From a virus: a stretch of 64,000 nucleotides of DNA. Both the position numbers and the translations under genes were made by a program. The DNA lies in the IMG/VR virus record IMGVR_UViG_3300007538_000022, positions 1 through 64,000 of that record, one strand, 5' to 3'. This document shows positions 1 to 64,000 of this stretch, one piece after another. The notes below the pieces were generated by a model, which saw only the letters and a program-made list of their open reading frames with translations, was not told where the DNA came from and did not search any database. The first letter of the stretch is position 1. Each line of letters begins with the position of its first letter.

Positions 1-1217
1 ATCGAATATGAATTATTTACTTGATCTTGGTATACTATTGGAGAACTGCCTACTACTAATTGTGCTCCCCAAAGAGCCACGTCGGAAGTTGATGATATAT
101 CGATGTAATACTTGCAATTTGAAATATCTATAGGATCAACTACATTAGCAGGAGCAGTAAACGTCCAATATACTCTATGCCATTCGCTATCGTCGGGTAC
201 TGAATAGTATGCTTGATATGCAAATGGATAATCTATAGGGTTATTAACTCCTCCCCAAAACTTAGAACCGGTTTGATTATTCCAATATCTGAAACTAATT
301 GAGCTAGATGCATTATATGCTTTAACATATACAGAAAACGTGTATGTTACATTAGCATATATGTAAGAACCATATTCTAACCCACCATATTGCCCAGCAC
401 TTGATACTATTCGATCTGCAAAGTTTGATTTATTATCTGGAGCAACTTCATAGTCTCTAGTAGTTGCATACCATAGCGAATTAACTCGCTTCCATTTTGC
501 AAAGTCTGATCCAATTCCGTCCCTAATCAAGTTATAATCCAAAAATCCAAATCTCAGCGGATCAAATGGAGTAGTAACTAACTCGTTATTAATATCATAT
601 TCGTCAATTGACGGGTAAAAAAACAACTGCGTTCTAATTAATGAGTTAATGCCGTATTCTTCGATACTATCATATTGAAACTCTACTCCTGATATTGTAT
701 CTAATGTAGCACCCCACATTGAATATCTACTAGTAGAACCACTTACTAGCATGATATTAAATTCAGTAGGAACTGTGTTATCAACTTCAGCAGGTGTAGT
801 AAATTCCCAAGTATATTTTGTCCAAGGATTGGGAGTTACTTGATCACCTACAATTGTATTTTTATAGCTATCACCTGAAACTGAAAATCCTACTAAATTA
901 TGCTCAGATGTTATTGAACTATTTTGTGCATATAATGTACCGATTGTATTTGCTTGATATAATCTAAAAGTAAATCCCCCAGAATAACCTTCTGGGGAAT
1001 ACATCCAAATACTAAAATAATACGTAGTATTAGGTTCTAATATTGCTGTTGAATTTTTTAAACCACCATACGAACCTACTTGAGCTTCGATTTGGTCTGC
1101 CATGTTGCCTATACCAAGTGGATCTAACTCAGCATCTCTAGTAACAACATATGCCGAACCTGCAGTAGTTCTGTAATTCCATAAGTCGAATTTCGATCCG
1201 TAAGATAATAAATTCAT
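1..1217 (-). CDS. Virion/tail protein with two tandem carbohydrate-binding-like repeats (runs off window start)
   Basis: Not in ORF track; ATG at 1217 (MNLLSYGSKFDLWNY...) open to the window edge; repeated units ADQIEAQVGSYGGL..TTYYFSIWM..WTKYTWEFTTPA..MWGATL and ADRIVSSAGQYGGL..VTYTFSVYV..WHRVYWTFTAPA..LWGAQL. Confidence 0.7.
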   Translation of the reverse strand, partial: MNLLSYGSKFDLWNYRTTAGSAYVVTRDAELDPLGIGNMADQIEAQVGSYGGLKNSTAILEPNTTYYFSIWMYSPEGYSGGFTFRLYQANTIGTLYAQNSSITSEHNLVGFSVSGDSYKNTIVGDQVTPNPWTKYTWEFTTPAEVDNTVPTEFNIMLVSGSTSRYSMWGATLDTISGVEFQYDSIEEYGINSLIRTQLFFYPSIDEYDINNELVTTPFDPLRFGFLDYNLIRDGIGSDFAKWKRVNSLWYATTRDYEVAPDNKSNFADRIVSSAGQYGGLEYGSYIYANVTYTFSVYVKAYNASSSISFRYWNNQTGSKFWGGVNNPIDYPFAYQAYYSVPDDSEWHRVYWTFTAPANVVDPIDISNCKYYIDISSTSDVALWGAQLVVGSSPIVYQDQVNNSYS

Positions 1218-1227
1218 TTAGCAATCC

Positions 1228-1686
1228 TTAAATATGAAATAACCCGTTATTAACATCCCACGTAATTAAAATATTCCCACCATTTGTTCCAGCACCGATA
1301 CCGTATCCAGAGTCAAATAGCGCAATTAATGGAGCAGATGCAGGGTCAGCTGGAGGACCGTCGATATTTGCAACATCTGGATCTTTAAAAATTACCAAAT
1401 ATGCAATAGTTTGATTAGCAACTACTGCAGTAAAGGTTACTGGATCAGCAACTGCTACTCCTAATACTGAATTTAAAACAGATGCTTTGTTTGTTAATGT
1501 AACAGTGTTTTGTGTCGCTGATAGAAAGTTACCTCCAAGGTCAGCGTATGTTGAATCGTTGTCAATACCTTGAGAACCGCCAATATATGAACCGGATACT
1601 AATGCTACTTTAATGTTATCATTAATCCAATCAATATCGCCTTGTAAAAAGTGTTGACGTGCCGCTGCGTATAGTGAATTTGCCAT
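1228..1686 (-). CDS. Virion structural (minor tail) protein
   Basis: MANSLY..IDW..DNIKVALV and TNGGNILITW pattern typical of small phage tail proteins; lies between tail genes. Confidence 0.55.
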   Translation of the reverse strand: MANSLYAAARQHFLQGDIDWINDNIKVALVSGSYIGGSQGIDNDSTYADLGGNFLSATQNTVTLTNKASVLNSVLGVAVADPVTFTAVVANQTIAYLVIFKDPDVANIDGPPADPASAPLIALFDSGYGIGAGTNGGNILITWDVNNGLFHI

Positions 1687-1715
1687 AGTTTATAAATCCT
1701 TATGTAATTGTGTTA

Positions 1716-2912
1716 TTAAATTCTTGGGTCTGGATAAGTTAATCTGATGTAATCTAAAAATAAAATAGGCTCATACGACCCGAATCTAGAAGTCCATCCT
1801 CCTACCCGTGCGCCTGTTGTATTTACTGGTAAATTACTTGAAATTGTTTCGGAAAGAATGCTAGTATTATCCATAGTTCTAACATCTAATGATGCACTTG
1901 TAACATCTGAGTTAATTAATATTGACACTTTATACCAAGTTGCTTCAGATAGCCCGACTGAATTAGTACCTGTTGTTTTAGAATTGTTATTTGCAGTTTT
2001 AAATTGGCCAATGTTTGTACTACCATCGTACCAAAATGTAGCACCATCTGCGGAAAAATCAATATTTCCCCATGAATCGTTAAAACCTATAGTGTATCGC
2101 ACAGTTGCTAAATCAGCAGGGTCAGTAGGAGTCCTAAAAACTGCTTCAAACAACATATTAGCTTCTAACTTAAACATTTCTTCAGTACCTAACCATCCAC
2201 TTGAGCCAGAAGTAGTACCTGTATTTCCTTTAAGACAAATAATACCGGGATGATTTTGAGAAAATGCTGCCATATCTGCAGCATCTACTGCGCCAATTGC
2301 TGCATTTGCAAGACCTGTAGTGAATGGTGATGTTTGCGATGCAGGTGACGTATAATAGTCATTGAAAATAACAATATTGTTGTTTGACACTTCTGACGGG
2401 ATCCAGTTAGAACCGTCCCACACTAATGCTTGCCCTATAGCCGGGGCAGTTGTAACAGTATCTACATCGTTGAATAAATTAATCGATGACGTATCTACAG
2501 TTCCCGGTTCTCCTTGAGGTCCTTGAAGTCCTTGAGGTCCTGGTTCACCTTGAGGTCCTTGTGGACCCACTAATGTTGCAAGCCATTCAGCTTCTGAGCC
2601 GATAAATCCTCCATTAACCGCTACTTCATATGCAGACGGTCCTTCAAGCGGAAGTGATGCATCGTCTGGATTAATCCAGATACTTCCATCAGCAATTGTT
2701 TGATCGATAGTTGGATCAGTAATTTGAACATATATTGGACTTTCAACATTATTATTTGCAAAATAAGTAAGATCATTCCATGCAGTAAGTCCGTTACCTA
2801 TTTTAAATAATTTAGCTGAAGTATCATACCCAATTTCGCCTTCGTGGAGAATTGGGTTTTTAGAAGACCAATTTGTAGTTGTGTCTCTTCGTAATTGTAT
2901 AGTAACAGCCAT
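1716..2912 (-). CDS. Tail fibre protein with Mtd/hyaluronidase-type N-terminus and collagen-like repeat
   Basis: IQLRRDTTTNWSSKNPILHEGEIGYDT N-terminus; GPSAYEVAV..GF.G.EAEWL motif; GPQGPQGEPGPQGLQGPQGEPG. Confidence 0.75.
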   Translation of the reverse strand: MAVTIQLRRDTTTNWSSKNPILHEGEIGYDTSAKLFKIGNGLTAWNDLTYFANNNVESPIYVQITDPTIDQTIADGSIWINPDDASLPLEGPSAYEVAVNGGFIGSEAEWLATLVGPQGPQGEPGPQGLQGPQGEPGTVDTSSINLFNDVDTVTTAPAIGQALVWDGSNWIPSEVSNNNIVIFNDYYTSPASQTSPFTTGLANAAIGAVDAADMAAFSQNHPGIICLKGNTGTTSGSSGWLGTEEMFKLEANMLFEAVFRTPTDPADLATVRYTIGFNDSWGNIDFSADGATFWYDGSTNIGQFKTANNNSKTTGTNSVGLSEATWYKVSILINSDVTSASLDVRTMDNTSILSETISSNLPVNTTGARVGGWTSRFGSYEPILFLDYIRLTYPDPRI

Positions 2913-2941
2913 AAAAACCTCTCATTTTAAAATTATAAAAT

Positions 2942-2967
2942 GGTGCTTTACTATTATTTAAAGCACC
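2942..2967. terminator. Inverted repeat hairpin downstream of folE
   Basis: GGTGCTTTA-ctattatt-TAAAGCACC. Confidence 0.5.
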
Positions 2968-2988
2968 GTATCATTTATAATATTTATC

Positions 2989-3672
2989 TTATGCGGTTTT
3001 ATTTACGATATTCATAAATTCAAGACGTAAACTATGATCTGTTTTAAATGCTCCCCCAAGTTTTGATGTAACTGTACTTGAACCAGTATCCTCAACACCT
3101 CTAGCAGCAACACAGTAATGTTTTGCATCAATTACTACTGCAATATGATCTGTTTCCAGAATATATTGTAAAGCATAATATACTTGCTCAGTTAATCTCT
3201 CTTGAATTTGTGGTCTTTTTGCAAAATATTCAACAACTCGATTAATTTTTGATAATCCTAACACTTTGTTTTTTGGAATATATGCCACAGTTGCAAAACC
3301 GTCGATTACTACGCCATGATGCTCGCATTGACTTTGAACATTGACATTTTTCTCAACAACCATTTCATCATAACCCATTTTATTTTCAACAGTTGTACAT
3401 TTTGGAAAATGTTCAGGTATTAACCCCCACATTGTTTCTAAAACCCACATTTTTGCCATTCGTTTCGGTGTTTCAGCTAAACTATCATCTGTCAAATCGA
3501 GGCCCATTGTTTTCCAAATTTCAGTAAAATGATGTGTTAATTTTTCAATTTTAACACCTGAAGCCTCGTTAAGTTCATAAATTGACAAAGGTGTTTCTAC
3601 ATTACATTTTACTAAATGTTTATGAATTTCTTGTCCTAAAATTGGATCTGTTTTATTTATTTGAAATGCCAT
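2989..3672 (-). CDS. folE: GTP cyclohydrolase I
   Basis: ETPKRMAKM, SQCEHH, GLSKINRVV, RPQIQERLT, HYCVAARG motifs; start moved to Met35 of track ORF (GGAG upstream). Confidence 0.95.
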   Translation of the reverse strand: MAFQINKTDPILGQEIHKHLVKCNVETPLSIYELNEASGVKIEKLTHHFTEIWKTMGLDLTDDSLAETPKRMAKMWVLETMWGLIPEHFPKCTTVENKMGYDEMVVEKNVNVQSQCEHHGVVIDGFATVAYIPKNKVLGLSKINRVVEYFAKRPQIQERLTEQVYYALQYILETDHIAVVIDAKHYCVAARGVEDTGSSTVTSKLGGAFKTDHSLRLEFMNIVNKTA

Positions 3673-3685
3673 AATATCTCCTAAT

Positions 3686-4225
3686 TTACTTATAAGTATC
3701 TTCCCAGGGGAATACAATCCATTCGTTATTTTCAGCTTTATTAATTTCTTTCCAACAATATGATACACCATCAAAACTTGATACTAGGTTATCTATTATT
3801 ACTGAAAATCTTACATTATGACCCCAGACGGTATCCCATACATTAGTTGAATCTAGCATACACGATCGTTGCCAGTCATCTTTCAACCAGTTAAATGTAG
3901 CTCCTGTGTCATTAATGTCGTCTACTACTAATATTTGTTTCCGTTCATTAGTAATAGTAGGTTCTACTAACGGATGTGAACTAACATAACCGTAAGCATC
4001 CTCGCTCATCCACAAATTACTTTCTAACCCTACCATATCTCGCAAACTAATTCCTAATCCATACATTGGGATTTTCAACCGATGGCTTAACATTACTGCT
4101 AACGGTAACCCTCCTCTAGCAATACCTACAATATAATCAGGACGCCAGTTATCGTTGTACATTTTAAGAATAATACTATTAATTGCAGTATCAATATCTT
4201 TCCATGTTAAGTGCGTAAGGTTCAT
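3686..4225 (-). CDS. Type I purine phosphoribosyltransferase (Gpt-like)
   Basis: VGIARGGL, PRPP-binding ILVVDDINDTGAT, C-terminal WIVFPWE. Confidence 0.85.
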   Translation of the reverse strand: MNLTHLTWKDIDTAINSIILKMYNDNWRPDYIVGIARGGLPLAVMLSHRLKIPMYGLGISLRDMVGLESNLWMSEDAYGYVSSHPLVEPTITNERKQILVVDDINDTGATFNWLKDDWQRSCMLDSTNVWDTVWGHNVRFSVIIDNLVSSFDGVSYCWKEINKAENNEWIVFPWEDTYK

Positions 4226-4890
4226 TGCATACTTCCTACAGTTATATGATTATATTGTTCTTGAAGTTTATTGAAAATTACATCTTTATCAACAACTTCA
4301 GTCTCATTAAGAATTTGTTCTAAAAATACGTTATCTTCATAATTGCCCCATTGTTTTTGATATGATCCATTTTTATATCCATTTGCTTGTCTAAATAAAT
4401 TAAGAACATTTTTACCTATATATGCTTTAAAAAAGTCAGAAACAGTATAACCTAAAAATAAATGAGAGATTAAAATAGGCTCAAGCGTTAGTTCAATTAA
4501 ATCTAACGAGTCATTATCGGCATATATACATTTAATAGCATGTTCTATTGCTACAATTGCTTGTTGTTTATTTTCAGGAACATATTCTTGCTCTGCAATC
4601 TCGCTAATTTTTTTAGATAAGTCGCTTTCAAAATTAAGCGGTGATTCCATTACATTTGAAAGAGCAAAGTGAAATACATCAACCATTTCAATAAATGCTT
4701 GATAGTAGTTAGGTTCTTGATGTTTCCACCATTTCCAATTAAGATGGTCAATAGCTTCGACATATTCAACTAGCATTGCACGTTTCCAGTTATAATTATT
4801 CCCCCTCCATATAGGATGTACTGCGGTATTCATTGTGTCTTGTAAATATACACAATCTTTAACAGATTTCTCAATTTCATTAATATTCAT
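4222..4890 (-). CDS. Dimeric all-alpha dUTPase
   Basis: EYVEAIDH..WKWWK, EMVDVFHF, KNVLNLFRQANGYK.GSY.K.W...EDN motifs. Confidence 0.85.
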   Translation of the reverse strand: MNINEIEKSVKDCVYLQDTMNTAVHPIWRGNNYNWKRAMLVEYVEAIDHLNWKWWKHQEPNYYQAFIEMVDVFHFALSNVMESPLNFESDLSKKISEIAEQEYVPENKQQAIVAIEHAIKCIYADNDSLDLIELTLEPILISHLFLGYTVSDFFKAYIGKNVLNLFRQANGYKNGSYQKQWGNYEDNVFLEQILNETEVVDKDVIFNKLQEQYNHITVGSMQ

Positions 4891-5941
4891 TTGTTACCTT
4901 TTTATATAGTTTGTTACCTGAAAAAAAATCTAAGTACGTATCAGAAAGATATCGATTAATATCATTTTCGATTCTATCATAATTATACATAGTATATCTT
5001 ATTTTGTCAATTAAGTTATGTTTATGTTTTTGATATAATTCAAAATTTAAAGTCCATTCTGAAGGATAGAGAAAATTATCATAGTCTTTAAATATCTCCG
5101 TATAACTTAGTCTATTAGGTGCTAACGGTATTACACCAAATATAGGGCCTTCTGCACATGTTGAAATTCCCAGTGTTTCCTGTAAATTTGCACTAAACAC
5201 TATTTTTGCCTTATCTAAAATTGAATGATATTGATCTTTTGATAATGAGTTTTCTTGACATACTACAAAATCAAATTCAGGCATTTCTTTTTTCAAGTCG
5301 TAAAATATGTCAACTTGTTTTTCAGGTGCAATCCTATGTGGGAAAACAATTAAATTTTCTTTATTTTCAAATGTTGGACGCAGCGTTGCCTGTAAATATT
5401 CCATAGGCCATCCCACTTTATAAATCTTACTAGAATTACTATTTAATCCAAACGTATAACAAAATAATTGTTTATGATAATCTGTTGCAAAAAAATTGTG
5501 GTCATAACATTCGTACATTGAACGTTCTGCGTGTCTAATCCACGGTGTATTACCAATTAGCCTCCCTAAGAAATCGTTGTCATCATACGATCCAGCATGC
5601 CATAATCCACCTATTTTAATGTCAACATTAATTAATGATGCCATATACTTTAATTGTATAACTGTTGGATTCCATGCATCAGTATATAAGAAATAATCTC
5701 CATCTTTTACTTTACCAGTTGAAAATAATTGACTAATCTTTTGAAGTTGTGATGATTTATAATTGTTAGTTGCGCTGAAATCTAAAAATGCACCAGGAGT
5801 TGTAGTTGGAGGAATTTCATTTCCAGAGATATTTACTACATCTAAAAATGAGTATTGTTCAATTTGATTGGGGATAAACTCTCGCCATTGTTTAGTATAA
5901 CGAGTATCTATGGGTTCTAAATCTATAATATAAATAGTCAT
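4880..5941 (-). CDS. GT-B fold glycosyltransferase
   Basis: FPHRIAPEKQ and SANLQETLGIS (GT4-like E-x7-E region); inside deazaguanine operon. Confidence 0.7.
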   Translation of the reverse strand: MTIYIIDLEPIDTRYTKQWREFIPNQIEQYSFLDVVNISGNEIPPTTTPGAFLDFSATNNYKSSQLQKISQLFSTGKVKDGDYFLYTDAWNPTVIQLKYMASLINVDIKIGGLWHAGSYDDNDFLGRLIGNTPWIRHAERSMYECYDHNFFATDYHKQLFCYTFGLNSNSSKIYKVGWPMEYLQATLRPTFENKENLIVFPHRIAPEKQVDIFYDLKKEMPEFDFVVCQENSLSKDQYHSILDKAKIVFSANLQETLGISTCAEGPIFGVIPLAPNRLSYTEIFKDYDNFLYPSEWTLNFELYQKHKHNLIDKIRYTMYNYDRIENDINRYLSDTYLDFFSGNKLYKKVTNEY

Positions 5942-5954
5942 AATTTTGAATTAT

Positions 5955-5980
5955 ATTGCCTAGTACAAATACTAGGCAAT
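5955..5980. terminator. Perfect 11-bp stem hairpin
   Basis: ATTGCCTAGTA-caaa-TACTAGGCAAT. Confidence 0.55.
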
Positions 5981-5993
5981 TAATGAGTTAAAA

Positions 5994-6197
5994 TTAACGG
6001 CGTCGGGTATCTTTATTTCGGAAATCTGCGCGAGCTTTTGCTCTTAGATATCCTCGATATTTCTTATATGCTTCCCACACCGGTGCACCGTGACTGTATA
6101 AGTCCTTTTCATCAAATACTTTACCTTCAAACCGACAGTAATCTCTAAATTTATCAAGATCGTCAAAAATTTGATCAATGTTAGGTACATTATTCAT
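5994..6197 (-). CDS. Small hypothetical protein
   Basis: 67 aa ORF with AAGGA RBS, co-oriented in operon. Confidence 0.7.
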   Translation of the reverse strand: MNNVPNIDQIFDDLDKFRDYCRFEGKVFDEKDLYSHGAPVWEAYKKYRGYLRAKARADFRNKDTRRR

Positions 6198-6223
6198 TAG
6201 TTTTCCTTATTTCTTAGATGATA

Positions 6224-6589
6224 TTACTCGTGATAATATTCGATTATACCATCTGACTCTCCATCTTCTGAAACTACTACAATGTAATCTCTTGAAGAGC
6301 CGTATGTAGTTAATAAAAAATTGTTTAATATAATAGTTGCAATTGATTCACAACTGTGAGTATTTAGCTCTTGATTTTTTAGAAAGTTATTTAAATTCCA
6401 TTTTACTAAGAAAAATTCCAATTCTCTATCTAAGTGTGTAACAGATATTTTGACGCTAACTTTAAAAATATGTCTATGCATGTTTTCTAAAAATGAAATT
6501 TTAGGATCAATTTTCCCAGCATCTGGGTAACAATGAAATCCTTCAAATTCTGTTCGAACTTTTATAAATTGTTTTATTTTTGCACTCAT
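6224..6589 (-). CDS. QueD-like T-fold protein, DpdL (predicted CDG decarboxylase) candidate
   Basis: FEGFH, LENMHRHIF (LxxxHRHxF instead of CxxxHGH), SCESIA, VSEDGE. Confidence 0.65.
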   Translation of the reverse strand: MSAKIKQFIKVRTEFEGFHCYPDAGKIDPKISFLENMHRHIFKVSVKISVTHLDRELEFFLVKWNLNNFLKNQELNTHSCESIATIILNNFLLTTYGSSRDYIVVVSEDGESDGIIEYYHE

Positions 6590-6591
6590 AC

Positions 6592-7113
6592 TTAATATAT
6601 CACTGTGTCATTAGAATATTCAGACCAAGATGTAAATTTTTCTCTAGGAAGCAACGAATGTAAAGAGTGGCACCATACACCTGGATTAGATTCTTTAAAA
6701 TTTCTATCATCAATTTTAATCATGGTATTATAATTCCAGTGAGATACATATGGAATAGGAACTCTTATTTGTGGAATAAAGTTATCCCATTCACATAATC
6801 CACCTTCTAAAAAGTCTGCTGCATGCGATACATGAATGTCTAAACTACACAAAATATCTTTTTCTAAAAAATAACGAATCATAGTTTCCCACTCTAAATA
6901 ATCATCACTAGATGTTGGATTAAAACTATGATTAGCACCGAAAAATAGATGAGTACACGAATTGTCCTCCATGTAATGTACAATATCTGAAAATGATTGT
7001 ATTCCTACAATAAATAAAGTTTTTTGATTATATGCTGGAGTTTTTTCAACTTCGTATCCAGTAAAAAACGTAGCATTATTAACTGTGTTATTTGAATTAT
7101 ATGTTCTCTTCAT
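6592..7113 (-). CDS. Hypothetical protein coupled to the TGT-like gene
   Basis: 173 aa ORF overlapping the 3' end of the TGT-like gene. Confidence 0.75.
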   Translation of the reverse strand: MKRTYNSNNTVNNATFFTGYEVEKTPAYNQKTLFIVGIQSFSDIVHYMEDNSCTHLFFGANHSFNPTSSDDYLEWETMIRYFLEKDILCSLDIHVSHAADFLEGGLCEWDNFIPQIRVPIPYVSHWNYNTMIKIDDRNFKESNPGVWCHSLHSLLPREKFTSWSEYSNDTVIY

Positions 7114-8635
7114 TTTCTAAAATCTCTAAGTTATGTTCTTGGTCTTCTGAAAAATCAGTTTCTTCAGATTGATCTACTTCTTCAAAAAATAAACTGTAAT
7201 TTGTGGACGAATTTATAGTTCTTTTCCCAACAGTTCCACGGGTTCCTATAATTTGCATCCAAAATTTACTATACTTTTCAATAGTTTTAATTGATGTATC
7301 TCTGTCTTTACACGAAAAGATTTCATCTACTAAATCTCTAAATAAAATTCGATTAAAATTTTCTTTTACTAGCATATTGGGAATTATACCGGTATCATAC
7401 CGACGATTTGCTTCCTGAACAGCATTAACATGAGCCCATACGTTATGGCACATTTGCATAGCATATGCAAATCCATCCCATGAAGTTACACTCATTTTAC
7501 CAACTTTATTTATTTGCCCAGGTGCATAAAAACAAATATCATTTATTTTTAACCCAGCAGTTATCGGCGAATCGTCAAATCGACTAAAAAACCCATCTTG
7601 AAGCATTGCTTGCCTAAAATTACGAGTATCAGCATGATATTTACGATCATCTATACCTGGTACCATCCGATAAACCCATTTGCTTCTATCGTCGATTTCA
7701 TATTGAGTATAAATTTGTCCATTAGCAGATGCTAAAAACGGACTTGCACAGTCGAATGTAATTGTAAACTTGGGATTATGGTATTTTCGTACTGCACGTT
7801 GAATATCAGTTAGCATAACAGCCCATTCCAATCGCGAAGTGCCTAAAAAATGCATAAAATCATGGATACCTTCTTCTAATAATCCATCATGAATTATTTC
7901 AACTATCCTATGCAACACTAAATGAATATCACACATATTTTGTCCACCCATTGCCCATCCATTAAAATGAGTTTCTGGAAATTGATTTGGATCACAATAA
8001 TGTTTCATTCGTTTGTACCAATCGTGTGCTTCAGTATGATTTTCACCTTGAAGTACATTTAGGAATTTACAATTACCGTTGCGGTGATGTATAAACCAAT
8101 CGTTATTAATGTAAGTACCTTGAACTGCATCTTCATAAGATGTAATTCCAGTAGCATCTCGTCCTGCAGGAGATCTACATACCCATGCAGGGATATCTAA
8201 AATCATTCCATAATCCATAAACGCATCCATCCAAGTTAAAACTTGTTCGCGTTTCTTTTGTGCTTTCGGACAAGCTGGATTTTTCCAGTCACCTTCCCAA
8301 ACACCTTTCCCTATTTGGAATCCACCCGAGTCACCTAGTAACCAACTATTATCACGATCACGATTTCTGACCATATCTTCCTTTATTACATACTTTGTAA
8401 CATTTAAATCAGCATGACCTGCTGAATATAATGACCATTTATATTTAAATTGTCCTTGAGTTGGATTTAAATAATTAAGACTTTCAACTCCATGTGTTAA
8501 ACTAGGTGGTAATCTAGTAGCAGGAATATAATTACTGTTATTTCGTTGTCTACCAATAAATGCTGCAAAAAACCCGCTGATTGCAGGTAAAAAAACAGCA
8601 TAATCTTTTTGTTCATATGTTAAATTTGTATTCAT
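7097..8635 (-). CDS. Guanine transglycosylase (TGT/DpdA-like)
   Basis: TGT barrel motifs in order: GDSGGFQ, MILDIP, VLQG, GWAMGG, HFLG, TFDCAS; no C-terminal CxCxxC zinc site; start probably Met4 of track ORF. Confidence 0.8.
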   Translation of the reverse strand: MNTNLTYEQKDYAVFLPAISGFFAAFIGRQRNNSNYIPATRLPPSLTHGVESLNYLNPTQGQFKYKWSLYSAGHADLNVTKYVIKEDMVRNRDRDNSWLLGDSGGFQIGKGVWEGDWKNPACPKAQKKREQVLTWMDAFMDYGMILDIPAWVCRSPAGRDATGITSYEDAVQGTYINNDWFIHHRNGNCKFLNVLQGENHTEAHDWYKRMKHYCDPNQFPETHFNGWAMGGQNMCDIHLVLHRIVEIIHDGLLEEGIHDFMHFLGTSRLEWAVMLTDIQRAVRKYHNPKFTITFDCASPFLASANGQIYTQYEIDDRSKWVYRMVPGIDDRKYHADTRNFRQAMLQDGFFSRFDDSPITAGLKINDICFYAPGQINKVGKMSVTSWDGFAYAMQMCHNVWAHVNAVQEANRRYDTGIIPNMLVKENFNRILFRDLVDEIFSCKDRDTSIKTIEKYSKFWMQIIGTRGTVGKRTINSSTNYSLFFEEVDQSEETDFSEDQEHNLEILENEENI

Positions 8636-8817
8636 TCTTTCCATCCGAAACCTTAGTTTTCACAATCCCATATACGATCATAGTTATTATTTTGCATGTC
8701 CCCCCACTTAGTTAACATTTCATCAAAGTTACTAAAAATATCTTTTAATTTGTATTCTAGAATACATTTTTCTGGAGTATTACAATTGAAATAAAAGTAA
8801 TTTGAGTCAGAATAATG
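8632..8817 (-). pseudogene. Decayed C-terminal tail of a Hef-like homing endonuclease
   Basis: Manual translation HYSDSNYFYF..YKLKDIFSNFDEMLTKWGDMQNNNYDRIWDCEN*GFGWKE*; no start, internal stop. Confidence 0.65.
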
Positions 8818-8923
8818 CTATACATTTTAATATATTGTTCTAAAAAACATATCAACAAAATCTTGATCATATTTACGTTTTGATTTTTTAAGATTAATGT
8901 TGCAATCGTGTGTAAAATTATTA

Positions 8924-8949
8924 ATTATGGGGGAGCAATCCCCCATAAT
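8924..8949 (-). terminator. GC-rich hairpin after clamp gene
   Basis: ATTATGGGGGA-gcaa-TCCCCCATAAT, 7 nt after stop. Confidence 0.7.
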
Positions 8950-8956
8950 AAGTAGA

Positions 8957-9688
8957 CTATTTAGTTTGAGAAGGTAAGATATAATTATATACTGCTAATC
9001 CAGAGTCAACTGATATTTGCATTGCTCCTTGATCAGAAATGCTCATAGTAATATCTCCATTTAGATTAAGAATACTTAATACGTTGTTAATTGGCCAGCT
9101 ACATACGTGCGATAATGTACCTGAAACATTATTATGAAACACAAACGATCCTTCATGACTTGATGCATCACCGAAACTAAAAATTAAATTGTTGTTTACA
9201 GTTTTTACATTAAATAATGTTTCTTCAGAATGTGCAGCTCTTTGTAAACGCAATCTTGAAACAGCAGAAATTGCCGGTTCAAAGGTAACATTCCATTTTG
9301 CTCCTTTAAATCGTACACTTTTCATTTTTTCTTCAATAATTACTTTATTCATAAAACGATACGTATTCTCAAAATCTCCTAATTCATTGCTAAAATGAAT
9401 ATGAACCGGAACTACTTCGTTATTTCTAGTATCATTTATTACGTCAATAATTGCATTTTCTTGATATTCTGGATTTTTTAAATGTAGATTTAATTTATCT
9501 AAATTAGACATTCCAAACACACCGCTAAATTCGGAAACCGGTGATTTAGTATTTCCAAACAGTACTACAGATTTATCATCTGATAACGACTCGATTGTAG
9601 TTTCTGTTTCATTAGTTGAAACTTTAAGTAAGTTGATAAAACCTAAAGAATGAGTGTGTTCGACGATGTCAGTTAAAATGTCTTTCAT
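8957..9688 (-). CDS. Putative DNA sliding clamp
   Basis: 243 aa, directly downstream of polymerase, beta-rich with C-terminal YNYILP; no diagnostic motif. Confidence 0.55.
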   Translation of the reverse strand: MKDILTDIVEHTHSLGFINLLKVSTNETETTIESLSDDKSVVLFGNTKSPVSEFSGVFGMSNLDKLNLHLKNPEYQENAIIDVINDTRNNEVVPVHIHFSNELGDFENTYRFMNKVIIEEKMKSVRFKGAKWNVTFEPAISAVSRLRLQRAAHSEETLFNVKTVNNNLIFSFGDASSHEGSFVFHNNVSGTLSHVCSWPINNVLSILNLNGDITMSISDQGAMQISVDSGLAVYNYILPSQTK

Positions 9689-9739
9689 GATGTTCCTTTA
9701 TAAGAAGTTATTAGATTTGTATTTATTATACAAGATTTA

Positions 9740-10726
9740 TTATGAAAAATCAAATAAATCATTAAAGTGATTATCTCGTTTAGTTGAATCGATATCGTAA
9801 TTCAGTACTCCAATTAAGTTAGAGATCTTGTTATCTATAATAGTTTCAGACATTGCATCGTCGTCAAATGGCAATTCTTTAAACCATTCTGGTAATCGTA
9901 GTTCGTCAGTTGGATATGCAATAGAAGTCCACCCTAATGGGTTTGATCTAAGCTTGCAAACAATAACTTTCATTCCATCAACAATTTCCATTGAATGTTT
10001 GTCGCTATTTGCTCTACGTAGTGAGTTCCAGTTCAATGAAGCTCTAATATGCCCTGGCATATTAGCTTTCCCTAATCGTTCTTCTAATTCTTTATAGTGA
10101 GCTACATTGTTAGCACGTTTAGGAGTACCTTTATCCCATCCAGGCATGTCTTTAAATTTCTTTCTAAAAACAGTAATTTGTTCCAATATATCTTCTTCAG
10201 ATGATTCTTGTAAAACCATTAATAAAATTTTCATTAAAAATTCTTGCATATAGTCGGGAGTATCTGATCTACGTAAATCTAACCCCATAGCCTTAACTTT
10301 ACCTGGCTTACCATCTACATCTTTACGCTTCCCTTCTTCATCGTATACTAATGCAGCATATCGTTTTTTTGTGATGTATAATCCACTTAATGCAACAATC
10401 TCTCTACCTGCAGCAATAACATCCGATCTTGCTTTCCCACAATGAAATGCTTTTTCCATAAATTTTGGAAATGAAGAATTAGCTTGTTCGCATATTTGAT
10501 CATATAATACAACAACTTTTTCTTTATCCCAGGGTAACGTACCGTTGTTTATTTCGTTTTCAAATAATGGAAATGCGGAAAAATACACAGAGTCGGTATT
10601 GTGTACAAGTGATCCATTTGCAAAAAAGAATGGATCTTGATTAGCTATCGATACATCATAAACATAATCCTCTGTAGTATCTAATTTTTCTACACTTTTA
10701 ACTCGTTGTCTTATTGTTTCAGCCAT
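9740..10726 (-). CDS. DNA polymerase B C-terminal part preceded by split intein C-fragment (43 aa)
   Basis: YVYDVSI..FFANGSLVHN then TDSVYF; KKRYA and KAMGLD..RSD PolB motifs. Confidence 0.92.
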   Translation of the reverse strand: MAETIRQRVKSVEKLDTTEDYVYDVSIANQDPFFFANGSLVHNTDSVYFSAFPLFENEINNGTLPWDKEKVVVLYDQICEQANSSFPKFMEKAFHCGKARSDVIAAGREIVALSGLYITKKRYAALVYDEEGKRKDVDGKPGKVKAMGLDLRRSDTPDYMQEFLMKILLMVLQESSEEDILEQITVFRKKFKDMPGWDKGTPKRANNVAHYKELEERLGKANMPGHIRASLNWNSLRRANSDKHSMEIVDGMKVIVCKLRSNPLGWTSIAYPTDELRLPEWFKELPFDDDAMSETIIDNKISNLIGVLNYDIDSTKRDNHFNDLFDFS

Positions 10727-10887
10727 TTAACACACCTTTGTATAGTTTCATGCATATTATTCTTAAATTCTGATTCCCAAATTACTAAAGTAGGAATATT
10801 TCTTTCAAATAATAATGCGTTAATTTTTTCTTTATCTTTTTGCCAAATATCTCTAGCAAGTAAATTTGCCTGTCTATGATAATAACC
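10711..10887 (-). pseudogene. Remnant C-terminal tail of a Vsr/DUF559-like homing endonuclease
   Basis: Manual translation GYYHRQANLLARDIWQKDKEKINALLFERNIPTLVIWESEFKNNMHETIQRCVKWLKQ*; no start codon; orphan AGGAG just upstream. Confidence 0.7.
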
Positions 10888-10929
10888 TTACTCCTAATCA
10901 AGTTAAAAAAGCCAAAGATATAAAGAAAA

Positions 10930-13101
10930 TTAAGAATCTATAGAGATAATCAAATCATTATCTTCTAACTCTGTAGGTTTAACTTCGACTGTAACCCCAT
11001 CTCTATCAACTATTAAACTATGATCTTCTGTAACAGTCACAGAGCTACCGTCTTCCATTGTAACCTTGTATAATTGTTTAGATGTTTTATGTCGCATAAC
11101 ATACGCAATCTCACCAAATACAGCCTCATCTTCGTGTGCATTATATCCTAATACTTTTAGATCATGCTGTGCTTCTGTAGGAATAGCATATTCCTTGCCA
11201 TTATCTTGTTCTACTTTATACTGAATTTGATCAAACAAGTCTGATATAGGCATATCTCCTTTGTTCGTGTTTAATATAGTATCACCTATAACAGAGTCAC
11301 CATATATAACTGCTTTGCCGACATGGTCATAATCACCTGAAATTATCTTATTAACTTCTGCACTCATATGACGAACAATGCTTCTACCTGTTAATGTAGT
11401 AGATTGCCCTATACGTTTATCAAAAAATCGACAGCCTTGGTTTAATATAGCTCCATAAAGACTGTTTAAGTTAATTTTCTTTACAAGTTGGCGTTTATCC
11501 CAAAATGCAGCTTCTAACGTGTTTCCTGCTTGATCTGCTTTTTTCTTTTTAGCTTGAAGCTCTTTCCTTTCAGCATACCATCGTTTTAACAAACCTGGAA
11601 TAACACCTTCAAATTCAGTAGTAAATATTGTTCCATTTGCAGAAAGCATCCATGGTACATTACTTTCAAATATGAATTTATATATTTCAGCACCACTAAA
11701 TGTATCGGATTTACCATTAGTCCAGTCAATTGTAATAGCTAGATCTTTTCTTTTGTCCATTACAGCTTCATATTCTAAACTACTAAATCGGCCTTCCCAT
11801 GCTGTTGCGAACTTTTTTTTGTTTAATACAACTTCTTCATGCAACATTTGCTCAGTATAGTCCTGCCTTAATTGACCTACAATAGTTTCAGGAGCCATAT
11901 TTAATGCTCTAATAACGCTAGGATACAGTGAATTTAAGTCCATCGATCCTATCCATTTGTGGAATCCTTTTTTAGGATAAGCTACATATGCACCTGCTGC
12001 TTGCACTGCTTGTTCCGATTTTGGAGATCTATTTGGTACTTGTAGTCCACGTTCGTGCGCTTCGTTAATAATAGCTTGTTCTGTTACAGCTACTGCTCCC
12101 ATTGTAGTCTGAAGTAATACGGTATTTGCGTGAGCAAGTTCGTTTGTTAAATCTATAAATTTAAGTTTTTTATCAAGTTTATTCAATAACACAGTATCTT
12201 GGATATTATATTCGATAAACTTTTTAAAATCATTATTATATAATTGGTCTAAAGTTCCATCGTATGGAACTTTAGTTTCATTAACTTCTAATTCCCCAAT
12301 TGCGTCTAATCGATACGAATGTCTTTCTTCGTATGTATACTTTCTATAAAGTTCTAAAGAATCTAAATGAATCCTTCCAACAAGATCATACGTTTTTGAA
12401 ATTTTGCCATATCTTTCAAATTCTCGTTTTTTAGGAAGTTGATTCCATAAACAGAATCGTCGAGTATCGTCTTTGCTCAATGCTTTTGCTACCCGATTAA
12501 CCGTATATGGAATATCAAAACTTTCAGAGTTCCATCCTGAAAGCACATCGGCATCTTCAATTAAAGTTAAAAATGAATCTAACATTTCTGCTTCAGAATT
12601 ATATAATATTACACCGTTGATGTCTTTAACTTCTTCAGCAGCTTGCTCCATTGTTAAGGTTTTTGGTGGTACAGCTAAACATACCATTGTATCTAACCAT
12701 TGCAAATATACAGATATAGCAGTAATTGGCATAAACGGGTCATTAGGTGATGCATAACCTTTAGTTGGATCAAAGTCTGTTTCAATGTCAAAAAATGCAA
12801 TGTTTAGCTTAGGTGAATCCTGATTTAAATAGTGTTCGCTTAAATTTTGGAATATTGGATTAATATCAGATTCATAAAGTACTGAATTTTTATTAATAGC
12901 TAGTTCTTTTCTAAAATCTTTAGTATTTTTACATACTATTCTTGAAAGTGGTGTATTGTATATACTCTTATATTTTCCCTTTTGATCTTCATAGTAAAAC
13001 GTATATTTCACAGGATAATCAACAAATTTACGGGAGCCGTTATGCCGTTCTACTATGCGTATAGTGTCGGCTTCTTTATCAAAAAATGCATCTATGTACA
13101 T
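10930..13101 (-). CDS. DNA polymerase B N-terminal part followed by split intein N-fragment (121 aa, 11295..10933)
   Basis: Exo DIETD, GWNS..FD, YNIQD; pol DLNSLYPS, KINLNSLYG, YGD then SVIGDT (block A) and VTEDHSL (block B). Confidence 0.93.
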   Translation of the reverse strand: MYIDAFFDKEADTIRIVERHNGSRKFVDYPVKYTFYYEDQKGKYKSIYNTPLSRIVCKNTKDFRKELAINKNSVLYESDINPIFQNLSEHYLNQDSPKLNIAFFDIETDFDPTKGYASPNDPFMPITAISVYLQWLDTMVCLAVPPKTLTMEQAAEEVKDINGVILYNSEAEMLDSFLTLIEDADVLSGWNSESFDIPYTVNRVAKALSKDDTRRFCLWNQLPKKREFERYGKISKTYDLVGRIHLDSLELYRKYTYEERHSYRLDAIGELEVNETKVPYDGTLDQLYNNDFKKFIEYNIQDTVLLNKLDKKLKFIDLTNELAHANTVLLQTTMGAVAVTEQAIINEAHERGLQVPNRSPKSEQAVQAAGAYVAYPKKGFHKWIGSMDLNSLYPSVIRALNMAPETIVGQLRQDYTEQMLHEEVVLNKKKFATAWEGRFSSLEYEAVMDKRKDLAITIDWTNGKSDTFSGAEIYKFIFESNVPWMLSANGTIFTTEFEGVIPGLLKRWYAERKELQAKKKKADQAGNTLEAAFWDKRQLVKKINLNSLYGAILNQGCRFFDKRIGQSTTLTGRSIVRHMSAEVNKIISGDYDHVGKAVIYGDSVIGDTILNTNKGDMPISDLFDQIQYKVEQDNGKEYAIPTEAQHDLKVLGYNAHEDEAVFGEIAYVMRHKTSKQLYKVTMEDGSSVTVTEDHSLIVDRDGVTVEVKPTELEDNDLIISIDS

Positions 13102-13180
13102 AAAACCTCATAGGTTAACGTAACTGATATTCTAGTACCAAGCTAAATGTAGTACTAGAACATGGATAGGTGGGTGGGAT

Positions 13181-13444
13181 TTATTGCTTGTCTACTCCAA
13201 CAGTAGCAACTAATGTTTCCAAGTCTTCAAATTGGTCGTAATGTTTATCCCAATCTCTATTTTTGGCAATTTTAATAGCTTTATTAATTAAAGATGGTTT
13301 AATATCTAATTCTTCTGCAACAGCTTTAACGGTATCTTTAAAGCCTTCTCTAAGATCTTCAATTTCTTGTAAAACAATTACACCTTCTTTAACTAATCGT
13401 TCTAATTTAGCTTTTTCTTCAGCACCGTATGTACGATCGCTCAT
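13181..13444 (-). CDS. Small dsDNA-binding protein (T4 DsbA/GapR-like)
   Basis: MSDRTYGAEEKAKLERLV..IEDLREGFKDTVKAVAEELDIKP helical pattern; GAGG RBS; start at Met45 of track ORF. Confidence 0.6.
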   Translation of the reverse strand: MSDRTYGAEEKAKLERLVKEGVIVLQEIEDLREGFKDTVKAVAEELDIKPSLINKAIKIAKNRDWDKHYDQFEDLETLVATVGVDKQ

Positions 13445-13478
13445 AGTGTTCCTCAGTAGTTGTGTTAAATAAGCTAGT

Positions 13479-13506
13479 ATTATAACAAATACATGTATAA
13501 TGTCAA
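13479..13506 (-). promoter_or_regulatory. Sigma70-type promoter
   Basis: TTGACA-16 nt-TATAAT with TGn extension, upstream of DsbA-like/polymerase operon. Confidence 0.75.
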
Positions 13507-13582
13507 CTAGAAAGTTACAAAATATAATATACTTTGTTCCAGAAGTAATGTTTTTAAAATATGTAGTTAAGGTCATAATACA

Positions 13583-14029
13583 TCATGGAGCACGACTAGC
13601 ATCCTTCATTAATTGTACAAACTCATTTTTGTATGTTTGATTACTTAAACATTTTAGTAAAGCATTATTATAGACTTTAATATATTTATTGTAATTAAAT
13701 GTAACACTAGACGGGCTTATGGGTGTTAATACTATATCTCTACGAGTTTTTAACGCAGGATCAGCTAAAAACATTAAATCATTAAATCGTTTAAGTAATG
13801 CAGCATCACTAAAACATTTTTGTATATTTGGTTTTTCTGTAGCAATATATTGTTGCACTTTTTTTAATGCAGTAGGATCTTTTAAATTAGATGATTTTTT
13901 TTCTTGTTGATCAGGTTTTAGTACTCCAACTGTATTGTAGTTCTGCCATGCACTAGTTTTATCCAGACCTGTAGCTCTACCTACAATATCGGTTAACTCA
14001 CCTTCTGTTAAAAGTTCCATTATTTTCAT
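13583..14029 (-). CDS. Hypothetical protein with capsid-targeting-like leader
   Basis: MKIMELLTE|G. Confidence 0.65.
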   Translation of the reverse strand: MKIMELLTEGELTDIVGRATGLDKTSAWQNYNTVGVLKPDQQEKKSSNLKDPTALKKVQQYIATEKPNIQKCFSDAALLKRFNDLMFLADPALKTRRDIVLTPISPSSVTFNYNKYIKVYNNALLKCLSNQTYKNEFVQLMKDASRAP

Positions 14030-14031
14030 AT

Positions 14032-14517
14032 TTATTTCTTCCTTTTCATTCCATAATACGCACCGAGTGCCATTTTTTTACGTTCTTCTTTTGTTTTACC
14101 TTTAAACTTGGGATTTTTAGATTTTTGAAAATCTTTAATTACATCGCTGGCACTATCAGATTTTTTTATCTTTTCATCTAATCGATTATGTAAATAAGCC
14201 ATATAATCTTTAGTTTCCAGTTTAGAAGACTCTAATGATGGCAGATCAGAAATATTAATATTTTCTTGATTATCTAGTTCTTCGTAATCAAGTCGATGGT
14301 AAACATCACTAATAGCTTCTGATGCTCGAGTAATATACGATTGCATCCATCCGTCTAACCCTTCTTCTTCAGACACATGTTTTAACTTATTATGTAATTT
14401 AATTGCATACTTTGCAATTTTATATAGTTCTGCTCTTGCAAGTTGCACTTCATGATCTTGTTCAACTGCGCCTGCTAAATCTGCAAGACCTTCATGTAGT
14501 TTAGTTTTTCTTTTCAT
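14032..14517 (-). CDS. Hypothetical head-associated protein
   Basis: KLHE|G leader, basic C-terminus. Confidence 0.65.
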   Translation of the reverse strand: MKRKTKLHEGLADLAGAVEQDHEVQLARAELYKIAKYAIKLHNKLKHVSEEEGLDGWMQSYITRASEAISDVYHRLDYEELDNQENINISDLPSLESSKLETKDYMAYLHNRLDEKIKKSDSASDVIKDFQKSKNPKFKGKTKEERKKMALGAYYGMKRKK

Positions 14518-14536
14518 TTATTATTTCCTAATAGTT

Positions 14537-15043
14537 TTACATATTGCGTTTCATTACTTCGCCGGTAAATAAGTTTACATTTGAATCTAACGCATTTTTC
14601 ACTGGTTTTTTGTTTTTTTTCTTACGAGTAACAGTTGGTGCTGCAACTGATGCAATTGCTCCAGCAGAAGTAGATGAGGATTCAAATTGTAATCGTTGAC
14701 GGTTAAATATGTCGTCATTTGATGATTTAAACTCGTTTTCATATAACTTTTCAATTATATGCATTATATCTTCTTTATCAATGATGTACTCAGGCGATCC
14801 TAATTTAAACTTATTACAATATGTAACAATAGCACTATCTACTACTGGTTTTAAAATTTTCTTGTAATCCACGTGTTTATGTTTCTTTTTTAACATCTTA
14901 AGTTTTTCCAATACTGGGAAAAACTTTTTACGATAAAACAATGGATCGTTTTCTATATAATGCACAATGTCATCAACTATATCAAAGGGCAATACCGGTT
15001 TATCAGTATTTTGTGTTATGTCCATAAATTCATGTAGTTTCAT
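14537..15043 (-). CDS. Hypothetical head-associated protein
   Basis: MKLHEF leader; internal FE|SSSTSAGAIASV segment. Confidence 0.65.
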   Translation of the reverse strand: MKLHEFMDITQNTDKPVLPFDIVDDIVHYIENDPLFYRKKFFPVLEKLKMLKKKHKHVDYKKILKPVVDSAIVTYCNKFKLGSPEYIIDKEDIMHIIEKLYENEFKSSNDDIFNRQRLQFESSSTSAGAIASVAAPTVTRKKKNKKPVKNALDSNVNLFTGEVMKRNM

Positions 15044-15055
15044 ATGTTACCTTAC

Positions 15056-15397
15056 TTAATGATTATAAGTGATTAAATTTACTGTTCCATCAAAGTAAAT
15101 TACTTGTGCTCTTATCCAAACATAGTTACCGACTATATTTTGTATTTTACTAGCAGTTTCCATATGAGTTTCATACACATGTGCATCAAACCAATCAGAT
15201 TCATCAGGTGTAACTGCTAATGTTGCTTGAATGGAAATAATACCAGAAAAATTTGTATATGTATATTGTACAGTATGAATCCCATCACTTTGTCGATAGT
15301 ACCCATCACCTTTATATGCATCGCCTGTTACAACTAACATCGTGCTATCGCCTGGATGTGTTTGCGTTGTTAATATTGTTTCACTATTTATTTTCAT
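15056..15397 (-). CDS. Hypothetical virion protein
   Basis: 113 aa beta-rich ORF ending GNYVWIRA; late-promoter motif 5 nt upstream. Confidence 0.65.
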   Translation of the reverse strand: MKINSETILTTQTHPGDSTMLVVTGDAYKGDGYYRQSDGIHTVQYTYTNFSGIISIQATLAVTPDESDWFDAHVYETHMETASKIQNIVGNYVWIRAQVIYFDGTVNLITYNH

Positions 15398-15402
15398 AAT
15401 TA

Positions 15403-15410
15403 TATTTATC
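15403..15410 (-). promoter_or_regulatory. T4-like late promoter motif (representative copy)
   Basis: GATAAATA; TAAATA core also at 2981, 18475, 21724, 34366, 42831, 43322, 48409, 50457, 52103 (minus) and 21789, 55700, 59602 (plus), each upstream of a gene. Confidence 0.6.
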
Positions 15411-15420
15411 TAAACAAAAA

Positions 15421-15454
15421 AAAACCGTGATAGCTATTTAACTATCACGGTTTT
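15421..15454 (-). terminator. Rho-independent terminator after clpA
   Basis: AAAACCGTGATAG-8 nt-CTATCACGGTTTT followed by long T run on minus strand. Confidence 0.8.
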
Positions 15455-15469
15455 AATTTACATCAATAA

Positions 15470-17716
15470 TTAATTACATTGCAACTGTATTTTATCTGTA
15501 TAATCTACAGTAACAGATCCACCATCTTTTAATGCACCAAACAGCATTTCTTTCGATAAAGGTGTTTTAATTTCCTTATCAATTACCCGTTGCAACGGTC
15601 TTGCTCCCATTTTAGGATCAAATCCTTTTTCAACTAAAAAGTTTATAGCTTGTTCGGAAATATTAATTTTAATATTTTTATCTTGAACTAATTCCTCTAA
15701 TTCAGAAATAAATTTGTGAATAATTTTTATCATAGTAGGTTTATTCAATCTGGAAAATGTAATAATTCCATCTAATCTATTACGGAACTCTGGAGAAAAG
15801 TATCGTTTTAATTCATCGTCTGGATAACTTTGATCGGTATCGTTTGCAAATCCAATTGAACCTTTCTCTGCATCTCTTGCACCTAAATTAGTAGTCAAAA
15901 TTAATACACAGTGACGAGCATCAGCTTCTTTGCCATTAGATCCTGTAACCTTTCCATTATCCATTAACTGCAACAAAATTTGTGCAACATCTGGATGTGC
16001 TTTCTCAATCTCATCTAACAATAATACACAATTGGGATGTTCTTGTAATTTTGTAATTAATTGTCCGGTATTTTCTTCATGTCCAACATATCCAGGAGGA
16101 GACCCGATTAATTTTGCAACAGAGTGTTGTTCTTGATATTCGCTCATATCAAAGCGAACTAATTTAATACCTAGATGTTTTGCTAATTGTTTAGCGGATT
16201 CTGTTTTACCACATCCGCTTTGACCCATAAAAACAAACGCTCCTACTGGCTTATTTGCAGATTTTAATCCTGCATGACTAACTAGTATCTTATCGACTAA
16301 CGATTCAATAGCATCGTCTTGTCCAAATATATGAGTTTTTAAGTTGTTTTCCAGTTGTGCAATATGTGTAGATTCACTTTCTAAGATTTGTTCAACTGGG
16401 ATATTTAAAATTTTTGCTATTTCAACTTGTACTGATTTTTTAGAAACAATCTTCTCCTCATTAGTTGATGTTAACTTGAATCTAGAACATGCTAAATCTA
16501 TTAAATCAATTGCTTTGTCTGGCAATTTTTTATCTGCTTGATATTTGTTAGATAACTTAACCGCAGCGTCAATTGCATCGTCGGTGATAGTAGTATTGTG
16601 AAACGACTCATAATATTTTTTAATTCCTTGAACGATATCTATAGCAGTAGCTAAATCAGGCTCGTCGACTACAACCCGTTGGAATCTACGCATTAATGCT
16701 CTATCTTTCTCAAAATACTTTCGATATTCTTCCCATGTTGTTGATGCAACAACTTTAATATTTCCTTTTGATAATGCAGGTTTAAGCATATTTGCTAAAT
16801 CATTTGCATTATTTGAACCAGACCCAGCTCCACTAATCATATGAGCTTCGTCTATAAACAAAATACAATTTCCTTTTTTTATTAAAGCATTTAGAATTTG
16901 TTTAATACGTTCTTCAAAATCACCTCTATAACGGGTACCTGCAAGAACCGCTCCTAAGTCTAAGCTATAAACACTGTAATCTGTTAAAAATTCTGGAATG
17001 TCCTTATTGACAATTTTATATGCAATACCTTCGATTATTGAAGTTTTGCCTACACCTGGGTCACCTACTAACAGTACATTGTTTTTAGATCTTCTTCCCA
17101 ATGCTAACGCAAGTGATTCTATTTCCGACGATCTGCCAATGATAGGATCTATTTTTCCATTAGCAACTTCTTCATTTAGCAGTACAGTGTACTTAGTTAA
17201 TGGATCTTGCTTTCTTCTAGTTGGATATTCGTCATCATCTAAATCATCATCTAAATCATCATTTAAATCGTCGTCTAAATCGTTATCGATATTTGTTTTA
17301 ACAAACTCAGCAAATTTAGTTTTTGTAAGTCCAGATGCTTCTATTAAATAACATGCAATACTTTTTCTCTCATTTAAAATACTAGAAGTTAAATCAAGCA
17401 AATCTAAATGCGTCCTACCTGCAAACAGTACTTGTGTGAACGCTCGATTAAGAACTCGTTCTAACGATTGTGTTTTCTTAGGTTTATACTTTTCAGCACT
17501 AATGATTATGTCATCGCACTGTGAATTTAAATGCTCATTTACTGATTCAATAAGCTTATCAGTATCAGCTCCAGCAGCTTGCAACATTTCAATATATTCG
17601 TCATCTGCAAGCATAGCTTGCAAAAGATGTTCTAGTGTTATATATTCATGTTTTAATGTTTTTGCCTGCGAAGTAGCGTGTTCAAATACTACTAATAATT
17701 CTTTCGATGGTTCCAT
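15470..17716 (-). CDS. clpA: ATP-dependent Clp protease ATP-binding subunit
   Basis: Clp N-domain HEYITLEHLL; Walker A GDPGVGKT and GQSGCGKT; RFDMSEY; IGF loop; GARPLQR; no ClpB middle coiled coil. Confidence 0.9.
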   Translation of the reverse strand: MEPSKELLVVFEHATSQAKTLKHEYITLEHLLQAMLADDEYIEMLQAAGADTDKLIESVNEHLNSQCDDIIISAEKYKPKKTQSLERVLNRAFTQVLFAGRTHLDLLDLTSSILNERKSIACYLIEASGLTKTKFAEFVKTNIDNDLDDDLNDDLDDDLDDDEYPTRRKQDPLTKYTVLLNEEVANGKIDPIIGRSSEIESLALALGRRSKNNVLLVGDPGVGKTSIIEGIAYKIVNKDIPEFLTDYSVYSLDLGAVLAGTRYRGDFEERIKQILNALIKKGNCILFIDEAHMISGAGSGSNNANDLANMLKPALSKGNIKVVASTTWEEYRKYFEKDRALMRRFQRVVVDEPDLATAIDIVQGIKKYYESFHNTTITDDAIDAAVKLSNKYQADKKLPDKAIDLIDLACSRFKLTSTNEEKIVSKKSVQVEIAKILNIPVEQILESESTHIAQLENNLKTHIFGQDDAIESLVDKILVSHAGLKSANKPVGAFVFMGQSGCGKTESAKQLAKHLGIKLVRFDMSEYQEQHSVAKLIGSPPGYVGHEENTGQLITKLQEHPNCVLLLDEIEKAHPDVAQILLQLMDNGKVTGSNGKEADARHCVLILTTNLGARDAEKGSIGFANDTDQSYPDDELKRYFSPEFRNRLDGIITFSRLNKPTMIKIIHKFISELEELVQDKNIKINISEQAINFLVEKGFDPKMGARPLQRVIDKEIKTPLSKEMLFGALKDGGSVTVDYTDKIQLQCN
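17231..17287. repeat. Imperfect 12-bp tandem repeat encoding acidic ClpA linker
   Basis: TCATCTAAATCA-like units; DNDLDDDLNDDLDDDLDDD. Confidence 0.7.
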
Positions 17717-17719
17717 GTA

Positions 17720-18469
17720 TTAATCCTCAGATTTTGTGCAATAGTATAACTCTTCTAACTTTTGTAAAGTAGTATCGTTATTAATAATAGGTATTTTAAC
17801 ATCAATATGCACTAATATATCACCTGTTATATTAGTTTTAATGTTACGAACGCCATAGCCTTTAATGCTAAACACTGTATTTGGCTGTGTTCCTTTTGGA
17901 ATAGTTAGTTTAACTTGTTTTCCGTTTAGTGTATGTATTATTATAACACATCCTAACATTAAATCAAAGACATTTATTACTTGTTTTGTAATTAAATTAT
18001 TTCCAGATCGTGACCAATTTTCATCAGTTAATATTTTAATTTTAACTAATAAATTTCCACGAGGTGCATATGGAGAATAGCGATCGTCGCCTAATCCTTT
18101 AAAACTGATAACATCATTGTTGTTAGCACCAGGTGGAATATTAATTTTAACAACTTCCACTGACCCTGAAAATAATGTATATTGCAAAAACAACTCTGTT
18201 CCATACACTGCATCAAAAAAAGAAATTTGTGCAGTTAATGTTAAGTTTCTGTTTTGTTTCTTGTTGTGGTATTTTGGTATAAATGATGCATCGTATGCTG
18301 ATCGTTTAAATGGATCTTTTAATACATCGTATGCTTTATTAATTAGTTTCAGCTTTTCAGCATCCCCACCTCGATCCGGATGATGTATCATTGCTAATTT
18401 TCGATATGCAGCTTTTATATCATCGTCAGATGCTTTATTAGAAATGCCTAAGATTATATAGTAATTCAT
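17720..18469 (-). CDS. DnaJ-class co-chaperone without zinc finger (CbpA-like)
   Basis: J domain with HPD; DnaJ C-terminal IPPG and IPKGTQ repeats. Confidence 0.88.
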   Translation of the reverse strand: MNYYIILGISNKASDDDIKAAYRKLAMIHHPDRGGDAEKLKLINKAYDVLKDPFKRSAYDASFIPKYHNKKQNRNLTLTAQISFFDAVYGTELFLQYTLFSGSVEVVKINIPPGANNNDVISFKGLGDDRYSPYAPRGNLLVKIKILTDENWSRSGNNLITKQVINVFDLMLGCVIIIHTLNGKQVKLTIPKGTQPNTVFSIKGYGVRNIKTNITGDILVHIDVKIPIINNDTTLQKLEELYYCTKSED

Positions 18470-18487
18470 TATACTATTTAATCAATT

Positions 18488-18733
18488 TTACTCTCTAGTT
18501 TTTCCACCACCAGTATTAACATATAAGCCGAACCATGCTGCTCCTGCTCCTACTACAACTGAAACTAAAGATGCTTGTGCATTATTCGGTTCGTCTAGCC
18601 CAATAAACCATTGAATAACATCATGCAATATAATTAAATATACCACAATAAAAGTTCTTGGAAAAATTCTCCAAGAATCTAATGCACGAGCTAAATAAAT
18701 CCATTTAATAAAAGGACTATCATTGTTTTCCAT
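18488..18733 (-). CDS. Putative holin
   Basis: 81 aa, two hydrophobic segments, last gene of lysis cassette. Confidence 0.55.
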   Translation of the reverse strand: MENNDSPFIKWIYLARALDSWRIFPRTFIVVYLIILHDVIQWFIGLDEPNNAQASLVSVVVGAGAAWFGLYVNTGGGKTRE

Positions 18734-19058
18734 AACTGTTTATTTGTTCCCTTAATGAATCGATTACTACTTGTTGCTGTTGTACTAATGATCGTATATC
18801 ATTGATATTTAAACTTAACTCCTCATAATCTTTAACAGTGATCCCATATAAAATTGCTGGACTACCTTGTTTTTGTAATTTTTCAAATACTTCTATATAA
18901 TTATCTAATGTAATTATGTTCCAATTTATAGTTCGCAGTTTTAATTGATCAACTTTTGGATGTAAAATTATTACAGGATTTGTATTACGTACTGTAATTG
19001 TTGGTTTATTTGTAGTAGTGCAGCTTGTAAGAAGTAATAAAAATAATAGCACTTTCAT
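18720..19058 (-). CDS. o-spanin lipoprotein
   Basis: MKVLLFLLLLTSC lipobox; ATGA overlap with i-spanin stop. Confidence 0.7.
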   Translation of the reverse strand: MKVLLFLLLLTSCTTTNKPTITVRNTNPVIILHPKVDQLKLRTINWNIITLDNYIEVFEKLQKQGSPAILYGITVKDYEELSLNINDIRSLVQQQQVVIDSLREQINSYGKQ

Positions 19059-19507
19059 TGCAATTTCCTTAAAAACGGACATTCTGAATTGAACTCTTTG
19101 TCTGTAGTTGCTGAAAGTTCTTTATCCGTAAGCGGTGATCCTGATAAAATTTCAAAACATCTATTTACATTTTCCGTAGCATTATTAATAACTTTTTCAA
19201 CTAATTTTGGTTTTTTGATTGATAGTTCTGTTAAGTTGTGTTTATTTTGTTTTTGTATTAATAATTGATTTTGTTTTCTAATTTTAGCTAATTTTTCATT
19301 TGTAGATTTAATAACCTTATTTGCTCGAGTAACATCTTCTTTTAGTGAGTCGATTGTATTATTACTAATTTCATTAGCTAAATTAAGTTCTGCATTATTT
19401 TTTTCTAAGTTAGCTATAGTTGTTTGGCTATATTTAAAATATAGTCCTCCTATAATTGAAGTTATAAGTACATATACTATTGCATAATTTATCATTCCGT
19501 TAAACAT
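19055..19507 (-). CDS. i-spanin
   Basis: N-terminal TM then long coiled coil, between endolysin and lipoprotein. Confidence 0.7.
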   Translation of the reverse strand: MFNGMINYAIVYVLITSIIGGLYFKYSQTTIANLEKNNAELNLANEISNNTIDSLKEDVTRANKVIKSTNEKLAKIRKQNQLLIQKQNKHNLTELSIKKPKLVEKVINNATENVNRCFEILSGSPLTDKELSATTDKEFNSECPFLRKLQ

Positions 19508-19510
19508 TAA

Positions 19511-20341
19511 TTACCCCAATAGTTTTGTTAATGTATTATACCCTGCAATTCCATCAGGAATTAAATTATTATCTAATTGCCATTTTTTAAGTCGTCGTTC
19601 GGTATTAGGACCAAATATGCCATCTGCTGCTATTTTCAAAGCGTGCTGCAGTCTAATAACATCGTCACCTCGAGAACCTAACGATAATACTGTAAATTCT
19701 TTACCTTGATCGAGAACTGATAATGCCTTATTCCACTTTTTAATTCGATCATCTAATCCATTTGAACCACCGTTAATTTTAACCGACAGACCGACAATAT
19801 CTTTTTTATCGCAAAAGACATTTAAATTGTTCTTTTCCCAAAACCAGCAAGCTGATTCTACTGCACCATTAGGCGTTCTTACATATTCTACTGCTTTGTC
19901 AAGCGTAATATTTACAGCTTGACTAAAATGTTTATAATTATTTTTCCCAGTTAGTTGTATTAACCCACCTCCGCGATATCGCCATCCATCACCTGACGCT
20001 TCGTCGCTATTACCTAATCTATTTGAATAAACTATATTTGCAATTCTTTCAGGTTGTCTGTGATACAAATCTGCTGATCTTCCTGCTTTTATGAAATACT
20101 TGGGAAATACTTTATTCAATGCAGTTGAACTATAATTTAAATTTTCACTAAGTACAGTAAATTCGCATGATTCATGCGAACACTGTGCAATAAAGCACGC
20201 TACCCGATCTACAGTATTAATTTTCCATTTTGGTAGCATAACACACAATGCAGAATACCAGCTATCTACTTCCTGGTTAGATGGGATTAATTCTGCTAAA
20301 TAATCTCGTTTAAAATTAAAGTTAAATCCATATTCTTTCAT
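19511..20341 (-). CDS. GH19 endolysin with C-terminal peptidoglycan-binding domain
   Basis: FIAQCSHES, ENLNYS, YRGGGLIQLTGKNNY; DGIFGPNT and DGIAG repeats. Confidence 0.9.
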   Translation of the reverse strand: MKEYGFNFNFKRDYLAELIPSNQEVDSWYSALCVMLPKWKINTVDRVACFIAQCSHESCEFTVLSENLNYSSTALNKVFPKYFIKAGRSADLYHRQPERIANIVYSNRLGNSDEASGDGWRYRGGGLIQLTGKNNYKHFSQAVNITLDKAVEYVRTPNGAVESACWFWEKNNLNVFCDKKDIVGLSVKINGGSNGLDDRIKKWNKALSVLDQGKEFTVLSLGSRGDDVIRLQHALKIAADGIFGPNTERRLKKWQLDNNLIPDGIAGYNTLTKLLG

Positions 20342-20348
20342 TATCTTC

Positions 20349-21059
20349 TCACAACCGTTTTAATACTAATAAATGATTATCATTTTCAAAAGTTAACTTA
20401 TTACCATATTTTGTAATATTATAATCGCCGATATACTTAGATAAAAAAATAATTTCAGCAAAATCATTTGTATTATATGATTCTGTAATGTTACTTAATG
20501 TTTCTTTCAATGGACCAACATCTATAAACTCGAACAGTAAAGGATCTGCCCATTTTTTAGAAATTGTAATTTCATTTCCTTTCATTTCTATTAAATCTAC
20601 ATAGCTTCGATCAAAAAATCGACTATAATTATATATCGAAGATTCTGAAATTTTAGTAGCGTAGTCTTTAGTAGTAGCCGGTACTTCTGCTAAATTTTCA
20701 AGGGTTGCAGGTTTACTACGGAAATTTTTATAATAACGATACCTTATGTTAGGTATATTAGTCAATTTCATAATTCCTGTAATAATGTTAAACAATTGTT
20801 TTGCAATTTCAGAGTTTCGTTCTATTTCAACAAATACCTTGTAATATCCGTTATCTTGTTCTCCTGCAGTAACATCGGCATCTAATACATATGGAAATCC
20901 TTTTTCTAAAAAGTCAACCATATCTAATGCAGCTTCTTTTGTTTTTAGTTCGATTGCTACGGTTACAATATCTGCATCACTACCCATTTTTGAAGCATAT
21001 GAATCTATTTCTACAATATTATCTACTAAATCTATCAAATCGTTTTTTCTTAATGTCAT
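20349..21059 (-). CDS. Hypothetical protein
   Basis: 236 aa co-oriented ORF. Confidence 0.7.
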   Translation of the reverse strand: MTLRKNDLIDLVDNIVEIDSYASKMGSDADIVTVAIELKTKEAALDMVDFLEKGFPYVLDADVTAGEQDNGYYKVFVEIERNSEIAKQLFNIITGIMKLTNIPNIRYRYYKNFRSKPATLENLAEVPATTKDYATKISESSIYNYSRFFDRSYVDLIEMKGNEITISKKWADPLLFEFIDVGPLKETLSNITESYNTNDFAEIIFLSKYIGDYNITKYGNKLTFENDNHLLVLKRL

Positions 21060-21061
21060 TA

Positions 21062-21640
21062 TTATATCCCTGCTGCTGCTTCAAATCCTGCGCCAGGTGT
21101 TCCTGCTGCTCCCCCTGCTGCTCCCCCTGGAGTTGCTGGAAATGGTTGTTGAGGTTGAGATTGCGTATTTTCCTTTGGTTTTTTAGTATTAAACTCGTTG
21201 TCATTAGATTCATCTTCTTCTTGATTTAATGCATCTATATCTAACTCGTCTAATAAATTTCTAGGCATTTGAATAGATACTATCCATATAGGTTCTTTAT
21301 CTAATTTTCCTTTTTTTGATCCAGGTCGAATGTCATCGGGTTTTTCAATTTTTCTAGGTTTAACTAAATTGGTTTTTTGATATGTTACTTTACACCCGTA
21401 GTCTAACATTCGTTCACCTCCAATAGGGTCAGGCATATTTTCATATTTCCACATAAATGAACATGTAACCCAATGACGTTTAATAATTGGTCCTTCGACT
21501 AATTCGCCATCTTCCCAATTACTGTAAACATACAAATTTAAATCATCTAACACTCTTTCAAATTCTTTTAATATATAAAAAGATGTTTTTGAGTGATAAA
21601 TTTGCTTAATATTATTAATAATATCTAATACGTCCTTCAT
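21062..21640 (-). CDS. Hypothetical protein with low-complexity C-terminus
   Basis: 192 aa ORF, GAGG RBS, late motif upstream. Confidence 0.7.
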   Translation of the reverse strand: MKDVLDIINNIKQIYHSKTSFYILKEFERVLDDLNLYVYSNWEDGELVEGPIIKRHWVTCSFMWKYENMPDPIGGERMLDYGCKVTYQKTNLVKPRKIEKPDDIRPGSKKGKLDKEPIWIVSIQMPRNLLDELDIDALNQEEDESNDNEFNTKKPKENTQSQPQQPFPATPGGAAGGAAGTPGAGFEAAAGI

Positions 21641-21869
21641 TTATGAGCCTCTAATATTTTATCAAATTTGAGCGTGTTAATACCATTTCCCATTAAGGTA
21701 TATATTTAACGCGAGTATAACTATATTTATCTCATCGCCAAATTACATCAAAATAACTAGTTATGTACATTTTACCAGTTTAACACACTAAATATTGTAA
21801 GTAGATTATATTTTTTCTACTTACAATATCTAAATTATTTTAGATCACAACCTATAAAGGGAGAACTTA

Positions 21870-22583
21870 ATGGGTGCAAAAAGAAATTCACAAAAAACCT
21901 CAAGCTATGCAAATGTCGTTAACATTAATTTTACCTCATTACAAGCTAGTAAAGTTAAACTTTTACCTAGAAACACAAACCAAGAACAATATGTAATAAA
22001 TTTAATGGATAATTCAAAAGACATTGTATTTGGTATTGGTCCTGCAGGTACTGGCAAAACATTACTTGCGGTTCAGGCTGCCATAAAGCAGTTTAAAGAA
22101 AAAGAAGTGGATAAAATTATAATAACACGACCTGCGGTGTCGGTTGATGAAGATTTAGGATTTTTACCGGGAACATTGGAAGAAAAAATGGCTCCGTGGA
22201 CAATACCGGTGATGTCAATATTTGAAGAATATTATCATCCTACATCTATTAAAAGTATGTTAGTAGATAAAGTTATTGAGATAGCACCGTTAGCATACAT
22301 GAGAGGTAGGACTTTTAAAAATTCATTTATTATTGCAGACGAAGTACAATTAACAACATTAAATCAAATGAAAATGCTTTTAACTCGTATAGGAGAAGGA
22401 TCTAAAATGGCTATAACCGGGGATTTGAATCAAAGTGATCGATTATTAAATAATGGTCTACGTGACTTTTTGAATAAACTAGAAAAGTTCTCAAGTAATA
22501 GAATAAGTATTACACATTTTAACAATAATGACATCGAACGTCATCCTGTTGTTGAAGAAATTTTACAAATATATAATTTTTAA
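21870..22583 (+). CDS. phoH: PhoH-like ATPase
   Basis: GPAGTGKT, LGFLPGTLEEK, YMRGRTF, DEVQ, LTRIG, GDLNQ, RHPVV. Confidence 0.93.
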   Translation: MGAKRNSQKTSSYANVVNINFTSLQASKVKLLPRNTNQEQYVINLMDNSKDIVFGIGPAGTGKTLLAVQAAIKQFKEKEVDKIIITRPAVSVDEDLGFLPGTLEEKMAPWTIPVMSIFEEYYHPTSIKSMLVDKVIEIAPLAYMRGRTFKNSFIIADEVQLTTLNQMKMLLTRIGEGSKMAITGDLNQSDRLLNNGLRDFLNKLEKFSSNRISITHFNNNDIERHPVVEEILQIYNF

Positions 22584-22592
22584 TCTAAGTTG

Positions 22593-22627
22593 TTAAGTAA
22601 CGCTAGAATATTTCTAGCGTTACTTAA
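22593..22627. terminator. Bidirectional terminator between convergent genes
   Basis: 16-bp perfect stem TTAAGTAACGCTAGAA-tat-TTCTAGCGTTACTTAA. Confidence 0.75.
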
Positions 22628-22632
22628 TTGTT

Positions 22633-23154
22633 TTACACAATCTGCTCAACTCCGATATTACACTTTCTTAAAAAATCAACACCATCTAATGAGCGATACT
22701 TATGTTTGAAATAAACTTTTTCAATTCCAGCTCCGTAAATACTTTTAGAGCATTCTATACACGGTGTATGTGTAACAAACATATGTGCATGTTTTCCACT
22801 ATCATGACTATTAGCTAACTTATCAAGTGCATTTCGTTCTGCATGTAAAACTTCTAACTTAGTTGCTAAACGATATCGATCAATTTCTTGATCATCTATG
22901 TCGCTGTATTCGACATACGGCCAGGTGTCTTCAATTTCGTAAAGTGGTAAGTTTTCCCATAAGGGATTTTCATCTTTTCTCCAAACTCTATATTCACACT
23001 GATTGTCCCATCCAGCAGGAGTTCCATTATATCCAATTGAAATAATTCGATTATCTTTAACTATAATACATCCAACTTTCAATCGTTTAGCATAACTTAA
23101 TTCTGAAAATCTTGTTGCAACATCCATATACGCTTGTTTAATTCGATTATTCAT
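22633..23154 (-). CDS. dCMP deaminase
   Basis: KVGCIIV, GYNGTP, HAERNAL, PCIECSK. Confidence 0.9.
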   Translation of the reverse strand: MNNRIKQAYMDVATRFSELSYAKRLKVGCIIVKDNRIISIGYNGTPAGWDNQCEYRVWRKDENPLWENLPLYEIEDTWPYVEYSDIDDQEIDRYRLATKLEVLHAERNALDKLANSHDSGKHAHMFVTHTPCIECSKSIYGAGIEKVYFKHKYRSLDGVDFLRKCNIGVEQIV

Positions 23155-23392
23155 TTGTAAAATACTCTTTTATTATTTTACCGCAAGCTAATGCGGTATC
23201 TGCTTTATCATTAAAATCATATGCTATCATCATGTTTGAATGCTGTTCGCATAACTTATAGCAATCTAATACTACGTCATTTATTAATGCAATAACTTGC
23301 TGACGATCAGTCTCGCATAGTGATAACGCATTAATTTTTGTTTGATATTTGTTAATCATTCCTTGTCCAAATTTCAGTAGACACTGTTTCAA
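23147..23392 (-). CDS. Hypothetical protein
   Basis: Short ORF overlapping both neighbours; start uncertain. Confidence 0.55.
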   Translation of the reverse strand: MKQCLLKFGQGMINKYQTKINALSLCETDRQQVIALINDVVLDCYKLCEQHSNMMIAYDFNDKADTALACGKIIKEYFTNE

Positions 23393-23831
23393 ATTTGCGT
23401 TTGTAAATTTGATGAAATTTTTCTAAAATTTGATTAATAGGGATAAATTTATCACAATCATAACTTCCAAATATTCTACTTAAATGAAAGTTTTGTATCA
23501 CTGGCAGTGCTTGATTAAGTATATCTGCCCCTCCAATGACCCAAACAACATTTGTAGGATCGTCTTTCTCAAGACGTTTTAGAATATCAGGTACATCACC
23601 GTTAGCAGTTTCTACGTTAAGAAGTTCTTTATGTGTAACGACTACATTTCTTCGTTTAGGTAATGGTTTTGGCATACATGGATCTTCCCATGTTGTTCTT
23701 CCCATTACGACAATATTTTCAATAGTACTAGATTTAAACCATTTTAAGTCATTACTATTTTTTGGCCAGGGCAATGTACCATTTTTAGAAATACCACCAT
23801 TATCATCGCATGCTAAAATTGCATTAATCAT
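23352..23831 (-). CDS. folA: Dihydrofolate reductase
   Basis: LPW..DLKWFK, VVMGRTTW, PLPKRRNVV, VIGGA. Confidence 0.92.
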   Translation of the reverse strand: MINAILACDDNGGISKNGTLPWPKNSNDLKWFKSSTIENIVVMGRTTWEDPCMPKPLPKRRNVVVTHKELLNVETANGDVPDILKRLEKDDPTNVVWVIGGADILNQALPVIQNFHLSRIFGSYDCDKFIPINQILEKFHQIYKRKFETVSTEIWTRND

Positions 23832-23833
23832 TA

Positions 23834-24763
23834 TTAATCCTTACATGAAAGCCTAGCTAACTGAATTAAAACCGCAGCTAAATTAATTTCTGCATCTGCA
23901 CATATTGTATGATTCACTAAGCCGTCTTTTATAATTAAAACTGCATCATCTTGTAAAGTTTCAGTGTTACCAAATAACTCTATATTAGTATATAGCCATC
24001 TGTAAACATCCTCCATTTCTTCTGCTCTAATTGTACCGCATAATAATTTCCGAGCATCTTGGATTTTACCTTGTTTAAAAAGATCAACCATTTTAAACTT
24101 CCATTCTTGCTCTCCTGCATCTCCTTGCGATACTGGAGAAAGCATACCATTTTGTGAGTTCATTTGAACAGTGTTAATACACTTACGCAAATCTGGATAA
24201 GTTGCCTTAACATAAGTATCAAGAATGTCTAATTCAGGGGTAACTCCTTCGGTTAGCAATATTTCAGCAACTCTTGCAGTAAATTCTGTTTGATCTATTG
24301 TTTCAATTAAGAAACCTTGGCACCTTGAATGTATTGCTGGTATTATTTTATGAGGGAAGTTACATGTCATTAAAAATCTAGATGTACTATGATATTCCTC
24401 CATTACTCCACGTAATGCTGCTTGTGCATTGTGTGAAAGATAATCTGCTTCATCTAATAATACAGCTTTAAACTCACCAAACGGCATTAATTGAATAAAA
24501 TTAACAATTTTGTCCCTAATATCATCTACTGAATTTGTTCGTGAAGCATTAATTTGCAATATATCATAAGGATTTACATCTAATTCATTTAGAAGTATTT
24601 TTGCTAATGTTGTTTTTCCAACACCAGGTCCTCCGCTGAACAACAAATGTGGGATAGATTTTTCATCTATCCATTTACGAATTTGTTTTTCTTGATTAGA
24701 GTCTCTAAATACATATCCGTTAATTGTATCTGGTCGATACTTTTCGACCCATAAATTTTGCAT
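23834..24763 (-). CDS. Clamp loader AAA+ subunit (gp44/RFC small-like)
   Basis: LWVEKYRP, GPGVGKT, LDEAD, SRC; start at Met8 of track ORF. Confidence 0.92.
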   Translation of the reverse strand: MQNLWVEKYRPDTINGYVFRDSNQEKQIRKWIDEKSIPHLLFSGGPGVGKTTLAKILLNELDVNPYDILQINASRTNSVDDIRDKIVNFIQLMPFGEFKAVLLDEADYLSHNAQAALRGVMEEYHSTSRFLMTCNFPHKIIPAIHSRCQGFLIETIDQTEFTARVAEILLTEGVTPELDILDTYVKATYPDLRKCINTVQMNSQNGMLSPVSQGDAGEQEWKFKMVDLFKQGKIQDARKLLCGTIRAEEMEDVYRWLYTNIELFGNTETLQDDAVLIIKDGLVNHTICADAEINLAAVLIQLARLSCKD

Positions 24764-24793
24764 ACATTTACCTTTAAAAAACAAATAAAATTA

Positions 24794-24823
24794 ATTATAT
24801 TACACAAACTATATTGTTGTCAA
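24794..24823 (-). promoter_or_regulatory. Sigma70-type promoter
   Basis: TTGACA-18 nt-TATAAT upstream of clamp loader. Confidence 0.6.
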
Positions 24824-25365
24824 TAATAATTTTTTTTAATATTTAATTCAGAAAATGCTATTTGTATAGCTTTAGATTGGTAAATAGCATCTGCTAACGC
24901 ATTATGCAAATTTTGTTGAATTGATTTTCTAGGATCTTTAGCACAACATGAAAATAATGTTCTACTATCTCTAATTTGCCAAAAGTTCCAAGGTATTGAT
25001 CTTCCTGCTGAACGGTACATGTCTTCTAAAATAGTCATATCAAAACCATAACCTTGTGCCCAGATAACGTCTACACCTACTAACCATTTAGTAAGGGTAG
25101 TTAAACAGTTGTCAACTGTAATTGCATTTGTCTGATCTAATGCTTCTTCTAAGATAGATTGATCTTGTTTAGCCCACCAATTAATAGTGTCATCAGATGT
25201 TGTTCTACTTAACCGATTTTGATCATCGATTGAAATTTTTAAATATAATTCGTCATATGGTTCTTTAGATGAATGTGGATTAAATTTACACCCGCCTAAT
25301 GTAATAACTGTACTTTGAGGACAAGTATCTAAGGTTTCTAAATCGATCGTAGCATGTATTTTCAT
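24820..25365 (-). CDS. DEDDh 3'-5' exonuclease (DexA/exo VIII-like)
   Basis: IDLETL, WAQG..FD, RDSRT, HNALADA. Confidence 0.85.
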   Translation of the reverse strand: MKIHATIDLETLDTCPQSTVITLGGCKFNPHSSKEPYDELYLKISIDDQNRLSRTTSDDTINWWAKQDQSILEEALDQTNAITVDNCLTTLTKWLVGVDVIWAQGYGFDMTILEDMYRSAGRSIPWNFWQIRDSRTLFSCCAKDPRKSIQQNLHNALADAIYQSKAIQIAFSELNIKKNYY

Positions 25366-25538
25366 TCTCTATTTTCGTTTCCAATACCAGATAAAATTAA
25401 CATAATATATAAAATAGGCCATCCCCATCCAGATAAAAACCCAGTAATATGAAGTACCATTAATGATACTCCAGTTAAGCCTAGTGTGCTTATGCCAGAG
25501 GATACTGATGTATATCGTTTAAAGTTTTGAATTTTCAT
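25362..25538 (-). CDS. Small two-TM membrane protein (58 aa, not in track)
   Basis: MKIQNFKRYTSVSSGISTLGLTGVSLMVLHITGFLSGWGWPILYIMLILSGIGNENRE; ATGA overlap with exonuclease start. Confidence 0.6.
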   Translation of the reverse strand: MKIQNFKRYTSVSSGISTLGLTGVSLMVLHITGFLSGWGWPILYIMLILSGIGNENRE

Positions 25539-25575
25539 ATTTAATTTGTTGTTATTGTTTATGTTAAATTATACT

Positions 25576-25607
25576 ATTGTTATAGGTAGACATCTACCTA
25601 TAACAAT
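25576..25607. terminator. Near-perfect palindrome immediately after GroES-like gene
   Basis: ATTGTTATAGGTAGA-ca-TCTACCTATAACAAT. Confidence 0.65.
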
Positions 25608-26000
25608 TTAAATATTAGAAAAAAGTTGAGGATCAAATGATGCAGATTGGCCGTTTGAATATTCCGCTCCTACTTGCAAATCATTTGGTTTATGTGTATT
25701 AAATGCTAGTATATTATCTGGATCAACCATTCGATACGTTGTTTCAATAGTTTGATCTGTCATTGTAAAACTTCTAGTCCATCGGCCGTGTTCAACAAGA
25801 ACCCAATCTCCTATTTGATACTCGTCTACATTGTCTTTTCCTTTATCAACTACCCTTCCCCATCTAGGATAAATTCCTCTAGTAGTACCGTCGTCACTTT
25901 TTATAATAACACCTGATGCAGTTTTCTGTTCTCCAAAATACATATCAGTTATTATAACTCTATTAGTAATAGCTCTTGGCTTTCCAGATATAAGTCCCAT
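25608..26000 (-). CDS. GroES-like co-chaperonin
   Basis: RVII..EQKTASGVII mobile loop, GRVVDKG, IGDWVL, DNILA. Confidence 0.75.
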   Translation of the reverse strand: MGLISGKPRAITNRVIITDMYFGEQKTASGVIIKSDDGTTRGIYPRWGRVVDKGKDNVDEYQIGDWVLVEHGRWTRSFTMTDQTIETTYRMVDPDNILAFNTHKPNDLQVGAEYSNGQSASFDPQLFSNI

Positions 26001-26012
26001 ATAGTTTACCTT

Positions 26013-26435
26013 TTATTTTTGAACAAAATTTCCGTCTTTATCTTCAACCCATTCCTCATCTTCTAACATTTTCTTTTCTTCTGCAGAAAGCGGTTGTTTA
26101 ATTGTTTCTTTTTTTGTAGTCGGACTACTAGTTTTTTTGGATGTACTAGCAGTTTTTGTTGTATCTACATTCATTGAATCTGCTGTTTTTTCATTAGTAG
26201 ATGCATCTACAGTTTTATTAGTTTTTTTTTGAGTGTCGTCTTTTGCAACACGCGCATAATGCTCTTTTACAATATCTTCACGTTTTTTAATGATCTTTCC
26301 ACCTGGACCTAACTCGTCACCTCGAGCATTAACCCTAACATTACCGACTGCAGGAGTTAATTCGTTTTTCTTTTTGAGCAACTCCATGTCAACAATCTTT
26401 CCACGCATTGATTTATATTCACGTTTTATAGCCAT
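26013..26435 (-). CDS. Hypothetical protein
   Basis: AVGNVRVNARGDELGPGG core with Thr/Lys-rich linker. Confidence 0.7.
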   Translation of the reverse strand: MAIKREYKSMRGKIVDMELLKKKNELTPAVGNVRVNARGDELGPGGKIIKKREDIVKEHYARVAKDDTQKKTNKTVDASTNEKTADSMNVDTTKTASTSKKTSSPTTKKETIKQPLSAEEKKMLEDEEWVEDKDGNFVQK

Positions 26436-26445
26436 ATCTTTTTCC

Positions 26446-26964
26446 TTATCTTAAAAACTCTCGCCAATCTAATTCATATTTGATTGGATTAATTTTGTGT
26501 AGTTCAAGTAAATATAATACAAATGAACTAACACTACTACCTCTACCTACGCCCCATAATATATTATGTTCTCTCATTAAGTCAACTAAAAATTTTACAT
26601 ATTTAAGAACATTTAAAAAATTAAGGTTAATGTATACTTCAAATTCTTCATTCAATCGGTCAACTTCTTGTTGACTTTGACATTTATTTAACAAATAATC
26701 ATAAACATCAAACTCTTTATATTTAGTAGGCATAAGCCATTCTGTTTGTAAAATTTCATCAAACATTAGTACATCAATGTCTAATGACATATACAATTTT
26801 AAACCTGGTAAATCTTTATTAAATTGTATTTCATTAAATTTCTCAACATCTTCAGATGGTTCACACAATACATTAAAAAGTTTACTAGCATCATTTGAAT
26901 ATAAGATATCTACAATATCTTTATCAGATGCTCTTAATAAACCATACTTATCTTTAACTAACAT
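26446..26964 (-). CDS. Stand-alone fragment homologous to DNA polymerase III alpha palm region
   Basis: GVGRGSSVSSFVLYLL..INPIKYEL..REFLR; stops before the catalytic PDIDxD. Confidence 0.75.
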   Translation of the reverse strand: MLVKDKYGLLRASDKDIVDILYSNDASKLFNVLCEPSEDVEKFNEIQFNKDLPGLKLYMSLDIDVLMFDEILQTEWLMPTKYKEFDVYDYLLNKCQSQQEVDRLNEEFEVYINLNFLNVLKYVKFLVDLMREHNILWGVGRGSSVSSFVLYLLELHKINPIKYELDWREFLR

Positions 26965-26995
26965 ATCAACAAACTATTATTAATAAAACATTATT

Positions 26996-27229
26996 TTAAT
27001 TGATATTAATTAATGTGTCAAGCCCTTCGATTCCTGATTGTTGTCGTTGCTTTTCAGCTTCCTCTGCACGTCTATTGTACAATTCTTCTTTATACATATC
27101 AATTACTACTGCAATTTGTTGTTTTAATATTGGATTATGTGTCTGAAAATATTTCCTTTGTAAATCTATTGTTCCAGTTTCAAGTTCAGATAGTGATATA
27201 CTGGAAACATTAATTAATGGATTAAACAT
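26996..27229 (-). CDS. Hypothetical protein
   Basis: 77 aa co-oriented ORF. Confidence 0.65.
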   Translation of the reverse strand: MFNPLINVSSISLSELETGTIDLQRKYFQTHNPILKQQIAVVIDMYKEELYNRRAEEAEKQRQQSGIEGLDTLININ

Positions 27230-27899
27230 ATTGCCCTTTACATTCTACAAACAATGTTTGCCCAGAGTCAGGCGTCCAAATTTCAAAAATCATAGGATTA
27301 TCTTGGCTAGTTGACTTTAATAGTCTAACCGTATTATCATATCCAATTGGTGTAGTTGCAGTATCATTTGCATAAATTGCTGATGTTGCGTATTTAGTAG
27401 TAGTTGCTGTATCAAAGTTTAAATTAACAGTAACATCACTATCTACACGAGTGCTAGTTACTGCAAGTCTCATAGATGTTACTGCAATATTGGAATCTTC
27501 CCGTAATGGCCAATCTGTAAAGTTAAACCCTACAGTTTGTATATTTTGTTCATCAATTGAGCTGTCAATCACAATGCGAACTTCTTGATATAAACCATCT
27601 GGTACATATATTGACAAGTTGTTCGATACACTGTCGTTATTAATTACCATTGTTGACCGTTTAAATTGTACTGAACTTAATGACAATATTGGATTAATTA
27701 GAATTTTACCAGTTGATCCAAAATTGTTATTTTCATTTATTTTAACAGTAGTATCTTGTAAATCAGTAATCTCACTTCCTGCTTTAGCAAAATTATCTTT
27801 AATAATTTGGAAATTATCTCTAAAGCCTTGTGTATCGTTATCAACACCTGCTACTGGATATTCTGCATCTATTGTTTCACTTATGATTGTACTAGTCAT
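27222..27899 (-). CDS. Putative baseplate/tail protein
   Basis: YPVAGVDNDTQGFRDNF N-terminus; structural block. Confidence 0.55.
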   Translation of the reverse strand: MTSTIISETIDAEYPVAGVDNDTQGFRDNFQIIKDNFAKAGSEITDLQDTTVKINENNNFGSTGKILINPILSLSSVQFKRSTMVINNDSVSNNLSIYVPDGLYQEVRIVIDSSIDEQNIQTVGFNFTDWPLREDSNIAVTSMRLAVTSTRVDSDVTVNLNFDTATTTKYATSAIYANDTATTPIGYDNTVRLLKSTSQDNPMIFEIWTPDSGQTLFVECKGQYV

Positions 27900-27915
27900 T
27901 TGTTTTCCTTAAATT

Positions 27916-30900
27916 TTATACATTAACTTGATAATTCGCAAACAAAATAAATTGTTCACTTGAATTATCTTTTGTTCGTTTTATTATATATCTATCAATA
28001 TCATAATTAATAGTTTGTGGATTATAATCGCTGTTTTTTATGTTTCTTAATATGTTTTCACTTGTGCCAGGTTTACAATAACATATAGGAATAGCCATTT
28101 GATAATCCAGTTCTTGAAATTCTAATTGTGGGCTTCTCATCCATAATGGTAAAAACTCTCTTTCAGTTTTTCCAATAGCTTTTATATTATCTCGCATATT
28201 AGCAATACTTGAAATAAATCGAATTTGATCTTTACTATTACTTACTTTAATTGATGTTGTATCTGCTTTAAAAGTATTTGCATATTTAGGTCTACGTCGC
28301 ATTGGTTCACTATCACCGAGTTCTAAAACTACAGTTGCAGTAGACGAATCTCTTATGATAACTTCAAAATCATTCATATCAGTGTTTACTACTACATCAG
28401 TGTTACGAGTTTCTATAATTAGTTGATCGTTAGATACAATTAAAAATTTTGTAAGATTTCTTCCGTACACTGGTAACAGTTCGGTTCCTAAATTATATCC
28501 AGTAACGTCATCTTTTGCAGCATATTGCAAACTATCTACTGTAATATTATTAGCAGTATTTATAGTGAAGTGTTTTTTAGTTTTTCCAATTTTAGGTACC
28601 GCAGGATCAATAACATCAATATAAATTACTTCATATACAACATCACGAGTTCCAGGTAATATCGCAACTGCATTTTTAAACTCTCCCAATATATATTGTT
28701 TTCGTTTATGATTAGTTGCTGCCGCTGCTACAAATTTGTCTATCTCTTTAACTTCTATGCCGCTATAAACTAGCATGTCTAGATTAAGTTGTAATCCAAA
28801 ATTTTTATCTTGAGGTCTATAAATGCTTTCTGGTGTAAATATGCTTGAGTTACTAATAAATTCTCTATACGATAATCTTGTAGATTCTGCTAACATTGGT
28901 CGCATATAGATGTCTGTATATAAGGTATTATCAAAGTCGTTTACAGATAACTTAAATTCACGTTCAACTGCTGAGTAATTAAATCTATCTCTAGCTTCGA
29001 CTACAAAATGAAATTCTCTATCAAATGACGTATCACTTGATATGCCTCCATCAAACGTAGTAGATCTACTATCAAATATTGTTAACCCAGGTTGTTCGGG
29101 TGAGCTAGTTTGATTGGCAATTCCTATAATTTCCCCACTATACGACATATACATTCCGTATGGGAGTCTACCTGATTTAAATGTATACACTATGCTACTA
29201 TCTGGAACTGTAGTTTCTGCTTTAACAAATAATGTGCTTACATAATCTGAATTTATTGTACCTAAGTCAGAAGGAGTAATCCAATTAATATTCGAATCAA
29301 TTTCTCCAATTACTGTAAGTTCAAATGTCTTAACTGAACTTGGCATAACAACATCATCCTGACTTGCTACTACAAAATCTTTAGTAAAATAGTCGTCTTT
29401 AAGTAACGCTAATCCAATATTTCTGTATATTAGTAATTGCTGTCCAATATTAGTATTAAGTTGTACTTTATCTTCGTTCTCACGAAGAACTTGTATTGTT
29501 GTAAGATCTCCAAAAATATCTTTTATATTTGTTAAATTAGTAGTATGTGCTGTTTGTGGGAGCATTACTGTCCAATTTTTACTTGTTACTGCATTAATAT
29601 AAGCATCATAATTAAATTCATGTTTTAACATTAATAAAGTTGCAGATACTATCTGGGATATTGATAGTTGATTAATAGTTTCGGCGATTTCATCCCAATT
29701 TGATAATTCAAATGTAGAATAAGTATGATCCACTTTACATTTGTATATTTTACCATTTTCTCCTGTAACAATATCTCCTATGAAATAGTTTGTTCCAATA
29801 ACCAAATCATACGGCACATTTATTGGATATATATCGTTTTCACTAGTTATGCTATACTCAATATATGGTGAAACAGAATTAATAGTATATGATACATACT
29901 CACTAAACTTAATAACTCTTTCTTTCACTTGTTCTCGTTGTGCATTTGTAATTCGATTAATAAAAAAGTAATCTTGTCCGGCTGCTGCTGTTCTACTTAA
30001 TTTAAAGTCAATTTGTGCAATTAACGGTTGAGTTAATGTAATTGTGTCATAATCACTATTTGAATCATCTACACTTAATACTGTATACTGATGAACTCCT
30101 AATAAGATTTTTTGATTTACTAAATTTTTTAAATCTTGAAAGTTATCATCGCTTGTTAAATCTAATTTGTATATTTTAAATTTGGTATTTCCAGCAATTA
30201 CATCTTCGTAAAAGTTTGCATAAACAGTTATATGTTCGTCGTCTTGCGTCATTCTAGTTGCACGAATTGTAAACTTATAGTTTTCTGTAACTGCTGGCTG
30301 ATATGGCAATATTCCTGCAATTTCTCCAGATAATGCATCTAATGACAAGCCTGGTGGTAGTTCACTAATTGATCCATCGTCATTAAGATCCTCAAGGGTA
30401 TACACAGGTAATCCATCTAATGTTTCATTATGAATAATATCTAAAACTAATATAGTGTAATTATCGGCTCGTTTAAATCCTAGATTACGAGGAGTAATCC
30501 ATACTGGAGTACGTACATTAGTATTATCTGCAGTGAAAATTCCTGTAGCTGCATGCGTAATAGTATTGTCTGCGGTTAAGAAATCATCACCAACAACATA
30601 TATTGTAAAGTCACGCCTTACATACCAATCACCATCTGTTACTGTTACAGTGAATGGATAGTATCTATTTAATTTTATAGGCTGTCTTTCAGTTTCGCTA
30701 AAATCATATGGAACACTATCAAAATAATAGCTTGCAAATCCATTTGAACTTGGAACATAAAAATCTAACGGGTATTTGGAATACGGAGCCGTATCGTACC
30801 CTCCTCCTTGATATATTTTTTCTAGACTTAATAAAGGTTCAACAATGCCTTGTATTCTACCATCTTTAGATAGTGTTAATCCTGGTGGCAGTTCACCGTC

Positions 30901-32280
30901 ATGTTTTCCAATAAAAAATTCTAATTCATCTCCTGCCGGTATGTCAGAATCTGTTGCAATAAGTTGATAATCAACTATTTCATTATCTAATACGAATACA
31001 CTTTTCTTATTAGGATTAACAGGTAACAATCCAGCATTAGTTTGCCATTCGGGTGAATCAGGACCTATTACTAGTACTTCTAATGTTCTATCTTCAAATA
31101 AATCATTAAAGTATGCTCTAACAACAAATGTACTTAACTCATTATGCTGGACTTCAAATACTGTTCCAGTTATTCGATTTTTATTTAAACGCAAACCTCT
31201 AGGAAGTTTGCCACTAATTATTTCAGTATCAACAGTAGTTGAAGTTACTAACGGTAGTAATATATCTGTTGGTCTACGCTCAACTATTGTTCCTAAATTT
31301 GAGCCTGTTGGCACTTTCCATATAGTCGATAGCTCTGTGCTTGCAGAAGTTGGTTGATTAACATATGTTATTTTTTGTTTAGTACTAGGGCCAATGATAT
31401 ATGGATATGCCGGTGCACTTAATGTATCATCTGTAAATGTTACAAAATATGCGTAAGTACCTTTTGGATATTCAGGAGTTACACAATATCGTCCATTATA
31501 CTCGTCTAAGTCGCCGTTACTATAATAAAATACATAATCATCAACAAACGCTCCTGCAGTAAATGATAATGTGCCAAAAGTTGTTGATAATGTTTTGTCA
31601 TATTTCCAATCAGAAGGTCTATGAGTATCTTTAATTTTAGTTCGATACGAACTTAATAAAAGTTTTGTTCCACTATACTGATTAATAGATGTTTTGTATC
31701 CGTATGGTCCGTAGATTGGATACCCATCAAAACAAAATCCTAAAATTTTACTATGTCCGTCTGAATGTCTAAAAAAATCACTATTAAAATTAGTAGTCCT
31801 ATAATAATCATTACTAAAGTTATAAAATCGTTGAATACTCCATCCATTTGTTAGAAATGCACCGTCTCGATAAGTATACTCGTTTACCGATGTGCTTATT
31901 TGTTCTGTTACACCGTGTGCCGGATCGATAGTAAAAACACTTGGAAAATGACCTCGGTTTATTGTAAAACCTGATGGCATTGCAATATTATTGTTTGGGA
32001 TAGTAGATTCTGTTGAATACGGTTTTATTAAAACTCCATTTGCCAAAATACCAACATAATTATCAAACACTTTTTGTGGATTTTGTGTATTTGTTCCGCA
32101 TCTGTCTACAAATGAAAATTTATAATCTTGTAACGTAACTCCATTTATATTTGCATTTGCAGGGAAAGGGTTTCCATTACTTTCAACTGACAGTACTCCT
32201 TGCAATGTTGAAAATATCGACCTACTATTGTAAGAGCCTTGCCGAACATTTATACTTATTAGTTTTGGGTCAAATGCCAT
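27916..32280 (-). CDS. Large baseplate-type structural protein with YHYH-like domain and Ig-like repeats
   Basis: HSKILGFCFDGYPIYGPYG, DLDEYNGR..TPEYP.GTYAY; repeated G.LP.GL.L...G.I.G units. Confidence 0.7.
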   Translation of the reverse strand: MAFDPKLISINVRQGSYNSRSIFSTLQGVLSVESNGNPFPANANINGVTLQDYKFSFVDRCGTNTQNPQKVFDNYVGILANGVLIKPYSTESTIPNNNIAMPSGFTINRGHFPSVFTIDPAHGVTEQISTSVNEYTYRDGAFLTNGWSIQRFYNFSNDYYRTTNFNSDFFRHSDGHSKILGFCFDGYPIYGPYGYKTSINQYSGTKLLLSSYRTKIKDTHRPSDWKYDKTLSTTFGTLSFTAGAFVDDYVFYYSNGDLDEYNGRYCVTPEYPKGTYAYFVTFTDDTLSAPAYPYIIGPSTKQKITYVNQPTSASTELSTIWKVPTGSNLGTIVERRPTDILLPLVTSTTVDTEIISGKLPRGLRLNKNRITGTVFEVQHNELSTFVVRAYFNDLFEDRTLEVLVIGPDSPEWQTNAGLLPVNPNKKSVFVLDNEIVDYQLIATDSDIPAGDELEFFIGKHDGELPPGLTLSKDGRIQGIVEPLLSLEKIYQGGGYDTAPYSKYPLDFYVPSSNGFASYYFDSVPYDFSETERQPIKLNRYYPFTVTVTDGDWYVRRDFTIYVVGDDFLTADNTITHAATGIFTADNTNVRTPVWITPRNLGFKRADNYTILVLDIIHNETLDGLPVYTLEDLNDDGSISELPPGLSLDALSGEIAGILPYQPAVTENYKFTIRATRMTQDDEHITVYANFYEDVIAGNTKFKIYKLDLTSDDNFQDLKNLVNQKILLGVHQYTVLSVDDSNSDYDTITLTQPLIAQIDFKLSRTAAAGQDYFFINRITNAQREQVKERVIKFSEYVSYTINSVSPYIEYSITSENDIYPINVPYDLVIGTNYFIGDIVTGENGKIYKCKVDHTYSTFELSNWDEIAETINQLSISQIVSATLLMLKHEFNYDAYINAVTSKNWTVMLPQTAHTTNLTNIKDIFGDLTTIQVLRENEDKVQLNTNIGQQLLIYRNIGLALLKDDYFTKDFVVASQDDVVMPSSVKTFELTVIGEIDSNINWITPSDLGTINSDYVSTLFVKAETTVPDSSIVYTFKSGRLPYGMYMSYSGEIIGIANQTSSPEQPGLTIFDSRSTTFDGGISSDTSFDREFHFVVEARDRFNYSAVEREFKLSVNDFDNTLYTDIYMRPMLAESTRLSYREFISNSSIFTPESIYRPQDKNFGLQLNLDMLVYSGIEVKEIDKFVAAAATNHKRKQYILGEFKNAVAILPGTRDVVYEVIYIDVIDPAVPKIGKTKKHFTINTANNITVDSLQYAAKDDVTGYNLGTELLPVYGRNLTKFLIVSNDQLIIETRNTDVVVNTDMNDFEVIIRDSSTATVVLELGDSEPMRRRPKYANTFKADTTSIKVSNSKDQIRFISSIANMRDNIKAIGKTEREFLPLWMRSPQLEFQELDYQMAIPICYCKPGTSENILRNIKNSDYNPQTINYDIDRYIIKRTKDNSSEQFILFANYQVNV

Positions 32281-32296
32281 TTAATCTTCCTTTGTA

Positions 32297-32992
32297 TTAT
32301 ACTTGTCCAAAATCAATTATTGCTAACGATGGTGATTCAAATGTTCCCATATCAATAGTAGATTCGTGTGCTAACCATTCAATTGTAGTGTTAAACTTGG
32401 GATAAATATCTCCAAATTCCATATTTTCAAAATATGCAGAATACTGTGAAAAGTCAGATCCATTTAATGTTCCATAAAATGATCCTGTAACTCGTGCAGC
32501 ATCGATGATGCCCACTGTATAAAAATTATGCCCTTGTGCATTTAAACTGTTAGATAATTTAGGAAACGGATCAGTTTCTAATTTTGAAACAGTATTATCT
32601 ATAACAAGATAATCTCCTTCTATTTTAGTTTTAATTCCATCCCCACCTACAATTTTCAGTTCAGAGTTAGCAGTTAAGTTTATATAGTTTTCATCTGCAG
32701 ATATTGTAATATTAGCAAGATTTTCATTTGGAACACTAATAGTGATAGCAGAGTCTGACGACTCTAACACTACATTAGATCCACTAACTAATTTTTTAAA
32801 TTGTAAATCGTATATTAACTTTTGGGAAAAGATGCCTTCTCCTTCCCCTTCGATATTCGATGCAGTTACGTCACCGGTGATTCTTAAATCAAGTTCTTCA
32901 AAATTTTGATTAACTTTTATAAATGCTTCTCTTAGATCATCGCCTGTTCCGTCGTTTGCAATGTATCCTATATTAATTAATTCTATTGCCAT
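32297..32992 (-). CDS. Tail/baseplate protein with T4 gp9/gp10-like N-terminus
   Basis: INIG..ANDGTGDDLREAFIKVNQNF. Confidence 0.7.
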   Translation of the reverse strand: MAIELINIGYIANDGTGDDLREAFIKVNQNFEELDLRITGDVTASNIEGEGEGIFSQKLIYDLQFKKLVSGSNVVLESSDSAITISVPNENLANITISADENYINLTANSELKIVGGDGIKTKIEGDYLVIDNTVSKLETDPFPKLSNSLNAQGHNFYTVGIIDAARVTGSFYGTLNGSDFSQYSAYFENMEFGDIYPKFNTTIEWLAHESTIDMGTFESPSLAIIDFGQV

Positions 32993-33004
32993 TGTTATTT
33001 CCCT

Positions 33005-34345
33005 TTAAGCAATCTGTAACCAGATATTATTTAAATAAATCATTAAATGTTGTAATCCTGATCCAGTTGGATTCCAACTAATTCCATCCGATACTGCTAT
33101 TGTTCCAGGAGCAGGTTGTGATGGGATTGATCCTGGCATTAATACTAGCTGTTCTGATAACAGTTCAAATATATTAGCATATGGTGATGATATCGAGCCG
33201 TCTACTACATTAACTACTTGTGTAGAGTCATCTGCGTAAATTGACCCTACTACATCGCTGTGTAGCACTCCTGAATTTTGTGTAATTTCTTTTGTTGTTG
33301 GATTATAAAATAATAAACTTTGTGTAGATTCTACTCTAATAGGGTCAACAAAAAAACCTTCGTTTAACGAATTTAATATCGACGTTGATAAAATTATCGA
33401 GTTACTATGTTGCTTCGTAAATCCTGCACGATTTCCTATTGCAATACAATTAGAGCCTTGTAACTGATACCCTGCTTCTACTCCAATTGCAATACTGTAT
33501 GAATTTTGATCTATTTGCCCTGCAGATGTTCCGATAGCGATAGCATGTCTTTCTTGATTTTGATACCCTGACTGTACACCGATTGCTATTGCATTAGGTT
33601 GTTGATCAACATCACCTGCAAATATACCTAAAGAAATTCTATCTTCTCTACTCCGAATACTTTCTGCGTCAACATGACCGAAATAAGTGCTAGTACCTAT
33701 ATCTATTAATTTACTGCTATCATCATTATAAATATCACCTCTAATATCTAACAGAACATAGTCGGCTAAACTTTTAATATTTTCAATTTCAGCTATTAAT
33801 GTGCTAGATGTTACTACTTGTAAATCATCGACAAAGTTTGACAACGATGACGGAGCATCTTCAATTTTACTATACGAAATGGTTCCTGATAATGCATCTA
33901 CTATTATTTCACCGGATGACGAGTACAGTGAACCAACTAATGCAGTGGCGTTAATTTCTCTAAAAGGTCGAGCAGATGTGCCTATTAGTCCAACATTAGG
34001 AGTTTCTGGAATAATAACACCGTTTAATATAATAGATGTTACAGATATTTGACCCATATTTTCTAATGACCTAAACTCAACTCCATCTCCTCTTTCGTTT
34101 ACTTTTAAAAACGACCCTTCATTTCCAGTATAAGATGATGGAGTATCTACTAAATCTAAAACTGTTTGTGCTTTAATACTATTGCCATTAACTGTAATAG
34201 CAGCAGCATTAATAGTACCAATTGCATCAATGTTTTGTACATTTACTATGCTTGAGTCTTGGAGATTTAGATTATCGCCTGCAGGAAGTTCTTTAACTTG
34301 GTTACTGTTAGATGTGTCTAACACTAGTGGAAATCTATTGCTCAT
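33005..34345 (-). CDS. Tail fibre protein with YadA-head-like repeats
   Basis: 14-residue AIAIG..AG..Q repeats. Confidence 0.65.
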   Translation of the reverse strand: MSNRFPLVLDTSNSNQVKELPAGDNLNLQDSSIVNVQNIDAIGTINAAAITVNGNSIKAQTVLDLVDTPSSYTGNEGSFLKVNERGDGVEFRSLENMGQISVTSIILNGVIIPETPNVGLIGTSARPFREINATALVGSLYSSSGEIIVDALSGTISYSKIEDAPSSLSNFVDDLQVVTSSTLIAEIENIKSLADYVLLDIRGDIYNDDSSKLIDIGTSTYFGHVDAESIRSREDRISLGIFAGDVDQQPNAIAIGVQSGYQNQERHAIAIGTSAGQIDQNSYSIAIGVEAGYQLQGSNCIAIGNRAGFTKQHSNSIILSTSILNSLNEGFFVDPIRVESTQSLLFYNPTTKEITQNSGVLHSDVVGSIYADDSTQVVNVVDGSISSPYANIFELLSEQLVLMPGSIPSQPAPGTIAVSDGISWNPTGSGLQHLMIYLNNIWLQIA

Positions 34346-34383
34346 GTATGTATCCTATTTTTATATATTTATCGCACACCTTA

Positions 34384-34893
34384 TCACCAAGTATCAGTTG
34401 ACCAGGCAATCCGTTTCCATATATCAGCTTCTCCTGTTGTGTATGTTTCTACACAATAATATATGTATGTAGAGTCTACTGATATTGCTCCTTGTGTATC
34501 TAATACTTGACCTTTACTAGTAACAGGTACACTAAATTGTATTACTAAATCTCCTGCTACTATTATATTACCTAATACTGTTAGATTTGAATTAAACACA
34601 ATATCATCGGACGAATTATTAGCTAAAAATTCAGTATCGTTAATATAAGAGCTTAATGTATTTGGCACAGAAAACTCTATAACATTATCAGTTTCGTTAT
34701 AAGACACTGTTATGTTTTCTTGAACTCCATTAGTTATTATATCGGAAAGAGACTGCTGTGCTGTTTCACTAGTAAGAGCTGTAGTTTCGTACAACTCTGT
34801 AAAATTATCATTGATTTTATCAAATGCAATTCTTAATGGGTCTCCATCACCTCTATTGGGACTAGTCCCTAAATTTATTAATTGTATAGTCAT
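34384..34893 (-). CDS. Tail/baseplate protein with gp9/gp10-like N-terminus
   Basis: INLG..PNRGDGDPLRIAFDKINDNF; C-terminal YIYYC..WKR. Confidence 0.7.
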   Translation of the reverse strand: MTIQLINLGTSPNRGDGDPLRIAFDKINDNFTELYETTALTSETAQQSLSDIITNGVQENITVSYNETDNVIEFSVPNTLSSYINDTEFLANNSSDDIVFNSNLTVLGNIIVAGDLVIQFSVPVTSKGQVLDTQGAISVDSTYIYYCVETYTTGEADIWKRIAWSTDTW

Positions 34894-34922
34894 ATTTTAT
34901 TCCTTATTGTTAGCAACTAATC

Positions 34923-37900
34923 TTAGTGTTTACCAACAACTACTTCGATCATTCCACGTTCGGTATCGAACTTATTTGTTAGTGCTTTTCCTATTATTGT
35001 ACCTGGAATTGCAGAATCTATAGCACACGCATACTCAGATATAGAGCTTGATACTAATAGATCTCCTTTTTTAACTTTTCCTACTACTTTACACATTACT
35101 CGACCTTGTAATGCTAATGGAATAACAAAATTTCCATCTAACGACGAGTTCATTAAGTGTGCAGGATTTTCAGATACAATACCTGCAACTCGTGTATCAG
35201 ATTTAATATTTGTAGTAGTTAATTCATATTCTCCACCAAAGATTAAAACAGTGCCAAATGTATAATAGTTATCTGCTAAATAATTTTCAGCTAAGTCAGC
35301 ATACCTAGCAGTAGTTGCAGTCCCGTTAAACAATGTTGCGTATACAGTGTTGTATACTAAATTTGATGCTCCAATGTTATATACATTTGTAGTGTCTGGT
35401 TTTACACCTGTACGGTCAAAAATAAACGGTGTAACACTAGAGTTTGATCCAGTATTTGCTGTTACAATTGCAACTTGTCCTGCAGTTGTTTTACCTGTTC
35501 CAGCTCCTAATGCAATTCCTGTAGATGCTGCTGTTTTTTCTTCTTGTGCTTCAATAAAACTGCTGTAAATCCAATTAGTTGATAAGAAACTCTGGTTATT
35601 GTAAGTTGACAAGCTTTGCAATACACTCTGTGATCCAGCATCGTCGCCTATTGACAAATTTCCATAAAAAGTTACATCAGGATATGTAGGTGATGTTCCT
35701 CCAGACCCGCCGACAGCAGTTAAAATTAAACCTTGAGAAGGAGTTTTTAAATTTAACATAGTACCTGTTAGCGACATTACTTCGTAGCTAGAGTCGTTAC
35801 CTATTATTAAGGATCGAGCATGAACACTACCGTTTGTATTTGTTTTTACTAAACTGTTAGCTTCGCCGGTAATTGATATATTACTTATTCCAAAAGTACC
35901 AGTTGACAATTTAACTAATGCAGAGCCTGGATCTTGTGCTGCTGGTATTTCTGTTGTAAAGTTACTTGGGAGCAGTGCGCCTCCTTCTGTAACTACTGTA
36001 GAAAAAGATATTTGCTCTATATGTGCAGACCCAGTATCGTTTGCCCAATTTCCTAATACTTTATTATTTTCAATTCTGGCAATTTTATTAAAATCAATTC
36101 CATTGTCAGCAAGAGAAATCCATCCATTTGATGCAGTAAATACCGTGCTGTTAAACGATGCAACTCCTAATTCTGATTGCGTGAGTCCGGTTGCATTACT
36201 TCGTGTAGTTGCTGCATTAAGTAATAATTTACTTTGTACAATCCCTGCTGTTGCAGAAACATCGCTATTAACAATAGTATTTGGTTTAATTTGGAAATTA
36301 ATTGTCGAATATTTTTCAGTAACTTCGTTATTAACTACAGTTAATGTATTAATATTTGTAAATGATATATCACTTAAATTATCATGTACAGCATTCGCCC
36401 ATTCATCAACTGGTCCTGATAATATTACAGCTTCTGCTCCTCCGACGACTTGAACAGTATCCACCGCAGGAGAATCTCCTTCAGGTTTACCATCACTAAA
36501 TACTCCAGATACTGGAGTATAAATTATCTCAGTTAAGTTTGTTCCTAAACTTTGAAAATCTCTAGTTCCTAAAATAGTACCAACTGCTCCAGTAACTGAT
36601 CCTACCATCTGATCATTAACTTCAAACGGACCGTTTACAATCGAACCTGAAATTACAAATATTTTTTTGTAACCTGTACTAATTAATAGCTGACCATTTG
36701 ATATATTTGTAATATCAACGTCGTTCATATCTGCTAACAATTCACTACTACTGTTAGCTAATATCAAGTCGTCAACGTAAATTTTAGTAGCAACATCTGA
36801 ATCGTTAGTAGGAGCTTTTAAATTAGTAATAGTGTTACTACCAGCATTTAAATCTCCAGTTAAAATAGTTGAGCCATCTGCTGCAATTGCACCTGGGCCG
36901 ATTTTATTAACTATAACATTTCCATTTGTATCAAATCCTAGTCTTCGATTAATGTATCCTCGAACGGCACTTTCAGTAGGTACTGTATCAGATGCATTGT
37001 CAGCCATTGCAGTGTCTGTGGAAAATTCAGTAATAACAACTCCACGCTTGAATCCTAATCCATCAACATCGGAAAGTGCAATGTTAGCAGCAAACGAAAC
37101 TGTGCCTGTACCTTGGTCTACACTAAAGAATCTTCCAGCTCTAAAAACACCATCCTGATCTGTTGATGTATAAAATACACGGCCTTTATTAATTTCTGTA
37201 ACTTCTTTAGAGCTGTCTTTTTCACTTGGGCTTCCGAAAATTACATTTGGGAAATTAGTATTGTTATAACTACCTGTACCTATGTCTAAGAAATCATGCC
37301 CAGTTACTCGACATGTTGAAATACCTACAGTAATGTTTCCAGTTTGATTTGCTTTCAACCCTGCTCTAATAGTAATATTTTCTGATCCGTAGATAACTGG
37401 AAGTGCTATACCTGTAGAGTCTGTTTGGTTAATAGTTTCAATATCTTCTAGATCAACAAGTGCATACGCTATATTTTCTGAAACAGGGACTTCGTTTCCT
37501 TCTGAATCAACACCTCGATAATTAAACACATAATGTGTTTTTCCACCCCATGATATAATAGGTGCTTCTACTAATGTTTCTGGTCTCCACCCTAATGGCC
37601 TAAATCCTTCAGGTGTCTTGCTATTATTGTTTAATCGATATATTTCATTAGTGTCAGAAACTGGTTGCAGTGCTAACCGCACATCTCCTATTGTTGCACC
37701 TTTAGTTGTACCTGAGCCGGCTAATTCACTAGTTTGAGCTCTTGCACTGTCAATGATTAATCGAATATAGTCGTAACCTTCATCAAAACTAACTTGTGCA
37801 GTTCCATCTGGCAATTCATTGCCTATACTATCGCTAGTTAAAAATGATATCGAACGATATACAGTATCAGTATTTTCATCAAAGACTATAGCAGTTGACG

Positions 37901-40900
37901 GTCTAATTGCTATTAATTCTTGTGATTTAATATCTGAAATTATATGTGTTTGATTTCTTCTATAATTTATTATTTTACCATATGGAACATTTTCTAATAA
38001 ACCGTTACGACTAAATTGAGTTTCGCTAGTAGAAAAATTCAATTTATATACACGACCGTCAAACATCGGAGTCGACGCTTCAACTTTAATAGTACCTGCA
38101 ATTGAAAATGCTGTAATAATTCCAGTTAATGCTACAGGATCACCATTATCAATTTCAGTTACTGTAATAATAGCATCATGTTCTACACTAGTACCTCCTA
38201 ATAAGTTACCGTCAACTGTAATAGTATCTCCTACTGTAAAGTTTGTACCGTTTGAAATTATATCTGCAGAATACCCATTGTGAATAGTTTTATAAATTGT
38301 AAATACTGCATTGTTAGCAAGAGGATTAGTTACATCTTTAGTAACTGGAATCGATGTTCCTACATTTTCGTATCTTCCTACACACGCATTAGTTTTTTCT
38401 ACGTTTGCTACTTCGTATCTAGCAAAGATTTGTTTAGTTTCATGATATATGTCAAATTCAGATCTTGATGATGGAACATCTTTAAAATCGAATGCATACA
38501 AGAACAATTTTTCCAATTGGTTTGTGTACCCATCTGGATCAATTGAAACTGGCACACTGTTTGCACCTAATGCTACAGAAGTAGGAGCTCCAAGTGCTGT
38601 TTCAGTAATTTCCAATTCATTAGTTAAATCAAATGCTCCTTGAACATTGATAAGATAAATTACAGTTGACCCTGAAGTATCGCTTGAATCAACTACAACT
38701 GTGCCGAAAGCACCGCTACTCACTTGCGTTAATACTTGCCCTTGTTCAACTACTACACCCCCAGATAATGTTAAAATAACATTAGCATTAAAAGTTCTAG
38801 CTGATTGAACCATATCTTGAGCTAGAAAAATATCATCTGGAATTTCATTTGGGTCAAACCCATCTGCTACTAATCCATATTCACCGTAACAACTTGAACT
38901 AGACAAAGACCTAATTTGTGATCCATTTTTTGAATAGTATGATGCCCAGCAATAATATGTAAACATTGATACTAGTTCTGACAATGCCCCATTAGCAACT
39001 ACTAATCCATAACCTAAATCGTTAATATTAGTAAAGTCATTACCTAATATTGATCTATTACCTGCAGTTTGCAATGTAATAGGAATTGGACTAGATAAAT
39101 CATTTAAGTTAACACCTGTAGATAAACTACTAGTTACTCCAGAAAAACCAAGATTGTTATTTGAACTATAATCTAATTTTAATTCTGCTATACCTAAATC
39201 TGGATCATATTGTGCAATTGCATTAACTTGAAATCGTTTTCCATCTATATAAAACACGCTAGGTGTTTCAGGTCTACGGACGAATAATCCTTGTGGTTCT
39301 GCTTGAGATCCATAACTCTGAACCATAATTCTAAATGGATCTCCATCTATTTTTTCATATACTTGAACAGCAGTATTTCCCACAAATGCATCTACAAAGA
39401 TACCACCACTGAATGATTGTTTGTTTGATGATTTTGAAAACGACGAAGATCCTTGAATATATGGTGATTTTGTTAATACTTGGCCTTCAGGATCAAGTAC
39501 TCCCATAAATCCTCCATGACCGTGAACTGATATGTTCCTAATCATAGTTGCATCATTTAATAAAAATACATCTAAGTCTTTATTGTTTAGTGGAGGATTA
39601 TATTCACCATCAAACCAATAAACAATAGTATCTATTAAATTTTCAGTTGCAGCATAAACACCGTCAATTTCTCTCCAATAATTAATACTTTCTAAATAAT
39701 CAAATTCTAATGATGACGTATGTGTTTTTGTTGCAACATAATAGTAATATACACCCGATGCTAAAACTTTAACAACTTCTTTTTCTTTATAAAGCGTACT
39801 TGGAGCCCATTCAAACGGATCAGCAATTCCTAATGAAATATCGTGATCGTATGTTTTAGTTGATTCAGTTCCATATGTTAATACCGGTTCTTCTGCGTTG
39901 TACAATTGTGTTAATAGCGTGTTTATAAAACGAATTGAATTATTAATTTCAGAAGTTGCATTATAACGATTCGCAATATCGTAGAATTTTCCTTGAAGTT
40001 CTAAAGCATATTCATTGCCACCGTTATTTAAATCATTAATTAATCCATCAATAATAAGACCTATATTTTTGAAAAAGATCGATCTTGAATAATCTCCAGA
40101 TAGTACATATGCAGGGAAAAAATATTCTACATAATTTGTAGCTTGTTCCTGTAAAAAAAGTTTGTTAACACGAATAATTTCAGTAGCAGCTACCCATCTT
40201 CCAACATTCTCATAGACACTGCCAACATTTTTAGTCAATGCTGGATCAGTGAGATAATGTCTGCCAAAGTATCCGTCAACTCGTTGAGTTAACGGATTTA
40301 TATATTCAACACCATTTGGAACTTTAGTAACAGTTAACACAATATCTGCAGCACCGTTGTTACCTAATTGTGCATCTTTTATAAATATTCTTTCATCTTT
40401 TTGAAATGATGTTCCAAACTCTAATATTTCTACATTTGAAATCTCACCTCCGCTTCCTACTGTTATTCTAAATACTGCATCTTTTCCAAAAAACTCTGAA
40501 ATGTAAGAACTTACAGTATATGTACCGGGTATGCGATATACATCAGTTTGAGCATCGTATGTAATAGTTTCTATATTACTTTTACCTAATACCATACCGT
40601 CAAATTCTGCATCACGATAAAAATACATATCAGCCCAAATAGATTGAGATATTCTATTTTTAGGTTTAATAACACATCTACGTAATTCGTCCCCGCAGAT
40701 TGATACATTCGGAGGTAATCGTATAGGGAAATCTTCTTCATATACGCCAGATTCAACAAATATAGCAATATGATTATTTCTTACAATATTACCATATTCC
40801 AGTTCTTCGCCATTTTCAAACTCAATTGGTTCTAATAGCTGAACATCTATCTCATCTGTTTCAAGTAAACTAACTGCTCTAGGCCCTGCTTCGTACTTAT

Positions 40901-42782
40901 AGTCGATGATTCTGCCAACAGCTCCTGAAAGTTTTCCTCTAACTATTTTCCCAGGTATAATGTCTGTATTAATTGGATCTGCTTGGTCAACATGACCATT
41001 ATTGCCATTGGATAAATTAATTTTATATGTAGTTCCACCGTCAATAACACCAGGCGCTCCTAATACTCCAGATTCGATTACAGTTAATACTACGTTAAAT
41101 TTCGCTTCTATTACAGATGCTGCTTGTAAGTCAGGTACTACAGTTTCATTTATATACTGTGTATACTTTGTTTGATACATAGTATCTACCGCAGTATTTG
41201 TTAAAATATAGTCTACTACTAAATCTCTTACAAATTCAATACTAGCAACAGTTTGTACTTTTTGTCTACTAATTGCATTCCTAGAACTAATATTTGAGTA
41301 GTATCGAATGCCAGCCCATCGAGATAAGTAATTAGCATTGTTTCCAGATAACGAGTCTAATGATACACTTTCTAAAATTAATTCTATATCTCTCTGACAT
41401 AGCTCAATATCGTAATTGTCAGAAAAACTTGGATAAGTAGATTTTATAAATCCAATAACTTCATTCACAATAAACACTTTATTTTTTAAAATAAGTGTTC
41501 TAGAATTATTACGACCGGAAATTGGGGAGCTCATTCCTGATGTAATAATAGTCGAATTATTGCTATTATTACCATATGTAATTGTTTGTATATAAGGGCC
41601 GGGCTCGTATGGAGTTGCTAGTATAAGTTCTTCTGCTTTTCTAGCAGCAGCGTTTATTGTTCGATATGCATAGCCGGGTGATCTTCCTTCTCTACCTATA
41701 GGAGTTGACAGTTGACGATCGTCTCCGGATGTGTTTACAAATAGATTAACATTGCTAGTTACTGCAGCATTGTCAACATATAATTTAGTAGCTGCTTGCA
41801 AATCAGTAGCATCGTTAGGAGTTCCTGTGCCGGACAAATCGCCAGGATGATCTGATAAGTACAATGGTCCTTCCATTGTATCTCCTTGGCGCCGTACAAC
41901 TGCATATCTTGGAAGTACAGAATTAGATAACCAGTTTCCTAATAGCGACGGATCGTAGTACAAGTCTGTTAACGTAAATTCTCCAGTTCCGCCAGTTAAT
42001 AATATTCTATTAACATTATTAATAGCATCTTCTGCAGAAGAATATAATCCAATATTGTTTTCATCTTGTATACGTATATAATATATTTCACCTGAAACTA
42101 CACCTGCAGGATCTGAACCTGATGAGTTAAAAATGTAAGCTCCGCCGGTATATTCAGAAGTTAATCCATGATCTTGAATGTATAAATATCCAGATGAAAT
42201 TGTAGATGTAGTTAAAATATAATTACTAGTATCTTGAGGTTCATCACCTATCCTAATTCCACTTCCTGAAATTTGTTTTTTTTGATATGTTTGATCTGCA
42301 TACCCTTTGTTAATAACTAATGCATCTAACGTGAAATCAGTATTATGAACATTGTTAAACAAGTCAATAGCATCAGATGATACTTCTACATTTGCAATAG
42401 CATACGAATTTGCATTAAGTGGGCTTGATAATTCTGCTTTCGGGTCGTTACTTAATTTTGATGAAAGTTGACGTACTATTAATTTTCCATCAACTGTAAA
42501 ATCAAAACCAATAGTATCGGCTGTATTATCTAATGCGCTGTTACTTGCTAGTTCTAAGAAAGTTAATCCTGACCCGTCTGATTTTACAATAACTGCTTTA
42601 TTTTCATTATTATTATATGCATCAGGAACATCGCCTAAATCAGTAAATGATATCTGGCCTCCTATACCAAAAACAGCATACAATTCGTTAAAATTTTCAT
42701 TTACTTTTCTAAATGATTCTCGTATACTATCTCCGGTACCGTCATTACCTTCAACACCGATATCAATTTCTTGTTTTGCCAT
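34923..42782 (-). CDS. Very large tail fibre/structural protein (2619 aa)
   Basis: GNDGTGDSIRESFRKVNENF N-terminus; ATKLYVD/ATKIYVD fibre motifs; C-terminal YADLAENY..GRV.CKV.G..IIGKAL chaperone-like domain. Confidence 0.8.
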   Translation of the reverse strand: MAKQEIDIGVEGNDGTGDSIRESFRKVNENFNELYAVFGIGGQISFTDLGDVPDAYNNNENKAVIVKSDGSGLTFLELASNSALDNTADTIGFDFTVDGKLIVRQLSSKLSNDPKAELSSPLNANSYAIANVEVSSDAIDLFNNVHNTDFTLDALVINKGYADQTYQKKQISGSGIRIGDEPQDTSNYILTTSTISSGYLYIQDHGLTSEYTGGAYIFNSSGSDPAGVVSGEIYYIRIQDENNIGLYSSAEDAINNVNRILLTGGTGEFTLTDLYYDPSLLGNWLSNSVLPRYAVVRRQGDTMEGPLYLSDHPGDLSGTGTPNDATDLQAATKLYVDNAAVTSNVNLFVNTSGDDRQLSTPIGREGRSPGYAYRTINAAARKAEELILATPYEPGPYIQTITYGNNSNNSTIITSGMSSPISGRNNSRTLILKNKVFIVNEVIGFIKSTYPSFSDNYDIELCQRDIELILESVSLDSLSGNNANYLSRWAGIRYYSNISSRNAISRQKVQTVASIEFVRDLVVDYILTNTAVDTMYQTKYTQYINETVVPDLQAASVIEAKFNVVLTVIESGVLGAPGVIDGGTTYKINLSNGNNGHVDQADPINTDIIPGKIVRGKLSGAVGRIIDYKYEAGPRAVSLLETDEIDVQLLEPIEFENGEELEYGNIVRNNHIAIFVESGVYEEDFPIRLPPNVSICGDELRRCVIKPKNRISQSIWADMYFYRDAEFDGMVLGKSNIETITYDAQTDVYRIPGTYTVSSYISEFFGKDAVFRITVGSGGEISNVEILEFGTSFQKDERIFIKDAQLGNNGAADIVLTVTKVPNGVEYINPLTQRVDGYFGRHYLTDPALTKNVGSVYENVGRWVAATEIIRVNKLFLQEQATNYVEYFFPAYVLSGDYSRSIFFKNIGLIIDGLINDLNNGGNEYALELQGKFYDIANRYNATSEINNSIRFINTLLTQLYNAEEPVLTYGTESTKTYDHDISLGIADPFEWAPSTLYKEKEVVKVLASGVYYYYVATKTHTSSLEFDYLESINYWREIDGVYAATENLIDTIVYWFDGEYNPPLNNKDLDVFLLNDATMIRNISVHGHGGFMGVLDPEGQVLTKSPYIQGSSSFSKSSNKQSFSGGIFVDAFVGNTAVQVYEKIDGDPFRIMVQSYGSQAEPQGLFVRRPETPSVFYIDGKRFQVNAIAQYDPDLGIAELKLDYSSNNNLGFSGVTSSLSTGVNLNDLSSPIPITLQTAGNRSILGNDFTNINDLGYGLVVANGALSELVSMFTYYCWASYYSKNGSQIRSLSSSSCYGEYGLVADGFDPNEIPDDIFLAQDMVQSARTFNANVILTLSGGVVVEQGQVLTQVSSGAFGTVVVDSSDTSGSTVIYLINVQGAFDLTNELEITETALGAPTSVALGANSVPVSIDPDGYTNQLEKLFLYAFDFKDVPSSRSEFDIYHETKQIFARYEVANVEKTNACVGRYENVGTSIPVTKDVTNPLANNAVFTIYKTIHNGYSADIISNGTNFTVGDTITVDGNLLGGTSVEHDAIITVTEIDNGDPVALTGIITAFSIAGTIKVEASTPMFDGRVYKLNFSTSETQFSRNGLLENVPYGKIINYRRNQTHIISDIKSQELIAIRPSTAIVFDENTDTVYRSISFLTSDSIGNELPDGTAQVSFDEGYDYIRLIIDSARAQTSELAGSGTTKGATIGDVRLALQPVSDTNEIYRLNNNSKTPEGFRPLGWRPETLVEAPIISWGGKTHYVFNYRGVDSEGNEVPVSENIAYALVDLEDIETINQTDSTGIALPVIYGSENITIRAGLKANQTGNITVGISTCRVTGHDFLDIGTGSYNNTNFPNVIFGSPSEKDSSKEVTEINKGRVFYTSTDQDGVFRAGRFFSVDQGTGTVSFAANIALSDVDGLGFKRGVVITEFSTDTAMADNASDTVPTESAVRGYINRRLGFDTNGNVIVNKIGPGAIAADGSTILTGDLNAGSNTITNLKAPTNDSDVATKIYVDDLILANSSSELLADMNDVDITNISNGQLLISTGYKKIFVISGSIVNGPFEVNDQMVGSVTGAVGTILGTRDFQSLGTNLTEIIYTPVSGVFSDGKPEGDSPAVDTVQVVGGAEAVILSGPVDEWANAVHDNLSDISFTNINTLTVVNNEVTEKYSTINFQIKPNTIVNSDVSATAGIVQSKLLLNAATTRSNATGLTQSELGVASFNSTVFTASNGWISLADNGIDFNKIARIENNKVLGNWANDTGSAHIEQISFSTVVTEGGALLPSNFTTEIPAAQDPGSALVKLSTGTFGISNISITGEANSLVKTNTNGSVHARSLIIGNDSSYEVMSLTGTMLNLKTPSQGLILTAVGGSGGTSPTYPDVTFYGNLSIGDDAGSQSVLQSLSTYNNQSFLSTNWIYSSFIEAQEEKTAASTGIALGAGTGKTTAGQVAIVTANTGSNSSVTPFIFDRTGVKPDTTNVYNIGASNLVYNTVYATLFNGTATTARYADLAENYLADNYYTFGTVLIFGGEYELTTTNIKSDTRVAGIVSENPAHLMNSSLDGNFVIPLALQGRVMCKVVGKVKKGDLLVSSSISEYACAIDSAIPGTIIGKALTNKFDTERGMIEVVVGKH

Positions 42783-42961
42783 TATTTTGCTCCATTAAAA
42801 TCTGTATATTTATTAGAAATATGTTTAATATATTTATCTGGGATGCGTACTTGCTGCATTCTGCAAATACTAGCAAAAATAATGTATAGTAGTTATATTA
42901 TGAAAAGAGATAGGCGTACTTGCACTATCTCTTAATAAAGAAAGGTATTTAAAATTATTTT

Positions 42962-43294
42962 TTATGCAGCAGTACCTGTATCTGTTTTAGATACAGATTT
43001 AGTCTTTGATGCTGTTTTAGACTTAGATGTTGCTCTAGGTTTAGATTTTGCTCTGGGTTTGGGTTTAGGTTTTTCTACAATATTTGGGACTAATTTTTCT
43101 ATAAATTGTATTTTTTCTTTTTTCCACATAGTCCATAAGCTATAACCTATACCAAAGTATGCAACATACTGGGTAAACTCTTGAACAATTAAAAATGCAA
43201 CACATGCTGACAATAATATTAATCCGTCTAATGTAGTGCGTTCTTTAGATCGTTCAATAATCCAATTTTTCATATTAATTAATGTTTGTTTCAT
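42962..43294 (-). CDS. Membrane protein with Lys/Ser-rich tail
   Basis: Two hydrophobic segments then KPKPKPRAKSKPRATSKSKT. Confidence 0.65.
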   Translation of the reverse strand: MKQTLINMKNWIIERSKERTTLDGLILLSACVAFLIVQEFTQYVAYFGIGYSLWTMWKKEKIQFIEKLVPNIVEKPKPKPRAKSKPRATSKSKTASKTKSVSKTDTGTAA

Positions 43295-43334
43295 TATTAC
43301 TCCTTGCTGATGTTATAATCGTATTTAGTTCTCA

Positions 43335-43796
43335 TTATTTAAATGGATTTGTCGAATTATAAGAAAGCAATTCTTTTATGTTAATCCGTTTTGCCTTTGA
43401 TCCAGATTGCTGTGTTATTATGTTTGGAAATTCGTCTTTAGACTTAACTCTATTGTTAGCTGGCAAACGTAGTATTATTGGCATTTTAGATATATTTGAT
43501 TTTTTAATCATAGTAGCTCTTGCTCGTCCTTCATGATCATAAACTTTGCCATCTATAGTTATATCTAAAGTAGGTAACCAATCGCTTGTAAATTTTTCAT
43601 TATCAAATTGCCCGTACTGTAATGCACGGTCTGATGCTTGTCCGTTGCTATCGTCTGCAAGAAATAAAAAGTCATCTGGAGATATTTCAGCAACCGCAGC
43701 CCTAGATCGATCATCTGGATAGACGTTATTCTTAATCTCTTTTTTCCATTGCTGATCTGAAATATAGATTCGATTAGTTATTTCTACAATCTTCAT
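43335..43796 (-). CDS. ParB/Srx-like protein with capsid-targeting-like leader
   Basis: MKIVEI leader; PTL....GKVYDHEGRARA resembles ParB DGxHR region. Confidence 0.45.
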   Translation of the reverse strand: MKIVEITNRIYISDQQWKKEIKNNVYPDDRSRAAVAEISPDDFLFLADDSNGQASDRALQYGQFDNEKFTSDWLPTLDITIDGKVYDHEGRARATMIKKSNISKMPIILRLPANNRVKSKDEFPNIITQQSGSKAKRINIKELLSYNSTNPFK

Positions 43797-44642
43797 TTAT
43801 GATCCAGATTTTGCAGTTGCAGTAGAAGTATTGTTAGCAACAGTTGTATTCATAGAGGAAACATATTTGTTATACTTATTAGTTCGATCGTCTAACCCAT
43901 TTAAGCTACTGTTAATACGTTTAGTTACTTGTTTAATATCTGTAAAATCAGTTACATGTGGTCTTACTCTTTTTTTCCAATACATTATAGCAACTTTTGC
44001 AGCAGTTTCAGGTTCAGATAATTTATTTGCATTTGTCCAAGTACTAGTAAAATCGTCACCTAACAATTTACCCATCCAATTATAGTTCCATCTACCAGTA
44101 AGTTGAAAATAACCTCTACCGATAAATCGTTTTGCATCATTTAAATTTTTATTACCTAAACTTTTATTTTTTAAATAACTTTTAATCCTAGGATTAGTTT
44201 CAACCATTCTAGTAAAATTTTGGCATTCGTGTGCTGCTTGTGCCATAAATGCTGCTAATTCTGTTCCTTTGATTCCAGCTTTTTTCGCAGCATCTAACAA
44301 TGTTTTTTCACTGGGCTGCTTAGTTAATAATTTAACAGTAGCTGCTTGTTTAGTAGTCTTTACTGTTTTAGGCTGATCTGCATTTGATTTAGGTGTACTT
44401 TTAGACACTGAGTCTATCTTGGGAGATTTTTCTTGAGATGTTGGATTTCTAATTTTATCCAATTCTTCTTGCGAATAAGTTTGATAAGTAGGGTCTTTAG
44501 TAAAGTCTGGATGATTATAGTCTTTAACTTTCATTAACCCAGCACCTGCTCCTGCAGTAACTGCTGCACCAATCCCTAAACTTGCTGCTAAATCCTTCCA
44601 ACCTTCGTTAATCATGTCGTCAGTTATTTCTATCATTTTCAT
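43797..44642 (-). CDS. Second GH19 muralytic enzyme, probably virion-associated
   Basis: AAFMAQAAHEC, FIGRGYFQLTGRWNY, VTKRIN..NGLDDR; MINE|G leader and Ala/Gly-rich segment. Confidence 0.82.
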   Translation of the reverse strand: MKMIEITDDMINEGWKDLAASLGIGAAVTAGAGAGLMKVKDYNHPDFTKDPTYQTYSQEELDKIRNPTSQEKSPKIDSVSKSTPKSNADQPKTVKTTKQAATVKLLTKQPSEKTLLDAAKKAGIKGTELAAFMAQAAHECQNFTRMVETNPRIKSYLKNKSLGNKNLNDAKRFIGRGYFQLTGRWNYNWMGKLLGDDFTSTWTNANKLSEPETAAKVAIMYWKKRVRPHVTDFTDIKQVTKRINSSLNGLDDRTNKYNKYVSSMNTTVANNTSTATAKSGS

Positions 44643-44654
44643 ATTGGTATTCCG

Positions 44655-44903
44655 TTATGTTTGCCGTATACTATACATTTTTTTCTCTATTCGACTTAAT
44701 GCTTCGCGTTGTACTCGTAATTGTGCTTCAAGTGCTTGAACATATCGTTGAGTAGGTATTTTTTGAATAACTCCATTTTCTCCTAGTAGCTCAAAATGGT
44801 CTACTCCTTGCCCTTTTAACCCACCTGCAACTCTGTTAGGATTTTTAGTATCAGTGGAAGACTGCTGGTGTTTTTTTCCATACATTGTATTTAAATAATT
44901 CAT
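44655..44903 (-). CDS. Hypothetical protein
   Basis: 82 aa co-oriented ORF. Confidence 0.65.
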   Translation of the reverse strand: MNYLNTMYGKKHQQSSTDTKNPNRVAGGLKGQGVDHFELLGENGVIQKIPTQRYVQALEAQLRVQREALSRIEKKMYSIRQT

Positions 44904-45895
44904 TGTAATTCCTGTTTTTTATCTAAAAGTTGTTTGAGATTATCTCGATAATTTAATAATAACTTGCCGACTAACTTATAAAATCGTTTAAATATTTTAT
45001 ATTCTGAATAATTAGTCTTATCAAAATAAGAAGCATAGTTTGCCATTATGCTACTATAATATTCTTCTTTCATAAAGTTGCCATTTTTAATAAAGATTGA
45101 TAACCGTTTAAGGTAAAATTTTATATCTTCAATACTAGCATAATTAATATTATCTTCAATTAATTCATGTAAGATGTATAATACTGCTTCGTTTGCATAT
45201 GCTGATATTTCTTGTGGACTAGACAAATATAATTTTAAATCATTTTTGTCCCTTTTACCAGACATAATTGAATCTATTGCTTTATTAAAGATTTGCTGAT
45301 CATTAGTTAAATATGATCGATATTCTTTTGATTGTTTATTCTGTTTTAAATCTTGTTGCATATGTACTAATTCATGTATAAAAACATAAATTAGTTTTGC
45401 AACAGAATTACTTATTTTGTAAATAGGACTTTTAAATTTAATAGATTTAATAGTTTTGTATGCACGTTGGATGTTATGAATTGTATTAGTTTCATCAAAA
45501 TCATTTTGATTAAATAATTCTTGTGTAATACTATTTTTTAAATTTTCCAAAATAGCATCAAGTAAATCTATATTTAATAAAATTTCAGTGTTTGACGCTT
45601 GGCCAGGTACTGTTAAATTTTTTGAAAATTGAATCTCTAATGTATCTGCTAATTCCATATTTAATATATGTTTTGTAAAATATCTAAACTTTTTTATAAT
45701 ATTATTTTTTAAAATCCGTAGTAAAGTTTTATCTAAAAATAAATAAAAATCATCATAAGATATTAATTTTTGATTACTATATTGTTGATAGAATATCTCA
45801 CCAATAGAAGCAACAGTATCATGCAACGCATTGTCAACTAGTGATAACAATTCATCTCTATAATTGCTATATGAAATTACTTCATGTAGTTTCAT
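44900..45895 (-). CDS. HExxH zincin-like protein, paralog 1
   Basis: FIHELVHMQQ, YLSSPQEISAYANE; start MKLHEV after GGAG. Confidence 0.65.
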   Translation of the reverse strand: MKLHEVISYSNYRDELLSLVDNALHDTVASIGEIFYQQYSNQKLISYDDFYLFLDKTLLRILKNNIIKKFRYFTKHILNMELADTLEIQFSKNLTVPGQASNTEILLNIDLLDAILENLKNSITQELFNQNDFDETNTIHNIQRAYKTIKSIKFKSPIYKISNSVAKLIYVFIHELVHMQQDLKQNKQSKEYRSYLTNDQQIFNKAIDSIMSGKRDKNDLKLYLSSPQEISAYANEAVLYILHELIEDNINYASIEDIKFYLKRLSIFIKNGNFMKEEYYSSIMANYASYFDKTNYSEYKIFKRFYKLVGKLLLNYRDNLKQLLDKKQELQ

Positions 45896-45967
45896 AATAT
45901 AATACACTCCGATATACGATCAATTAAACTAGCTCTATATTGTGTTAATTGTTGATATACAATTTTA
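45890..45967. repeat. 78-bp direct repeat, copy 1
   Basis: 77/78 identical to 46857..46934. Confidence 0.95.
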
Positions 45968-45977
45968 TCGCTGTGAT

Positions 45978-46862
45978 TCATAAATCCCTCTCTTTGTTAA
46001 AATGTGTTGCTAATGATTGGTCAATATAATTGTACGGTTCTTCTCTAGCTGCTGCACGTTTTAAATAACGGTTCTCAGGGTCTATTTTACTAGTATGTGA
46101 TAGCATTGCGCTATGTGTTCCAACTTTAGTAGCACCTACTTTAAATATTTTATCTTCAACAAAACTAACGTACTTAACCTGAGAGTTATTTTCAATAAAC
46201 TTATTAATTACATCGCCTAAAATTTTGATACATTGCGAATATGCAGCAGTGTCAAATGGCATTTTTTGTTTACCAGTACCGTAATATTTTTTCCAGTCTG
46301 CTGTGAATAAGCCGCCAGACTGTTGTGTGTCATCTGTGAATAATCCGGGATTATCATATTGTGGGAAATCCCCCCATAAACTACTAGGAACAATTCCTAA
46401 TGGTTCAGACACTGTTACAAAATAAACCGGATATTTATTATCGTTTATAATTCTGTTATAGCTTTTGTATATTCCACGAGCAGCATTTGCCCATGGTTTA
46501 GTTTTACCACAAGGTACAAATGCTACCATTTTATATTTAGAGGGAACTTCATACTTAACAATTTCTCGATGCCAGTTAGCAATCTCAGGATGCTTAAATA
46601 ATGCAAGTGTTTCGCCAGGAGTGTATGCTGTGAGCTCAGGATTAAGCAATGGATTACTAGCTAGACTACGTTGTACCAACCATTTTCTAAATTGCGGCCA
46701 CATTTCTTTTGAAATATATTTAGGAGAACCTAATTGATCTATTTCTGTTTGAGTGAGGTTGGCAAATGCGTTTTGTTTTTCTTCTGAACTGATATTAGTC
46801 GGTGGGGCAATACTTTTGATAGATATTTTTCCTGCTTCCTGTATAAATTCACTTGCTTTCAT
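45978..46862 (-). CDS. DUF5591/ArcS-like domain protein with capsid-targeting-like leader
   Basis: FVPCGKTKPW, VTVSEPLGIVP, PQYDNPG; MKASEFIQE|A. Confidence 0.6.
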   Translation of the reverse strand: MKASEFIQEAGKISIKSIAPPTNISSEEKQNAFANLTQTEIDQLGSPKYISKEMWPQFRKWLVQRSLASNPLLNPELTAYTPGETLALFKHPEIANWHREIVKYEVPSKYKMVAFVPCGKTKPWANAARGIYKSYNRIINDNKYPVYFVTVSEPLGIVPSSLWGDFPQYDNPGLFTDDTQQSGGLFTADWKKYYGTGKQKMPFDTAAYSQCIKILGDVINKFIENNSQVKYVSFVEDKIFKVGATKVGTHSAMLSHTSKIDPENRYLKRAAAREEPYNYIDQSLATHFNKERDL

Positions 46863-46934
46863 AATATAATTCACTCCGATATACGATCAATTAAACTAGC
46901 TCTATATTGTGTTAATTGTTGATATACAATTTTA
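46857..46934. repeat. 78-bp direct repeat, copy 2
   Basis: Last about 20 codons of 46871..47911 plus RBS and ATGAAA of next gene. Confidence 0.95.
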
Positions 46935-47911
46935 ATGAATCGTTTATAGATAGCAAACTCTTTTTTATTTGCAGGTTTATAGAAAAAATCTCGATACGTT
47001 TGAATAATCTGATAACTTGTTGTATTATTTGACAAGCCTAATATTGCTTGATCCAACTTAAATAAAACATCACGTACAGAATCTTTGTTTTCAAGTGAAG
47101 AATCTAATACAGTACCTAAAATCTCTAAAATAATCCCATAAGCAGATTCTTGTGCATACGCAGCTATTTCTTGAGGACTAGCATAATATAATTTAAATTT
47201 GTAATCAGTGTCTTTGTTTTTCATTAGTTCCGCAAACTTTTTCTTATCCTTCATTAAGTAGGATCTGTACTCAAGTGCGTCTACGTTTTTTTGATAATGC
47301 AGTTGTCTTGAAATTTGGATAAAATGTCCAATTTCATGGATAAGAGTTGTTACAAAAGGAATTGTCACGTCTCGATATTCTCTAAACATAAAATTCCAAG
47401 TATTAAACATTTTTTTCAATACCGAAATCGCTTCACCTACTGTTGGAATGTATGCATCTTCATCTTCTTCTTCTTCTTCATCATCATCGTAGTTAAACCC
47501 TAGACTATCTAGTTCTAACACATCTGTTAACATCATATGCATAGAGTCTATCACAACAGACACCATATCCATTATTAAGCTAATATTAACGACTATATAT
47601 TCATTTCCAACAGCTTTTGCTTGAATTGACGGTCCTAACGCATCAAACCGAACTCTAACTAATGTTTTTTCATATATTCTATTAGACATTGCATCTAACA
47701 TTGTAGAAAAAAGTGAGTCTGGATCGTTAAAGTTAAGTTCTGATCTCATGCTTATAGGGGGTTCTAATAACTCGTCAGTAGGATCGTCTTCCTCTAATCG
47801 ATTAACCAATGCTCGAAGCGTATCGTCCATTGCTTGTAAAATTGCTGCTTTAAGTTTAACTTGCAGCTCTCTATGATCTACTGCTTCGATTATTACATCT
47901 TTTATTTTCAT
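46871..47911 (-). CDS. HExxH zincin-like protein, paralog 2
   Basis: LIHEIGHFIQ, YYASPQEIAAYAQE; MKIKDVIIE|A; acidic tract. Confidence 0.65.
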   Translation of the reverse strand: MKIKDVIIEAVDHRELQVKLKAAILQAMDDTLRALVNRLEEDDPTDELLEPPISMRSELNFNDPDSLFSTMLDAMSNRIYEKTLVRVRFDALGPSIQAKAVGNEYIVVNISLIMDMVSVVIDSMHMMLTDVLELDSLGFNYDDDEEEEEDEDAYIPTVGEAISVLKKMFNTWNFMFREYRDVTIPFVTTLIHEIGHFIQISRQLHYQKNVDALEYRSYLMKDKKKFAELMKNKDTDYKFKLYYASPQEIAAYAQESAYGIILEILGTVLDSSLENKDSVRDVLFKLDQAILGLSNNTTSYQIIQTYRDFFYKPANKKEFAIYKRFIKIVYQQLTQYRASLIDRISE

Positions 47912-47912
47912 T

Positions 47913-48353
47913 TTAGTCCTCAGTATTGAAAAAATCTAAACTTAATACATTGCAATATATTGTTTTCTTTCCTTGAAGATAACTAGCGACAATTCTATGG
48001 TTGCCATCAGCTGCATAGTATATTTCATTAGCAAGATATAGCAAAGGCGGTTCAAAAGAATCGCCTTTATTTTTCACGATATTTTTAATATGCTCGGAGC
48101 TTAGTTTTTCTTCAATACACTTAATAGATTTAATTGGCACTTCCATTCGTGTTCCATATAACATATTCCTTTGTACAAATGGAACGTCAGGATACATATA
48201 TTCATACACTTCGTCGATTATATCCATTGTATCTGAAACAATTTTACCTTTTGCAACTGGCAATGGATTGATAAAATCATATATTGGCTTTTTTTGCTTA
48301 TTTTCTGCAATATAAGATTGCACTACTCCATGTATAATTTCACTTAAATGCAT
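47913..48353 (-). CDS. ParB/Srx-like protein
   Basis: PPLL..YYAADGNHRIVA; MHLSEII..YIAE leader. Confidence 0.65.
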   Translation of the reverse strand: MHLSEIIHGVVQSYIAENKQKKPIYDFINPLPVAKGKIVSDTMDIIDEVYEYMYPDVPFVQRNMLYGTRMEVPIKSIKCIEEKLSSEHIKNIVKNKGDSFEPPLLYLANEIYYAADGNHRIVASYLQGKKTIYCNVLSLDFFNTED

Positions 48354-48425
48354 TAAATATTTCCTATATTTTTAGTACAATGTATTGCACGTTTATTGTA
48401 GATAGAAATATTTATGCAAAATTGG

Positions 48426-49445
48426 TTACATCAACTGATCTTTAAACTTATTATAAAGTTCAGTTGTTGCAAGATTTTTATTTTTTGATTCGCACATAAT
48501 ATCGGCAGTATTTGAAAAGGACAATGCCCATTCATTTACTGTATGATTTGGGTAATTATCACTATGCGCTCGTAACTTTTGTCGTTTACATCCAGACTCT
48601 TTCAACAGTTGCATATTTGGAAAGTCATTTTCAATATGACCAACAAATTCGTGTCTACTATAACTATAATGAATTACCGGTCTTACTCCGTTCCACGAAT
48701 CTATAATACGTAGATATCGACTGTCATTTGGTTTGATATATTCTCCAGTGTTAACAAAATGATGATGAATATCTAATACTAATGCACAATCATTAGCTAG
48801 TTCTAAACTAGCATCGATACCCCATTTATTTTCGTCATTTTCAATAGTTATACAATTCCTTGCTTCAGACGATAGTCTAGGTAATACTTGTTTAATACCA
48901 TCAGGCCCACGTTTACCTGAAATATGAACATTAATTTTAAAATCTTGAAATTGTTTTCCATATCCCATCCATCGAGCAATGTCGGTGTGATATTCAAATT
49001 CTTTAATTGAATTTTCAACAATAGCATCATTATCGCTTGCTAAAACAGTAAATTGACCTGGATGCATTGATAATCTAATATCATTATCTCTTGCAATTTT
49101 TCCAATTTTTGATAATTCAGATTCGCATAGAGATCTAACATCTGATTGTTTCCAAAACGGTTGAAACTGCTCATGAGTGTATAATGGAAGACAATCACTT
49201 CCTATACGATACATTCTTAAACTTTGATCTAATTTTGAAACATATTCAATTGCATTTTTTAATGCAAGTAAGTTATGCTGTGTTAAGTACCATAACCGTT
49301 CATTTACACCATATGCTGTTTGTTCAGATAACCATTTAACTGTTGTAGATTTAAAATTTAAATTAGGTACAGCAACTACTTTATTTTTTACTTTTTCTGA
49401 TATTTTACAAGCAAACCCTAGACGTTTGATATTTTGATTAAACAT
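48426..49445 (-). CDS. uvsE: UV damage endonuclease
   Basis: RLGFAC, RLSMHPGQF, IENDE, VLDIHHH, HYS, AHSD, DIMCESK; start at Met17 of track ORF. Confidence 0.92.
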   Translation of the reverse strand: MFNQNIKRLGFACKISEKVKNKVVAVPNLNFKSTTVKWLSEQTAYGVNERLWYLTQHNLLALKNAIEYVSKLDQSLRMYRIGSDCLPLYTHEQFQPFWKQSDVRSLCESELSKIGKIARDNDIRLSMHPGQFTVLASDNDAIVENSIKEFEYHTDIARWMGYGKQFQDFKINVHISGKRGPDGIKQVLPRLSSEARNCITIENDENKWGIDASLELANDCALVLDIHHHFVNTGEYIKPNDSRYLRIIDSWNGVRPVIHYSYSRHEFVGHIENDFPNMQLLKESGCKRQKLRAHSDNYPNHTVNEWALSFSNTADIMCESKNKNLATTELYNKFKDQLM

Positions 49446-49525
49446 GATTATTTTTTCCAAGTTAGTGAATTGCGCTTGATTGATGTTAAGCATAGAGGTA
49501 ATGTGTACTATACAACATAGTGTAC

Positions 49526-49555
49526 ATTATACTGTAGTTTTTATTGATTTGTCAA
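49526..49555 (-). promoter_or_regulatory. Sigma70-type promoter
   Basis: TTGACA-18 nt-TATAAT upstream of uvsE. Confidence 0.65.
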
Positions 49556-49629
49556 TAGTTTTTGTAAGTTCGATTTAACCGTTGAATTGCTGCATAAATA
49601 TATGTATCAATTTGATTACATTATATACA

Positions 49630-50451
49630 TTAGTACGATCCCCAATTAGATTCTTCTTCGTCGTGTGCTAATTGTGCTTTAGTGGGTTGTATTGGTGAAT
49701 ATTTGTTATCTACTAATTTTCTATTTTTAATGATAGAAGTTTTAAAGAAAAGTGCTTGAATCGGTTCATTATGATGTATGATTCCAGTATTATCAATAAA
49801 ACCATCTATTCCAAGATGTTTTGTGAATAATACAGTTAGTGCAGATGGAATTGACTTTGGTGTTGGTAAATAAGGAATATGCTGAACTGCGTAACAAAAC
49901 GCCCAAAATCTACCACCTGGTAACTTTGATCTTAACGCTGTTTTAAAGACTTTTTGTTTCAACTCGTTTATATATTCTACTAAAAATGATGTATCAACAT
50001 CTTCGATACTAATTTCATAGTCAATTTCTTTCATTTGTGCAAGGTATTGAGTAATCCAAGAATAGATAATACGTTCTTCTATGACTTTGTAGTAATGAGA
50101 AACTTGTTCTTCGGATATTGATGGCAAATCGATAATATTTCCAGAAACTGAAAACAAATTAGCATACGGAGATGTTCCTGCAAATGGTAAAAAATAAGCA
50201 GATTTGCCATCTTTCATAATGTTATATACATATTCAAGTGGATATGCGTATATTCCAACTGGAGTGTTGTATGATGTTTGAGGATTGATTCCTAACTTCT
50301 CAATGTTTGTAAATGAAATAAACGCATTTTTAATAGTCGAGTTAGGCAATGTACCTGCTTTTTCTAAGTAATCTTTAATATGCTGATTAATAGATATTTT
50401 TGGATTTAATATCGAATGTTTTCGTGCTTCTAAGATATCTTTTACTTTCAT
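49630..50451 (-). CDS. Hypothetical protein with capsid-targeting-like leader
   Basis: MKVKDILE|A; KLGINP..NTPVGIYAYPL..LPFAG; late motif upstream. Confidence 0.7.
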   Translation of the reverse strand: MKVKDILEARKHSILNPKISINQHIKDYLEKAGTLPNSTIKNAFISFTNIEKLGINPQTSYNTPVGIYAYPLEYVYNIMKDGKSAYFLPFAGTSPYANLFSVSGNIIDLPSISEEQVSHYYKVIEERIIYSWITQYLAQMKEIDYEISIEDVDTSFLVEYINELKQKVFKTALRSKLPGGRFWAFCYAVQHIPYLPTPKSIPSALTVLFTKHLGIDGFIDNTGIIHHNEPIQALFFKTSIIKNRKLVDNKYSPIQPTKAQLAHDEEESNWGSY

Positions 50452-50463
50452 TACAGTATTTAG

Positions 50464-51171
50464 TTAAATCCAATTATCAATTACCCATTGATCTTTACAA
50501 TTGTGAGGATTTGGATCTCCATGAAACACTGCAATAGAAGTTTCTTTTTTTATTATAGGATCTCCGTTTTTTATAAAATCACGTTTTCCTTTAATTCCTT
50601 TTTCTAACGGAGATTTGTTACGCATTTCCCATTTATAACTTTGTATCCATTCATCGGGCCAAAATTCATAATTCTTTTTAATTGAATATCTAATCCAATC
50701 TTGATCACCTAAAAATCGATTCATTACATTTTTAGGATTTTTCATAAATTCAGTATAAACGTAACTATGCTGTCCTGTTTCTAATCTAAATACACTTGAA
50801 TTAAACTTCTCATAATTTCTAATCACACATCGATTAAAGTCTCGGATAATTAAAAATTCATAAGGATTATATGTAAACAAGTAATTTATATTTTTAAATA
50901 TAATTAGATCTAAATCTAAAAAGAGAATAGTACCTTTTAATACATTATTGGGATTAAACATTAGAGTTTTAAACCACCAACCTGTAATATCATATTCTAA
51001 TGATAGTGGTTCAACTCTAATGTTCTTATTAATTTTAAAGTCGTTGTCAGTAAAACATACAAATTCATGATCCAATGTTAAATTACGTTGGATCATGTTA
51101 TATAATTTGTTTACATACGTTGAGCTATATTTCTCTCCATACTTTAGGCAAACTACATATCTTTTTCCCAT
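50464..51171 (-). CDS. GT-A fold glycosyltransferase
   Basis: GWWFK, LFLDLD (DxD), NSSV, GDQDW, VFHG.P.P. Confidence 0.75.
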   Translation of the reverse strand: MGKRYVVCLKYGEKYSSTYVNKLYNMIQRNLTLDHEFVCFTDNDFKINKNIRVEPLSLEYDITGWWFKTLMFNPNNVLKGTILFLDLDLIIFKNINYLFTYNPYEFLIIRDFNRCVIRNYEKFNSSVFRLETGQHSYVYTEFMKNPKNVMNRFLGDQDWIRYSIKKNYEFWPDEWIQSYKWEMRNKSPLEKGIKGKRDFIKNGDPIIKKETSIAVFHGDPNPHNCKDQWVIDNWI

Positions 51172-51174
51172 GTT

Positions 51175-51810
51175 TTACCCATATCTGCAATGACTTTTTT
51201 TAGTTTCCCATAATTCTACTGCAGATACAGTTGCTATATTACCGATTTTTGATTGTGCATAATCTTTTAAAAATTTACAAATGTTTTCACTTGTAGGACA
51301 AAAATCAACAATAACAAAACTATCACGGTGTAATTGTAAATTTTCATCATCTACCGGAAATTCAGCTCCTAAATGAATAATCTTATTTTTAAGAAAGTTT
51401 TCTTTAATTGCAATATCATACGGACTTACTGTAGTAATTATCATACAATTTGGATCATTAATATCAACCATAAATTTATGATCTAATATTTCATCTAAAA
51501 ACTGTTTCATAAAGTTTAAATTTTTGAAATCAGTTACCATAAACGACTGGTCTAATTCAGATGATGATAACTCAATTTTTACTTCGTATGAATGTCCATG
51601 TAAATGTTTACATGCACAATCTGTTGTTATACTTAAATCCTCATGCTCCAACTTTTGAGACCATACACGATGTCCCATTTCAAAATTAAATGTCTTATCA
51701 ATTGACCAAATCGGCTTTTGTTCCTGTGGTTCAACGTCAGGAGTAACTGGAATATCTTCTACTACTGGCAATTCTACTACTTTTTTTGATTTTTTAAAAA
51801 AACTAAACAT
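51175..51810 (-). CDS. queD: 6-carboxy-5,6,7,8-tetrahydropterin synthase
   Basis: FEMGHR, CKHLHGHSY, LDHKF, PTSENI, WETKKS. Confidence 0.9.
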   Translation of the reverse strand: MFSFFKKSKKVVELPVVEDIPVTPDVEPQEQKPIWSIDKTFNFEMGHRVWSQKLEHEDLSITTDCACKHLHGHSYEVKIELSSSELDQSFMVTDFKNLNFMKQFLDEILDHKFMVDINDPNCMIITTVSPYDIAIKENFLKNKIIHLGAEFPVDDENLQLHRDSFVIVDFCPTSENICKFLKDYAQSKIGNIATVSAVELWETKKSHCRYG

Positions 51811-51836
51811 GATTTATCCTATATTTAAAGTTTAAA

Positions 51837-52094
51837 TTAATCATTACTAAATGATTTACGAATATTTTTTATTTCAGTATATATTTTGGTAATATTTTTC
51901 GACGCAGATGTTAGTATCTTATAAACTTTTAACGTATGAAACAGCGTCCAAGTACACCATATTACTGAAAACAAGGCTGTAGACAATATAAATTTGTCAT
52001 GTAATGTAAATACGTAAAGCCCAACAAAGCATAGTATAACTACAATGTTACTAATAACTACATATTTTTGCCATGTGTGTAATTTTTTGAGCAT
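51837..52094 (-). CDS. Small membrane protein
   Basis: Two hydrophobic segments. Confidence 0.6.
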   Translation of the reverse strand: MLKKLHTWQKYVVISNIVVILCFVGLYVFTLHDKFILSTALFSVIWCTWTLFHTLKVYKILTSASKNITKIYTEIKNIRKSFSND

Positions 52095-52108
52095 AGTATT
52101 ACTATTTA

Positions 52109-53440
52109 TTAAATAGTAATGTTAAGTGCGTCTTTAAGTAAAATTTCTTCAAAAGTAAATGTTCCATATTCTATAATTTTAGAGTGCAAATCTGCAGATT
52201 TAGCATTCAACTTAGCAATTTCTTCCTCAGTTAACGACTTCATTGGGAGAGATAAGAATTTTTGAATATACGGTGTTAACAGTTGATTATATTTTTCTGC
52301 TTGTAAAATAACATCTTGCTCTTTTTTATTGCGTAGCTCAATTTTACCATTAACTACTCCTGATATAAAAATAGACTTTGCTGTAATATAATCTAAATCA
52401 ACTTGCATTTGTTGTAGTACATGTTGCTTTCTTAAATTATTAAATTCAATCCGTTTTTCATACCATGCATTTAATAACTCATCAATTGAATTAAATATAA
52501 TTATTTTATTATCTTCATCTATACAAGTAAAGTTTTCTGTTATTTTTTTTACTAATTTAAGTTTATTAAGAATCCACTCATCGTCTCGTTCGCTAAACTG
52601 TCTATCTACTAGAATTTCAAATAAAAATTCGTCGTTATCTGACAAGTCGTCGTAATCTTTAATGTCTTTATCATCAACTAATTTATCCAAAACTGCTTGA
52701 TATTGTTTTAATGTATATCCAATTGGAAGGGCATCAATTACTAATCTGTGTTTTAACTTTCGATAAAAATTTCCTTTAATAATCCATTGTGTATCTAACT
52801 CTCCTGATTCAACAGTACACTTCATTCCATTCCAATGTGGTGTTAAATTAACTTTAGGTTTTCTAATTTTTGTTCGTTGCTTAACCCACTTTAAGATTTG
52901 TTTTGGATCTCTTGGCAGAATTTTCTGTGCAAATCCAATTGACACACCTTCCGATCCATTAATTGCAATTAATGGTAATACAGGAACGTAGAATCTAGGT
53001 TCAATAGATTCATTTTCAAATAATTGATGATTTAATATTTCATAATCGTCTTTAATAAATATTGATTTAAGAATGGGATTCATTCTTGCAAAAATGTAAC
53101 GTGTAGCTGAAGCATCTGGAATAAACGTACTACCAAAATTACCATCGCCTTCTAATAAAGGTAAATTATTACCCGAACCTACGTAATCCGCAGTCATATT
53201 TACAATAGTACTTTCCAGAGAACCATGCAAGTATTGTGCATAGTCTTGAACTTTAGGACCTAAATTTGATACTTTTACAAATTTATCAATATTTTGTCTA
53301 ATAACAGTGTGAAGTATTTTACGAGAAGCATTTTTTTGCCCATCAATATAACTTCCTAATTTACGAACATTATCATAAACTGAAAATGAAATATATTCAT
53401 CTTTGAAAAAGTCTTCCAATGGTAATGTATGTGTATTCAT
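52109..53440 (-). CDS. Type IIA topoisomerase cleavage subunit (T4 gp52-like)
   Basis: DGQK..RKIL, YLHG, GNFGS..ASATRYI (catalytic Tyr). Confidence 0.92.
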   Translation of the reverse strand: MNTHTLPLEDFFKDEYISFSVYDNVRKLGSYIDGQKNASRKILHTVIRQNIDKFVKVSNLGPKVQDYAQYLHGSLESTIVNMTADYVGSGNNLPLLEGDGNFGSTFIPDASATRYIFARMNPILKSIFIKDDYEILNHQLFENESIEPRFYVPVLPLIAINGSEGVSIGFAQKILPRDPKQILKWVKQRTKIRKPKVNLTPHWNGMKCTVESGELDTQWIIKGNFYRKLKHRLVIDALPIGYTLKQYQAVLDKLVDDKDIKDYDDLSDNDEFLFEILVDRQFSERDDEWILNKLKLVKKITENFTCIDEDNKIIIFNSIDELLNAWYEKRIEFNNLRKQHVLQQMQVDLDYITAKSIFISGVVNGKIELRNKKEQDVILQAEKYNQLLTPYIQKFLSLPMKSLTEEEIAKLNAKSADLHSKIIEYGTFTFEEILLKDALNITI

Positions 53441-53447
53441 TGTTTTC

Positions 53448-55235
53448 CTATATGTGCATTATATTAAATGGAGCTGCTTGTAAAATTTGATCTTTTCTAA
53501 ATGTTGTTGTACTTCCAGAAAACCATTGATTAAACAGTTCTGTATCTGTAATTGAAACTGTAGGTAACATACTTGCTAAAGTATCAATTGCAATAATATC
53601 TTTTAAATCTCTTTCACTCCATGAACCTAATCCTTTTTGATATTGTATATCTAATTTGTTATCTAACTTTGACACGTCGCTAAATGTATATGCCCACTCT
53701 TTAACTTTGTTATTCTTTTTTCCAATAGCAATCGGAGTTCTTAGAATTTTAAGGAGTCCGTTATTTAAATGGTCTGGAAAAAACTTAAACATAAATAACG
53801 CCACTAAACCTCTAATTCTAGAGCCGTCTGCATCTGCATCAGTTGCGATACAAATTTCTGCTTCTGGGAAAGTAGTTATAATAGCATACAACTCAGATAG
53901 TTCTTTGTTAGCCATAAACTTTTGATGGGACACTTCTAGAACGTTTAGTGGAACTCCTTTCAACGCATAAAATGCGTTACCTTTCCTACCGAGACACTTA
54001 ATAAGACCGCCCGAAGCTGAGTCACCTTCAACAATTAGTATACGTTTTGTGCCACCAATTGCAGGAAAGTATTTATCAGACGCTATTTTCTTTTTCTTTT
54101 CTAGCTTATTAAGATCTTTTTTAGCAGCTAATTCTTCCTGTAGCCTAGTGTACGCACAAATTTCATCAATTAATTCTTCATTAGTTAAAAGCTTTTTTAC
54201 TATCTTCGTTACATCAAACTCGCCAATCGCATCTCGACACTCTGTAGCGGAATTTGTAATTCGTTCTTTTGTTTGTGAATCAAATTTTAATGCAGGGAAA
54301 TTATTAATAATTGCATGAACTCTTAAATGTTGTTTCAATCTAGCAGCAGTAATATCAACTTTCTTTTTCTTTTTTAATACTTCCCTAAATTCGGAAATAA
54401 CAGCATTTGTAAAGTAGTCAATGTGTGTACCTGCTTTAATGCCTAATCCATTAACTACTGAATATGTTTGAAATGCTCCATCTGATTTTGTAATACCAAA
54501 CAATGCTTTTTCTGTTTGAAACTGATCGCATTTTCCAAAAAAGTCTTCAAATTTTACTTTAACTACTTGGTTATTAAATTTGAATTTAATTGTATCAAAC
54601 GCTAATGCTAACGATTTTACACGTTCTTCGATCATTTTAACATGATCTTGATCTATATTTGTAATACCAAAAAAACTATAATCTGGTTTAAATTTAACAG
54701 TTGTACCTTTATGCGACGATGCTTTAGTGTTAACTGTCTTAATTTGACCTCGTGAACCAACTAATTGAACTTCTGTAGTACCATCAGAAGATGTTGCATG
54801 AAACATTTCCGTTGTTACAAATGTAATCATTGATCCTACGCCATTCATACCAATTGATTCTCGATTAGAATCATCAAAATTTGATCCTGCTCTTGCCCTA
54901 GTAAATGCTGCAACCATTTGGTATTCTAAACCGTCTGGAGTTTCAATTTTATTGCTGGGGATCCCCCTTCCATTGTCAGATACTGTAACTATGCCATAAT
55001 TATCTATAGTAATATCAATTTTATTAGCATATTTGCGATTAGTTCTTACATGTTCGTCTACCGAATTATCTATAATTTCATTAATAATCTTTAGTAATCC
55101 CCCAACAATATTTACTTTTGTAAATTCAGCATCTGCAAACACTGTTTCTTCTTGAGAAACTTGACTTCCTCCATACATAGAAAATCTCTTTCTAATATGG
55201 GAAGCGTCACTTAAAATTTTAAAATCATTATTCAT
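53448..55235 (-). CDS. Type IIA topoisomerase ATPase/TOPRIM subunit (gp39+60-like)
   Basis: EIIDNSVDE, DNGRGIP, GMNGVG, VEGDSA, TDADADG, KGLGS. Confidence 0.93.
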   Translation of the reverse strand: MNNDFKILSDASHIRKRFSMYGGSQVSQEETVFADAEFTKVNIVGGLLKIINEIIDNSVDEHVRTNRKYANKIDITIDNYGIVTVSDNGRGIPSNKIETPDGLEYQMVAAFTRARAGSNFDDSNRESIGMNGVGSMITFVTTEMFHATSSDGTTEVQLVGSRGQIKTVNTKASSHKGTTVKFKPDYSFFGITNIDQDHVKMIEERVKSLALAFDTIKFKFNNQVVKVKFEDFFGKCDQFQTEKALFGITKSDGAFQTYSVVNGLGIKAGTHIDYFTNAVISEFREVLKKKKKVDITAARLKQHLRVHAIINNFPALKFDSQTKERITNSATECRDAIGEFDVTKIVKKLLTNEELIDEICAYTRLQEELAAKKDLNKLEKKKKIASDKYFPAIGGTKRILIVEGDSASGGLIKCLGRKGNAFYALKGVPLNVLEVSHQKFMANKELSELYAIITTFPEAEICIATDADADGSRIRGLVALFMFKFFPDHLNNGLLKILRTPIAIGKKNNKVKEWAYTFSDVSKLDNKLDIQYQKGLGSWSERDLKDIIAIDTLASMLPTVSITDTELFNQWFSGSTTTFRKDQILQAAPFNIMHI

Positions 55236-55255
55236 GTAATTTCCTTGATAAGAAG

Positions 55256-55429
55256 TTAGAGTGAACTATGTTGTTCTGTATGTTCACTATCGTTATTAGT
55301 TGATTTCATTTTTTTGTAATAGATAATGCAGAAAGAACATTTTCGGTCACTTCCCTCAAGTCTATTAATTAACTCACTAAGGGACGGGTAGTCTTCTTCT
55401 GATATATTTCTACATGTACATGCTATCAT
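55256..55429 (-). CDS. Bfd-like small Cys-motif protein (57 aa, not in track)
   Basis: MIACTCRNIS..RKCSFCII; ATG abuts upstream stop. Confidence 0.6.
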   Translation of the reverse strand: MIACTCRNISEEDYPSLSELINRLEGSDRKCSFCIIYYKKMKSTNNDSEHTEQHSSL

Positions 55430-55636
55430 TTATTCAGGTTTTTTAAACATTGCGGAATTTTTGCAGGTAACAGTGCTATAACTAATTGTGCTAATTCCTT
55501 CGTTCTTTTCACAAACAGAAGTAGCCCATTCAATATCTTTAATAGTAATTTCATTATTTGAAATGGTCATTCCAACCATTACTGCTAAACTACAAATTAT
55601 AATAATAGCAAGTATAATATCAGTCATTAATTTCAC
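55430..55636 (-). CDS. Small membrane-anchored protein
   Basis: N-terminal TM, two C-terminal Cys. Confidence 0.6.
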   Translation of the reverse strand: MKLMTDIILAIIIICSLAVMVGMTISNNEITIKDIEWATSVCEKNEGISTISYSTVTCKNSAMFKKPE

Positions 55637-55668
55637 CTTTTATTTTTTATTAAAACATATATGTATAT

Positions 55669-55697
55669 ATTATATAGCATTTTTTTACTTCTGTCAA
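55669..55697 (-). promoter_or_regulatory. Consensus sigma70 promoter
   Basis: TTGACA-17 nt-TATAAT upstream of topoisomerase operon. Confidence 0.8.
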
Positions 55698-55728
55698 GCT
55701 AAATAGTTAATACTATACAGGAGTACAA

Positions 55729-56571
55729 ATGTTATCACTAAAACAACTATTAATAGAAAAAATTATATTAAGTAATGAAATTTTTTCTAAAATCGAACGA
55801 GCAGTAGACAAATGGTTTAATATAGTTAGTAATGGTCAATTAAGTGTTCAGTACGATCGGCGAGATCGAATTAAAGAAGAAAAAGGGAAACTTGAAATCC
55901 TACGCAAAACCCTTCATCCTACTATTAACAAAGTATTAAAAGATAATTTAAATTTCATAAAAGATCAACACTATTTAGGTCATAAGTTACGACTAGTTAT
56001 TAATACTAATACATTTGCAGACGATGTTTCAGTTTCTGGGTGGTTTTCAAAAAAACCTTTCAAATTGAGCAAATCACCGCACAGTTTAGACTACTTTCTA
56101 GTATGTGAGCTATATCTCGAGGTTCCACAAAAAGTTAACAAGAATACTACCCGTGATGAATTAATATCAGTAATTTCACACGAACTAACTCATTTGATTC
56201 AATTAGCTCGAACTAAAAACAAAGACCACCAAATAACTGCTAAACCTAGTAATCTAAAAAATTCTGACAACGACACTAACTACTTAGCATTAAGATATGA
56301 AATTGATGCATTTGCACAATCTGTTGCTTCTGATATCATTTTACATGCAAAACAGTTTGACGATCCTTATCAAACTGTTCAAAATCAATTAACTGCTGTG
56401 AAACATGGTTTAGACAGCCTATTTGGTAAAAAAATAATCCCTAGTGATAGCTATCATACATACAAGAAAAAGTTTTCAAATATTAAAGATGATCGTAACC
56501 GTACTGCTGTTTGGAAAATATTTAACAAAAAATTGTACGAAAAATTAGTTAATTGGTTAGAACATAATTAG
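55729..56571 (+). CDS. HExxH zincin-like protein, paralog 3
   Basis: ISHELTHLIQ, YLALRYEIDAFAQS; AGGAG RBS; TAAATA at 55700. Confidence 0.7.
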   Translation: MLSLKQLLIEKIILSNEIFSKIERAVDKWFNIVSNGQLSVQYDRRDRIKEEKGKLEILRKTLHPTINKVLKDNLNFIKDQHYLGHKLRLVINTNTFADDVSVSGWFSKKPFKLSKSPHSLDYFLVCELYLEVPQKVNKNTTRDELISVISHELTHLIQLARTKNKDHQITAKPSNLKNSDNDTNYLALRYEIDAFAQSVASDIILHAKQFDDPYQTVQNQLTAVKHGLDSLFGKKIIPSDSYHTYKKKFSNIKDDRNRTAVWKIFNKKLYEKLVNWLEHN

Positions 56572-56831
56572 CTCGAGTGAATTACTTTGTTATATTCGTC
56601 ACGCATTTGTTCAAATTTTAAATGCTGCTGACATACTGATTTTAAATATTCATGTGCTGATTCAACTGCTACATCAATTGTTAAATAGCCTGACATGGAA
56701 AAATTATTAAACTCGAAAAAAAATTTAATTTCTCGATTAATACATACACCTAATTTAAAATTATGTATATTATCGTCATATTTGTTTAATAGTGCTATCA
56801 ATTGATTAATTTGTTGTTCCTTAGATTTCAT
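56568..56831 (-). CDS. Hypothetical protein
   Basis: 87 aa ORF. Confidence 0.6.
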   Translation of the reverse strand: MKSKEQQINQLIALLNKYDDNIHNFKLGVCINREIKFFFEFNNFSMSGYLTIDVAVESAHEYLKSVCQQHLKFEQMRDEYNKVIHSS

Positions 56832-56837
56832 TCTATA

Positions 56838-57551
56838 TTATTCCCAGTATTTTCTATTATCTAAATTAGTCCAGTACGTTTCATTATTGCGATTTATGAA
56901 ATTTTTAATAAGATATATAGTCATTCCAAGATATCCCATTTTCTTAAATCGTCTGCTATCCTGTCCAAAATAGTGGTTGAGAATTTTGAATTTCTTAGGA
57001 TTATACATTCTTGATAGAAAAAAATCTTCACTAGTAGAATATTTTGCAGGAAAGCCGCCTAAGTTATCAAAGATTGTTTTTCTAGTAAGCATAAACGCTC
57101 CTACAGCAAATGGGACTTTATATTTCATAATATTATTAATAACATTGAAAATTTTAAATCCTATAATAGTTCTAAAATCATTATCATAACATTTAATGTT
57201 TAATCCGACTAAATCTAAATTTTTAGTTTCTAGTGCTTGTACTGCATCGTATATTGTATTAGAGTTAAAGAAAATAACATCAGCATCTATAAAAAGTATA
57301 TAAGGAGTTTTAACTAATGCTGCACCATTATTCTTAGCAATTGATACAGGACCACCTTGAATTACTTCAACCCGTAAATCACCTTTATATTTTTTAATTA
57401 TTTCTCTAGTATTATCCGTCGAAGCATCGGCAATAATAATACGAACTCCTTCTATTTCTTTTTGTTTTTTTAAACTATTTAAAAGATTGTGAATATAATC
57501 TCTTTCATTTTTACACGGTACAACAATTGTTATTTTATTTGCTAGAGTCAT
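56838..57551 (-). CDS. Family 2 glycosyltransferase
   Basis: ITIVVPCKNE, IADASTDNT, AKNNGA, LFIDAD, GGF..SED; start at Met19 of track ORF. Confidence 0.88.
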   Translation of the reverse strand: MTLANKITIVVPCKNERDYIHNLLNSLKKQKEIEGVRIIIADASTDNTREIIKKYKGDLRVEVIQGGPVSIAKNNGAALVKTPYILFIDADVIFFNSNTIYDAVQALETKNLDLVGLNIKCYDNDFRTIIGFKIFNVINNIMKYKVPFAVGAFMLTRKTIFDNLGGFPAKYSTSEDFFLSRMYNPKKFKILNHYFGQDSRRFKKMGYLGMTIYLIKNFINRNNETYWTNLDNRKYWE

Positions 57552-58278
57552 AGTAAATTTCCCAAGTGCCATCTGTATGTTCAAGTAAGGCTGTGGCACT
57601 TTCAACCCAATCTCCGTCGTTCATATATAATACACCATTAATTTTTTTAATTTCTGCATGATGTATATGTCCACAAATTATTCCATTATAATTGTTCTCA
57701 ATGCAATAATCTGCAATATAATTTTCATACTTATTGATAAAATTAACAGCTTGCTTAGTATTATCTTTAAGCCATTTGCTTAAACTCCAATACTTTAATC
57801 CTAAAAGTTTTCTAATCGAATTAAAATGAATATTCACCCATATTAGTAATTCATACAACGTATCGCCTAAGTGCATCATCCACTTATACTTATCTATCAT
57901 TAATTTATCAAATATATCTCCATGAACTACAAGGTATCTTTTATTATCAACACCTGTATAGTCGTAGCTGTTTATAATTTGAATACTTCCTATGTTAATG
58001 TCGTAGTTTAAAAATTTACGAATTCCCTCGTCATGATTTCCGATAATATAATAAACATTAGTACCTTTTTTTGCTAATGTTAATATACGTCGAATAACAT
58101 TAGCATGCGATTGTGGAAAGAACCATTTTTTTCGTAATTTCCACCCGTCAATTATATCACCTACTAGAAATAAATTATCAGATGTATTATTTTTCAAAAA
58201 AAGACACAAAGCATCAGCTTGACAACCCCGTGTTCCTAAATGAACATCTGAAATAAAAATACTTTTATAATGTTTCAT
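57535..58278 (-). CDS. PlcP/LpxH2-type metallophosphoesterase
   Basis: FISDVHLG, LVGDIIDGW, GNHD, HGD.FD, WSLS, CGHIH, YMNDGDWVES. Confidence 0.82.
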   Translation of the reverse strand: MKHYKSIFISDVHLGTRGCQADALCLFLKNNTSDNLFLVGDIIDGWKLRKKWFFPQSHANVIRRILTLAKKGTNVYYIIGNHDEGIRKFLNYDINIGSIQIINSYDYTGVDNKRYLVVHGDIFDKLMIDKYKWMMHLGDTLYELLIWVNIHFNSIRKLLGLKYWSLSKWLKDNTKQAVNFINKYENYIADYCIENNYNGIICGHIHHAEIKKINGVLYMNDGDWVESATALLEHTDGTWEIYYDSSK

Positions 58279-58286
58279 AATTATTT

Positions 58287-59588
58287 TTAAATCTTTTCGC
58301 CTATTTCAAAACCTCTAAATGTTTTAAATCTTGGAAATCGTAGCGAGTATGTACTATCTTGATTTTGAGTTATTGCATCTGCACGAACTTCCACCATATG
58401 CCCTATAACATTAGTGTTCCATATATCATTTCTCTGTTCATCTGTAAATCCAGATCCAACATTAACTTTAATGATTTTCCCGCTATCAATCCCTTCACAT
58501 ACTAACGCCCCTAATCTTCCTATATTTTTACCTGTTCCTTCCTCAACAGAAATAACATTTAATGTAACTTCGATAAATGGTTTTATTTTTAGCCACGAAT
58601 GTGTTCTTTTACATTCATACGGTGCATCAGGATCTTTTACCATAATACCTTCGTATCCTAACTCGATTGCTGATTGATTAATTTCTTTAAATCTATCACT
58701 TCCATTAGGTGTATCTAAATCTACTTCTTCATTTCCAACTATTCGAATAATTTCATCATTAAACAATTTTGATAATCTCGATAAGTTAGTTGACCTATCT
58801 TTTTGAGGAACTAATGACTTTCCATTTTTAAAATCTTTCAAACTAATTACATCAAACAGATATAGTACTGCATCATTTGTTTGAACATTTGTTTTTCGAT
58901 GTACTTGTTTCATTAGATCTTGAAAGGTTGAACTCATCACTTCTCCATCAAACACAGTGTCTTCTGTTAGCTGTGAAGAAATATGATTTTTAAACCATTT
59001 TGCTATTCTAGGAAAGTTTTGTAATTCTTTACCATTTCGGCTATACATTGTTACAATGCCGTTTGTCCTGACAACAGTTATAACCCTAACGCCATCTAAT
59101 TTAACTTCGATTAGTTTATTGCCACTTAGTTTTTTTTCGTGATTAGCACCGTCATGTGCTAATTGACATGAAAATACAGGTATTGAATATTTTGGGTACG
59201 TTTTAGTTACTTTATTAACTGTTTTTACACTAACTCCACATTTTAAATCTTTAGTTAAAATGCGTCTGTACCACATATTCCATTCTACTGTAGTTGCAAC
59301 ATCCATGCACAATTTAATTGCATCACGAGCAGCATATCCTGTTAATTCTCTATTATTTAACTTGTTTGCTAAATCTTCAAATACATTCCATGCTAATCCC
59401 TGCCCATTAACTGTTGACTCTGGTACTTGTTTGATCCCAAACGTGAATAATGGATCCAAGCACATTTTTAAACCTGAAAAAAATGTATCCACATTCTCAT
59501 TCATTGCAAGTGTTAAAATAGATTCTTTTGCAAGTCTAGAATTATTTGATTCTAAATTTTTAATTATTTCGTGTGGCAAAGTATGCAT
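58287..59588 (-). CDS. ATP-dependent DNA ligase
   Basis: EVKLDGVR, FDGEV, EGIMVK, WLKIK, VGSGF, SLRFPRF. Confidence 0.93.
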   Translation of the reverse strand: MHTLPHEIIKNLESNNSRLAKESILTLAMNENVDTFFSGLKMCLDPLFTFGIKQVPESTVNGQGLAWNVFEDLANKLNNRELTGYAARDAIKLCMDVATTVEWNMWYRRILTKDLKCGVSVKTVNKVTKTYPKYSIPVFSCQLAHDGANHEKKLSGNKLIEVKLDGVRVITVVRTNGIVTMYSRNGKELQNFPRIAKWFKNHISSQLTEDTVFDGEVMSSTFQDLMKQVHRKTNVQTNDAVLYLFDVISLKDFKNGKSLVPQKDRSTNLSRLSKLFNDEIIRIVGNEEVDLDTPNGSDRFKEINQSAIELGYEGIMVKDPDAPYECKRTHSWLKIKPFIEVTLNVISVEEGTGKNIGRLGALVCEGIDSGKIIKVNVGSGFTDEQRNDIWNTNVIGHMVEVRADAITQNQDSTYSLRFPRFKTFRGFEIGEKI

Positions 59589-59633
59589 AGTAGCGATCCT
59601 ATAAATAGTAGTGTGATGTATGTAAGGCTATAG

Positions 59634-59768
59634 TTAATTGATATTTAATTCTTGTTGTAGTGATTCGATTCGTTCAGCGGCAAGAATTAATAGCATCGAC
59701 AACGATTCGTTGTTTGAATAATTAACTGACATTATTAAAAGTGTATTTACAAGTTCGGTATTTGTCAT
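59634..59768 (-). CDS. Small hypothetical protein (44 aa, not in track)
   Basis: MTNTELVNTLLIMSVNYSNNESLSMLLILAAERIESLQQELNIN. Confidence 0.4.
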   Translation of the reverse strand: MTNTELVNTLLIMSVNYSNNESLSMLLILAAERIESLQQELNIN

Positions 59769-59771
59769 ATT

Positions 59772-60083
59772 ATGAAAGAAATTAAAGAATTATATAATCA
59801 TTTAAAAAATTCAGCAAAAAAAAGAAATATTCCATTTTCGCTAACATTAACAGATCTAAATAACTTATCATTTCCGTTAACGTGTCCAGTGTTAGGTATA
59901 AAATTACAATGGAATACTGGAAATCCAAAAGATAATTCGTATTCCATTGATCGAATTGATTCTACTAAAGGGTATGAAATTGACAATATTATTGTCATTA
60001 GCTATAGAGCTAACAAATTAAAAAATAATGCAACATTAAATGAATTAAATCTAATAGCTGGATTTTACAACTCTTTAATGTGA
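59772..60083 (+). CDS. Small HNH-like endonuclease
   Basis: AKKRNIPFSL, CPVLG, SIDRIDSTKGY..DNI.VIS..ANKLK. Confidence 0.75.
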   Translation: MKEIKELYNHLKNSAKKRNIPFSLTLTDLNNLSFPLTCPVLGIKLQWNTGNPKDNSYSIDRIDSTKGYEIDNIIVISYRANKLKNNATLNELNLIAGFYNSLM

Positions 60084-60244
60084 TTATTAATGTAATTTAT
60101 CCAATGCCCTTTAACATCAACAAAATCGTGTGGATTGTAAAAAAATCGAGTATATTTAACATTTGATTCTTCTTCAACCCACTCTTTAATAGCAAATACT
60201 TGGTTAATGTTTATTAAATATTGGCTAATATGTACAAAGTTCAC
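60065..60244 (-). CDS. Small hypothetical protein (59 aa, GTG start, not in track)
   Basis: GTGA overlap with upstream stop. Confidence 0.45.
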   Translation of the reverse strand: MNFVHISQYLININQVFAIKEWVEEESNVKYTRFFYNPHDFVDVKGHWINYINNHIKEL

Positions 60245-60381
60245 GCACGTGTTGCCTGTCTTTTACGAAGTTCTTTATTAATTTTAACTTGATCCTTTTT
60301 TCTACCTTTAAAGTTAAGAAGTTTTTCAGTTGACATACCTTCTACTGAAACTTTTGAACCTTTAGAACCTATTTTCATCAT
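60241..60381 (-). CDS. Small basic protein (46 aa, not in track)
   Basis: MMKIGSKGSKVSVEGMSTEKLLNFKGRKKDQVKINKELRKRQATRA; GGAG RBS. Confidence 0.6.
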   Translation of the reverse strand: MMKIGSKGSKVSVEGMSTEKLLNFKGRKKDQVKINKELRKRQATRA

Positions 60382-60478
60382 ATTTCTCCAATTAAAATTT
60401 TTGAATTGTTACAATTCTACCAATAATGAACCCTAATATAAAAGAAATTAGCATCCACCCTATAAATAATTCCATTGT

Positions 60479-60772
60479 TTAATGCCCGTAGTTAAACCCG
60501 TATAAATATGATTTTCCACTTTTACATCTCATTTGACTGTCAAAAAACCCACAGCAACCTTCATTTTTTATTTTTGTGTATTGTTTATGTCCATTATATG
60601 TATTAGGAAAAATCCTAAAATTATCTTCATATTCAGTATCTAGCATTGCTATAGATAATGCAACTAAAATTTCTAAACGATCTTCCATAGGAATTTCTTG
60701 CATCATTTCATCATCTAACAAATACCCTATTTTATCTATCGCATACTTTTCATAAGAATCTGTAGTATTCAT
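60479..60772 (-). CDS. Hypothetical protein
   Basis: C-terminal GCCGFFD..YLYGFNYGH; follows sigma70 promoter. Confidence 0.65.
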   Translation of the reverse strand: MNTTDSYEKYAIDKIGYLLDDEMMQEIPMEDRLEILVALSIAMLDTEYEDNFRIFPNTYNGHKQYTKIKNEGCCGFFDSQMRCKSGKSYLYGFNYGH

Positions 60773-60803
60773 ACAGTTATTTTTTTATTTTGTTAAAAAC
60801 TAT

Positions 60804-60832
60804 ATTATACATGTTTGTTAATATTATGTCAA
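60804..60832 (-). promoter_or_regulatory. Consensus sigma70 promoter
   Basis: TTGACA-17 nt-TATAAT. Confidence 0.8.
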
Positions 60833-60885
60833 CTGTTTTTAAAAAATATCGTTTATGTGTTAGTAAATGTAAATTTGATCGAGTA

Positions 60886-61119
60886 TTATTCGTTATCATC
60901 TAATAACTTTCCAGTATTACAATAATATATAAATTTAACCCATTTAATATCATCATTTAACTTGTTAATATCCATATCGTAGGAGCTTATAACTGTTGCA
61001 TATCGCATTTCGCTATGTCGATTTTCTCTAATCATTAATTCTAAATCGTTTAATCTACGAGATTTAATTCGTTGTTTCAGTTTAATTTTTTCTTTTAGTG
61101 CTCTAATTGTTTGTTTCAT
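60886..61119 (-). CDS. Hypothetical protein
   Basis: Start moved to MKQTIR to avoid overlap. Confidence 0.55.
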   Translation of the reverse strand: MKQTIRALKEKIKLKQRIKSRRLNDLELMIRENRHSEMRYATVISSYDMDINKLNDDIKWVKFIYYCNTGKLLDDNE

Positions 61120-61141
61120 TGTGTCTCTATTGTTAAGTAGT

Positions 61142-61774
61142 TTAAGTCCATAGGGAATGATAATATTTACCAAATAATCTAAGACCATTATTAATTCGTT
61201 CATGATACTTATCTAGATTCTCCTTATCAATTTCAAAGTTAAAAGGTTTGTCCGGTGTACTAGGTAGTTCTTTAAAAAACTCATCTTCTCCATCGATTAA
61301 TTTTTGCTGAAATGCCCAAATCATTTCATCTATGATCCAATCCCACCTTAAAAACCAGTTGTCGTCAACATCGTCAAATTGTTGATTTTCATTTTTATTC
61401 CGTAAGTTATCTGGAACATCATCATTATCAACAAATGGAGCTCCATGTTTTTCCTTTTTTAGTTCAATAAGTAACGGTACAATGATATGCGCCAAAGTTA
61501 CATCAGCAGACCATGTATCATACTTATCTATTTTTACTTTTACTTTTTGTTTCTTTTTAGAATGTATCCACTCTAAAAAGTTATACAATATTGTTTGATT
61601 ACTTTCAATCCGTTCTTTAAATCCATAAGCAAGCCAGTCACCGAACTTATGAACACAATCTGCTGAACATTTAATACCATACTCGTCAGTTTGTTTAGGA
61701 TACCACCACATTAACATTTCTGCTAATTGATACGGACCTATCCAAGTTATATATGGGCCTACATACACTTTCAT
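61142..61774 (-). CDS. Conserved-looking phage hypothetical protein
   Basis: KIDKYDTWS.D.TLA.I..P.L, RWDWIIDEMIWAF, GLRLFGKYY.SLW. Confidence 0.7.
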   Translation of the reverse strand: MKVYVGPYITWIGPYQLAEMLMWWYPKQTDEYGIKCSADCVHKFGDWLAYGFKERIESNQTILYNFLEWIHSKKKQKVKVKIDKYDTWSADVTLAHIIVPLLIELKKEKHGAPFVDNDDVPDNLRNKNENQQFDDVDDNWFLRWDWIIDEMIWAFQQKLIDGEDEFFKELPSTPDKPFNFEIDKENLDKYHERINNGLRLFGKYYHSLWT

Positions 61775-62088
61775 TATTTTTCCTCTAAAAAGTCAAGAGC
61801 ATCTTTAACTGCAGATATCCAATTTAATGCTGTTTGTTTAGATAATATAATTTCATGATCGATAGTGTTTGAACCACTAAACAAGAATTTAAGTTTTTCA
61901 AAAAATGTAAACTGTTTTTGAACATAAAAACTTACTTCCACACACTGCAAATCTTTTTCAGCATTAACTTCAACCCATGTATTTATTGAATGCTCGTGTG
62001 ACATGCAATCACATTGTACTGTAAAACAAATTGCATTATCGTATTCAGCAGAAGTTGATATTCCAACCGTAGGTTTTTCTCTTTTCAT
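61774..62088 (-). CDS. Hypothetical protein
   Basis: 104 aa, CxC..H motif. Confidence 0.6.
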   Translation of the reverse strand: MKREKPTVGISTSAEYDNAICFTVQCDCMSHEHSINTWVEVNAEKDLQCVEVSFYVQKQFTFFEKLKFLFSGSNTIDHEIILSKQTALNWISAVKDALDFLEEK

Positions 62089-62212
62089 AGCTATTTATTT
62101 TTTTTAAACTGTGGAAATAATGAAATTAAAACAATCGGTACTATTTTGAAAACGTATAGTATTTTAATTTCAATCCAGATAGTATTAGATTTACGCACAA
62201 TAACAACTAATG

Positions 62213-62986
62213 CTAAATTTCAAGTACTTTAGTAAAATAACTAGTATCTTTAAGCTCACCGGGATATCCTTTGGGATTACTTTCAATTTGAGTATTTCCA
62301 ATTTCATAACTCACTGATTCATGTATATGTCCGTGAATCCATAACTTTGGGTTATACTGTAATATATGTTCGGACAAATCTGAACAATAACCGTGATTAA
62401 TTGATGAATTTTTAAATTTTTCTGCAATTGATTTAAAACTAGGAGCATGATGTGTAATTACAATATTAGTATGCTCAGTTGAGTACGATTTTTTAAAAAA
62501 CTCAATAGTTTTATTAAATTCAACAAATGCATCTTTAGGATCAAATTTTCTCATATATGGCACTCCATATGATCCTGTTCTAATACAGTGAAAATCATTC
62601 ATTCGTTTTCTAACTATAAACGCAGTTAATTCATCATAGTTATTATAGTCCGACCACATAGTACTACCTAAAAATCGGTAGTTTTCAATGTCAATGTAAG
62701 ATCGATTAAGTACAGTTAAATTAGGATAGCTCAATTGACTAATATAATCATTAACTAGTTTAACTGAACCTTTATAAAATTCATGATTACCAAATACATA
62801 TAAAACATGTTTAAATCGTGTAGTTACATCATTAAAAAAATATTCAAACTTTTTAATTTTGGATAAAATGCAAATATCTCCTGCTAGAATTAGTATAGTA
62901 TTTTGTTCATCTTCTGAACTGTCTAAACAAAATGGTTCTTTATCATACCATTCTAAATGTAAATCTGATTCTATTCTTACTTTCAT
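62213..62986 (-). CDS. Calcineurin-like metallophosphoesterase
   Basis: SDLHLE, LAGDI, GNHEFY, THHAP, HGHIH, NPKGY. Confidence 0.88.
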   Translation of the reverse strand: MKVRIESDLHLEWYDKEPFCLDSSEDEQNTILILAGDICILSKIKKFEYFFNDVTTRFKHVLYVFGNHEFYKGSVKLVNDYISQLSYPNLTVLNRSYIDIENYRFLGSTMWSDYNNYDELTAFIVRKRMNDFHCIRTGSYGVPYMRKFDPKDAFVEFNKTIEFFKKSYSTEHTNIVITHHAPSFKSIAEKFKNSSINHGYCSDLSEHILQYNPKLWIHGHIHESVSYEIGNTQIESNPKGYPGELKDTSYFTKVLEI

Positions 62987-63189
62987 TTTTTGTATAATCT
63001 CTTATGGGTTAGTCTATGATGTTTTAATATTTTACCTATAGATTTATATAGGGCATATTCTGTATATAAAAACGAACTTGCTAATCTTAACATAAAAATT
63101 AAATCTATAACTGTATCTGAAACTAGCAATGCTCCAATGGAAAATGATAATACTATAGTTATTATAACATCTATAAACATAGTAGTCAC
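62983..63189 (-). CDS. Small hydrophobic protein
   Basis: 68 aa ORF filling the gap between thyA and phosphoesterase. Confidence 0.5.
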   Translation of the reverse strand: MTTMFIDVIITIVLSFSIGALLVSDTVIDLIFMLRLASSFLYTEYALYKSIGKILKHHRLTHKRLYKK

Positions 63190-63190
63190 G

Positions 63191-64000
63191 CTATACTGCT
63201 ACAGGAGCAGAAATTTTTCCTAATGGATTATAATTAACAACATTAAAATCGGATAACTTAAAATCATTAATATTATTAACAGTGTTTGTTATATATAGTT
63301 TTGGATCAGATAAATTGTATGTATCCCTAGACAATAACTCCGTAACTTGTTCGATGTGATTCTTATATATGTGGCAATCACCTCCTGTCCAAATAAATGT
63401 ATGGGGGATCATATTTGTTATATGTGCAATCATATACGTTAGCAAGGAATAACTAGCAATATTATATGGCAATCCTAAAAACAAATCTGAAGATCTTTGA
63501 TACAATTGACAAGAAAGTGCATATCTTGGAATATTCCTTTCATCCAAATCCATATTAATTATGTATTCTTCTGTTTTTAACACAACACTACTACATTTTG
63601 ATAATCGATCTCTTACCATATCAACATATTCGGTGTCGTTTGTTAGCCTAGCTCTTTCAATTGTAGGAATTTGACTAGTATAAAACTGAAAAAAACAGTG
63701 GCATGGAGCTAATGCCATTTTACCATTTAATACATTATTGTGTGGGGATTGTGTTTCATCTGGTAAGTCTGCTACATTCCATGCTGACACAATATGTCGT
63801 CTACTTGCTGGTCTTTCAATTAATGATTGAATAACTTGTTCTATTTGATCTATTGTTTGCCCGTTTGGAGTTTTCCATGATCTCCATTGATGTCCGTAAA
63901 TTGGGCCTAATTCACCTGAATGATTATTATCATATACTGCCCATTCTTTCCATATAGTGTCTTGATTTTCTTTTAAATTACAAATTTTGGCAAGATCTTC
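63191..64000 (-). CDS. thyA: Thymidylate synthase (5' end outside window)
   Basis: Frame open to window edge: [48 protein letters not shown]. Confidence 0.93.

Follow-up and report, generated by a model that had tools for sequence, protein, structure and literature searches.

A short T4-like N-terminal leader on about a dozen small proteins of a PA5oct-like jumbo phage, a probable capsid-targeting propeptide

The window, which is the whole 64,000-nt stretch of DNA analysed, is part of a 90-kb contig (112 ORFs, 31% GC) that represents ∼25% of a roughly 360-kb genome. Its source is a freshwater, T4-related, PA5oct-like jumbo phage. DNA searches with the window returned no close relative among cultured phages, and the mean identity of the relatives to the contig is 41–45% (45% for the complete relative G005). 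PA5oct represents the closest cultured clade (PMC7318152); the capsid proteins of PA5oct and relative G001 share 66% identity, and PA5oct has the same Clp/chaperone/deazaguanine gene set. Window-identical proteins were also found on a 163,946-bp contig (P0004 and P0124); protein P0002 belongs to a 109-kb contig.

A shared N-terminal tag of 5–13 residues was observed on about a dozen small proteins, and the 11 N-termini singled out by the initial annotation were all found in the sequence at the starts it gave. ORFs 44900–45907 and 45978–46874 truly start at internal ATGs, 45895 and 46862, respectively. The first cluster of tagged genes is on the minus strand. It comprises a 148-aa orphan ORF (13583–14029) without a match in Pfam and PHROG searches, with the leader MKIMELLTE/G (codons 14003–14029; the slash marks the leader end); a 161-aa orphan (14032–14517) with the atypical basic leader MKRKTKLHE/G, which weakly matches G005 170205–171383; and a 168-aa orphan (14537–15043) with the short leader MKLHE/F, which weakly matches G005 173996–174370, whose start is MRITDLLE/N. 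The KLHE codons of 14032–14517 are the same as at 15043 and 45895, and the latter two starts agree in the first 15 nt of the ORF, or in the 16 reported earlier when the T at −1 is counted. Two leaderless minus-strand ORFs flank the cluster, each homologous to an MS-verified virion protein of PA5oct: a 131-aa ORF (13181–13576; 42% identity, E 4e-20, to PA5oct 216266–216541, next to DNA polymerase) and a 113-aa ORF (15056–15397; 31% identity, E 8e-15, to PA5oct 195960–196394). Since 15056–15397 encodes a virion-protein homologue, the first leader cluster belongs to a structural locus downstream of ClpA.

The second block is also on the minus strand. Its 153-aa orphan (43335–43796) carries the leader core MKIVEI and has no Pfam or PHROG family match. 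The adjacent gene (43797–44642) encodes a 281-aa GH19 muramidase-like protein, so labelled from the start and confirmed by Pfam (GH19, 24.8 bits) and PHROG (endolysin, 1.7e-29). The order is leader (MKMIEITDDMINE/G), a Gly/Ala-rich hydrophobic segment (LAASLGIGAAVTAGAGAGLM), a low-complexity linker and the GH19 domain. The G001 orthologue (40% identity) starts with MRATEFITE/R, and a leaderless paralogue lies at 19511–20341. With this hydrophobic segment directly behind the leader, the protein could instead be a membrane-tethered lysin. It might also be a SAR endolysin, a type in which a weakly hydrophobic Gly/Ala-rich N-terminal segment precedes a muralytic domain.

Two paralogues with the HExxH motif follow, a 331-aa protein (A′, 44900–45895) with the truncated leader MKLHE/V and a 346-aa protein (A, 46871–47911) with the leader MKIKDVIIE/A. 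E5 of A′ aligns with the leader-end Glu of the family, and the junction of Glu with a small residue (A, G or S) is retained in the family despite leader indels. Foldseek and profile searches of A against the PDB gave nothing significant and no fold match. A 280-aa HExxH protein encoded on the plus strand (55729–56571), with the weak leader MLSLKQLLIE/K, is likely a distant member of the same family, judged by shared motifs (HELTH...YEIDAFAQ vs. HEIGH...PQEIAAYAQ). Relatives in viral contigs were recovered with a family alignment, a single-protein scan being empty; the alignment holds 14 sequences with 19–26% identity to the window protein, and among cultured phages tblastn found no counterpart of the HExxH protein. 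The HExxH label stands as a motif present in three tagged proteins, which are putative metallopeptidases of a new family. The proteins had been described as unrelated. This is mostly so, except that 44900–45895, 46871–47911 and, by motifs only, 55729–56571 form one family; kinship among the tagged contig proteins is limited to one paralogue pair and one distant member, and across the genomes examined the tag occurs on at least seven mutually unrelated families.

Minus-strand genes complete the block. A 294-aa protein (45978–46862, leader MKASEFIQE/A) matches Pfam DUF5591 (27.2 bits), and its structure model (pLDDT 94) has AF0587/2q07 as top fold match, bearing out the proposed DUF5591 likeness. 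In the models of both this protein and A the leader is the unpacked, least confident portion (residues 1–17 in A). A 146-aa ORF (47913–48353) with the relaxed leader MHLSEII...YIAE/N matches PHROG 17560, of unknown function; the ‘ParB-like’ enzymes announced earlier found no Pfam support at E ≤ 1, and what exists is a DGNHR motif in this ORF. Finally, a 273-aa orphan-family protein (49630–50451) has the leader MKVKDILE/A.

To describe the leader we used two patterns, both picked post hoc from the contig itself. Starts of the form M-[KR]-x2-3-[ED]-hydrophobic-hydrophobic were found in 13 of the 112 ORFs (0.45 expected), an enrichment over background that upholds the motif claim; 7 of the 13 are in the block 43335–50451. 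Of the 28 MK-start ORFs, 10 fit the strict form MK[ILVMA]x[ED][ILVF], where 0.33 would be expected (binomial P 6e-13). The regex was then fixed and run on fresh genomes, yielding 18 hits in G005 (1.39 expected, P 1.5e-14), 2 in G008 (2.25 expected) and 1 in G009 (1.51 expected), the last two being near-complete jumbo genomes used as controls. A weight matrix built from the local leaders failed to catch the Arg-type dialect of G001, and for this reason a regex with K/R was adopted. Leader ORFs also occur on the contig outside the window (64637–65482, 88258–88464 and 88464–88718, contig coordinates).

The leaders differ in completeness. Six of the regex hits end in hydrophobic-x-E before A, G or N at residues 8–13, and a clear end of this type is also present in 14032–14517 and 47913–48353. 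Core plus hydrophobic-x-E before a small residue defines the strong leaders (13583–14029, 43797–44642, 45978–46862, 46871–47911 and 49630–50451); 14537–15043, 43335–43796 and 44900–45895 have the core only, and 14032–14517, 47913–48353 and 55729–56571 are atypical or weak. About half of the local leaders lack a clear hydrophobic-x-E end before a small residue and have at most hydrophobic-x-E at residue 5, and some are just five residues long.

A motif of this kind might carry no signal and reflect start preferences (an AAA second codon and a 5′ coding region that is rich in AT and unstructured) as well as family N-terminal helices. MK is indeed the commonest start on this 31% GC contig (28–32 of about 112 ORFs), the codons of the leader are rich in AT, and AAACTACATGAA recurs in three genes. 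However, enrichment persists when conditioned on M[KR] starts (broader regex, 13 vs. 1.19 expected, P 5e-10), the peptide pattern is held in relatives of 36–46% GC with Arg in place of Lys, no enrichment is seen in gp21-lacking jumbo genomes of comparable AT content, and leaderless DUF5591 homologues begin exactly at the junction. We consider this explanation very improbable.

The DUF5591 protein is the best-supported cargo. Its family (291 homologues) splits into leader and leaderless members: 31 leaderless homologues begin right at [ST]IKS[VI], and 43 have a 7–27-aa extension before this motif, with E within the last five residues of the extension in 40 of the 43. Among these 40 junctions P3 is I or L in 32 (I 23, L 9), and P1′ is A, S, G or T in 32. 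A search for the origin of the leaderless clade returned nothing in viral contigs and only distant MAG hits in genome contigs. The junction is similarly kept in the 49630–50451 family (38 homologues), in which a variable 8–11-aa leader ending in E is present in every member except a distant one; this Glu directly precedes a conserved [AGS]-R-[KR]-N-P...NPKIS despite leader indels.

The DUF5591 gene also bears on how cargoes may be exchanged. It is bracketed by two copies of a 92-nt direct repeat (45876–45967 and 46843–46934, 92% identical), which contain an A-type gene 3′-end relic together with the RBS and the beginning of the leader gene that follows. The protein is 82% identical to its G005 copy, against a genome mean of 45%, and the G005 position is non-syntenic. 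From this single pair of repeats and the single outlier in identity we infer recombination at the leader. Cargoes are accessory and vary between genomes, and their genes act like exchangeable cassettes.

The polymorphic internal-protein loci of T-even phages were reportedly treated by Repoila et al. in 1994, and the T4 capsid targeting sequence (CTS) of internal proteins by Mullaney and Black in 1996. In T4 the CTS is found on the internal proteins IPI, IPII and IPIII and on Alt (PMC3012670, PMC9026906). Its determinants are hydrophobic or aromatic residues spaced i/i+3 (T4 residues 4 and 7), and mutagenesis has shown that targeting and processing are driven by these two hydrophobic residues and by the P3/P1 pair (PMC9026906). 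The tag studied here is likewise at the extreme N-terminus of otherwise unrelated proteins (∼10 aa), and the patterns are near-identical: the T4 IPII/IPIII leader in NC_000866 is MKTYQEFIAE/A, to be compared with MKASEFIQE/A (local), MRAKEFISE/G (G001) and MKQTFLQFLAE/A. The local example and that of G001 retain both pairs; by sequence comparison, local leaders have hydrophobic residues at positions 3 and 6/7, the local consensus being one residue shorter. Further likenesses are the I/L-x-E end before a small residue, a gp21-type protease in the clade, and small, clustered genes with variable, exchangeable cargo. PMC3012670 describes T-even IP loci in which diverse IP genes conserve only the CTS; here, too, cargo bodies differ while leader and flanking DNA (the 92-nt repeat) are conserved.

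There are differences. The carrier is a ∼360-kb PA5oct-like freshwater phage rather than a T-even phage, and the tag is known here from sequence. Tagged genes number 13 on a quarter of the genome and 18 in G005 vs. 3–4 in T4. Local cargoes are mostly predicted enzymes of 150–350 aa without homology to IPI–III: searches of the mature cargo gave no Pfam or PHROG match to internal-protein families, and the likeness is in the tag alone. Look-alikes do occur, since T4 lysozyme, which is not a CTS protein, starts with MNIFEML.

Jumbo phages phiKZ and SPN3US also package many proteins, and their inner-body/ejection proteins are processed after Glu by an S80 prohead protease related to gp21, which removes N-terminal propeptides (PMC5694885, PMC10052503). 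Their sites, however, are A/S/G-x-E and their propeptides long and diverse, whereas the tag of this T4-related phage is short, stereotyped and T4-like. The P3 residues of the DUF5591 junctions (I or L in 32 of 40) do not match a phiKZ-like S80-type site.

The leader co-occurs with the prohead protease. PF03420 (Peptidase_S77, gp21-type) was found in G001, G002, G003, G005 (gp21 homologue at 87220–87846), G006 and G007, all six with leaders, and is absent from G008 and G009, which show no leader enrichment. Enrichment was 3.7–13-fold in five gp21-encoding relatives and 0.7–0.9-fold in the two jumbo genomes without gp21. In relatives, the capsid proteins have hydrophobic-x-E before a small residue where T4 gp23 has its LTE/A site, and ORFs in scaffold position (position only) adjoin the protease and MCP. 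No gp21-type protease, capsid or scaffold gene was found on the 90-kb fragment (25% complete), so the head machinery is deduced from relatives at 41–45% mean identity. Small G001 ORFs that match the Gp23 model were rejected as a second targeting tag, because they match the mature N-arm and not the propeptide.

MS-detected PA5oct virion proteins begin with (M)KIKDILVE/S, MKINDIITE/G and MFLKDVKITE/S. Leaders are carried by, among others, the ORFs 157529–157843, 82921–83142 and 156341–157528 of PA5oct (MK797984.1). PA5oct has fewer leader ORFs (5–6), and its motif is weakly linked to MS detection: MS detected 3 of 6 core-regex ORFs (P 0.21, Fisher) and 7 of 14 relaxed-motif ORFs against a 27% background (P 0.056, Fisher, marginal). 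Searches of PA5oct turned up no homologue of any local cargo protein. The PA5oct proteome paper (PMC7318152; Lood et al. 2020) nowhere uses the terms prohead protease, propeptide or capsid targeting.

These data suggest that (i) the shared N-terminus is probably a T4-type capsid-targeting propeptide; and (ii) packaging of the tagged proteins is likely, as argued by T4 likeness, protease co-occurrence, the DUF5591 split, the conserved junctions and the PA5oct MS data. The proposed T4-type leader cleaved after I/L-x-E is thus well supported by comparison. The tag (M-K/R, an i/i+3 hydrophobic pair and I/L-x-E) would bind the scaffolding core during head assembly, enclosing the tagged protein in the prohead; a gp21-type protease would then cut after Glu and free the mature protein in the head, and the cargo would probably be ejected with the DNA, like T4 IPI–III and Alt. 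What would be new is the extension of the known T4 packaging trick to another phage group, with new cargo enzymes.

Alternatively, the tagged proteins could be prohead core or scaffold accessories (T4 gp67/gp68-like) that are targeted, then degraded in maturation, and form no injected payload. T4 gp21 cleaves core proteins after Glu too (PMC5694885), and both PA5oct and G005 have a small ORF of the leader type where gp67/68 would lie, between portal and scaffold. But several cargoes are folded enzymes of 270–350 aa (HExxH, GH19, and DUF5591 at pLDDT 94) with a single junction site rather than multiple internal sites, and as accessory proteins they differ from one genome to the next, which makes a core role unlikely.

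The contig carries ClpA, ClpS, ClpP, DnaJ, GroEL/ES and Hsp20, and a cut after the first Glu would expose F or L, classic ClpS N-degron residues. The leader might then be a ClpS/ClpA/ClpP degron or adaptor tag, or, considering the hydrophobic segment of the GH19 protein, a membrane or secretion signal. Yet G002, G003 and G007 carry leaders without ClpS, both leader-free controls have a ClpP-like gene, the tag is also found in T4, which lacks Clp genes, and a Sec or Tat signal would be longer and less charged than the leader. A Clp link was rejected, and we give a signal for another phage system a very small chance.

Under the preferred capsid-targeting reading, the cargo would include three putative HExxH metallopeptidases, the GH19 wall hydrolase and the protein with the DUF5591 fold, besides a number of orphans. 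More tentatively, the 9-aa tag might be a plug-and-play packaging address that enzyme-gene cassettes gain or lose by recombining at leader or junction DNA, each phage injecting its own dozen-plus enzymes (HExxH, GH19, DUF5591-fold nucleic-acid-related) to act on the host before phage gene expression. The injected takeover or anti-defence kit of the initial annotation is pure conjecture. Should the tag act as it does in T4, the pre-packaged, first-acting proteins of environmental jumbo phages could be picked out by a simple sequence rule, in a large and poorly known group that includes relatives of the therapy candidate PA5oct; such proteins, mostly orphans, would be prime anti-defence or host-takeover candidates. 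The DUF5591 leader/leaderless split offers a natural experiment on enzyme recruitment into the virion, and the tag could serve jumbo-phage engineering as a protein-packaging handle, like the CTS in T4.

The leader genes are tightly packed, beside structural genes. TAAATA motifs, said earlier to precede their blocks, do so at block level and are absent before most individual leader genes. On the coding strand, 17 of 36 copies of the late-promoter-like ATAAATA are intergenic, though intergenic DNA makes up 10% of the contig; the motif precedes tail-fibre genes and lies within 70 nt of only three leader genes. A CTAAATA is present at −30 of 55729–56571.

The window covers the opening 64 kb of a 90,274-bp IMG/VR viral contig (GC 31%; CheckV completeness 25%), and its minus strand carries almost all genes. 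The contig encodes T4-type replication proteins (topoisomerase II large subunit 39% identical to Straboviridae counterparts), a deazaguanine operon and giant tail-fibre-like ORFs. Its chaperone/protease set is unusual: ClpA, ClpS, ClpP, DnaJ, GroEL/ES, Hsp20 and IF1 (Clp/chaperone genes at window 15470-17716 and contig 66381-66974, 71668-71967 and 72029-74585). The Clp/chaperone/FolE/QueD gene set is the same in the cultured Pseudomonas jumbo phage PA5oct. Complete relatives were located via two cargo families: G005 (372 kb, DTR) has 62 of 120 ORFs in common with the contig (mean identity 45%, syntenic) and G001 (364 kb) has 45 of 120 (41.5%), while G002 and G003 are more distant. Capsid proteins of PA5oct, Vibrio 2.275.O and the 121Q-like coliphages, all cultured jumbo phages, share 64-67% identity with that of G001. 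This identity and the gene set common to PA5oct mark the source as a PA5oct-like, T4-related jumbo phage of ~360 kb.

All eleven N-termini that the initial annotation had listed as sharing a leader are present. On the contig, MK[ILVMA]x[ED][ILVF] was matched by 10 of 28 MK-start ORFs vs. 0.33 expected, and ^M[KR]x2-3[ED][FILV][FILVMTSY] by 13 of 112 ORFs, with an expectation of 0.45 based on internal positions and of 1.19 given an M[KR] start; the leader is enriched over background. Seven of the 13 matches are packed tightly in one block (43335-50451), two lie with the atypical 14032-14517 at 13583-15043, and two are near 88 kb of the contig. A leader ORF on the plus strand (contig 64637-65482; L086 637-1482) starts MRKLDILFE/N (slash, putative cleavage point) and has a PRTase-like ...VVDDKATSGST... 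motif, with a weak Pfam match (E 0.07). Six matches finish in hydrophobic-x-E-[AGN] with Glu at residue 8-13, a site type not enriched over all ORFs and concentrated among the regex-matching set. The tagged proteins had been called unrelated, and mostly they are; the exception is one BLASTP paralogue pair, 44900-45895 and 46871-47911, whose family has HExxH...EIxAxAQ motifs in common with 55729-56571. The others are mutually unrelated by BLASTP.

For the DUF5591-fold cargo (45978-46862) there are 291 homologues, and junctions were counted in the 74 with a locatable conserved start, [ST]-I-K-S-[VI]. Thirty-one are leaderless and begin right there (MKKTIKSV..., MATIKSI...), and 43 are extended by 7-27 aa. 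A Glu lies within the final five residues before the conserved start in 40 of these 43 (exactly two before in 28); 32 of the 40 have I or L at P3, and 32 have A, S, G or T at P1′. By these positions and counts, the extension finishes in the consensus of gp21, the T4 prohead protease, precisely where leaderless homologues begin. In the HExxH family (n = 14, aligned at 19-26% identity to the window protein) E is always the last leader residue, followed by a conserved [AS]-I-[SN]-x-T, and inserted residues, where present, finish in E too. Leaders of the 49630 family (8-11 aa) vary in sequence, with a conserved junction, E/[AGS]-R-[KR]-N-P; one 49630-50451 homologue starts MKQTFLQFLAE/A. Both structure models give the leader their lowest confidence and leave it unpacked against the fold. 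Leader/leaderless modularity is the strongest evidence that the leader is a targeting propeptide, which is the best explanation and a fairly probable one; packaging and cleavage are inferred, and the injection and anti-defence function that the initial annotation proposed are hypothetical.

The principle of the T4 capsid targeting sequence (CTS) is already known; the clade and the many cargoes are new, and the open-access papers checked on the PA5oct-like clade do not mention the leader. In NC_000866, the T4 internal proteins IPII and IPIII start MKTYQEFIAE/A and IPI starts MKTFKEFTSTTTPVSTITE/A. CTS mutagenesis linked residues 4 and 7 to targeting and residues 8 and 10 to processing (summarised in PMC9026906), and gp21 cuts after Glu, e.g., in Alt at ITE-6 (PMC5694885). 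The local leaders retain the hydrophobic pair and the P3/P1 pair, but are shorter by one residue; the G001 dialect is MRAxEF[IL]xE.

No Peptidase_S77 (gp21) or Gp23 gene was found on the 90-kb, 25%-complete fragment. PF03420 was found in G001, G002, G003, G005, G006 and G007, all six with leader-type family members, and was not found in the near-complete jumbo controls G008 and G009. With the regex fixed before ratios were computed across genomes, leader enrichment was 13-fold in G005 (18 vs. 1.39), 6.7-fold in G001, 4.8-fold in G002, 3.7-fold in G003 and 4.0-fold in PA5oct, compared with 0.9-fold in G008 and 0.7-fold in G009. A hydrophobic-x-E/small site in the relatives' capsid proteins aligns with the LTE/A site of the T4 major capsid protein gp23, and the G002 and G003 proteases begin ...LLIE/, like T4 gp21.

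The Clp system was rejected as the leader's partner: ClpS, found in G001, G005 and G006, is absent from G002, G003 and G007, and both controls have a ClpP-like gene. G008 (L155-L173, 373 kb) and G009 (L139-L154, 317 kb) also carry DUF5591-family genes, without a gp21-type protease. The ClpP-like match is interrupted by an in-frame stop in G009 (TAA) and G007 (TAG). Small G001 ORFs (13507-13854, 115 aa; 200850-201236, 128 aa; in L027 and L037, also L023 and L024) match solely the mature N-arm of the major capsid protein (...P.IRR..P...A..IVGVQPMT...); they are possibly fragments of this protein, or decoys.

Virion proteins found by ESI-MS/MS are flagged in the PA5oct record. They include (M)KIKDILVE/S and MKINDIITE/G, the latter the start of an ORF of 73 aa located between portal and scaffold; other detected N-termini are MFLKDVKITE/S, MKLFEVF, MHLFELF and MRLDEI. 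Against a 27% background, detection of 3 of 6 core-motif ORFs (P 0.21) and 7 of 14 relaxed-motif ORFs (P 0.056) is statistically weak. On either side of the first leader cluster, 15056-15397 and 13181-13576 have MS-detected PA5oct homologues that adjoin ClpA and DNA polymerase, and G005 leader ORFs occupy the same slot. This synteny lends some support to a virion link.

Among the cargo labels, HExxH (motif in three proteins; no Pfam or fold relative of the family found) and GH19 (one tagged hydrolase) held, one cargo is modelled with the DUF5591 fold of AF0587, and 'ParB-like' found no Pfam support; the other cargo proteins are orphans. In the GH19 cargo (43797-44642) the leader is followed by a hydrophobic, Gly/Ala-rich segment and a K/T/S/P-rich linker. 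Its paralogue 19511-20341 has no leader, hydrophobic segment or linker, and is probably an ordinary endolysin. Genes for the UV-damage endonuclease UvdE (48426-49493; Pfam 2.4e-39) and a second QueD/PTPS-like protein (51175-51810), both leaderless, interrupt or adjoin the leader block.

The DUF5591 gene is bracketed by a direct repeat of 92 nt (45876-45967 and 46843-46934, 92% identical) that holds the final 20 codons of an A-type gene, an RBS and the opening codons of the gene that follows. The DUF5591 gene itself is 82% identical to a G005 copy at a non-syntenic position (genome average 45%). This arrangement reads as a cassette-exchange signature and resembles the polymorphic internal-protein loci of T-even phages. 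The downstream repeat copy is an untranslated relic of an HExxH-gene 3′ end.

Coding-strand ATAAATA is strongly intergenic (17 of 36 copies; intergenic DNA is 10% of the contig) and is found ahead of the tail-fibre genes. The initial annotation placed TAAATA motifs before the leader-gene blocks; a motif lies within 70 nt of only three leader genes.

The HExxH domain also lies inside long open frames of two IMG/VR contigs (L010 5726-11635 and L011 5773-11568; 1,932-1,970 aa, counted stop to stop); from its first Met the L010 frame reads MNIQELSTFSL..., like G001 113642-115957.
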